The notes beneath the pieces were generated by a model that saw only the letters and a list, made by a program, of their open reading frames with translations, was not told the origin of the DNA and did no database searches. Below, piece after piece: positions 1 through 32,000 of a DNA stretch of 32,000 bases. The translations under genes were made by a program, and so were the position numbers. Numbering within the stretch: the stretch's first letter is position 1; the number at the start of each line of letters is the position of its first letter. The stretch comes from Flavobacteriaceae bacterium (GTDB taxonomy: Bacteria > Bacteroidota > Bacteroidia > Flavobacteriales > Flavobacteriaceae), in contig OZ245049.1 of the NCBI GenBank assembly GCA_965224465.1, positions 5,190,001 to 5,222,000 of the forward strand, written 5' to 3'.

Positions 1-1323
1 AATTTGGATGAATTATTACCACATATAAATGGTCCTTTTTCTCCTGATGTAGCTACAGAAGTAGGAGGAATGCATGCAAAAGCTACTAAAAATGGATGGC
101 CATTGGATGTAGAATGGGGATTGATAGGTTCTTGTACAAATTCATCATACGAAGATTTGTCTAGAGCTGCATCTATAGCAAAACAAGCCGTTGATAAAGG
201 CTTGGTTTCAAAAGCAGATTTCGGAATTAATCCAGGTTCTGAACAAGTACGCTATACTGCCGAACGTGATGGATTGATACAAATATTTGAAGATTTAAAT
301 GCCAAGATATTCACCAATGCATGCGGTCCATGTATCGGGCAATGGGCACGATATAGTGACCCTAAAAATGCACCTAAAAATTCTATAATTCATTCTTTTA
401 ACCGTAATTTCAGTAAAAGAGCTGATGGTAATCCTAATACCCATGCCTTTGTAGCTTCTCCTGAAATGGTTGCTGCTGTTGCTATTTCTGGTCGTTTGGA
501 TTTTAATCCAATAACAGATACTTTGACAAATAAAAATGGAGAAGAAGTTAAATTTGATGAACCAACTGGTTTTGAATTACCACCACTAGGGTTTGAAGTA
601 AAGGATTCTGGATTTGTAGCTCCTATGAAAGATGGTAGCGGAATCGTTATCAGTGTTTCTGATACTTCTGAAAGATTGCAATTACTGATCCCATTTACAC
701 CATTAGGGAGTGATATTTCGGGAGCTAAGCTATTGATAAAAGCTAAAGGTAAATGTACAACGGATCATATTTCAATGGCGGGACCTTGGTTAAAATACAG
801 AGGGCATTTGGATAATATTTCTAACAATTGTTTGATTGGTGCAGTGAATTTCTTTAATGAGAAAACCGATACAATTAAAAATCAATTGACAGGTGAGTAT
901 GGTGCAGTGCCTGCTACGGCAAGAGCCTATAAAGCCGCAGGGTTAAAATCATTAGTTTTTGGAGAGCATAACTACGGGGAAGGATCTTCTCGTGAACATG
1001 CCGCTATGGAGCCTCGTCATTTAGGGGTAGCAGCTGTTATTGTGAAATCATTTGCGCGTATTCATGAGACAAATTTGAAGAAACAAGGAATGTTAGGGTT
1101 GACGTTTTCAAATGAAGCAGATTATGACTTGATTCAGGAAAATGATACTTTTAGTTTTACAGATTTAGACGTGTTTAAACCAGGGAAACAATTAGCGTTG
1201 GAAATTACACACGATGATGGAACCAAAGATTTAATCAAACTAAATCATACATATAATGCGGGTCAAATAGATTGGTATAATGAGGGTTCTGCTTTAAATT
1301 TGATTAAAAAAGAGAACGTTTAA
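1..1323 (+). CDS. aconitate hydratase, C-terminal ~440 aa (5' end lies outside the window)
   Basis: Frame 1 is open from base 1; the track ORF 4..1323 begins on an internal TTG. Aconitase-family Fe-S ligand motifs are present ([22 protein letters not shown]), plus SFNRNF..R and [11 protein letters not shown] hairpin+T-run terminator follows. Confidence 0.93.
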
Positions 1324-1352
1324 GATATTAGAGATTAAGATATTATTTTTTT

Positions 1353-1387
1353 AAAAAAACTTGTAGCATTCGCTACAAGTTTTTTTT
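1353..1387 (+). terminator. intrinsic terminator after the aconitase gene
   Basis: cttgtagc (1360-1367) pairs with gctacaag (1372-1379), loop attc. An A-run precedes it and a T8 run follows (1380-1387). Confidence 0.8.
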
Positions 1388-1442
1388 GTATATTTAAATC
1401 GTAAAGCTGTTAGATTTAAGTTTTTTTAAAAAATATATTACA

Positions 1443-2114
1443 ATGCGACATTTCTGGATTCTTGAAAATGTAAACTTATTTAAAATTTTGTGTCCCCATA
1501 AATTTTCGGATTATAAGGATTGCCATGTTTTTGATCGTTATAAAAAGGATGATTATGTCTATTTTTCAGAGGACCTGTCCAATAAAGTGTATTTGATAGA
1601 AAAAGGAAAGGTTAAGATAGGCTATTATACAGAAGCGGGTAGTGAGGTTATAAAATGTATCCTTTCTAAAGGTGAGCTGTTTGGTGAAAAAGCTATATTG
1701 GGAGAAGAAGCACGAAATGAATTTGCGCAATCAATTGATACTAAAACTACCATTTGCCCTATTGAGGTTTCTGTATTACATGATTTAATGAAAGAAAATC
1801 AAACATTTACATTGAAAATATATAAGTTTTTAAATTTTAGATTCAAAAAATTAGAGCGTAGGTTAGAAGTTTTACTGTTTAAAGATGCAAGGGATCGTGT
1901 GTTGGATTTTTTATTAGAATTGGCAGAAGAATATGGTGATTGCTGTCCTGATACAGGAAATACAATAATTAAACATCCGTATTCTCAAAAAAATATTGCC
2001 AATTTGTTGGGAACATCAAGGCCTACATTAAATATTATTTTGAATGATTTGAAAGCGGAAAATATATTGACGTATAAAGGGAAAAATATTATATTGTTCC
2101 CTCAGTTTTTTTAA
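1443..2114 (+). CDS. Crp/Fnr-family transcriptional regulator (cNMP-binding domain + C-terminal HTH)
   Basis: 223 aa with an ATG start. It has a beta-roll effector domain (GELFGEKAILGEE) and a C-terminal HTH (NIANLLGTSRPTLNIILNDLKAENIL), with size typical of the family. Confidence 0.85.
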   Translation: MRHFWILENVNLFKILCPHKFSDYKDCHVFDRYKKDDYVYFSEDLSNKVYLIEKGKVKIGYYTEAGSEVIKCILSKGELFGEKAILGEEARNEFAQSIDTKTTICPIEVSVLHDLMKENQTFTLKIYKFLNFRFKKLERRLEVLLFKDARDRVLDFLLELAEEYGDCCPDTGNTIIKHPYSQKNIANLLGTSRPTLNIILNDLKAENILTYKGKNIILFPQFF

Positions 2115-2196
2115 TAAATTGTGATGACTAGTACCTTTCAACGTACTAGCTACTCTTTGCGATACCGGTGTATTTACTTTACATCCCTTATTGAGG

Positions 2197-2219
2197 GTTT
2201 AATCCCACCAGTGGGTTTA
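2197..2219. repeat. 23-nt imperfect-palindrome motif gtttaatcccaccagtgggttta, copy 1 (abuts the 5' end of repeat copy A)
   Basis: Exact 23-nt identity with 4096-4118. The arms ttaatcccac / gtgggtttaa are near reverse complements. Confidence 0.85.
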
Positions 2220-2377
2220 TACCAAATACATTTCCAAGTGACGGTTTAGAAATGGAATTATTTTTTGTTTTAGTTAGGTAAAAAATGGAGGGATAGCTTT
2301 AGATATCGTTCTGTTTTTTAACAACACTAGAACGTAAAACAAACTGTTTTTATCGGTAATTTTGGATTGTAATAGGT
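2219..2377 (+). repeat. ~160-nt TIR-bounded structured intergenic repeat, full copy A (MITE-like / candidate ncRNA)
   Basis: Aligns end to end with copies D, E and F. It starts ataccaaatacatttccaagtgacgg and ends ...cggtaattttggattgtaataggt. It shares the exact block ttccaagtgacggtttagaaatggaattat with D and gttctgttttttaacaac with E. Confidence 0.9.
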
Positions 2378-2380
2378 CCC

Positions 2381-2409
2381 ACCTACAAGTGTAGGTACAG
2401 CTTTTTTTT
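2381..2409 (+). terminator. possible weak terminator just after repeat copy A
   Basis: acctac (2381-2386) pairs with gtaggt (2391-2396), loop aagt. A T8 run (2402-2409) begins 5 nt after the stem, which is short. Confidence 0.4.
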
Positions 2410-2413
2410 AAAG

Positions 2414-2429
2414 TGTTAGCTAGCTAACA
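2414..2429. promoter_or_regulatory. perfect 16-bp palindrome TGTTAGCTAGCTAACA, candidate Crp/Fnr-type operator
   Basis: The sequence is its own exact reverse complement. The TGTTA-N6-TAACA geometry matches CRP-type 5-6-5 sites. It lies 21 nt upstream of a -7 box and next to a Crp/Fnr-family gene. Confidence 0.45.
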
Positions 2430-2450
2430 TTTTAAATTGTTTTTTAGAAA

Positions 2451-2458
2451 TATCTTTG
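2451..2458 (+). promoter_or_regulatory. Bacteroidetes-type -7 promoter box (TAtcTTTG) for the lipoprotein gene
   Basis: Exact match to TAnnTTTG, 29 nt upstream of the ATG at 2487. Confidence 0.4.
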
Positions 2459-2486
2459 AGAGCTATTAATCGGTAAACTATATATT

Positions 2487-3359
2487 ATGAAAAAACTTAT
2501 TTTTTTAGCCTTGATTGTTATAGGCTTTATTTCTTGCGATAAAGAAGATGAAGAAAATTCTACAAAAGATTTATATTTAAACATTAAAGGACTCCAAGAT
2601 TTAGGAAGTGATTACGTGTATGAAGGATGGATTATCGTCAACAACGCTGCCAAGACAACAGGACGCTTTGTTGTAGATGATAAAGGTAAATTAAATACAT
2701 CTACTTTTACTTTAGATAAAAATGATTTAGAAATTGCGACATCTTTTATTCTAACCATAGAACCTGCAACAGGTGATGATCCTGCCCCAAGTAAAGTCCA
2801 TATATTGGCAGGTGAATTTTCTGGAAATGCTGGAAATCTTACTATTTCTCATAAAAAGGCTCTAGGAAATGATTTTTCTACAGCTGCTGGGAAATATATT
2901 TTAGGAACTCCTACAGATGGATCTATGAATAATGAAAAAAGTGGTATATGGTTTGTATCTCTTGAATCTGCACCAACTTCTCCTGGATTAACTTTACCTG
3001 CCTTACCTGATGGATGGATATACGAAGGATGGGTGGTTATTAATGGAATTCCTGTAACTACGGGGACATTTTCTAAGAGTACAGGAGCTGATTCTTTTAG
3101 TGGATTTAGTGGTGTATTGAATAATGGGCCCGCATTTCCTGGTGAAGATTTTATAATGAATGCACCAACAGGACTTACATTTCCAACAAATATTCAAGGA
3201 GGAAAAGTTGTTATTTCAATAGAACCTGTCCCTGATAATAACGCGGCACCATTTTTATTAAAACCCTTGGTAGGTGATATTCCTATGGACGCTTTAGATC
3301 ACACGACCTACGCTATTTCAAAGAATTTAAATTTTCCTACAGGAACATTTACTCGTTAA
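2487..3359 (+). CDS. lipoprotein with two tandem RskA-C-like (anti-sigma-K C-terminal-like) domains
   Basis: Signal peptide plus lipobox (LIVIGFISC). The two halves share YEGW[IV][IV][IV]N...TTG[RT]F and [TS]IEP...APS/APF motifs. The domain assignment is from memory of the family pattern. Confidence 0.6.
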   Translation: MKKLIFLALIVIGFISCDKEDEENSTKDLYLNIKGLQDLGSDYVYEGWIIVNNAAKTTGRFVVDDKGKLNTSTFTLDKNDLEIATSFILTIEPATGDDPAPSKVHILAGEFSGNAGNLTISHKKALGNDFSTAAGKYILGTPTDGSMNNEKSGIWFVSLESAPTSPGLTLPALPDGWIYEGWVVINGIPVTTGTFSKSTGADSFSGFSGVLNNGPAFPGEDFIMNAPTGLTFPTNIQGGKVVISIEPVPDNNAAPFLLKPLVGDIPMDALDHTTYAISKNLNFPTGTFTR

Positions 3360-3381
3360 TAAGAAGGAAATAGTTTGTAAC

Positions 3382-3419
3382 AAAAGCATCGTTATTATTG
3401 GCGATGCTTTTGTATTTTT
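3382..3419 (+). terminator. intrinsic terminator after the lipoprotein gene
   Basis: 10-bp perfect stem: aaaagcatcg (3382-3391) with cgatgctttt (3402-3411), followed by a T-rich tail. Confidence 0.8.
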
Positions 3420-3436
3420 ACACTCAAATAAAAGCA

Positions 3437-3982
3437 ATGAAATTTACTAAAAAACATTTTTTTAACCTTCTTTGGATACTTGTATTTGCCATTGTTTTAA
3501 TTCCTAGTTCTAGGGCTTGGCTGTTAAAACAACTCAGTTTTTCACCTTCCATTGAAAAAAAAACAGACCGAATAGCATTGTCTACCTATAAGTGGCAATT
3601 AAAAGGAATACATACCGAGGATGTGAATTTTGAAAACTTCAAGAATAAGGTTGTATTTGTTAATTTTTGGGCGACATGGTGTCCTGGATGCGTTGCTGAA
3701 AAACCAAGCATTCAAGCATTGTATAATGATTATAAGGATCAAGTGGTATTTGTCACAGTTAGTAATGAAACGGAAGATAAAATAACGGACTATTTCAAGA
3801 AGAAGGGGTTTAATTTACCTGTTTATAATTTAATAACACGTGCGCCAAAAGAACTCGAGACCGAAAGTATTCCTAGAACATTTGTGATTGATAAAAAAGG
3901 GATGATTGTAATAAATTCAGGAAGGGCAAATTGGAATGCGGATTCGATTCGGAAGTTTTTAGACGATTTGATTGCAGAATAA
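3437..3982 (+). CDS. TlpA-like thiol:disulfide oxidoreductase (thioredoxin fold, membrane anchored)
   Basis: WATWCPGC active-site motif and an N-terminal TM anchor (FFNLLWILVFAIVLIP). I moved the start to the ATG at 3437, because the track start at 3398 is a TTG lying inside the upstream terminator. Confidence 0.85.
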   Translation: MKFTKKHFFNLLWILVFAIVLIPSSRAWLLKQLSFSPSIEKKTDRIALSTYKWQLKGIHTEDVNFENFKNKVVFVNFWATWCPGCVAEKPSIQALYNDYKDQVVFVTVSNETEDKITDYFKKKGFNLPVYNLITRAPKELETESIPRTFVIDKKGMIVINSGRANWNADSIRKFLDDLIAE

Positions 3983-4095
3983 TCGACGCTATTCAAAATA
4001 AATAGCGAATAACTTTACAATGTATTGCTCAGCGTACAGCGTTTCTTTTTTACTAATTTTTTATAACGTAGGTGCATTCACGTGTTTAGATACGT

Positions 4096-4118
4096 GTTTA
4101 ATCCCACCAGTGGGTTTA
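4096..4118. repeat. 23-nt imperfect-palindrome motif gtttaatcccaccagtgggttta, copy 2
   Basis: Exact 23-nt identity with 2197-2219. It lies in the convergent spacer between the tlpA-like and aminotransferase genes. Confidence 0.85.
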
Positions 4119-4227
4119 ATTCCCCGATGCTTGCATCGAAATGATGAAGGTTTTTTCTTTTTCATGCCTCGTGGGCTCGCCTCGAGCTTATTGACTTTTA
4201 ACAAATCAATGCTGAACGATCTAAATA

Positions 4228-5412
4228 TTACTTCAATTTTAAACTGTGAATTACCGAAAGAATTATTCCACATCCCTTTTCTATTTCTTGCATGCTTATG
4301 TTTAAAGGAGGGGTAATGCGAACAGCAGCGCCTTCAAAAAGAAGCCAAAAGAGGAACAAGCCTTCTTTCATAGATTTTAAGATGACTTGAGTGGCAATTT
4401 CGGGACTTTTAAATATAGGAGCGAGCATTAATCCTTGTCCTCGTATTTCTAAGATGGAAGGATGTTGCAATAGTTTTCTAATTAATTGCTCTTTTTTATC
4501 AATCTGTTCCATCAATTGCTCGTTGTACAAACTCTCCAATGTAGCCAATGCAGCTGCAGCAATTACCGGATGACCTCCAAAAGTAGTGATATGCCCTAAT
4601 TTGGGTGCAGTTTTTAGTAAACTCATCAATTTGTTGGAGGCAATAAATGCGCCAATCGGCATGCCACCTCCCAATCCTTTACCTGCAATTACAATATCTG
4701 GAACAATGTTGTAATGTTCAAATCCAAACAGCTTTCCTGTACGTCCAATGCCTGTTTGAATTTCATCTAAAATAAGTAAAGCACCAACCTGCTTACACCG
4801 AGCGCTTACTTTTTTTAAATAGTCATGCTTAGGAATAATAAATCCAGCACCTCCTTGAATGGTTTCTAGAATAACTGCTGCGGTATTGGTGGTTATTTTT
4901 TTTAATTCGTTTTCTGCATTGAAGCTAATAAATTTTATTCCTGGAATTAAGGGTCTAAATGCACGGTTTTGTTCTTCGGATCCACAGACACTCATAGCTC
5001 CTTGAGTATTTCCGTGATAAGAGTTGTGTGCGGCTATAATTTCATATCTTCCAGTAGCGCGTTTGGCTAATTTTAAGGCGCCTTCTGTTGCTTCTGTCCC
5101 CGAATTAGTCAGGTATGTGGTGTCTAGTGGAGCAGGGGAGTGCTCAGCTATAAATCGCGCTAATTTTACGGCAGGTTCCTGTACGAATTCTCCATACACC
5201 ATAACGTGCGTATATTTTGAAACTTGTGTAGTAATCGCAGCGCTTATTGCAGCATGGTTATGTCCCAACGTGTTTGCAGACACGCCTGCTATAAAGTCTA
5301 AATATGGTTTTTTGTCTGTATCATACACATAAGATCCCTTTGCATGGCTTATTTCCAAAGCCAATGGATGTTCGGATGTTTGTGCTTGGTATTTTAGGAA
5401 ATCTGCTTTCAA
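4228..5412 (-). CDS. class-III PLP-dependent aminotransferase (acetylornithine/ornithine aminotransferase-like)
   Basis: Motifs LTNSGTEATEGALKLA, LILDEIQTGIGRTGK and the PLP-lysine region IAGKGLGGG. The start is an apparent TTG one nt after the upstream gene's stop. Confidence 0.88.
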   Translation of the reverse strand: MKADFLKYQAQTSEHPLALEISHAKGSYVYDTDKKPYLDFIAGVSANTLGHNHAAISAAITTQVSKYTHVMVYGEFVQEPAVKLARFIAEHSPAPLDTTYLTNSGTEATEGALKLAKRATGRYEIIAAHNSYHGNTQGAMSVCGSEEQNRAFRPLIPGIKFISFNAENELKKITTNTAAVILETIQGGAGFIIPKHDYLKKVSARCKQVGALLILDEIQTGIGRTGKLFGFEHYNIVPDIVIAGKGLGGGMPIGAFIASNKLMSLLKTAPKLGHITTFGGHPVIAAAALATLESLYNEQLMEQIDKKEQLIRKLLQHPSILEIRGQGLMLAPIFKSPEIATQVILKSMKEGLFLFWLLFEGAAVRITPPLNISMQEIEKGCGIILSVIHSLKLK

Positions 5413-5413
5413 T

Positions 5414-7066
5414 TTAATTTCTTTTTTTGAATCCCTTTTCTTTGATTCTGTTTGCTTTTTTCTGTGGGACTATATTTTTTTTTGTTGATACGTTGGAGGT
5501 TTTCTTAGGCAAAGCGATACGTACTTTTTTCTTTTTAAGTGTTGATGTTTTTAGGATTTTCTCTGGGGTATCATGAATAAATATATCTTCAATTTTTAGA
5601 GGTTGTTCATCTCCTCTCCATAAAAAACCTTTGATGGTTTTTTTTTCTTTTGGAAAATCTTCTACAGGATACGTATCTCCTTTTGCACTTCTAAAATGAG
5701 TAATATAGAGCACTTTTTTGTTTTTCATTTCTATTTCTATTCTACTGCTTCTCAATGTAGAAATTGCGAGTAGCTCATGTGCTTCATTTCTGTTATATGT
5801 GACTACTTGGCAATTTCCTATTACATGTAAATTTCGTAAATCATTATCTATAAACTTACCTAGCATGCGTTTTCCTGCCATTTGATTATAGCCAACAGAA
5901 TCCTTCTGTATCATAAAGGCATTTCTCAATATTTTTAATGAATCCAGTTTTTCTGTTTTTGGATTGGATAATAATTGAATGGTGTCACCACTAATTTGAT
6001 TTCCTTGAGCCCATATTACGGGAGATTTAAATAATTGTGTAAGCCCAGATTTCTGATCTACATGCATGGAGTCACATTTTCCACTCATATCATTTTTAAA
6101 AAATTTAACATGTGTAAAGGCACGTAATACACGGTGCGCTGGTTTTCCTGTAATCATTAGTTTTTTTCCATGAACATACATAGAATCTTTACCTACAAGA
6201 GAAATAGCAACGGCGCGTTTGGTAATAAAAAGAGAATCTTTAAAACGATATAATTCGGCATAACCACCTTTGACAACCGATTTGTTGATGCTGTCTGTTA
6301 TTTTTATATTTCCAGTAAGTGAGGAGAATTCTTTTGGTTGATTGTAGTAGATGCTATCGCCTTGAATAATTCTATTTTTAAAGTAGATTTTAGAGTTTTT
6401 TAAAAGATGTGAAATATTGGTTTTTGAGTTAAAGTCTCCTCTTTCTGTATATATCTTTGTGCTGTCTTTCTTATGGATGATTGTAGAGGGACCTTTAATA
6501 TTTACCATTCCAGTTTCGGTAAAATACTCCAACCTGTCAGATACAAGATCATTCTCTTCGTTATACACGTTTACATGGGAATTGGCTACAAATCTGTTTT
6601 CTTTCAAATAGTATGTTCCTTTATTGCTTTTAAGGGTGTTGGTTGTGTCTATAATGATGCCTTTGGTGGGGTAGTACAATTTTTGTGCAGTTCTGTCAAA
6701 ATATAAAGTATCTGTTTTTAAAGTGATGAATTGATTTTTTAAAATCACGTTTCCATAAGATTTTACCAGTTTTGTATTTCCGAAATATTCAATAAACTGA
6801 CTGGTTTGTGTTATGGTATCACCTTGATTAAAGACAACATCACCCATCGCTTTAAGCTTGTTTTCTGCTGCGTATCGTATGACCATCTTACAACGCATTG
6901 TCGCCCCTTCGTGTTCTAGAAATACATTGCCAAAAGAAATAATAGCTCCGGGGTATTTTTCTTCATTGCTAAACGTATCGTCTGCACTTAAAATTTTTAT
7001 TTTTGGTGTTTGCGATTGTACTTGTGTTAACATAAGTACACAGAATAATAGGAGTAATTGCTTCAA
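5414..7066 (-). CDS. secreted OstA/LptA-like beta-jellyroll repeat protein with a lysine-rich C-terminal tail
   Basis: Signal peptide (KQLLLLFCVLMLTQVQSQ) and repeated GNV/GDV...L..D.L.Y strand motifs as in OstA_N/LptA domains. A TTG start is inferred because it preserves the signal peptide. Confidence 0.6.
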   Translation of the reverse strand: MKQLLLLFCVLMLTQVQSQTPKIKILSADDTFSNEEKYPGAIISFGNVFLEHEGATMRCKMVIRYAAENKLKAMGDVVFNQGDTITQTSQFIEYFGNTKLVKSYGNVILKNQFITLKTDTLYFDRTAQKLYYPTKGIIIDTTNTLKSNKGTYYLKENRFVANSHVNVYNEENDLVSDRLEYFTETGMVNIKGPSTIIHKKDSTKIYTERGDFNSKTNISHLLKNSKIYFKNRIIQGDSIYYNQPKEFSSLTGNIKITDSINKSVVKGGYAELYRFKDSLFITKRAVAISLVGKDSMYVHGKKLMITGKPAHRVLRAFTHVKFFKNDMSGKCDSMHVDQKSGLTQLFKSPVIWAQGNQISGDTIQLLSNPKTEKLDSLKILRNAFMIQKDSVGYNQMAGKRMLGKFIDNDLRNLHVIGNCQVVTYNRNEAHELLAISTLRSSRIEIEMKNKKVLYITHFRSAKGDTYPVEDFPKEKKTIKGFLWRGDEQPLKIEDIFIHDTPEKILKTSTLKKKKVRIALPKKTSNVSTKKNIVPQKKANRIKEKGFKKRN

Positions 7067-7132
7067 GTTTTTTAATTTGTGGTAAAAATAACCAATTTGT
7101 AAAGAACCAGTATTAAAGTTCTGTTAGAATAT

Positions 7133-7168
7133 AAAAAAACCTGTAGATTTTTCAATCTACAGGTTTTT
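7133..7168 (-). terminator. intrinsic terminator after purA (palindromic, usable in both directions)
   Basis: cctgtagat (7140-7148) pairs with atctacagg (7155-7163). An A7 run lies on one side and a T5 run on the other. Confidence 0.8.
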
Positions 7169-7187
7169 ATTATGTATTTCAATCAGT

Positions 7188-8459
7188 TTATCTGTTGATG
7201 GTTTGTTTTCTGTCTGGACCTACAGATACAATAGTAATAGGTACATTTACAAAATCCTCGATGTATTTGATATAATCGTTCAATTCTTTTGGTAAGGTAC
7301 TCTTAGAGTCCATTTCTGTCAAATCTTCTTTCCAACATGGAACAGTTTCGTAAATAGGTGTTACGTTGTGTTCTTCAATATTGTATGGGAAATGTGAAAT
7401 TTCTTCTCCTTTATAATTGTATTTAGTACATACTTCTAAGGTGTCAAAACCAGACAATACATCTGCTTTCATCATCATTAATTGAGTTACACCATTTATT
7501 TGAACAGCGTATTTAAGTGCTACTAAATCCAACCATCCACATCTACGTGGTCGTCCAGTTGTTGCACCAAACTCATGCCCAACTTTAGCCATTTCTTCTC
7601 CGTTTTTGTCAAATAATTCGGTAGGGAATGGTCCTGATCCAACGCGTGTTACGTAAGCTTTGAATATTCCAAATACTTCGCCAATTTGATTTGGAGCAAC
7701 ACCCAATCCTGTACAAGCACCTGCGGCGGTTGTGGTGGAAGATGTTACAAAGGGATACGTTCCAAAGTCAATATCCAATAAAGATCCTTGAGCACCTTCG
7801 GCTAAAATTGTTTTCCCTGCTTTTAATGCTTGATGGAAATACTCTTCACTATCTATAAAACGCAATGTTCTTAATGTTTCAATAGCATTAAAAAATTCAG
7901 TTTCCAATTCGTTTAAATCAAATTCTAACTGAGAATCATAATGGCTTAACATTTTTAAATGTTTATTGGCTAGAGCTCTGTAAATTTCTTTCCAGTTGCT
8001 CATTTCCAAATCACCAATACGCATTCCGTTTCTACCAGTTTTGTCCATATAAGTGGGACTAATACCTTTTAATGTAGAACCAATCTTAGCTTTTCCTTTT
8101 GCTGCTTCACTAGCGGCATCTAATAATCGGTGGGTAGGTAGGATTAAATGTGCTTTGCGAGATATCAATAATCTAGTAGGGAAATCTATATTATATGCAG
8201 ATAAATTATCCAATTCTTTTTTGAAGATTACAGGGTCTATCACGACACCATTTCCTACAATATTGATAGAGTTTTTGCGAAAAATTCCTGAAGGAATCGT
8301 ATGCAATACATGTTTTTGACCATCAAAAATTAAGGTGTGTCCCGCGTTTGGTCCTCCTTGAAAACGAGCAATAATGTCGTAATCAGTGGTTAAAACATCT
8401 ACGATTTTTCCTTTTCCTTCATCGCCCCATTGTAGCCCTAGTAATAAATTTACAGCCAT
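7188..8459 (-). CDS. purA: adenylosuccinate synthase
   Basis: 423 aa. N-terminal GLQWGDEGKGKIVD P-loop, GGPNAGHT, and the TTGRPRRCGWLD motif. Confidence 0.96.
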   Translation of the reverse strand: MAVNLLLGLQWGDEGKGKIVDVLTTDYDIIARFQGGPNAGHTLIFDGQKHVLHTIPSGIFRKNSINIVGNGVVIDPVIFKKELDNLSAYNIDFPTRLLISRKAHLILPTHRLLDAASEAAKGKAKIGSTLKGISPTYMDKTGRNGMRIGDLEMSNWKEIYRALANKHLKMLSHYDSQLEFDLNELETEFFNAIETLRTLRFIDSEEYFHQALKAGKTILAEGAQGSLLDIDFGTYPFVTSSTTTAAGACTGLGVAPNQIGEVFGIFKAYVTRVGSGPFPTELFDKNGEEMAKVGHEFGATTGRPRRCGWLDLVALKYAVQINGVTQLMMMKADVLSGFDTLEVCTKYNYKGEEISHFPYNIEEHNVTPIYETVPCWKEDLTEMDSKSTLPKELNDYIKYIEDFVNVPITIVSVGPDRKQTINR

Positions 8460-8484
8460 TTTAATGTATTAATTATGTTGTTGT

Positions 8485-8925
8485 TTAATTATTCTTTTTT
8501 TTTGTTCCGTAGAAATAGAGAGAGTGATTGTGGATTTCGATGCCAAATTCTTCTTCAATCGTTTTTTTGATTGTTTGAATTCGTGGATCGCAGAATTCCA
8601 TAACTTCTCCTGTATCTGTGATGATGACATGATCGTGTTGTCTGTCAAAATAACTTTTCTCGTAATGTGCTTGAGATTGACCAAATTGATGTTTTCGTAC
8701 CAAACCAGCGTCTAATAAGAGTTCTATCGTATTGTACAAAGTAGCTCTACTTACACGATAGTTTTTGTTTTTCATTTGAATATATAGTGATTCAATGTCA
8801 AAATGATCTAACAACGCATATACCTCCTGCAATATAGCAAAACGTTCAGGCGTTTTTCTATGATTGTTTTTTTCTAAAAAGTTGATGAACACCTTTTTAA
8901 CAATTTTTTGATTGTCGCTACTCAT
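8485..8925 (-). CDS. Fur-family transcriptional regulator
   Basis: 146 aa. Winged-helix region ([21 protein letters not shown]) and an HDH metal-site motif (QHDHVI). It is probably co-transcribed with purA, with a 25-nt gap. Confidence 0.85.
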
Positions 8926-9008
8926 ACTGTATATTTTTTACGAAATTAAATCATTTTTATTTAGATTTACTAGAAAATGATATAAATTATTATCGAATTT
9001 CGTCTCCA

Positions 9009-11237
9009 TTAAGTGTGTTTGTATATTCGGTCCACTTTTGTGACGCCTTCTATACGTTTTAGAATGGCAACAAGCTTGTCTAATTGTGTTTTGTTTTTGA
9101 TGCTGATAGTCACATTTCCTTCAAAAACACCATCGTTTCCAGAGATGCTTAAATTATGAATATTCACACTCATATTTCCGGAAATTACTTGTGATATCTG
9201 ACTCACCATTCCTACATGATCTATTCCGTGAATACTTAAAATCACTTTAAAGTCTTGCTTGGTAGAGTCGATCCATTTTGCAATCATTATCCTGTAGGCA
9301 AAATTTGCTTGTAGACTAATGGCATTTGGACAATCTTTTTTATGAATTTTGATACCATCATTAATGGTTACAAATCCAAATACGCGGTCTCCAGGGATCG
9401 GGTTGCAGCACATGGCTGGTTTGTAATCCAAGCGTTCTTCTTCTTTTCCAAAAACAAGTAAATCATATTTTTCAGTAATTTCAGGTTTGTTTAAATCTGG
9501 ATTTGGGATGCTTCGTTTCATCCTGTTTTTAAAGAAACTTACTATGGCATTATTTCTTGAAGCAATATATTGTTTCAATTGGTTGTTGTCAATAGATCCC
9601 AAACCAAATTGATAAAACAATTCAAAACTTGTTTTTAACTTAAAAAAGGTAACCAGTTCATTTACTGTTTTTTCATTCAAAGCAATTTTTAAATGCCTTA
9701 GTTTTCTGCCTAATGTTTCTTTTCCTAAATCGGCAATGGCTTTTTGATCTTCTTTTAATGCGGCTTTAATTCTCGCTCTTGCACGTGCAGTTACCACAAA
9801 ATCTAACCATCCTATATTGGGTTTTTGTGCTTTTGAAGTAATTATTTCTACTTGATCTCCGCTTCTTAAAATGTGGCTGATTGGTAATAATTTTCCGTTT
9901 ACTTTAGCACCTCTACACGTCATTCCTACCTGGGTATGAATAGAAAAAGCAAAGTCCAAGGCAGTGGCATCTTTTGGGATGGCTTTTAAATCACCATTGG
10001 GCGTAAATACAAATATTTCTTTTGCGTATAAATTCAATTTAAACGTCTCTACAAAATCCACAGCATTCACCTCTTGGTTTTCCAAGGTCTCTTTCAGCTT
10101 ATTTAGCCAAAGTTCCATGCCGCTTTCCTTCTCTGAATTGTGTTTGTAACGGTAATGTGCGGCATATCCTTTTTCGGCAATTTCGTTCATCCGTTGAGAT
10201 CTAATTTGGACTTCTACCCATTGCCCTTTAGAACCCATTACGGTAATGTGTAAGGCTTCGTATCCCGTGGTTTTAGGTTGGCTTATCCAGTCTCTCAATC
10301 GTACGGGATTTGGATGAAAGTGATTGGTGACAATGGAATATATTTTCCAAGCGTCGAACTTTTCGTTTTTAGAATTAGATTTATAAACAATTCTAATGGC
10401 AAATTTGTCGTAGACTTCTTCAAAGCCTACGCCTTGTGCTTGCATTTTTTTTCGAATTGAATAAATAGATTTTGAGCGTCCTTTTATATAGTAATCAAAG
10501 CCTTCTTCATCTAAAGAATTCTCTATCGTTTTTGAGAAATCACGAATGTAAATCTCTTGTTCTTCTTTACTGGCGGTTATTTTACCTAAGATATCGTTAT
10601 ATTCTTTAGGGTTTGTGTATTTGAGTCCTAAATCTTCTAGTTCTGTTTTTATATTGTAAAGGCCCAATCTATGTGCAAGTGGAGCATAGATATACAATGT
10701 TTCAGATGCAATTTTTATTTGTTTGTGAGGAGGCATTGCATCCATGGTTTGCATATTGTGCAAACGGTCTGCAATTTTAATCAGAATTACACGCACATCA
10801 TCGTTTAATGTCAAGAGCATTTTTCTGAAATTCTCTGCTTGTAAGGAGGCGTTTTGATCTTTTTTAAGATGTGATATTTTTGTTAGACCCGCCACAATAC
10901 GTGCTACCTTTTCTCCAAATAATTGTTCGATATCTTCGGATGTATAGGGAGTGTCTTCTACCACGTCATGTAGCAATGCACACACGATAGATGTTTTTCC
11001 GAGTCCAATTTCGTTGGCAACAATTTTAGCTACTGCTATGGGATGATATATATAAGGTTCACCTGTTTTTCTTCGTTGAGGAGCATGCGCCTCCAAGGCT
11101 AGATTAAACGCTTTTCGTATTAATTTTTTATCGTCTTTCGTAAAACTTTGATACGAGTCTTTTAATAAATCTTTATAACGCCTAGCTATTTCCTTGTTTT
11201 CCTCTTCTTCTTCTTTCGTCATTGAATTGCTCATCAT
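9009..11237 (-). CDS. bifunctional (p)ppGpp synthetase/hydrolase, RelA/SpoT family
   Basis: 742 aa. HD hydrolase motif (LLHDVVEDT), synthetase region (GRSKSIYSIRKKM ... YEALHITV), a TGS domain and a C-terminal ACT-like domain. Confidence 0.95.
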   Translation of the reverse strand: MMSNSMTKEEEEENKEIARRYKDLLKDSYQSFTKDDKKLIRKAFNLALEAHAPQRRKTGEPYIYHPIAVAKIVANEIGLGKTSIVCALLHDVVEDTPYTSEDIEQLFGEKVARIVAGLTKISHLKKDQNASLQAENFRKMLLTLNDDVRVILIKIADRLHNMQTMDAMPPHKQIKIASETLYIYAPLAHRLGLYNIKTELEDLGLKYTNPKEYNDILGKITASKEEQEIYIRDFSKTIENSLDEEGFDYYIKGRSKSIYSIRKKMQAQGVGFEEVYDKFAIRIVYKSNSKNEKFDAWKIYSIVTNHFHPNPVRLRDWISQPKTTGYEALHITVMGSKGQWVEVQIRSQRMNEIAEKGYAAHYRYKHNSEKESGMELWLNKLKETLENQEVNAVDFVETFKLNLYAKEIFVFTPNGDLKAIPKDATALDFAFSIHTQVGMTCRGAKVNGKLLPISHILRSGDQVEIITSKAQKPNIGWLDFVVTARARARIKAALKEDQKAIADLGKETLGRKLRHLKIALNEKTVNELVTFFKLKTSFELFYQFGLGSIDNNQLKQYIASRNNAIVSFFKNRMKRSIPNPDLNKPEITEKYDLLVFGKEEERLDYKPAMCCNPIPGDRVFGFVTINDGIKIHKKDCPNAISLQANFAYRIMIAKWIDSTKQDFKVILSIHGIDHVGMVSQISQVISGNMSVNIHNLSISGNDGVFEGNVTISIKNKTQLDKLVAILKRIEGVTKVDRIYKHT

Positions 11238-11574
11238 TAAATGTAATATTTATTACATGGAAAGCAAACTTTTCTAGTTCTTATTTTAATTTATTAATCC
11301 GCTCTCATAAAGTGGGGTGGGAATACATTATAAATACATACCATGGATGTGGAGTTAAGTTACTGAGGCTCTTTTTAGAAAGTATTTTAAGTGCAAGCAT
11401 TAATACGATGTTGGAATACGTGTTTTTAGCAAAGTTACCTGCTTGATATTCAGATTTTTTAAAGGTTAAATTCCTGATAATTTTAGTAAATATCGAAATT
11501 GGTGCGTATAAAAACACAAAAACGACCAATCTTATATGAAAACTTGCTGCTTTTAGTCCTAAAACATGTGAATA

Positions 11575-11624
11575 ATACCAAATACATTTTCAAGTGACGT
11601 TTAGAAATGGAATTATTTTTTATT
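11575..11624 (+). repeat. repeat family, 5' ~50-nt part (B1), separated from its 3' part by B2
   Basis: ataccaaatacattttcaagtgacgtttagaaatggaattatttttt matches the first third of copies A, D, E and F. Confidence 0.85.
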
Positions 11625-11699
11625 ATACCAAATTAAATTTCCAAGAGACGGTTTAAAAACAAACTATTTATATAGGTCATTTTGGATTTTAATTGATAT
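11625..11699 (+). mobile_element. 75-nt termini-only mini copy (B2) of the repeat family, apparently inserted into another copy
   Basis: It has both ends of the family (ataccaaattaaatttccaagagacggttta ... aaaacaaactatttatataggtcattttggattttaattgatat) but lacks the ~85-nt internal hairpin region. It is flanked by the two halves of a full copy. Confidence 0.7.
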
Positions 11700-11810
11700 T
11701 ATAGCTAGGCGAAAATCCTAAGGATAGCCTTAGCGATTGTTCTATTTTTCAGCAACGCTAGCACGTAAAACAACCTATTTATATCGCTTATTTTGGATTG
11801 TAATTGGTGT
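11700..11810 (+). repeat. repeat family, 3' ~110-nt part (B3)
   Basis: tatagctaggcgaaaatcctaaggatagccttagcg...cgcttattttggattgtaattggtgt aligns with the 3' two thirds of the full copies. Confidence 0.88.
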
Positions 11811-11842
11811 TAATAATAAGGCAATAACAGAACCTACTGCCA

Positions 11843-12304
11843 TTAGTTGTTTCTTAAAACTCTCCGTGCTTGTAAATAGTGTTTTTTCCAATACGGATTG
11901 TTTAGTTTTGTTTTGCTAACTCCAGAAGATGATGCGCTATGGATAAAAGAATTGTCTCCTACGTAAATTCCAACATGATAGTATTTTTTGGAGGGTTTAA
12001 AAAAAAGTAAGTCACCCAATTGATAGTTTTTTTTAGAGACCTTTTTTCCAATAGAAATTTGCTTGCGTGTAGTACGTGGTATTTTGATATTAAATGCTTC
12101 TTGATATACTTTTTGGACAAATCCAGAACAGTCAAATCCGTTACTGTTTGTGCCTCCATATCTATAAGGAGTGTGTTTGTATTTACTATAAATACGGACT
12201 AATTTTTCTTTTTTGGAAGATTTTCTAGGGGTATGAGTTGTTTTTTTTGCTCCGCAAGAGCTTAATATTAAGGTAAAGATAAAAAGAATAAAAAATTGTT
12301 TCAT
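11843..12304 (-). CDS. NlpC/P60 (C40) peptidoglycan hydrolase lipoprotein
   Basis: GFDCSGFVQKVY catalytic Cys motif, HVGIYVG and FIHAS. I moved the start to the ATG at 12304, giving MKQFFILFIFTLILSSCG with signal peptide and lipobox. The longer track ORF overlaps trmH. Confidence 0.88.
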   Translation of the reverse strand: MKQFFILFIFTLILSSCGAKKTTHTPRKSSKKEKLVRIYSKYKHTPYRYGGTNSNGFDCSGFVQKVYQEAFNIKIPRTTRKQISIGKKVSKKNYQLGDLLFFKPSKKYYHVGIYVGDNSFIHSASSSGVSKTKLNNPYWKKHYLQARRVLRNN

Positions 12305-12305
12305 A

Positions 12306-13103
12306 TTATATATTTCGTTGTCTAGTGGCTTCAAAGATTATGATGGCAGCGGATACAGATACATTCATAGAATCTATTTTACCGCGCATTGGTATGATTA
12401 TATTTTGGGTGGTATTGGACAGGAATTCTTCGGATAAACCAGTGGCTTCAGTTCCCATAACAATGGCACAGGCCTGTTTGTAATCTACTTCTGTATACGG
12501 AATGGATGCTGTTAATGCAGCTCCGTATATAGCGATGTTTTTCTCTTTTAAAAAAGCTAAAATTTCGGTGCTACTACCTAAGGCAATTTGTGTGGTAAAC
12601 ACACAGCCTACACTAGAGCGTACTACATTTTGGTTGTAGAGATCTGTTTTAGGGTTTGCAATAATTATAGCATCTATGTTTGCGGCATCGGCGGTTCTAA
12701 GTAAGGCGCCGATATTACCTGGTTTTTCGGGGGCTTCTGCAATTAAAATGAGTGGCGTTTTTGTATTAAATGTAAGTGATTCTAAATTCAAAGATAAACT
12801 GTATGCGACAGCAATAAGTCCTTCTGTAGATTCTCTATAAGCTAGTTTTTTGTAGACTTCTTTTGATAGCACAATAATTTCTACATCTTTGGAGGGGTTT
12901 AAAAAGTTTAACTCCGTAGAAATGTCTATTTCTTCAGAAATTAAAATTGTTTTTAGTTGATAGTTCCCCATTAATGCCAATGAGATTTCTCGGGATCCTT
13001 CTATTAAAAATAGCCCTGATTTTTTTCGCTCTCGAGATTTTTCTTTTAGTTTAATCAATTGCTTGATGAGTGGGTTTTGTAAGCTTTCAATTTTTTTATG
13101 CAT
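12306..13103 (-). CDS. TrmH/SpoU-family RNA 2'-O-methyltransferase
   Basis: SpoU motifs GNIGALLRTADAANID, IVMGTEATGLS and IPMRGKIDSMNVSVSAAIIIFE. Confidence 0.9.
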   Translation of the reverse strand: MHKKIESLQNPLIKQLIKLKEKSRERKKSGLFLIEGSREISLALMGNYQLKTILISEEIDISTELNFLNPSKDVEIIVLSKEVYKKLAYRESTEGLIAVAYSLSLNLESLTFNTKTPLILIAEAPEKPGNIGALLRTADAANIDAIIIANPKTDLYNQNVVRSSVGCVFTTQIALGSSTEILAFLKEKNIAIYGAALTASIPYTEVDYKQACAIVMGTEATGLSEEFLSNTTQNIIIPMRGKIDSMNVSVSAAIIIFEATRQRNI

Positions 13104-13141
13104 AGGACAAAAATAAGTTAAAAATACCTTTATTTCGTAGC

Positions 13142-14242
13142 TTACTTTGACTCTTTTTTTTTCATCATTAATTCTTCTGGTTTCTGAGCGTAATAATTAA
13201 TAAGAAGTAACACCATTTTGTTGTAACTTTTAATGCCATCTTTTTGTTTGTTTGATTTCAAAAATAAGTGATATCCTTTCTTTACATAGGGTTCAAAGGG
13301 GTTTTTATACTGCATTCGTAACGTGTAGTATGCTTGAAGATCCTTTTTGACTCCCTTATTTAATTGTTTAAATAGTTTTTTGAAAACAATGCTATCTCGC
13401 TTACGGAATTCATAAACACTGTGTAGCATAGCGTTTTTGTATCCAGAATATTGAAAAAAGATATCGGAATGTTGTGTAGATGCTAGAAAACCAATAAATT
13501 CTGCTTCGTTTTCTGCGGCATATCCTATCTGATGTGCCATTTCATGACTGATAGTGCTCGGAGCATTGCTGAGAAGTCCGTTTGTGTTAATATGTGCTTC
13601 TCCCGTTAAGGGGTTTAAGTAGCCGCCAACACCTATATAGCTTTGAAAAGTACTCATTAACGAACTTTTTATGGAAGGGGTTTTATAGCTTAAGAATGGG
13701 TATAGGTCTTTTAGTTTTTCATATCCTTTAGGTGCTAAGAGGTACATTTCCTTGTAGTTGTACGGGATTTTTACCTGGATGCTGTCTGTGCCCATCAAGT
13801 TTAATTGTAGTGCATTTGTTCTTTTGATTAGGTAGGTAGCTACTGTTTCTAATTGGTCATTGGAATATTCCTCTATGGTGAAATTTAGTTTTTCAGACAA
13901 TGGAAGTCTGAAATAGTTGAGCCCCCAGTTAAAATAAAAGAAAAAAAGTAAGACAGATAACCATGATAAAAGAAGCGTGGCTGTTTTTTGAAGGGTTATT
14001 TTCTTTTTTATCAGTCGAAACAATGTCCTGATAAAAAGTCCAATTAGGGTGAATAAAAATAGGTCTCCCACAGAAAAAGGTATCCATCCTGTTAAAGTTC
14101 TCCAAAATTGAGCAATATAAGGATACATTCCATGGGCGTAATACAATTCTATAAATTGTGGAAAACACCCGATTATACGTATAAAAATAAGCTGTATAAA
14201 TAGGAAAAAGAGTAGGTACCTTTGTGTCTTAAATTTTCTCAT
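13142..14242 (-). CDS. DUF3810-family membrane protein with an HExxH metalloprotease-like motif
   Basis: N-terminal TM helices and a SHEMAHQIGY (HExxH) motif. The start is set to the ATG at 14242; the track start at 14248 is a TTG two codons upstream. Confidence 0.75.
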   Translation of the reverse strand: MRKFKTQRYLLFFLFIQLIFIRIIGCFPQFIELYYAHGMYPYIAQFWRTLTGWIPFSVGDLFLFTLIGLFIRTLFRLIKKKITLQKTATLLLSWLSVLLFFFYFNWGLNYFRLPLSEKLNFTIEEYSNDQLETVATYLIKRTNALQLNLMGTDSIQVKIPYNYKEMYLLAPKGYEKLKDLYPFLSYKTPSIKSSLMSTFQSYIGVGGYLNPLTGEAHINTNGLLSNAPSTISHEMAHQIGYAAENEAEFIGFLASTQHSDIFFQYSGYKNAMLHSVYEFRKRDSIVFKKLFKQLNKGVKKDLQAYYTLRMQYKNPFEPYVKKGYHLFLKSNKQKDGIKSYNKMVLLLINYYAQKPEELMMKKKESK

Positions 14243-14438
14243 GTTCAAAAATACTGATTAAAACAAAACGATTCGCGTTGAATTTAAAATATTATTGAGA
14301 ATTATGAATCGTTAAGATATTTATTCGAGTTCATACAATACACCGTTTTTTGATTCGTCAGAAGACCATGCTATTATTGTTAAAAAATCCTGTTCCAAAT
14401 AGGGGTGAGGTATACGTTCAATTCATTAAATTTTAGCT

Positions 14439-14446
14439 TATATTTG
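14439..14446 (+). promoter_or_regulatory. Bacteroidetes-type -7 box (TAtaTTTG) upstream of aroQ
   Basis: Exact TAnnTTTG match, 40 nt upstream of the ATG at 14486. Confidence 0.4.
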
Positions 14447-14485
14447 AAATCGAAAGTGCTATTGCTTTCTATTTTTTATTTTTTT

Positions 14486-14899
14486 ATGAAACTACTCATC
14501 CTAAATGGTCCAAATCTAAATTTACTAGGGAAACGTGAACCAGAAATATACGGTTCAGATACCTTTGAAGACTATTATAAAAAATTACAGGAGAAATTCT
14601 CTAAGATTGATTTTGAATACTACCAATCCAATATAGAAGGAGAATTGATTGATAAAATACATGAAGTAGGTTTTATCTATGATGGTATTGTGTTAAATGC
14701 GGGGGCTTATACACATACGTCAATTGCTATTGGAGATGCCATTAAGGGAATAGCGTGTCCTGTAATAGAAGTGCATATTTCAAATGTACATGCAAGAGAA
14801 TCCTTTAGACATACGTCTTATATCGCACCCAATGCAAAGGGAGTTATTTCTGGATTTGGAATGAAAAGTTATGCCTTGGCAGTGGAAAGTTTTTTATAA
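14486..14899 (+). CDS. aroQ: type II 3-dehydroquinate dehydratase
   Basis: MKLLILNGPNLNLLGKREPEIYG N-terminus, with NAGAYTHTSIA and EVHISN motifs. The 27-codon upstream extension in the track (GTG at 14405) is not family-like. Confidence 0.93.
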   Translation: MKLLILNGPNLNLLGKREPEIYGSDTFEDYYKKLQEKFSKIDFEYYQSNIEGELIDKIHEVGFIYDGIVLNAGAYTHTSIAIGDAIKGIACPVIEVHISNVHARESFRHTSYIAPNAKGVISGFGMKSYALAVESFL

Positions 14900-14940
14900 A
14901 AAGCGAATGCTACGTGTGTTTTTAATTCCTTCACGGAGGA

Positions 14941-15050
14941 TTTATAGCTAGGCGGAAAATCTAAGGATACCCTTAGCTATCGTTCTGTTTTTCAATAACG
15001 ATAGAACGTAAAATAAACTATTTATATCGGTCATTTTGGATTGTAATTGA
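14941..15050 (+). repeat. repeat family, 5'-truncated copy C (3' ~110 nt only)
   Basis: tttatagctaggcggaaaatctaaggatacccttagctatcgttctg...aaactatttatatcggtcattttggattgtaattga. It starts at the same internal point as B3. Confidence 0.88.
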
Positions 15051-15351
15051 ATTGTTCGATGCGCTATCTAGAGATAGAAAATAGTTTTTCGGAAGCATAT
15101 CTCGTATCCTTGGTGCGAGGCGGTTGTTTTTTGTTTTGTAATTCTTTTTTGATTCCTGACTTTTACAAGGGATAAACGGTTGGTCTAAGTTCAAATTATA
15201 CTCCTTTCCAGTAATCTATAACGCTATTTTTAAGTCGTAAATCAACATTTAAAGCATTCAGTTTTTTTGTATTTACTAAAGATAGGTTCATTTTTAGAAT
15301 CACTAACATTAACGAGTGGAGGGCTGTTTTAAGCTTTTTAAAATCGTATTT

Positions 15352-15512
15352 ATATCAAAAAAAATTCCAAGTGACGGTTTAGAAATGGAATTATCTTTTG
15401 TTTTATCTAAGCGATAAAGGGAAGGATAGCCTTAGCTATCGTTTTGTTTTTTAACAATGCCAGAACGTAAAATAAACTATGTATATCGGTTATTTTGGAT
15501 TGTAATTGGTAT
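15352..15512 (+). repeat. repeat family, full copy D
   Basis: atatcaaaaaaaattccaagtgacggtttagaaatggaattatc...tatatcggttattttggattgtaattggtat. In the family the outermost ATACCAA/TTGGTAT are exact inverted repeats (exact in E); D has one mismatch in the 5' arm (atatcaa). Confidence 0.9.
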
Positions 15513-15857
15513 TGTTGTGTCGGAAGAACATACTTGTAGCTTTAGAAAATTGCAAAGACTTATTGTAAACAGCTGCTAAAATGATATTTTTTTAGACCTG
15601 CCTGAGAGTGATCTGTTTTTTAGCAATGTATTTGTTTGCATCTACCATTTAAAGGAAAGCGTTCTTTTTTTTTGAAATCGTTTGTTTAGAATTTTAATAC
15701 ATCAAAAATGACGCGATTATTTTACAAATAATTAAAGATCTTAAGTGAATTAGAAGTGCTAAAATTAAGTGCCTACAACATTGGTGGTAGGACGATTTGT
15801 TTTTATAGTAAAAGGATTAAAAAAACAGTATTTTTTATGTAAACACGTATAAAACAG

Positions 15858-15865
15858 TATATTTG
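15858..15865 (+). promoter_or_regulatory. Bacteroidetes-type -7 box (TAtaTTTG) upstream of the small OMP gene
   Basis: Exact TAnnTTTG match, 34 nt upstream of the ATG at 15899. Confidence 0.4.
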
Positions 15866-15898
15866 AAGTTGATTAATTAATATAAAAATTAAATTGTT

Positions 15899-16411
15899 AT
15901 GAAAAAAGTATTATTAATGTCCATTATTGCACTTATTTCTTCGGTCTCTGTTATTGCTCAGGAAGGAAGTTTTAAAGCAGGTATTCATGTTGGGATTCCA
16001 ACAGGAGATATAGAGAAGGTGTCTTCTTTTAATGCAGGTTTAGACCTTACTTATTTATTTAGTATAAATGATGATTTTAAAGTAGGGGGAACAATTGGCT
16101 ATACAAATTTCTTTGGTAAAACGATAACATCTTCATTCGCTGGATCTTCGGTTAGTATTAGTACAGATGATGTTTCTTTTATTCCTCTTGCTGCTTCAAT
16201 AGAATATGGGCTATCTCCAAAATTCTATTTGGGGGCAGATTTAGGGTATGCAATTAGTACAGATGATGATATTGATGGAGGTTTATATTACCAACCTAAA
16301 ATTGGTTATAATGCTACGGATGTTATTGATATTTTCTTTGCTTATAAAGGCATTGCTATAGATGATCTATCGGTAGGAGTCATTTCTTTAGGTGCTGCGT
16401 ATAAGTTCTAA
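15899..16411 (+). CDS. small outer-membrane beta-barrel protein
   Basis: 170 aa. Signal peptide (LISSVSVIAQE), alternating hydrophobic beta-strand pattern, and a C-terminal ...GAAYKF typical of OMP termini. Confidence 0.75.
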   Translation: MKKVLLMSIIALISSVSVIAQEGSFKAGIHVGIPTGDIEKVSSFNAGLDLTYLFSINDDFKVGGTIGYTNFFGKTITSSFAGSSVSISTDDVSFIPLAASIEYGLSPKFYLGADLGYAISTDDDIDGGLYYQPKIGYNATDVIDIFFAYKGIAIDDLSVGVISLGAAYKF

Positions 16412-16428
16412 GGTCAAATAAATAGTTT

Positions 16429-16461
16429 AAAAAAGAGGAAGTTAATGCTTCCTCTTTTTTT
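16429..16461. terminator. bidirectional intrinsic terminator between convergent genes
   Basis: aaaaaagaggaag pairs with cttcctcttttttt. The hairpin is flanked by an A-run and a T-run, so it fits both strands. Confidence 0.8.
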
Positions 16462-16478
16462 GTGTACAAACACAAGGT

Positions 16479-18170
16479 TTACATTTTAGAATCTATATAA
16501 GCGATGACCTCTTTTTCAGCAGCCAGCGTATCTTCATATATTTTTTTAGATTTTGCTAAAATAGCTTCTGCAAAAACACGGTCTTTAATGTCTTTTGCAT
16601 TGATTCTCACATTAAAATAAGCACCAATCACAGCCGTTCTAGCACATAAAACACCTACAGCACTATCAGATAAAGAACTTTGCATTCCCTTTTTGATCAT
16701 TGCTTGCATTACTTCTATAGAATTGTAAGCAGTTTCCATAACTTGAAAAGGAATTTCAGTGGCGTATATTGTTGCTTTTTCTATGGCTTGCTTACGTGCT
16801 TCTTTTTCTGTATCGTTGGTTTTTGGCATTCTAAAACCATCAATTATTTTATTAAAAGCATGGGTGTCTTCATCAACTAAAAATAAGAGTCTATTTTTAT
16901 AGGCTTGTCCTTTTACTGCCCATTCAGAAAAGAATTCCCATTGATCATCCCATCCTGCTTTGTGTGCCGATAAATTAGCAACCATAGTTCCTAAAGAAAC
17001 GCCTAAAGTACCTACATAGGCAGCAATAGAACCACCACCTGGAGCCATTGATTCTCCAGCAGTTTCTTCCGCAAAATTGGCAATAGTTAAGTCCACTAAT
17101 TTTTCGCTTGAATCCTCTAGTAGATATTCAATAATACGTTCTTTGGGATGGAAAGGTTTTAAATCATCCAGTCCGAGTGACTTGACGGCAATTTTTATTT
17201 TTTCTACATCACTAATTCCTAAAGATCGTTCTTGTTTTTTTAAAAAGAAATCTCCTGCGTCCAACATTGCTTTTAAGGGAATTAAACCTATCAATTCAGA
17301 GCCTGTAACGCGCATTCCTCTTTCTGTAGCAGATTTTACGGTTTCGTCAAAAGCAACATGCATGGACGTGATATTGATATTGGTTAGGTTGTATGAAATT
17401 TGTGCAATTCCATACTCTTCTATAAACCATCCAATTCCTTTTACAGCTTTTAGTTTTCCTGGGATACGAATAGGCTCCCCATTGGCATCTAAAACTTTTT
17501 TACCTGTAGCTTTATTTCCTTCTCTTTTTACACGTCCGGCTTCTCTTATATCAAACGCTATGGCATTGGCTCTACGCGTAGAGGTAGTGTTTATATTTAC
17601 ATTATAGGCAATTAAAAAATCTCGTGCAGAAATAGCTGTTACACCACTTTTTGCAACCTGTTCATTGTATGTTGTTGGTCCGTAATCTGGTGCCCATTCT
17701 GGCTTAGAGAATTTTTCTTTCAAGCCTTCATACTCTCCAGATCTACAATTTGCTAGATTGATGCGTTTTTCTTCTTTGGCAGCGTTCTCATAAAAATAAC
17801 CAGAAATTCCTAGCTCCTTTCCTACACGTTCCCCTAATTTATGTGCATATTTTGCAGTGTCTTCCATAGATATGTTCGCTATAGGAACAAGCGGACATAC
17901 ATCGGTTGCCCCAAATCTTGGATGCTCACCTGTTTGTTTGCGCATGTCTATAAGTTCCGATGCTTTCTTAATTAATAGAAATGCAGCATCTATTACTTTT
18001 GAAGGTTCTCCGACAAAGGTAATTACGGTTCGGTTTGTAGCCTTTCCTGGGTCTACATCCAGCAATTTAACTCCTTCTACCGTTTCTACGACTGCAGCAA
18101 TTGCATTAATTTTATTCATATCACGTCCTTCACTTATGTTAGGAACGCATTCTATTAATTGTGTATTCAT
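16479..18170 (-). CDS. bifunctional glutamate formimidoyltransferase / formimidoyltetrahydrofolate cyclodeaminase
   Basis: 563 aa. The N-terminus ECVPNISEGRD is typical of formiminotransferase, and a C-terminal ~200-aa helical cyclodeaminase-like domain is fused in frame. Confidence 0.85.
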   Translation of the reverse strand: MNTQLIECVPNISEGRDMNKINAIAAVVETVEGVKLLDVDPGKATNRTVITFVGEPSKVIDAAFLLIKKASELIDMRKQTGEHPRFGATDVCPLVPIANISMEDTAKYAHKLGERVGKELGISGYFYENAAKEEKRINLANCRSGEYEGLKEKFSKPEWAPDYGPTTYNEQVAKSGVTAISARDFLIAYNVNINTTSTRRANAIAFDIREAGRVKREGNKATGKKVLDANGEPIRIPGKLKAVKGIGWFIEEYGIAQISYNLTNINITSMHVAFDETVKSATERGMRVTGSELIGLIPLKAMLDAGDFFLKKQERSLGISDVEKIKIAVKSLGLDDLKPFHPKERIIEYLLEDSSEKLVDLTIANFAEETAGESMAPGGGSIAAYVGTLGVSLGTMVANLSAHKAGWDDQWEFFSEWAVKGQAYKNRLLFLVDEDTHAFNKIIDGFRMPKTNDTEKEARKQAIEKATIYATEIPFQVMETAYNSIEVMQAMIKKGMQSSLSDSAVGVLCARTAVIGAYFNVRINAKDIKDRVFAEAILAKSKKIYEDTLAAEKEVIAYIDSKM

Positions 18171-18191
18171 TGTGTGTTTAATTTAGTCTCT

Positions 18192-18199
18192 CAAATGTA
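18192..18199 (-). promoter_or_regulatory. Bacteroidetes-type -7 box (TAcaTTTG on the minus strand) upstream of the formimidoyltransferase gene
   Basis: CAAAtgTA on the + strand, 22 nt upstream of the start codon at 18170. Confidence 0.4.
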
Positions 18200-18263
18200 G
18201 AAAGATAATTTTATTTATTCATGATATTCTTCATGAAATAGGAAAGGAGACTAAAAATAGTTT

Positions 18264-18271
18264 TACTTTTG
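18264..18271 (+). promoter_or_regulatory. Bacteroidetes-type -7 box (TActTTTG) upstream of the epimerase gene
   Basis: Exact TAnnTTTG match, 25 nt upstream of the ATG at 18296. Confidence 0.4.
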
Positions 18272-18295
18272 TACGGTACAATAAAGTGAATATTT

Positions 18296-19345
18296 ATGAA
18301 GCGTATTTTAGTCACCGGTATGGCCGGTTTTATTGGGTATCATTTATCAAAACTATTAAAAACAGAAGGGTATGAGGTGGTTGGGATAGATAATCTGAAT
18401 GATTATTATGATCCACAACTAAAATTAACTCGCTTGGAAAACTTAGGGATTTCGACAGGTAATATTGAATATAATCAAGCCCTAGTTGCAAATAACTGTA
18501 CCTTTTATAAATTAGATCTAACCGATTTAGAAAATTTAAAATCATTATTTGAAAAATATAGATTTGATGTAGTGATTAACTTAGCTGCACAGGCAGGGGT
18601 TCGCTATTCTATAGAAAATCCACACGTTTATATAGATAGTAATATAAGTGGTTTTCTTAATATTTTGGAAGCCTGTAGAGCATTCCCCGTAAAACATTTA
18701 ATTTTTGCTTCTTCTAGCTCGGTGTATGGATTGACGGAAGAGTTGCCTTTTCAGGAAGATAATTGTACAGACCATCCTATTTCTTTATATGCGGCAAGTA
18801 AAAAGGCCAACGAAATGATGGCGCATTCCTATGCTAATTTATACAATATTCCGTGTACTGGCTTGCGATTTTTTACGGTATATGGTCCTTTGGGAAGGCC
18901 TGATATGGCTTACTATATTTTTACAAAAGCCATGTTAGAAGGAAAGGAATTTGACGTGTTTAATAATGGAGAAATGAGTCGTGATTTTACCTATGTAGAT
19001 GATATTGTAGAAAGTATCAAGCGATTGATGCCATTGCCTCCCCAAAAGAACAATCCGAAATTTGACGCTAAAAAACCGAGTACTTCAAAAAGTTCTCAGC
19101 CTTATCAAATATTTAATATAGGAAATAATAGCCCTGTTGCATTGATGGATTATATCAAGGCGATAGAAAAAGCATTAGGCATTAAAGGGAAAATTAATTT
19201 TAAACCCATGCAAGCGGGTGATGTTGTTTCTACCTATGCGGATGTATCAAGCTTATTTGAATATATTAATTTTAAACCGTCGACATCTGTAGAGGAAGGG
19301 ATTGCCGCTTTTGTAAAATCGTATAAAGCGTATTATAAGAAATAG
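18296..19345 (+). CDS. NAD-dependent nucleotide-sugar epimerase (UDP-glucuronate 4-epimerase-like SDR)
   Basis: VTGMAGFIGYHL Rossmann motif and YAASKKANE (YxxxK) catalytic motif. The 349-aa length fits an extended SDR. Confidence 0.85.
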   Translation: MKRILVTGMAGFIGYHLSKLLKTEGYEVVGIDNLNDYYDPQLKLTRLENLGISTGNIEYNQALVANNCTFYKLDLTDLENLKSLFEKYRFDVVINLAAQAGVRYSIENPHVYIDSNISGFLNILEACRAFPVKHLIFASSSSVYGLTEELPFQEDNCTDHPISLYAASKKANEMMAHSYANLYNIPCTGLRFFTVYGPLGRPDMAYYIFTKAMLEGKEFDVFNNGEMSRDFTYVDDIVESIKRLMPLPPQKNNPKFDAKKPSTSKSSQPYQIFNIGNNSPVALMDYIKAIEKALGIKGKINFKPMQAGDVVSTYADVSSLFEYINFKPSTSVEEGIAAFVKSYKAYYKK

Positions 19346-19351
19346 CTTGCG

Positions 19352-20542
19352 TTATTGAGCACTAATTTTTAGCTTAACGTTAAAATACAAATAAACATAC
19401 CGTACGTACAAGGCTAAAATCATGGGAATAAGTGCGGTGTTAAATTGTTGAATTTCTAAAAACCATACCACTAGCATCAGGTCTAATAAAAGTAGGACTA
19501 ACAAAAGATAGTATTGAACCCATTTTTTAATGGTTGTTTTTAAAAACAAAAACGAAAGGATAATATTTGGAGCAAATGCCCATAAAAAATTCAAGTTTTT
19601 GTAGGTCGCTGTATGATCTGTAGCAAACCATAATAATAGGACAAGCACGCCTACAATTCCTGTTCCGAAGAACAGTATAAAATCCAATAATTTTGAACGT
19701 TGTTTTTTCTTAAAATCGGTATAGGTAATATAGGATACAATCAGTAAAATAATCGTAAAAAGTAGCAGTGGATAATATCCAAAAGCCATGGAGGAGTTTA
19801 GAAAAGGAGGGATTAAATCTTTTGTTTCTTTTATCAAAGGGATTTTCTTTTCTCCAATAGTAATAGTGGCGTTTGCAAATGCTTGCATCATATAATCGGG
19901 TAAGAAACGGTATTGGTCAAACGTAGCTCTTTTATCTATGACGGATCCAAGGGCTAAGTCAATTCCAAATTTACCCCAGGGATGTTGTTGGGTGTAATCT
20001 GCTATTAAATCTCGATGTGTTTTATTACTTGATAAATGTGCATTGGAATACTGAACGCTAGCTCCTAATACCTTAGAGACTACTTCTTCAAGTTTTGTAG
20101 CACAATTATCATAGAAAAAATCATAGCGATAGTCTTTGTTTTTAGGCAATGCGTTGTTTTCTAAAAAGGTGTAAAATAGCTGTACTTTTTCTGAGGGAAT
20201 ATTTAGTACTTGCTCTTTTATCCATCTTTTTTCATACGTATAGTTTCGTAAAAATCGTCCTGTATCTGAGGTTCCCAATTGATAAATAAGTTTTCCTTTG
20301 ACAAAATTTAAATAGAAACTAGGTGCATTAAAATCAAATGTTCCATAATTATATATTCGGTCAACACCTAGTGTTGGGTCTTTTATTCTGAAAGCACTGT
20401 GTCCAAAAGTAGTGAATAACTCCGAACCAGGACCGCAAGTAATAATGCTTACGGAAGCGTTATTAGTTAAGGTTTGTTGCGCAATTATTGGACTGTATCC
20501 AATAAGAATTAAGCAGATAAGGGTAAAAAAACGTTGTATCAT
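19352..20542 (-). CDS. DUF4105-family protein (periplasmic N-domain + C-terminal TM helices)
   Basis: Signal peptide, a GHSAFRI...YNYGTFDF segment typical of DUF4105/Lnb N-terminal domains, and four or more C-terminal hydrophobic helices. Confidence 0.7.
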   Translation of the reverse strand: MIQRFFTLICLILIGYSPIIAQQTLTNNASVSIITCGPGSELFTTFGHSAFRIKDPTLGVDRIYNYGTFDFNAPSFYLNFVKGKLIYQLGTSDTGRFLRNYTYEKRWIKEQVLNIPSEKVQLFYTFLENNALPKNKDYRYDFFYDNCATKLEEVVSKVLGASVQYSNAHLSSNKTHRDLIADYTQQHPWGKFGIDLALGSVIDKRATFDQYRFLPDYMMQAFANATITIGEKKIPLIKETKDLIPPFLNSSMAFGYYPLLLFTIILLIVSYITYTDFKKKQRSKLLDFILFFGTGIVGVLVLLLWFATDHTATYKNLNFLWAFAPNIILSFLFLKTTIKKWVQYYLLLVLLLLDLMLVVWFLEIQQFNTALIPMILALYVRYVYLYFNVKLKISAQ

Positions 20543-20548
20543 AATAAA

Positions 20549-21535
20549 TTATTGATTGCAAATATCGGTGATATGATGTTGATGTAGGAAGTGAATTAGT
20601 TTTTTTTCTAACCATTGTTCCGATTTTCCTATAAAAGGGTGATTAAACCCTACGTGACCACCAAAAGTTGTAGGCATAAAATGGAGGTATTTGTTTGCTT
20701 TTGCTTCTTCAAAGGGATGACACGTTTTACTTAAAAACGAATCGTCCAGGGCATTGATCAATAGGGTAGGGATGGTGATTTTACTTAAAAAAGGCTTGCA
20801 ACTGTTTTGTTTCCAATAGTCTTGTGCATCTTTAAACCCAAAGAGTGGTGCGGTAACAGCCGTATCAAAATCATAAAAATTTTCTGCGTTTTTTACTGCT
20901 TTTTTATGAATAATAGCATTGGGGTGTTTGTGGAGTTTCTGAAATGTCTTTTTTTTCAAGGAACGAAGAAACCGCTGCATAAATATATAATTTCTTTTTT
21001 TGGAGAGCGCTATAGATGCCCCTTCTAAATCACAGGGGACAGAAACCGCCATCGCACAAGTTATTTTTGGGTCGATGTTTTTTGTTTCTCCTAAGTATTT
21101 AAGTACAATGTTTCCGCCCATGCTAAACCCTAAAAGGCATAGGTTGGAGTAGTTAAATTTTTGAAGGATATATTGAATAGTGCAGGCTAAATCGTCTGTT
21201 TTTCCACTGTGATAACTTGCTAGTTTTAAATTGTCCTCACCACTACAAGACCTAAAATTAAGTGCTGCGACACTTATTTTTTGAGTTTTTAGATAGTTTG
21301 CAATAGCTTTTATATAAACAGATTGACTGCTTCCTTCTAGCCCGTGGAGTATTATAACAATGGTGTTTGAGTTTTGATGTACAAAATCAATGTCTAAAAA
21401 ATCAGCATCTAAGGTAGAAATTCGACTCCTTGTATAGCTAGTATCTTTTCTACTAGTGAAGGTTCTGTACGCGGTATTTATAAAACCATGTCTTAGCATA
21501 GGAGAGGGATGGTACGTGTTTTCTAGAATAGGCAT
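20549..21535 (-). CDS. alpha/beta-fold hydrolase (YheT/ABHD-like)
   Basis: HGLEGSS, nucleophile elbow GFSMGGN, and a C-terminal D...H region (DDSF, GGHVGF). It lies 6 nt upstream of the DUF4105 gene and is probably in an operon with it. Confidence 0.8.
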   Translation of the reverse strand: MPILENTYHPSPMLRHGFINTAYRTFTSRKDTSYTRSRISTLDADFLDIDFVHQNSNTIVIILHGLEGSSQSVYIKAIANYLKTQKISVAALNFRSCSGEDNLKLASYHSGKTDDLACTIQYILQKFNYSNLCLLGFSMGGNIVLKYLGETKNIDPKITCAMAVSVPCDLEGASIALSKKRNYIFMQRFLRSLKKKTFQKLHKHPNAIIHKKAVKNAENFYDFDTAVTAPLFGFKDAQDYWKQNSCKPFLSKITIPTLLINALDDSFLSKTCHPFEEAKANKYLHFMPTTFGGHVGFNHPFIGKSEQWLEKKLIHFLHQHHITDICNQ

Positions 21536-21613
21536 AGCAGGTTGTTAAACAAAGTTGAAAATTAGTCATTTTAATGGGGAACTATTTAGTATTTTTACGA
21601 AAATTTAGAATCC

Positions 21614-22363
21614 ATGAGCATAAAAAAACACATTCCTAATATTATTACCTTGTTAAACTTGTTTTGTGGTGTTCTTGCCGTAATTTTTGCTGTTCAAGAT
21701 TTTTTATTGATAGCGAGTTTTTTAATTTTATTAGGGATTTTCTTTGATTTTTTTGACGGATTTTTTGCGCGTTTATTAAAGGTTTCGGGAGAATTAGGAA
21801 AACAGTTGGATTCTTTGGCAGATATGGTGACTAGTGGAGTTGCTCCAGGGGTAATTATGATGCTGTTGATTAAGAATAGTTTGCCTACACATAGTGATTC
21901 GTTTTTGACAGGTATTATTACTCCAAATAGTCTTCTCGCCCTAGTCGGCTTACTTATTCCGTTGGCTTCTGCGTATAGATTGGCAAAATTTAATATAGAC
22001 ACACGTCAAACTTCCTCTTTTATAGGGCTACCTACACCTGCATTTACTTTGGTGGTTGTTGCATTGCCCTTAATTGTAGCGTATAGTAATTTTTCTTGGG
22101 CTTTGGAGATGATTCAAACGCCTTGGGTATTAATTTTAATTACAGTTTTTGGCTGTTATGCAATGAATGCAGAAATTCCATTGTTTGCTCTAAAATTTAA
22201 AGATTATACATGGAAAAACAACAAGATTAAATTTAGTTTTTTAGGCTTGAGTATCCTGTTATTGATCGGAGTACAATTTGTAGCTATCCCATTAATCATC
22301 ATTATGTATGTGCTTTTTTCAGTGCTTGAGAATCGTAATAAAAGCAGTAAGAATAAAAAGTAA
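21614..22363 (+). CDS. pssA: CDP-diacylglycerol--serine O-phosphatidyltransferase (CDP-alcohol phosphatidyltransferase family)
   Basis: DFFDGFFARLLKVSGELGKQLDSLADMV matches D-G-x2-A-R-x8-G-x3-D-x3-D. Multi-pass membrane protein of 249 aa. Confidence 0.88.
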   Translation: MSIKKHIPNIITLLNLFCGVLAVIFAVQDFLLIASFLILLGIFFDFFDGFFARLLKVSGELGKQLDSLADMVTSGVAPGVIMMLLIKNSLPTHSDSFLTGIITPNSLLALVGLLIPLASAYRLAKFNIDTRQTSSFIGLPTPAFTLVVVALPLIVAYSNFSWALEMIQTPWVLILITVFGCYAMNAEIPLFALKFKDYTWKNNKIKFSFLGLSILLLIGVQFVAIPLIIIMYVLFSVLENRNKSSKNKK

Positions 22364-22380
22364 GTATTATATTAGAAGTA

Positions 22381-22529
22381 ATACCAAATAAATTTCCAAG
22401 TGACAGTGTAGAAATGGAATTGTTTTTTGTTTTAGCTAGGCGGAAAACCATAGCTGTCGTTCTGTTTTTTAACAACGCTAGAGCGTAAAACAAACTATTT
22501 ATATTGGTCCTTTTAGACTGTATTGGTAT
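22381..22529 (+). repeat. repeat family, full copy E (short internal deletion, 3' arm more diverged)
   Basis: ataccaaataaatttccaagtgacagtgtagaaatggaattg...gttctgttttttaacaacgctagagcgtaaaacaaactatttata...ctgtattggtat. It starts 18 nt after the pssA stop codon. Confidence 0.88.
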
Positions 22530-22586
22530 AAGAACGCTGCATTAAAAATCGAGGGGTTTTTATAAAAAAGTATTGAGATTTTATAT

Positions 22587-22630
22587 AAAAACACCGCCTT
22601 TTCAATTGAAAAAGGCGGTGTTTTATTTTT
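22587..22630. terminator. strong bidirectional intrinsic terminator (serves lptB on the minus strand and pssA plus element E on the plus strand)
   Basis: aaaacaccgcctttt-caattg-aaaaggcggtgtttt is a near-perfect long palindrome, with A and T runs on both sides. Confidence 0.85.
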
Positions 22631-22717
22631 GTAAAGTCGTATCTTTATATTGATTTTTTTACAAGATAAAAGTTATAATAGCGTGGCTTGGTAGTAGGAT
22701 GTTGATTATAACTGTGA

Positions 22718-23452
22718 CTAAAATTTCTTTCGTTTCAACTCAAAATCCATTCCTAGATACACGCGACGTACGTTTTCGTCTGCGGCTAATTCTTCAGGAG
22801 TTCCTTCTTTAAGAATGCTTCCTTCGAACATTAAATAAGTCTTGTCCGTAATGGCAAGTGTTTCTTGAACATTATGATCGGTAATTAAAATGCCTATATT
22901 TTTTGTTTTTAATTTGGCTACAATACTTTGTATATCTTCTACAGCAATGGGATCAACCCCAGCAAAAGGTTCATCTAGTAAAATAAATTTAGGGTCAGAA
23001 GCCAAGCAACGGGCAATTTCTGTTCTTCTGCGTTCACCTCCAGAGAGTAAGTCTCCACGGTTTTTGCGGACACGTCCTAAGCTAAATTCCTCAATTAATT
23101 CTTCTAGTTTTTCTTTTTGTTCCGCTTTTGTTCTATCAGTAAATTCTAGTACTGATAAAATATTGTCCTCAACAGATAATTTCCTGAAAATTGAAGCTTC
23201 TTGAGCCAAGTATCCTATGCCGTTTTTTGCACGGGTATACATTGGGTCGTTTGTGATTTCTTTATCATCTAAATAAATATGCCCTTCATTGGGTTGTACC
23301 ATGCCCACAATCATATAAAAAGAGGTGGTCTTTCCTGCTCCGTTCGGCCCTAATAATCCAACAATTTCTCCTTGTTTTACTTCAACAGATACACCTTTTA
23401 CTACATAGCGTTTTCCGTATTTTTTCTTTATATTTTCTGCACGTAATATCAT
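22718..23452 (-). CDS. lptB: LPS export ABC transporter ATP-binding protein
   Basis: 244 aa. Walker [10 protein letters not shown], signature [13 protein letters not shown], Walker [13 protein letters not shown]. Size and C-terminal extension are typical of LptB. Confidence 0.9.
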
Positions 23453-23761
23453 ATTCTGTTTTCTTATAGATTACATCTTATAGGATGCTTAATTGTTGAA
23501 ACGATAAAAACATCATTTCAGTCTGCCTTTTTTTATGTTTTTCTAGCAACCCTTTGTATTTATAGAACTGAGGTAAATATGCGGTTGCGATTGCTAGTTT
23601 TTTAGATACTTGTTCTTTTTATAATCCAGATTTATTGCCGTTTTACCCAATGGTATTTGATAGGTGTAATACCATTGGCTATCAAAGCTACTGTTTTTTA
23701 GATTTTAAATACTTTTTTATAAGCATCGGTATCTAAGTTAAATAAACGCTAGCTATTAAAA

Positions 23762-24583
23762 TTACTTTTTAAGTCCTACATTTTTTTTGTTTAATCGTTT
23801 TTCTACAATACTCGATATTTTGATGCTAATTTCATACAAAATAAGAATTGGAATGGCTACAATTATTTGGCTAATTATGTCTGGAGGGGTAATTATAGCT
23901 GCTATAATAAGGACGATTACAAGTGCATGCTTTCTGTATTTTTTCAGGAAAGCAGGAGTTACTAAGCCCATTTTTGATAAGAAATAAATGACAATAGGCA
24001 ATTCAAATATCAATCCAGAAGCCAGTACAGATGAACGTAAAAGGGCTATATATGACCCGATTTTGATGTTCCGCGCTACTTGATCACTTACAGAATAAGA
24101 TCCTAAGAAGTTTACAGACAATGGGGTTACTACATAATAACCAAACGCGACTCCTAAAAAGAATAACAAAGAGGAAATTACGATAAAAACTTTTGCGTTT
24201 TTTCTTTCACTTGAATATAGACCAGGACTTATAAATACCCAAAATTCGTGGATAATATAAGGAAAAGCCACTATAAATCCAAAAGTTAGCGAAGTCCATA
24301 TATGAACAGAAAATTGTTCTGCCATGGCTAAACTCTGGAAGGTAAATGGTATTTCTGTTATACATAGTCCTTCTGCATGTAATAATTTACTTACACTACA
24401 GAAAAACCGATATGTAACAAATTGAGGGTCTTTTGGAGCAAATATGATGGTGTTAAAGATAAAATCTTTCATTACAAATGCAACAATTGCAATTACTAAA
24501 ATTGCCAAAATACATCTTATTAGATGCCACCTAAGTTCTTCTAGGTGGTCTAAAAACGACATTTCATTTACTTTTTTGTTCAT
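23762..24583 (-). CDS. tatC: twin-arginine translocase subunit TatC
   Basis: MSFLDHLEELRWHLIR N-terminal signature and six predicted TM helices, 273 aa. The start codon directly abuts the kpsF stop. Confidence 0.92.
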   Translation of the reverse strand: MNKKVNEMSFLDHLEELRWHLIRCILAILVIAIVAFVMKDFIFNTIIFAPKDPQFVTYRFFCSVSKLLHAEGLCITEIPFTFQSLAMAEQFSVHIWTSLTFGFIVAFPYIIHEFWVFISPGLYSSERKNAKVFIVISSLLFFLGVAFGYYVVTPLSVNFLGSYSVSDQVARNIKIGSYIALLRSSVLASGLIFELPIVIYFLSKMGLVTPAFLKKYRKHALVIVLIIAAIITPPDIISQIIVAIPILILYEISIKISSIVEKRLNKKNVGLKK

Positions 24584-25549
24584 TTAGAAAATTCCTTCTT
24601 TGATTAAATCGTGTAAATGTACTACTCCTTTATAAGAACCGTTATCAGCTACTAAGAGCGAAGTTATATGATTACTTTCCATAAGTTCTAAGGCTTGTAC
24701 AGCCATTGCGTCTGATGCAATGGTTTTAGGGTTGTGGCTCATGATGTCTTGAGCAGATAATTTCGTGAAATTATCGGTATTGGTCAGCATCCTTCGAATG
24801 TCTCCGTCTGTTATAACACCTACAATCAAGTCGTTTTCTAAAACGGCTGTGGTTCCAAGGCGTTTTTCTGAAATTTCAATAATCACTTCCTTTACATTAG
24901 TCGTGGTTTGTACAAGTGGTTTTTCGTTGTTTTCCAACAGGTCTTTAACACGTAGGTAGAGTTTTTTTCCCAAGGCGCCACCAGGATGGTATTTTGCAAA
25001 GTCCTTACTGGTAAAATCATTGAGGTTTAAAAGGCAGACTGCGAGTGCATCACCTAAAACTAATTGTGCTGTTGTGCTAGAAGTCGGAGCCAAATTATTA
25101 GGACACGCTTCCTTTTCTACATACGCATTCAGAACAAAATCTGCATTTGTGCCTAAAAATGATTCTTTATTACCCGTAAGTGCAATAATTTTATTTCCAT
25201 AATTTTTTATCAAAGGAATGAGTACTTTTATCTCTGGAGTGTTTCCGCTTTTTGAGATACAAATAACAACATCATTTTGTTGTATGGTTCCTAAGTCTCC
25301 ATGTATAGCATCGGCTGCGTGCATGAAAATGGCAGGAGTTCCAGTTGAATTTAGGGTAGCGACAATCTTTGTAGCGATATTGGCGCTTTTCCCGATACCG
25401 GTTACAATTACCCTTCCATTTGAATTGTGGATAAAATTAACAGAGTTTTCAAAATCTACATCAATTAAATTGACTAAATTCGCAATCGCTTTACTTTCAA
25501 TTAAAATTGTCTGTTGAGCGTTCTTAATTATATTATTTTTGCTTTTCAA
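24584..25549 (-). CDS. kpsF: KpsF/GutQ-family arabinose-5-phosphate isomerase (SIS + tandem CBS domains)
   Basis: SIS motif VTGIGKSANIATKIVATLNSTGTPA followed by two CBS repeats. The start appears to be TTG. Confidence 0.88.
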   Translation of the reverse strand: MKSKNNIIKNAQQTILIESKAIANLVNLIDVDFENSVNFIHNSNGRVIVTGIGKSANIATKIVATLNSTGTPAIFMHAADAIHGDLGTIQQNDVVICISKSGNTPEIKVLIPLIKNYGNKIIALTGNKESFLGTNADFVLNAYVEKEACPNNLAPTSSTTAQLVLGDALAVCLLNLNDFTSKDFAKYHPGGALGKKLYLRVKDLLENNEKPLVQTTTNVKEVIIEISEKRLGTTAVLENDLIVGVITDGDIRRMLTNTDNFTKLSAQDIMSHNPKTIASDAMAVQALELMESNHITSLLVADNGSYKGVVHLHDLIKEGIF

Positions 25550-25594
25550 AAGTTAAAAATTTTCTGGTTTAAAAAAATGTATTATCTTTAGTTG

Positions 25595-25602
25595 CAAATG
25601 TA
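25595..25602 (-). promoter_or_regulatory. Bacteroidetes-type -7 box (TAcaTTTG on the minus strand) upstream of kpsF-tatC
   Basis: CAAAtgTA on the + strand, 46 nt upstream of the kpsF start, in the divergent spacer shared with recQ. Confidence 0.35.
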
Positions 25603-25625
25603 TCTAAAATTAGATTAATAATAGA

Positions 25626-27824
25626 ATGAATAGTAAGGAAATTGATTTACACAAATCACTAAAACAGTATTTTGGTTTTGACCAATTCAAGGGGCTGCAA
25701 GAAGTTGTTATTCGTAGTATTCTGAACGAAGAGAACACTTTTGTGATTATGCCTACAGGTGGTGGGAAATCGCTATGTTACCAATTACCCGCATTGATTA
25801 ATGAAGGGACGGCAATTGTAGTGTCCCCATTAATTGCCTTGATGAAGAATCAAGTAGATGCCATTCGTGGTATTTCTTCTGAATACGGTATTGCTCATGT
25901 GTTAAATTCTTCTTTAAATAAAGGAGAAATTGCCCAAGTTAAAAGTGATATTGAAAGTGGGGTTACCAAATTGTTGTACGTTGCTCCAGAATCTCTCACA
26001 AAAGAGGAATATGTGGAGTTTCTAAAAGCGCAAAAAATTTCATTTGTAGCGATTGATGAAGCGCATTGTATTTCGGAATGGGGACACGATTTTAGACCCG
26101 AGTATAGGAATTTAAGAAATATTATCAAACAGATAAGTGATGTGCCTATTATAGGACTCACCGCTACTGCTACCGAAAAGGTACAAGAAGATATTTTGAA
26201 AACCTTAGGAATGTCTGATGCCAATACTTTTAAAGCATCCTTTAATAGACCTAACTTATTTTACGATGTACGCTCTAAAACAAAAAATATAAATGCTGAT
26301 ATTATCCGTTTTATAAAAAAACGAGAAGGGAAATCAGGGATTATCTATTGTTTGAGCCGTAAAAAAGTAGAAGAGATTGCTCAAGTACTACAGGTAAATG
26401 GAATAAAAGCGGTGCCTTACCATGCTGGATTGGATGGGAAAACACGTGCTCGACATCAAGATATGTTTTTGATGGAGGATATAGATGTAGTAGTTGCGAC
26501 TATTGCCTTTGGAATGGGAATAGACAAACCAGATGTTCGCTTTGTGATTCACCATGATATTCCTAAAAGTTTGGAAAGTTATTACCAAGAAACAGGACGT
26601 GCGGGTAGAGATGATGGTGAAGGCTATTGCTTGGCTTATTATGCATATAAAGATATTGAAAAACTTGAAAAATTCTTAGCAGGAAAACCTGTTGCAGAAC
26701 AAGAGATAGGACATGCATTACTACAAGATGTAGTGGGCTATTGTGAAACCTCTGTGTCTAGACGTAAGTATTTGTTGCATTATTTTGGGGAGGAATTTGA
26801 TGAGGTTAATGGCCTAGGTGCGGAAATGGACGATAACACCAAAAATCCAAAAGTAAAAACCGAAGCTAAAGATGAACTGAAATTATTGCTGGAAATAATT
26901 TTATTGACAAAAGAAAAATACAAAGCTAAAGACGTTGTGAGTACCATCGTTGGAGCAGCAAATGCAATGTTAAAATCTCATAAAACAGATTTACAACCAT
27001 TTTTTGCCAAGGGGAAAGATAAGAGTGATAAGTACTGGACAGCATTGATTCGTCAAGCGCTTGTAAATGGGTTTCTTTCAAAAGAAATAGAACAATACGG
27101 AGTGTTGAAAATGACAGAGAAGGGGAGAAGTTTTATAGAAACTCCTTACTCTTTTATGATGACCGAAGACCATTTGTACGAAGAAGAAGATGACCATCAT
27201 ATAATAAGCGATATTAAAAGTGGAGGAGCTGCTGCAGATATTGTGTTGATGAAAATGTTGAAAGAATTACAAAAATCAGTCGCTAAAAAACAAGGAGTAC
27301 CGCCGTATGCTGTTTTTACAGAGCCGTCTTTAGAAGATATGTCACTTAAATATCCTATTACCTTATCCGAACTTACAAATATTTTTGGTGTAGGAGAAGG
27401 AAAAGCACGTAAATTCGGGAAACCTTTTGTAGAACTTATAGCAGAATATGTTGCCGATCATGAGGTAATGCGTCCAGATGATTTTGTTGTCAAGAGTACA
27501 GGTGAAAACTCTGGTTTAAAGCTGTTTATTATACAAAATACAGATCGTAAAATCCCTTTAGAGGATATTGCAAAATCCAAAGGCTTGCAATTTGACGATT
27601 TGATTGCAGAATTACAGCGTATTGTATATAGTGGTACTAAATTAAATATTAACTATCATTTAGATGATATTTTAGACGAAGACCAACAAGAAGAAATATT
27701 TGACTATTTTATGGAATCTGAAACCGATAAAATAGAAGATGCATTAGAAGAATTTGACGGGGATTACGACCTTGAAGAACTCCGTTTGATGCGAATAAAG
27801 TTTATTAGCGATGTAGCTAATTAA
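25626..27824 (+). CDS. recQ: ATP-dependent DNA helicase RecQ
   Basis: 732 aa. Motifs MPTGGGKSLCYQLPA, DEAHCISEWGHDFRPEY and TIAFGMGIDKPDVRFVIH, plus RQC and HRDC regions. Confidence 0.96.
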   Translation: MNSKEIDLHKSLKQYFGFDQFKGLQEVVIRSILNEENTFVIMPTGGGKSLCYQLPALINEGTAIVVSPLIALMKNQVDAIRGISSEYGIAHVLNSSLNKGEIAQVKSDIESGVTKLLYVAPESLTKEEYVEFLKAQKISFVAIDEAHCISEWGHDFRPEYRNLRNIIKQISDVPIIGLTATATEKVQEDILKTLGMSDANTFKASFNRPNLFYDVRSKTKNINADIIRFIKKREGKSGIIYCLSRKKVEEIAQVLQVNGIKAVPYHAGLDGKTRARHQDMFLMEDIDVVVATIAFGMGIDKPDVRFVIHHDIPKSLESYYQETGRAGRDDGEGYCLAYYAYKDIEKLEKFLAGKPVAEQEIGHALLQDVVGYCETSVSRRKYLLHYFGEEFDEVNGLGAEMDDNTKNPKVKTEAKDELKLLLEIILLTKEKYKAKDVVSTIVGAANAMLKSHKTDLQPFFAKGKDKSDKYWTALIRQALVNGFLSKEIEQYGVLKMTEKGRSFIETPYSFMMTEDHLYEEEDDHHIISDIKSGGAAADIVLMKMLKELQKSVAKKQGVPPYAVFTEPSLEDMSLKYPITLSELTNIFGVGEGKARKFGKPFVELIAEYVADHEVMRPDDFVVKSTGENSGLKLFIIQNTDRKIPLEDIAKSKGLQFDDLIAELQRIVYSGTKLNINYHLDDILDEDQQEEIFDYFMESETDKIEDALEEFDGDYDLEELRLMRIKFISDVAN

Positions 27825-27825
27825 T

Positions 27826-27861
27826 AAAAAAGCGAAGTTTAAAAGACTTCGCTTTTTTTTT
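27826..27861 (+). terminator. intrinsic terminator after recQ
   Basis: gcgaagt (27832-27838) pairs with acttcgc (27846-27852). An A-run precedes it and a T9 run follows. Confidence 0.8.
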
Positions 27862-28030
27862 GATATTATTTATCGATTTTAAATGAAAATATAAACGCCT
27901 AATGACTGTTTTGTTATTTTTTTGATAAATCGACTTTTTATTAAAAATAGTGCTTTTTACGATACGATTATTTACTTTTTCTCAAGTACATTTATAAAAG
28001 AATTTTAACCTAATTTTAAGAGTACGTATC

Positions 28031-29215
28031 ATGAATATGAAAAGTATTAAATCGTTAAAAGAAACAAGTTTTTTAAGAGAAAGACAATATGAAGCCGTTG
28101 GGTTTTTAGTCATGTTTTTTGGTGTATTTAGTTATATTGGACATAATATGGGAGTCGCTAATATGCTGAATACCATCATGAATACAGCCTGGGATTTATT
28201 GATGAATACGGTGTTCTATATTATGGGGATAACGGTGTTGTCTGGTGCGCTGGGGCGTTTATTGATAGAATTTGGTGTGGTGAGATTACTCGAGAAAATA
28301 TTAGCGCCTTTAATGCGTCCGTTATTTAATTTACCGGGTGTTGCTTCCTTGGCGGGTGTGTTGACTTTTTTATCGGATAACCCAGCTATTATAAGTTTGG
28401 CACATGATAAAAATTTTAGTAAATATTTTAAGAAATATGAACTTATTTCGTTGACGAATTTCGGTACCGCTTTTGGTATGGGTTTAATTGTTATGACCTT
28501 TATGTCTACCTTACAAATACCGGGCAACGATGAAAATATGTTTATTCCTGCACTGATTGGATTGTTTGGAGCGTTGATTGGTGCTATTGTATCTACTAGA
28601 TTGATGCAATATTTTATCAAAGGAAAAATAAAACCAAGAAAAGAGGATGATCTGGAAGGGGCGAACGAGAAAATTAGTTTCAAATCCGAAGGAGGTGCTT
28701 TTATCCGTTTTTTGAATGCGATTCTTGATGGAGGTAAATCGGGAGTAGATCTAGGTTTGGCAATTATCCCAGGCGTGTTGATTATTTCTACATTTATTAT
28801 GATGCTTACATTTGGACCAAAAGATGCTGCTATTGGTTATCAGGGGTTGGCGTATGAAGGAGTCACATTGTTGCCGCAATTAGCAGATAAAGTTTGGTGG
28901 ATATTTGAAGGTTTATTTGGTTTTGAGCATCCAGAATTAATTGCTTTTCCTATTACATCTCTTGGTGCAGTTGGTGCCGCATTGTCTTTGGTAAAAGCAT
29001 TTATTGCTCAAGGAATTGTAGATGGTAATGTGATTGCCGTTTTTACAGCAATGGGTATGTGTTGGAGTGGTTACTTGAGCACTCATACTGCAATGTTAGA
29101 TACGTTAGGATATCGTGAGTTGACTACAAAGGCATTGTTGTCTCATAGTATTGGAGGTGTTGTCGCAGGTACTTGTGCGCATTATGTGTACGTGTTGGTA
29201 ATGATGCTGATTTAA
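28031..29215 (+). CDS. multi-pass membrane protein, nucleoside-recognition (Gate) domain-like; function unknown
   Basis: 394 aa, highly hydrophobic throughout. The segment LMRPLFNLPGVASLAGVLTFLSDNPA resembles the Gate-domain motif of YjiH/SpmA-type proteins; this assignment is from memory only. Confidence 0.6.
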   Translation: MNMKSIKSLKETSFLRERQYEAVGFLVMFFGVFSYIGHNMGVANMLNTIMNTAWDLLMNTVFYIMGITVLSGALGRLLIEFGVVRLLEKILAPLMRPLFNLPGVASLAGVLTFLSDNPAIISLAHDKNFSKYFKKYELISLTNFGTAFGMGLIVMTFMSTLQIPGNDENMFIPALIGLFGALIGAIVSTRLMQYFIKGKIKPRKEDDLEGANEKISFKSEGGAFIRFLNAILDGGKSGVDLGLAIIPGVLIISTFIMMLTFGPKDAAIGYQGLAYEGVTLLPQLADKVWWIFEGLFGFEHPELIAFPITSLGAVGAALSLVKAFIAQGIVDGNVIAVFTAMGMCWSGYLSTHTAMLDTLGYRELTTKALLSHSIGGVVAGTCAHYVYVLVMMLI

Positions 29216-29311
29216 TCGAAGGCTAAAAAGTGTGGTATTGTTCTGTTTTTTAATCCTAAATAATTTAGGACAGCATTTGTTGTAGCCAATAGATGAAAAG
29301 TGTTCATGTTT

Positions 29312-29472
29312 ATACCAAATACATTTCTAAGTGACGGTTTATAAATGGAATTATTTTTTGTTTTAGCTAGGCGAAAAATGGATGGATAGTCTTAGCTAGT
29401 ATTCTGTTTTTTAACAACGCTAGAACGTAAATTAAACTATTTATATCGGTTATTTTGAGTTTTAATTGGTGT
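29312..29472 (+). repeat. repeat family, full copy F
   Basis: ataccaaatacatttctaagtgacggtttataaatggaattattttttgttttagctaggcgaaaaatggatgg...aaactatttatatcggttattttgagttttaattggtgt. Confidence 0.9.
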
Positions 29473-29718
29473 TAATCCCTTATTGAGTGAGGGTATTTCC
29501 TGGAGTTATGGGGCTAAATGGAAACGAGTCTTTTGAAAGTGTATCTCCTGCCTTGGGGAGAGGCTGTTGATAGGTGTTGAATTGATTTTATGAGATGAAT
29601 GCTAGATATATCAGTTTTAAAATTCAAATTATTTTCACAAAATAAACAGTCAGTTTGGTGTGTAAACCGCTAAAAAAAGAATGGTTTTATGCTGTTTGTT
29701 GACCTTTGTAGAAATATG

Positions 29719-30108
29719 TTAACTTAGAAAATCAGTAATTAATTTTTCGTCAATATTAAAATAATTTGCCGCGGCTTTTACGGTGTCAAATGTTAAGGCA
29801 TTCGTGAAATTAAATTTTTTGATATAGATGAGGTACAATTTTTTTGTTTCTTCTCTTTCTATGATAAAACCTTTTGTTTGACTCGGAACGTTTTTTATGT
29901 GGATTCCATTTAAGAATGTCATAAATTCCCTTTTTTCAATGTCTATTTTAGAGAACCTAAAATCATTTAAAATACGAAAATCTGGATATTGATCATTTAA
30001 TTGCATGGTCCTAATAATTATTTGTTGAAATTCGATAAGGTCAATAGTTCCTCTGAATTTTTTTACAATGATTTTTTCATCATTAAATATTTTAAATTGA
30101 TATGGCAT
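29719..30108 (-). CDS. hypothetical protein, 129 aa, no motif recognised
   Basis: Clean ATG-to-stop ORF that stands alone between long non-coding stretches. Its composition resembles neighbouring genes. Neither coding status nor function could be verified. Confidence 0.5.
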   Translation of the reverse strand: MPYQFKIFNDEKIIVKKFRGTIDLIEFQQIIIRTMQLNDQYPDFRILNDFRFSKIDIEKREFMTFLNGIHIKNVPSQTKGFIIEREETKKLYLIYIKKFNFTNALTFDTVKAAANYFNIDEKLITDFLS

Positions 30109-30294
30109 AATGAACGATTTACTTTAAGCGATATGAAATTGGAATATAAGTGAAATAATGTAGGGAAACAAATATGTGTTTTTAGCTGTGTTGGTTATAG
30201 ATATTTGTTTTCTGTATTCCAGAAAAATCACACCAGAATAAAAGGGGTAGAAGGAAGTTTTGAAACTGGTTTTTTTAATGAGATTTGTGGTTTC

Positions 30295-30335
30295 AAAAAA
30301 AGAGCTGAATCACATAAATGATTCAGCTCTTTTTT
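30295..30335 (-). terminator. intrinsic terminator after lpdA (palindromic, bidirectional in form)
   Basis: 12-bp perfect stem: agagctgaatca (30301-30312) with tgattcagctct (30319-30330), with an A6 run and a T5 run flanking. Confidence 0.85.
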
Positions 30336-30372
30336 GTTTATTTATTAGCGGTAATAAAGAAGGGGCACTTTT

Positions 30373-31761
30373 TTACAAGTGTATCACTTCGTCATAAGCA
30401 TCTGCTACAGCTTCCATTACAGCTTCACTCATTGTTGGGTGTGGATGGATGGTTTTTAAGACATCGTGTCCAGTAGTTTCTAACTTACGTCCTAAAACGG
30501 CTTCCGCAATCATGTCGGTAACTCCTGCTCCAATCATATGACAACCTAACCATTCACCATATTTGGCGTCAAAAATAACTTTTACAAAACCTTCAGGTGT
30601 TCCTGCTGCTTTTGCTTTTCCTGATGCAGAGAACGGAAATTTACCTACTTTTATTTCGTATCCTTTTTCTATTGCTTGGGCTTCTGTCATTCCCACACTT
30701 GCAATTTCGGGAGTGGCATATGTACATCCAGGGATGTTTCCATAGTCTATAGCTTCAGTGTCTAAACCAGCTAGTTTTTCTACACAAGTAATTCCTTCTG
30801 CTGACGCAACGTGAGCCAATGCTGGTCCAGGTACAACATCACCTATAGCGTAATAACCAGGGATGTTTGTTTGCATAAAGTCGTTGACTAATATTTTATC
30901 TCTGTCAACAACAATTCCAACATCTTCCAAACCAATGTTTTCAATGTTAGATTTGATACCTACTGCTGATAATAGGATGTCAGCTTCTAATATTTCTGTT
31001 CCTTTTTTTGTTTTTACAGTTGCTTTTACACCTTTTCCAGAAATATCAACAGACTCAACAGATGAATTTAACATCACCTTGATTCCCGATTTCTTGAAAG
31101 AACGTGCAAATTGTTTTGATATGTCAATATCTTCAACAGGTACTAAATTAGGTAAGAACTCTACAATAGTAACCTCTGTACCCATTGTATTGTAAAAATG
31201 AGCGAACTCAACACCAATAGCTCCTGAACCTACAATAATCATCTTTTTTGGTTGGCTTGGCAAAGTCAATGCTTCTCGGTAACCGATTACTTTTTTACCG
31301 TCTTGTGGTAAATTTGGTAATTCACGAGAGCGAGCACCAGTAGCAATAATAATAGTGTCAGCACTGTATTCTGTAACCTTCCCATCAGCATCTGTTACGT
31401 CTACTTTTTTTCCTGTTTTTATTTTCCCAAAACCGTCAATAATATCGATGTTGTTTTTCTTCATTAAAAAGGCAACACCTTTACTCATTCCATCAGCAAC
31501 ATCTCTACTGCGTTTTACAACGGCATTAAAATCTTTGTCTATGGCTTCCGCCTTTAAACCATATTGGTCTACATGCTTTAAATAATCATACACTTGAGCA
31601 CTTTTTAAAAGTGCTTTGGTAGGGATACATCCCCAGTTTAGGCAAATTCCACCTAGATTTTCTTTTTCAACTACGGCTACTTTAAATCCTAGTTGAGAAG
31701 CTCTAATCGCTGTAACATAGCCTCCGGGACCACTACCAATTATAATGATATCATATTTCAT
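30373..31761 (-). CDS. lpdA: dihydrolipoyl dehydrogenase (E3 component)
   Basis: 462 aa. IIIIGSGPGGY FAD motif, redox-active GGICLNWGCIPTK, and C-terminal HPHPTMSE. Confidence 0.95.
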   Translation of the reverse strand: MKYDIIIIGSGPGGYVTAIRASQLGFKVAVVEKENLGGICLNWGCIPTKALLKSAQVYDYLKHVDQYGLKAEAIDKDFNAVVKRSRDVADGMSKGVAFLMKKNNIDIIDGFGKIKTGKKVDVTDADGKVTEYSADTIIIATGARSRELPNLPQDGKKVIGYREALTLPSQPKKMIIVGSGAIGVEFAHFYNTMGTEVTIVEFLPNLVPVEDIDISKQFARSFKKSGIKVMLNSSVESVDISGKGVKATVKTKKGTEILEADILLSAVGIKSNIENIGLEDVGIVVDRDKILVNDFMQTNIPGYYAIGDVVPGPALAHVASAEGITCVEKLAGLDTEAIDYGNIPGCTYATPEIASVGMTEAQAIEKGYEIKVGKFPFSASGKAKAAGTPEGFVKVIFDAKYGEWLGCHMIGAGVTDMIAEAVLGRKLETTGHDVLKTIHPHPTMSEAVMEAVADAYDEVIHL

Positions 31762-31789
31762 AAAAAAAAGAATTTTTAATTTAAGTAGG

Positions 31790-31797
31790 CAAATTTA
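31790..31797 (-). promoter_or_regulatory. Bacteroidetes-type -7 box (TAaaTTTG on the minus strand) upstream of lpdA
   Basis: CAAAttTA on the + strand, 29 nt upstream of the lpdA start codon. Confidence 0.4.
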
Positions 31798-32000
31798 CGT
31801 AGAAGATTTTTAATAGCCATGATATAACAGTTAATCTCTAAAATGTAATTACGAAAACATAATAGTTTGCTTAAAATTCCTTATTATTGTAAGTGTAACT
31901 GACGTACAAAAGTTCCTTTTAATGGATGTATCTTTTTAATTTTTAAAATTTTTAATTTTCATGAAAACACTCCATCTTTTAACCTGCTTAATTTTACTTA

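Follow-up and report, generated by a model that had tools for sequence, protein, structure and literature searches.

What is the sequence of about 160 nt that recurs along a 32,000-nt stretch of a Flavobacteriaceae genome (contig OZ245049.1, positions 5,190,001 to 5,222,000; here termed the window), and how did its copies come to be there? A preliminary description, made from the letters of the sequence, left two readings: that the element is MITE-like and non-autonomous, or that it belongs to a family of structured RNA or ssDNA. Here, we find that the first is supported by sites that are empty in relatives, copies at unrelated sites, a nested mini-copy, a gene-disrupting composite and probable 3-bp duplications, while the evidence for the second is suggestive only. 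We interpret the repeat, with a probability of roughly three in four, as a family of ~160-bp non-autonomous DNA transposons (MITEs), multiplied in one lineage and moved in trans by a putative transposase. Most likely the family is new, the class of element to which it belongs is well known, and no new kind of system is involved.

Copies in the window

The repeat is present as four full copies (A, D, E and F), one 5′-truncated copy (C) and one composite (B; table 1). Repeat finding, nhmmer with a full-copy profile and self-BLASTN agree on this set, with every copy on the + strand, and two diagnostic patterns match six and four times in the window against 0.00 expected from dinucleotide shuffles. 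The recurrence of a 150–160-nt sequence, as originally claimed, is therefore borne out at six loci, and the long exact blocks quoted for pairs of copies are there. The claim that all copies are intergenic fails for B, which lies within the remains of a peptidase gene. The element is 149–161 nt long and non-coding. The absence of a conserved open reading frame (ORF) was also described correctly: from the same ATG, short ORFs run for 9, 10, 14 and 24 codons, and a conserved small ORF is rejected because these lengths vary between copies.

Individual copies differ in their ends and surroundings. The right terminus of copy A is degenerate, with ATAGGTCC in place of ATTGGTAT. Copy D is flanked by TTA on the left and TTG on the right, copy E by TAA on both sides and copy F by TTA on both sides. 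Terminator scanning places copy C after the stop codon of aroQ and before a terminator (15100–15120), and copy E after that of pssA (22361–22363) and before a bidirectional terminator (22588–22624). Self-BLASTN flags other long palindromes in the window, at 1295–1437, 7131–7173, 22588–22624, 27801–27883 and 30296–30335; of these, the first and the fourth read as ordinary bidirectional terminators, and the third is the terminator beside copy E.

Table 1. Positions of the repeat copies, their parts and the peptidase remnant; the last three rows give copies outside the window.
Feature	Position	Strand	Evidence or composition
Copy A, full length	2217..2379 including flank (element 2219–2379; core start 2220)	+	nhmmer E=1e-48
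Copy A, left flank TTA	2217–2219	+	
M48 peptidase remnant, residues 317–411 of 413, two in-frame stops	11278..11562	−	tblastn with L011 M48 protein
Composite B	11575–11810	+	B1 + B2 + B3
B1, 5′ ~50 nt of full copy	11573..11625 including flank (core start 11576)	+	nhmmer profile positions 1–54, E=4e-9
B2, 73-nt mini-copy, two termini only (~33 + 40 nt)	11626..11698	+	nhmmer profile positions 2–33, 118–160
B3, 3′ ~110 nt of interrupted copy	11702..11812 including flank	+	nhmmer profile positions 51–161, E=3e-26
Copy C, 3′ ~110 nt only (5′-truncated or decayed)	14941..15051	+	nhmmer profile positions 51–157, E=1e-29
Copy D, full length	15350..15514 including flanks (element 15352–15512; core 15353–15511)	+	nhmmer E=5e-48
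Copy E, full length minus 11-nt apex	22379..22531 including flanks (element 22381–22529; core 22382–22528)	+	nhmmer E=4e-43
Copy F, full length	29310..29474 including flanks (element 29312–29472; core 29313–29471)	+	nhmmer E=3e-47
Copy at L001	between two rhodanese genes		
Copy at L002	beside GATase gene		
Copy at L004	between hemerythrin/PAS gene and COX3 gene		

Ends and palindromic structure

The core of the element reads TACCAAAT...ATTGGTA. Imperfect inverted repeats of ~26 nt had been described at its ends; they are real, with 19 of 26 positions matching when counted by eye against the claimed figure of about 20. The outermost motifs were given as ATACCAA and TTGGTAT; the boundary is better drawn one base inward, as TACCAA...TTGGTA flanked by TTA or TAA. 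The nhmmer profile hits the opposite strand of the copies as well (E = 1e-4 to 8e-7), and a self-inverted BLAST alignment gives 64% identity across 160 nt. The similarity of the arms extends inward, making the whole element one imperfect palindrome in which 92.6% of cells are paired.

Each full copy folds over its whole length into a single long, imperfect hairpin, whose apex is GATAGC-CTTA-GCTATC. The two internal hairpins first reported (AGCTAGG...CTTAGCT and CGTTCT-N16-AGAACG) are merely local alternatives to this fold. Two further ideas about the interior were discarded. A tRNA or SINE-like origin is rejected since ARAGORN gives no match, and a candidate internal sigma-70 promoter (TTAACA-16-TAAACT) matches at only 9 of 12 positions with no enrichment over shuffles. 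The promoter consensus of Bacteroidota also differs from the sigma-70 type.

Flanking trinucleotides

With TACCAA...TTGGTA as the core, the flanks can be read as direct repeats of 3 bp, TTA or TAA. These are perfect in four of eight copies (E, TAA/TAA; F, L2 and B2, all TTA/TTA), where cross-pairing of AT-rich flanks predicts about two of eight, and show one mismatch in two more (D and L1). The middle base of the flank is identical on both sides in all six informative copies (p about 0.016). It is this agreement alone that carries weight among the target-duplication data; the evidence is thin, and A and L4 depart from the pattern. In two of the three copies outside the window, the apparently duplicated TAA or TTA doubles as the stop codon of a neighbouring gene, which insertion of this kind would leave intact: at L004 the left repeat coincides with the TAA that ends ORF 3..902, and at L002 the right repeat coincides with the stop of ORF 5540..7438(−).

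Other duplication lengths were considered and dropped. With the core starting at CCAA, a 2-bp TA duplication would be read, where TA is conserved element sequence and all matches are explained by cross-pairing; a 5-bp duplication (ATTAT) fits B2 alone, and a 7-bp duplication (TCCCACC) fits copy A alone. The flanks suggest that the element inserts at TTA or TAA trinucleotides and duplicates them, which would imply staggered cutting by a DDE-type transposase. Such an enzyme would have to come in trans from an autonomous element at some other place in the genome. In the window no transposase or integrase gene is identified by Pfam among ORFs of at least 80 aa, other than short ones nested in annotated genes, in agreement with the preliminary description; four of the ORFs are named from synteny with relatives alone.

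Empty sites in relatives and copies elsewhere

The history of the family can be read by comparison with related genomes. An nhmmer search finds no copy of the element in L006 and L008–L022, which amount to ~220 kb of partly redundant sequence syntenic across window positions 1–32000, and sites A–F are therefore all empty in these relatives, an outcome that the preliminary description had named as a check on mobility. The relatives comprise at least five RecQ-distinct and two RelA-distinct lineages at 80–89% nucleotide identity; the comparison is one between species or genera. They are too diverged for intergenic DNA to be aligned base by base, and the empty sites are accordingly not base-precise. 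At site A, the Crp–RskA spacer measures 86 bp in L011 versus 372 bp in the window, and the window-specific block of 286 nt exceeds the length of the element. Copy C is missing downstream of aroQ in L006, L008 and L013; at site E, L013 keeps the terminator and lacks the element; and site F is empty in L013–L022. Copy C is present at the same position in a strain from SRR24204450/SRR24204447 that is 97.6% identical and whose 923-bp contig (L005) ends within the copy. Relocation of the outer membrane protein (OMP) gene beside C and D by the repeats was considered and rejected, as the two OMPs are 26% identical and not orthologues.

Copies that are 75–90% identical to those of the window were found at unrelated sites in at least two Flavobacteriaceae MAGs and one metagenome contig, which answers the earlier proposal to search other genomes. 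These copies (L001, L002 and L004) lie in regions that share just one weak partial match with the window genes (50% over 89 aa), so the sites are not orthologous. Two other candidates proved to be chance matches: L003, from a scan of genome contigs, is no real copy, and L007, from scans of viral contigs, is coding. BLAST finds no copies in plasmids or phages, and the scans of viral contigs find none.

The window copies are 82–85% identical to one another and 87–89% identical to the near-consensus copy L2, and have drifted ~8% from the consensus; the pattern of divergence is star-like. The distribution of copies indicates that the family expanded in the lineage of the window after its split from the nearest relatives available. 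The copy number is likely to be high, as judged from the short-read contig of the 97.6%-identical strain ending within copy C. The copies also include transposon-type derivatives, with internal deletion (the apex of E, and all but the termini of B2), truncation (C) and transposition of the mini-copy B2 into another copy (B1/B3).

A composite copy and the loss of a peptidase gene

Composite B records one insertion within another. B1 is flanked by TAA at 11573–11575 and is interrupted by B2, which is nested in the B1/B3 copy between TTA at 11623–11625 and TTA at 11699–11701. The core of B3 ends at 11809 (TTGGTG) and is followed by TTA at 11810–11812. Once B2 and one TTA are taken out, B1 and B3 together have the length of the consensus. 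Insertion of B2 with no target duplication was set aside; it is possible, but the copy that received B2 would then have to exceed the consensus by one base.

Beside the composite lies what is left of an M48 peptidase gene. The remnant matches the L011 M48 protein at 65% identity (tblastn, E=4e-33) with stop codons within the match, and the relatives L009–L012 carry an intact gene of 413 aa between NlpC/P60 and RelA. Homology of the M48 gene to the relatives ends within 1–4 nt of the start of B1. By its sequence the remnant is a pseudogene that is truncated at composite B, with residues ~13–316 lost. Composite B stands at the precise site of the loss, and the repeat family most likely helped to destroy the gene. 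The ~300 missing codons may have been removed when two insertions in the same orientation recombined, or when a single insertion was joined by a deletion beside it; the unequal flanks of B1 and B3 (TAA versus TTA) are expected for a recombinant at a deletion.

Mobile DNA or inherited RNA

The repeat shows several traits of a MITE: it is short and non-coding, has terminal inverted repeats, and is dispersed at six loci in 32 kb that are empty in relatives. A DDE mechanism alone nevertheless predicts neither the placement of all six to eight insertion events of the window on one strand nor the predominance of G·T mismatches (63, against 19 A·C) in the strand-symmetric alignment of the palindrome. 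Both observations fit an enzyme of the HUH (Y1) class that recognizes hairpins and moves the element as ssDNA, as for REPIN/RAYT or IS200/IS605 miniatures; copies would then build up on one strand relative to replication. All window copies lie on one strand, even B, which is antisense to its genes; that strand is the G- and T-rich one (GC skew +0.07, AT skew −0.08 for the + strand of the window) and the one whose hairpin tolerates G·T pairs, and the whole element is a hairpin. This route is nonetheless improbable, for the flanks resemble direct 3-bp duplications that HUH transposition does not make, and the element has terminal inverted repeats instead of like-oriented subterminal hairpins, with no separate 3′-end hairpin found on reading the sequence. 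Local GC skew at L002 is opposite; as a proxy for replication direction GC skew is uninformative, being positive on the element strand at three of four loci. No transposase with matching ends, no Y1/HUH transposase and no RAYT was found in the window or around the copies at L001, L002 and L004. IS200/IS605 miniatures (PATEs) and REPIN/RAYT elements have no terminal inverted repeats, no duplication and strand-specific subterminal hairpins; the repeat has inverted termini and flanks that look duplicated, and one-strand orientation is the sole feature that fits. That the repeat is instead a non-mobile, vertically inherited family of small-RNA genes or cis-regulatory RNAs is very improbable. Conservation of 75–90% across genomes and a stable structure would suit such a family, but the repeat is missing from every orthologous site in relatives, its gene context differs in each genome, truncated, nested and deleted copies occur, and one copy stands at a gene-destroying deletion; moreover, homology begins abruptly at the terminus with no conserved promoter upstream, and there is no Rfam match.

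A function in RNA could also be added to the MITE reading without replacing it: copies of mobile origin may have been kept, or filtered by orientation, as ~160-nt hairpins in 3′-UTRs. We regard this as a tentative possibility. At eight of nine loci the element points the same way as the gene upstream, and most surviving copies lie between the stop codon and the terminator of such a gene, those next to A, C, E and F being Crp, aroQ, pssA and the gene at 28031–29215; A, C and E precede a terminator-like site identified by scanning, and copy F precedes a hairpin that, by eye, has no clear T-run. Copies at these positions would be transcribed as a long 3′-UTR hairpin, which could protect the mRNA 3′ end or aid termination, given the GTTCTGTTTTTT that comes after the apex hairpin; on the + strand, this hairpin and T-run receive a terminator-like score. 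Folding energies favour the + strand in every copy, at −34 to −48 kcal/mol versus −13 to −36 kcal/mol for the − strand. Besides the excess of G·T mismatches, transitions at Watson–Crick pairs keep the wobble 19 times and break it 9 times, compared with 6 and 7 at unpaired sites. The copies are non-independent, however, so that these counts are inflated, and mutational bias on a G/T-rich strand could yield part of the G·T excess. Covariation and percentage paired show no excess over shuffles, with the covariation values equalled in 46–68 of 500 shuffles. Moreover, B runs antisense to the transcription unit in which it lies, and relatives do without the element at every site.

Relationship to known families

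The repeat matches no described family at the level of Rfam 15, as first supposed, with no match at gathering score on either strand of the 32 kb. Flavo-1 (RF01705), which the preliminary description had singled out for exclusion, comes from Flavobacteria and nowhere in the window reaches its gathering threshold of 42 bits; its best score comes from one copy only, L002 (16.8 bits, E=0.34 in a 200-nt search), as a weak partial alignment on the same strand over GGAA...TTTTT...AAAAA...GGA. Copies D, F and L001 give nothing even at a cut-off of E<=10. As the element fails the gathering score, it is not a member.

Among known elements, the repeat resembles MITEs of the IS5-group/Harbinger type (Tourist-like) in its small size, lack of coding sequence, terminal inverted repeats, apparent 3-bp duplication of TTA/TAA and intergenic dispersal, and in having internally deleted derivatives with both ends and a nested insertion. 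The 3-bp TWA target is one that we take to be linked to IS5-group/Harbinger-type DDE transposons. IS5-group ends start with GG or GA; the termini of the repeat start with TACC. It differs further in that all local copies lie on one strand and no autonomous partner is known. ERICs (IRUs) of Enterobacteriaceae and Vibrio are also imperfect palindromes of ~130–160 nt in transcribed intergenic regions, vary in presence between species, have no known transposase and are proposed to act as RNA hairpins, but they belong to another phylum with no sequence relationship expected and occur in both orientations, whereas the window element shows evidence of target duplication and of one copy inserted in another. 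The Correia elements (NEMIS) found in Neisseria share the size (~100–155 bp), the ~26-bp inverted ends and the internally deleted variants, with hundreds of intergenic copies co-transcribed into hairpins. They duplicate TA rather than TWA, carry known promoter and IHF sites, and are unrelated in sequence and phylum. REPINs, with two inverted arms that form a long hairpin, are likewise intergenic, non-autonomous and expanded in particular lineages. They are, however, shorter doublets of ~25–35-nt REPs that make no target duplication and are tied to a single-copy RAYT gene; the window element has flanks that look duplicated and no RAYT nearby.

Implications

MITEs are very abundant in Bacteroidota and have already been catalogued by the tens of thousands, so a family of this kind is not unexpected for specialists (PMC11602168). 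Within the window region the repeat accounts for most of the long spacers, and the M48 peptidase provides a concrete example of a gene whose loss is tied to a repeat. The repeats explain breaks in short-read assemblies of the species, such as the end of the 923-bp contig, and the family could provide a marker for strain typing.

A more speculative and unlikely proposal is that insertions are targeted to, or preferentially survive at, TAA or TTA just past stop codons, and solely in the mRNA orientation whose hairpin tolerates G·U pairs, giving rise to dispersed 3′-UTR hairpins that would set the 3′ ends or the stability of mRNAs. The one-strand bias and the G·T excess would then be footprints of selection, or else of a hitherto unrecognized, strand-specific and replication-coupled mode of transposition. 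If the orientation bias holds genome-wide, the family would offer a tractable case in which to ask whether MITE hairpins are co-opted as 3′-UTR elements in Bacteroidota, a phylum whose intrinsic termination is poorly characterized.

Distribution and divergence of the repeat family

The recurring family of about 150–160 nt claimed in the preliminary description was grouped by repeat finding and recovered by an nhmmer profile built from the full copies, with E = 1e-43 to 1e-48 for the full-length matches A, D, E and F. Every copy in the window lies on the + strand, as had also been claimed, and two diagnostic patterns occur 6 and 4 times in the window, where 0.00 are expected (G+C 33.9%); self-BLASTN of the window detected no further large repeat family. 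Divergence is star-like, with every copy about 8% removed by drift from one shared master: identity is 82–85% among window copies and 87–89% to the near-consensus copy L2. The substitution rate is mildly uneven across the element (chi-square p = 0.02), and the greater conservation of positions 18–47 (4% substitution vs about 12% elsewhere) may reflect a binding site or chance.

Copies of the element and their flanking trinucleotides (L001 and L002, contigs of Flavobacteriaceae MAGs; L004, metagenome contig)
Copy	Extent	Coordinates	Strand	Source	Left flank	Right flank	Flank pair
A	full	2219-2379	+	nhmmer, profile of full copies	TTA	CCA	degenerate right end
B1	5' ~50 nt	11575-11627	+	nhmmer profile match			
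B2	both termini	11626-11698	+	split nhmmer profile match	TTA	TTA	perfect
B3	3' ~110 nt	11700-11810	+	nhmmer profile match			
C	3' ~110 nt	14943-15049	+	nhmmer profile match			
D	full	15352-15512	+	nhmmer, profile of full copies	TTA	TTG	one mismatch
E	full	22381-22529	+	nhmmer, profile of full copies	TAA	TAA	perfect
F	full	29312-29472	+	nhmmer, profile of full copies	TTA	TTA	perfect
L1	full	L001:6516-6676		among matches listed	CAA	TAA	one mismatch
L2	full	L002:5380-5540		among matches listed	TTA	TTA	perfect
L4	full	L004:902-1062			TAA	GCA	degenerate right end

Scans of public genome, metagenome, plasmid, phage and viral contig collections located full copies in at least two Flavobacteriaceae MAGs and one metagenome contig, and none in the plasmid, phage and viral collections. 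The neighbours of L1, L2 and L4 are unrelated (a rhodanese pair; a GATase-domain gene; hemerythrin/PAS with COX3), and these contigs share no gene with the window apart from a single weak and partial hit at the end of L004 (89 aa, 50% identity). The window genes are ordinary chromosomal genes, including aconitase, a Crp-like regulator, an anti-sigma factor, RelA/SpoT, NlpC/P60, aroQ, FTCD, pssA, lptB, tatC, recQ and lpd; Pfam, and synteny with relatives for four ORFs, revealed no transposase or integrase among them, in agreement with the first reading. Lutibacter species are the nearest named relatives (RelA 79%, RecQ 81% identical).

The whole window has no match in Rfam 15 at gathering thresholds, permissive Rfam searches of single copies returned noise only, and ARAGORN detected no tRNA-like gene. 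The family does not belong to Flavo-1 (RF01705), a motif raised in the preliminary description: the sole alignment, at L002:5408-5457 (+), scores 16.8 bits vs a gathering score of 42 (E = 0.34), contains several non-canonical pairs and is probably due to chance, although it lies on the element's own strand; copies D and F and L001 gave no match.

Orthologous sites in relatives

Syntenic contigs from several related lineages, reached via RelA and RecQ homologues (90–93% identical to those of the window in amino acids, 80–89% in nucleotides), span window positions 1–14200 (L009–L012) and about 14400–32000 (L013–L022). Nhmmer at maximum sensitivity detected no copy in these or in the aroQ relatives L006 and L008 (about 220 kb, partly redundant), so the orthologous sites are empty in these relatives, a comparison for which the preliminary description had called. 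The 372-bp Crp–RskA spacer holding copy A is 86 bp in relatives; on either side of copy E are the pssA stop and a bidirectional terminator, the latter conserved in L013, where the element is absent; and the 503-bp spacer of copy F is missing from L013–L016 and L022, where the genes abut, and measures 270 bp in L021 and about 446 bp in L017–L019, with no copy in any. Copy C is present at the same site in a 97.6%-identical strain, whose short-read contig ends within the copy. Together with the empty sites, this places the expansion after the split from these relatives and before the strain split.

Several of these spacers have further peculiarities. At site A, the DNA absent from relatives comprises 286 nt (2115–2400), not 161: 104 nt with three short hairpins (one of them, at 2128–2149, terminator-like), copy A, and 23 nt forming a terminator with the conserved T-run. 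This block probably arose by several insertion events or as a larger composite. Copy C of the 97.6%-identical strain has 7 differences in its first 60 nt (12%; L005:864-923 vs window 14941–15000) against ~2.4% in the flank, which could stem from a short-read assembler mixing repeat copies or from gene conversion among copies. Downstream of aroQ in the 87%-identical relative L006, which has no full copy, TACCAAAAATAGTTCCAAGTTAG at 10503–10525 (-) matches the family 5' terminus at 18/23 positions, which may mark one end of a remotely related mini-element or be a chance resemblance. The spacer downstream of aroQ seems to be a repeat hot spot across the whole group, its simple repeats differing among relatives (CTCTATT tandem, CACATCT tandem and AGTATTGAG-containing; L006:~10640-10675, L013:1727-1770 and L008:~830-1000). 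Synteny breaks at ~14250–14400, where the DUF3810 gene adjoins aroQ in the window and an EF-G-like GTPase gene in L009–L010; the OMP gene after copy D (15899–16411) and that beside aroQ in L013 are not orthologues (26% identity). Copy F occupies the spacer where relatives hold additional paralogues of a ~130-aa protein (29719–30108, -; weak NUMOD1 match only, E = 9e-4), which is single-copy in the window and L021 and forms 3–4 tandem paralogues in other relatives (L013:13590-15121, L017:13232-15225).

Composite B and the M48 peptidase gene

In all four relatives covering this region (L009–L012), NlpC/P60 and RelA flank a gene for a 413-aa M48 peptidase, the three being adjacent and co-oriented. 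In the window it is a pseudogene: residues 317–411 remain at 11278–11562 (-), 65% identical and with two in-frame stops, the catalytic HEIGH region of the relatives is gone, and the first ~12 codons possibly survive beside the NlpC/P60 stop (about 11811–11843, -). Nucleotide homology to M48 ends within 1–4 nt of where B1 begins. Composite B consists of a full copy (B1 + B3) into which B2, a 73-nt derivative retaining both termini only, is placed after consensus position ~51; the host copy regains consensus length once B2 and one TTA are removed. The B1/B3 flanks, at a deletion, are unequal (TAA vs TTA), as expected of a recombinant of two insertions or the loss of one flank.

Ends and target site

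Varying the boundary offset and the repeat length across the eight copies with both ends gave a coherent solution, a TACCAA...TTGGTA core with 3-bp TTA/TAA flanks. Perfect flanking repeats (4/8 vs about 2/8 from cross-pairing) are not significant alone. As TWA is its own reverse complement, only the middle base tells a direct repeat apart from an extension of the inverted repeat, and this base agrees in 6/6 informative copies (about p = 0.016). A 3-bp target duplication is regarded as probable. In two copies a repeat coincides with a stop codon: the left one of L4 with the TAA that ends the upstream gene, and the right one of L2 with that ending the minus-strand gene downstream. Some DDE transposases of the IS5 group and of Harbinger type typically produce 3-bp duplications of TWA/TNA; the TACC termini presumably do not match the ends of those elements.

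Structure, orientation and mode of movement

The + strand of every full copy folds into one end-to-end imperfect hairpin (-34 to -48 kcal/mol, vs -13 to -36 for the - strand), with 47–57 pairs in the consensus fold and a terminator-like + strand score for the apex hairpin followed by GTTCTGTTTTTT. Orientation is that of the upstream gene in 8/9 loci, the exception, B, being antisense to a defunct gene; A, C and E are situated between the upstream stop codon and a terminator-like site (terminator scan), and a hairpin without a clear T-run, read by eye, follows F. An added role as a 3'-UTR hairpin is compatible with a mobile element, and we regard it as a tentative minority reading. Across the seven full copies, paired cells make up 92.6%, vs about 45% for slid partners; neither percentage paired (68/500) nor covariation (46/500) exceeds shuffles, and double changes occur at 3 pairs only. 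The palindrome therefore belongs to the master sequence, and there is no clear evidence that these copies individually maintain pairing. G·T mismatches outnumber A·C (63 vs 19, each copy aligned with its own reverse complement, strand-symmetric), and transitions from consensus at Watson–Crick pairs keep wobble 19 times and break it 9 (6 vs 7 at unpaired positions); these asymmetries are suggestive only, given that the copies lack independence and that G and T are enriched on the + strand throughout the window.

The one-strand pattern is not predicted from a DDE mechanism and could reflect orientation selection within transcripts, replication-linked bias, or chance over 6–8 events; movement as ssDNA by an HUH enzyme is considered unlikely. 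A non-mobile, vertically inherited RNA gene family is very improbable, being hard to reconcile with a nested terminus-only mini-copy at a gene-destroying deletion, which is the behaviour of a transposable element. That deletion, the nested B2 and the empty sites favour the MITE-like branch of the preliminary description.

One smaller repeat, and perhaps another, accompanies the copies. The hairpin-forming ATCCCTTATTGAG(TG)AGGGT(A)TTT (short, G+C stem; 2183–2206 and 29473–29498) sits just left of A and just right of F; it is perhaps a distinct REP-like element, or else a site on which the copies preferentially land. The hairpins downstream of C (15098–15138, ATCTCGTATCCTTGGTGCGAGGCGGTTG) and F (29541–29569, ATCTCCTGCCTTGGGGAGAGGCTGTTG) are alike, and may be a third small repeat with a terminator-like hairpin.

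The element is similar in both function and form to ERIC elements, Correia elements and Tourist-like MITEs. As the catalogue of MITEs from Bacteroidota is already very large (81,380 distinct in 46,051 genomes; PMC11602168), the interest of one more family is modest. With a probability of roughly 0.75, this is a MITE family, new as judged by Rfam alone, that has multiplied in this lineage, where it is implicated in M48 gene loss; a transposase supplied in trans would mobilise it, with insertion at TWA.

Follow-up and report, generated by a model that had tools for sequence, protein, structure and literature searches.

How did three pieces of one short repeat come to lie end to end at positions 11575-11811 of a 32,000-nt stretch of DNA (hereafter the window, meaning the whole stretch that was analysed) from a Lutibacter-like member of the Flavobacteriaceae (AroQ 100% identical to P0123)? 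The initial annotation had proposed that a miniature copy, carrying both termini and no core, inserted into a resident full-length copy. Overall, the best and most economical reading of this locus, with a probability of about 0.72, is that an internally deleted MITE inserted into a full-length copy, although this is not proven. Nesting is favoured because the two outer pieces meet at one position of the element, and because the insert has canonical termini in the right order and orientation.

A dispersed MITE-type repeat in the window

The window, with a G+C content of 34%, contains a dispersed repeat of about 162 nt. A 28-nt pattern from the right end of this repeat matches the window seven times, whereas shuffled sequences gave an expectation of 0.00. 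Repeat finding and a profile search delimited full-length copies at 2219-2380 (between a Crp-like and an RskA-like gene), 15352-15513 and 29312-29473, as well as a copy with an 11-nt internal deletion at 22381-22531. Profile and alignment added a 5'-truncated copy at 14943-15054 (model positions ~52-157), which starts 44 nt after the aroQ stop codon. Every one of the seven units lies on the + strand. The pairwise identity among copies ranges from 78 to 87%, and the copies in this genome resemble one another no more closely than they resemble copies in other genomes. The copies are dispersed, with unrelated flanks. The GC skew of the + strand is positive over most of the window, and five of the six loci lie just downstream of a + strand gene; the copies L001, L002 and L007, from outside the window, are also co-oriented with the upstream gene.

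The two arms of the repeat are inverted repeats, identical at 12 of the 13 outermost nucleotides, at ~20 of 26, and at ~70% over 75 nt. The family ends read ATACCAAATACA...TGTAATTGGTAT, where the outermost ~26 nt consist of ATACCAAATACATTTCCAAGTGACGG and its partner. Over nearly its whole length the repeat is an imperfect palindrome, and single copies as well as the seven-copy consensus are predicted to fold as one long hairpin. In that consensus, a compensatory change was present in only one of the 51 pairs, and the covariation term was unfavourable. Given this near-absence of covariation, the palindrome resembles a binding sequence present twice and not a selected RNA structure. The window had no Rfam family match at gathering thresholds, and for this reason and because of the single compensatory pair a structured RNA was rejected. 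An internal terminator or promoter was likewise rejected, as the central stem-loops differ among copies and consensus scans gave results at or below the shuffle expectation.

Stop codons in all six frames leave the repeat without coding capacity. Besides the full form of 162 nt, derivatives of 151, ~108 and 75 nt exist. No transposase is encoded in the window, and the 198 kb searched contained neither an autonomous element nor extra ends of the family. The repeat is of the MITE type: it is small and noncoding, it has terminal inverted repeats, its copies are dispersed, and it is present or absent at orthologous sites. It is a new, rare family of a well-known kind.

Anatomy of the nested composite

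We searched the composite with a profile built from five full copies, from which the 75-nt miniature copy (the mini) was excluded. The left outer piece, at 11575-11624, comprises ~50 nt with the terminal inverted repeat and the left arm (nhmmer, 11575-11628 matching model positions 1-55, E = 7.8e-11). The right outer piece, at 11700-11811, comprises ~112 nt with the central region, the right arm and the terminus (11698-11809 matching model positions 49-160, E = 5.8e-31). Between them, nhmmer and alignment place the mini at 11625-11699, where a left terminus of 31 nt (11626-11658 matching model positions 2-33, E = 0.0088) is joined straight to a right terminus of 44 nt (11656-11696 matching model positions 118-158, E = 1e-4), so that model positions ~32-117 are missing. 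All three pieces are on the + strand, and the mini therefore has the same orientation as its host copy. If the ends are read as TACC...GATA, the mini proper is 11626-11698. On its own, the 75-nt unit is predicted to fold as a hairpin.

When 11625-11699 is removed from 11575-11811, the remaining 162 nt align end to end with the copies at 2219, 15352, 22381 and 29312, and the outer pieces abut at one element position within 0-3 nt. The profile matches and this colinearity bear out the earlier view that 11575-11624 and 11700-11810 form one full copy. The termini-only copy of 31 + 44 nt had also been delimited accurately, as judged by a profile to which it did not contribute.

The mini is 86% identical to the outer copy, compared with 89-91% to L001, L003 and L002 in other genomes. 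Its left end, ATTAAATTTCC, is of a subtype found also in L003 and in the peptide P0122. Because the mini is closer to these other-genome copies than to its host, it is, judging from sequence similarity, an independent lineage of a different subtype from the host copy, and a local tandem duplication as its origin was rejected.

Ends and target duplication

The ends ATACC...GGTRT are conserved in all copies. With the ends read as TACC...GGTA, the three nucleotides to the left and right are TAA/TAA for the copy at 22381; TTA/TTA for the copy at 29312, for L003 and for the mini; TTA/TTG for the copy at 15352; CAA/TAA for L001; and TAA/TTA for the outer copy. Exact TWA/TWA flanks were thus found in four of the seven copies. 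At the middle base, the two flanks agree in each of the six copies that do not lie at the deletion junction, but the signal is not statistically significant (permutation p 0.07-0.14). Counted by end, TWA flanks eight of nine left ends and eight of ten right ends. For the mini, the candidate 3-bp target duplication is tentatively placed on the + strand at 11623-11625 (TTA, within the 6-nt direct repeat ATTATA at 11622-11627) and at 11699-11701 (TTA, within ATTATA at 11698-11703).

The nested site can also be examined for the host sequence that each reading of the ends leaves behind. Removal of 76 nt, that is, a 73-nt element and one TTA, leaves TTTTTTATTATAGCTAGG, which matches the family consensus TTTTTTGTTTTAGCTAGG in length. 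Removal of 75 nt, with no duplication, leaves a 19-nt version, and the other copies have 18-19 nt. On the other hand, CCAA...TTGG ends with a TA duplication leave a 23-nt host version, 4-5 nt longer than in any other copy. The IS630/Tc1-mariner-type TA target that the initial annotation had entertained with these ends is therefore disfavoured, both by this excess length and by the conservation of ATA and TAT in the termini. On these lengths, a duplication of 0-3 nt fits the nested case. As for the flanks, they agree better with a 3-bp TWA duplication than with the IS630-type TA, though weakly so. A duplication of this length would suggest IS5/PIF-Harbinger-like or other 3-bp-duplicating transposases. 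Since the flanks of the outer copy are mismatched (TAA versus TTA), this copy would most simply be a recombinant or an adjacent-deletion product.

The composite replaces most of a Peptidase_M48 gene

The region that holds the composite had been described as a spacer between relA/spoT and nlpC. Actually, it is a destroyed gene. Next to the RelA/SpoT gene (9009-11234, - strand, Pfam; 741 aa, identical to P0245), we found a C-terminal remnant of Peptidase_M48 at 11278-11565 on the - strand, which covers residues ~317-411 of 413 (tblastn match over 11562-11278, 65-69% identity, E 1e-33), contains in translation a premature stop at 11305-11307, and adjoins the left end of the composite. Adjoining the right end are the first ~10 codons of the same gene (MAVGSVIALLL; 11812-11842, - strand), recognised by comparison with L010 and L008. 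The NlpC/P60 gene comes next (11843-12304, - strand; Pfam PF00877, E 9.7e-36; start inferred from orthologues), and the M48 start overlaps the nlpC stop in the window, the same as in relatives. About 915 nt of M48 are missing, and the composite at 11575-11811 fills exactly that gap. What had been taken for a spacer is a pseudogene of Peptidase_M48, whose destruction is associated with the repeat.

For comparison, we used three sets of relatives whose RelA is ~90% identical to that of the window. Their gene order is SpoU, NlpC/P60, Peptidase_M48 (413 aa), RelA, Fur and PurA. An intact 413-aa M48 is present in L008/L009 (JGI), L010/L011 (Logan) and L014-L017 (North Pond scaffolds and Logan). No element copies were found in the 15-22 kb syntenic loci L008-L011 and L014-L015 of the three sets. 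The initial annotation had suggested a comparison with the orthologous spacer in relatives, and this comparison returned loci without a copy and with M48 intact; a pre-insertion (empty) version of the outer copy was not recovered among the sequences compared.

A second locus is informative in the same way. The spacer between the Crp and RskA genes, which holds the copy at 2219, is short and unoccupied in L010 and L014. The right flank of this copy aligns with both relatives, and the left flank has ~100 nt of other, lineage-specific hairpin repeats. A base-exact empty site was not obtained against L010 and L014, whose flanks are too diverged. Taken together, the M48 locus and this spacer show that copies were gained in this lineage, and no better evidence for mobility is available. 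The absence of copies from the relatives' syntenic DNA, together with the disruption of M48, lends independent support to the mobility of the family, to which the initial annotation took the nesting to point.

The gene order of the window matches that of the relatives from aconitase to DUF3810 and breaks at 14249-14485, between DUF3810 (13142-14248) and aroQ (14486-14899). Upstream of DUF3810, the relatives have an EF-G-like GTPase (L008/L009) or small ORFs after an MFS transporter (L014/L015).

A truncated copy after aroQ

The truncated copy at 14943-15054 begins with ...GGATT followed by TATAGCTAGG, at most 5 nt from the element position of the nesting point. This copy and the outer right part both read TTA before TAGCTAGG, whereas the intact copies read TTT before TAGCTAGG. 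It is also present in L012, a 923-nt Logan contig (864-923; 97.4% identical); reads of a 97% relative are contained in SRR24204450 and SRR24204447. Between L012 and the window, the truncated copy differs at 6 of 58 nt, and the sequence beyond the element at 18 of 863 nt. No similarity to the element was seen in the 43 nt that precede the truncated copy, which is hence a plain truncation and not a second composite. Because it starts within 5 nt of the nesting point, element position ~50 may be a hot spot for insertion or breakage.

This copy also bears on the counter-scenario named in the initial annotation, namely that the ~50-nt and ~110-nt parts commonly occur as separate modules while the mini occurs nowhere else. 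The ~110-nt right part does occur alone once, at 14943-15054 and again in L012, and no other mini was found; a left end alone was not seen.

In L013 (5415-5675; North Pond, AroQ 87% identical), the region downstream of aroQ has no element. It contains short repeats resembling GTTATAAGTGTTAAGCTGTAG and, at the contig end, a CTCTATT tandem array.

Distribution outside the window

A scan with the right-end pattern returned five loci in GTDB representative genomes, two in JGI metagenomes and none in viral contigs, and plasmids gave no blastn match to a full copy. Full copies are present in the North Pond MAGs NORP150 and NORP167 (L001, L003 and the variant L002), and solo right ends in L005 and L007. 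L004 and L006 were set aside, as they look like chance matches inside other sequence. Right ends without a left end made up 3 of 12, and left ends alone were not seen. There was no second 75-nt copy in 198 kb, nor among the seven loci matched by the right-end pattern in genomes and metagenomes.

In L002 (4786-4959, - strand) and L005 (~4636-4700, - strand), both from NORP167, and in L007 (~2134-2194, + strand) on a JGI metagenome contig, the ~40-nt right terminus is preceded by another sub-terminal module, TGTRCYCAACYYGATTKG. This module may represent an extended right end of a putative parent element.

A protein search with a profile of the element's longest open frame returned only P0121 and P0122, both encoded in the source genome, on the 5.24-Mb contig that carries the window but outside the window itself. 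In P0122, the right arm ...LLKN is joined straight to the left arm NSISKPSLGN..., which makes it an internal-deletion derivative of ~108 nt; its left-end subtype AATTAAATTTCC is common to the mini and L003. In P0121, a right end continues into unrelated sequence. When the ORF over the copy at 22381 was used to scan 1.84 billion representatives with HMMER, the only hit was one unrelated tandem-repeat protein.

Overall, the family was found only in the source genome, in one 97% relative (one sequencing run) and in North Pond subseafloor Flavobacteriaceae MAGs, and it appears to be rare in public data. Short-read assemblies of relatives break inside copies (L012 ends inside one), and such breaks matter when organisms of this kind are binned. 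In the literature we found no description of this family, only general work on prokaryotic MITEs and on nested IS/MITEs. Nested 'Russian doll' copies of IS and MITEs have been mentioned for prokaryotes, where nesting is well recognised in IS/MITE annotation (PMC3852290).

Nested insertion and its alternatives

Under the nested-insertion reading, the repeat would be a non-autonomous foldback MITE of ~162 nt, whose outermost ~26 nt are presumably bound by a transposase encoded elsewhere. Internal deletions would have given the shorter derivatives of 151, ~108 and 75 nt, and the 75-nt derivative, which retains 31 nt from the left end and 44 nt from the right end, would still have been mobilised. 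It would then have inserted into a T-rich tract at position ~50 of a resident full copy, possibly at a duplicated TTA. Such nesting is ordinary for repeats of this kind. Before this insertion, the uninterrupted outer copy would have read ...GGAATTATTTTTTATT joined directly to TATAGCTAGG... The outer copy, in turn, may have come to lie at the ~915-nt deletion junction through recombination of two same-orientation copies in M48, or through an element-mediated adjacent deletion. The anatomy, the presence and absence among relatives, the disrupted gene and the deletion derivatives are observations; from them we infer the dependence on a transposase, the order of events and the TWA duplication. The nesting proposed in the initial annotation is thus upheld by the anatomy, the two termini, the different subtype of the mini and the ~108-nt derivative; neither a pre-insertion state nor a second 75-nt copy was found in the sequences covered.

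We consider it unlikely that the composite arose by local rearrangement of a modular repeat. In that case, position ~50 would be a hot spot of recombination or breakage, and three pieces would have been joined there (part of the left side, a unit consisting of ends only, and a unit truncated at its 5' end, like the aroQ-side copy), for example in the event that deleted 915 nt of M48, and the end-only element would never have transposed. A large deletion clearly occurred at the locus, and a free 5'-truncated unit that starts at most 5 nt from the nesting point shares TTA before TAGCTAGG with the outer right part. The solo right ends L005 and L007 and the substituted sub-terminal module of L002 indicate that parts of the family recombine, and the failure to find another 75-nt copy in the 198 kb and at the seven pattern loci is in line with an end-only unit that never moved. 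Nevertheless, independent breaks do not predict that the left fragment ends where the right fragment starts, within 0-3 nt. The inserted unit, moreover, has canonical family termini at both sides, and the 43 nt without element similarity 5' of the aroQ-side copy suggest a simple truncation there.

Structured host elements offer a different explanation. REP/BIME-like sequences, terminator or RNA hairpins, or hairpins moved by a Y1 transposase could spread by recombination or as single strands and nest as directed by their structure, with no DDE cut-and-paste. The single orientation of the seven units along a strand of positive GC skew would suit such an origin, as would the position of most copies just downstream of, and co-oriented with, a gene, and the predicted hairpin fold of the whole element. 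The orientation sample, however, amounts to only six independent loci. In addition, the termini are well-conserved inverted repeats, the single covarying pair among 51 and the unfavourable covariation term argue against a selected structure, no Rfam family matches, and the internal stem-loops differ among copies. We therefore regard this origin as highly improbable.

An assembly artefact, in which reads of different copies were mis-joined, is barely credible: short-read assemblies of relatives do break in such repeats, as L012 does, but the window lies on a single 5.24-Mb contig, and the three pieces differ from every other copy seen and meet at clean junctions.

If the nested-insertion reading is correct, the mini is a natural deletion experiment, which would show that 31 nt from the left end together with 44 nt from the right end suffice for movement. 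The binding sites of the transposase, and the partner IS, could then be sought in a narrower range of sequence. A more speculative extension, which we take as a long shot, is that the family preferentially enters other copies of itself at a fixed internal point, the T-rich tract at ~50 in the foldback stem, and that it may also insert in only one orientation with respect to replication or transcription. Target choice would then depend on structure or on single strands, which is atypical of inverted-repeat MITEs, and the truncated aroQ-side copy and the nested copy would be two outcomes of one process. The most useful new fact is that the repeat marks the loss of an HtpX-like M48 gene, which lies directly upstream of relA in every relative examined. 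This loss may have altered relA transcription.

Comparison with known systems

Correia/NEMIS elements of Neisseria are MITEs of ~100-160 nt with long and short forms, ~26-nt terminal inverted repeats and a TA duplication. They are noncoding and mostly intergenic, their short forms arise by internal deletion, and they can disrupt or modulate neighbouring genes. Our family resembles them in size, in its ~26-nt inverted repeats, in being noncoding and mostly intergenic, and in its shorter internal-deletion forms. By contrast, there is no sequence relation, the host is a marine member of the Flavobacteriaceae, a TWA duplication or none fits better than TA, and the palindrome extends along almost the entire repeat.

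Tourist-like MITEs of the PIF/Harbinger-IS5 superfamily make a 3-bp TWA (TTA/TAA) duplication in AT-rich targets, and nested insertions are known in plants. Our family would share with them the self-nesting, the insertion into an AT-rich tract and the candidate TWA duplication (weak, p 0.07-0.14). However, neither an IS5-type transposase nor matching IS ends were found in the window or the 198 kb, and we do not claim membership. With the MITEs of IS630/Tc1-mariner, the family shares a TA beside CCAA...TTGG in most copies, but in every copy that TA is also preceded by a conserved A and followed by a conserved T, which makes ATA/TAT look element-internal.

The IS200/IS605 hairpin elements and REP/RAYT systems have no terminal inverted repeats and no duplication; they have sub-terminal hairpins and insert with strand bias. 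Our family differs in its clear terminal inverted repeats, and its own strand bias, seven of seven units on the + strand, comes from only six loci. ERIC/IRU and REP/BIME sequences are imperfect palindromes of ~125-160 nt in transcribed intergenic regions, with size variants due to indels at fixed positions, orientation effects and little evidence of recent movement. The palindrome, the similar size, the size variants and the orientation effects recur here. Unlike those sequences, our family shows presence and absence between related genomes, and one copy destroyed a gene.

Other small hairpin repeats are also present in the window. They include an exact 22-nt repeat, TTTAATCCCACCAGTGGGTTT, at 2198-2218 and 4097-4117, and a CCCTTATTGAG motif at 2185 and 29477. 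The small repeats at 2185-2218 and 29477 adjoin copies of the main element, and the genome seems to be rich in short GC-stem repeats.
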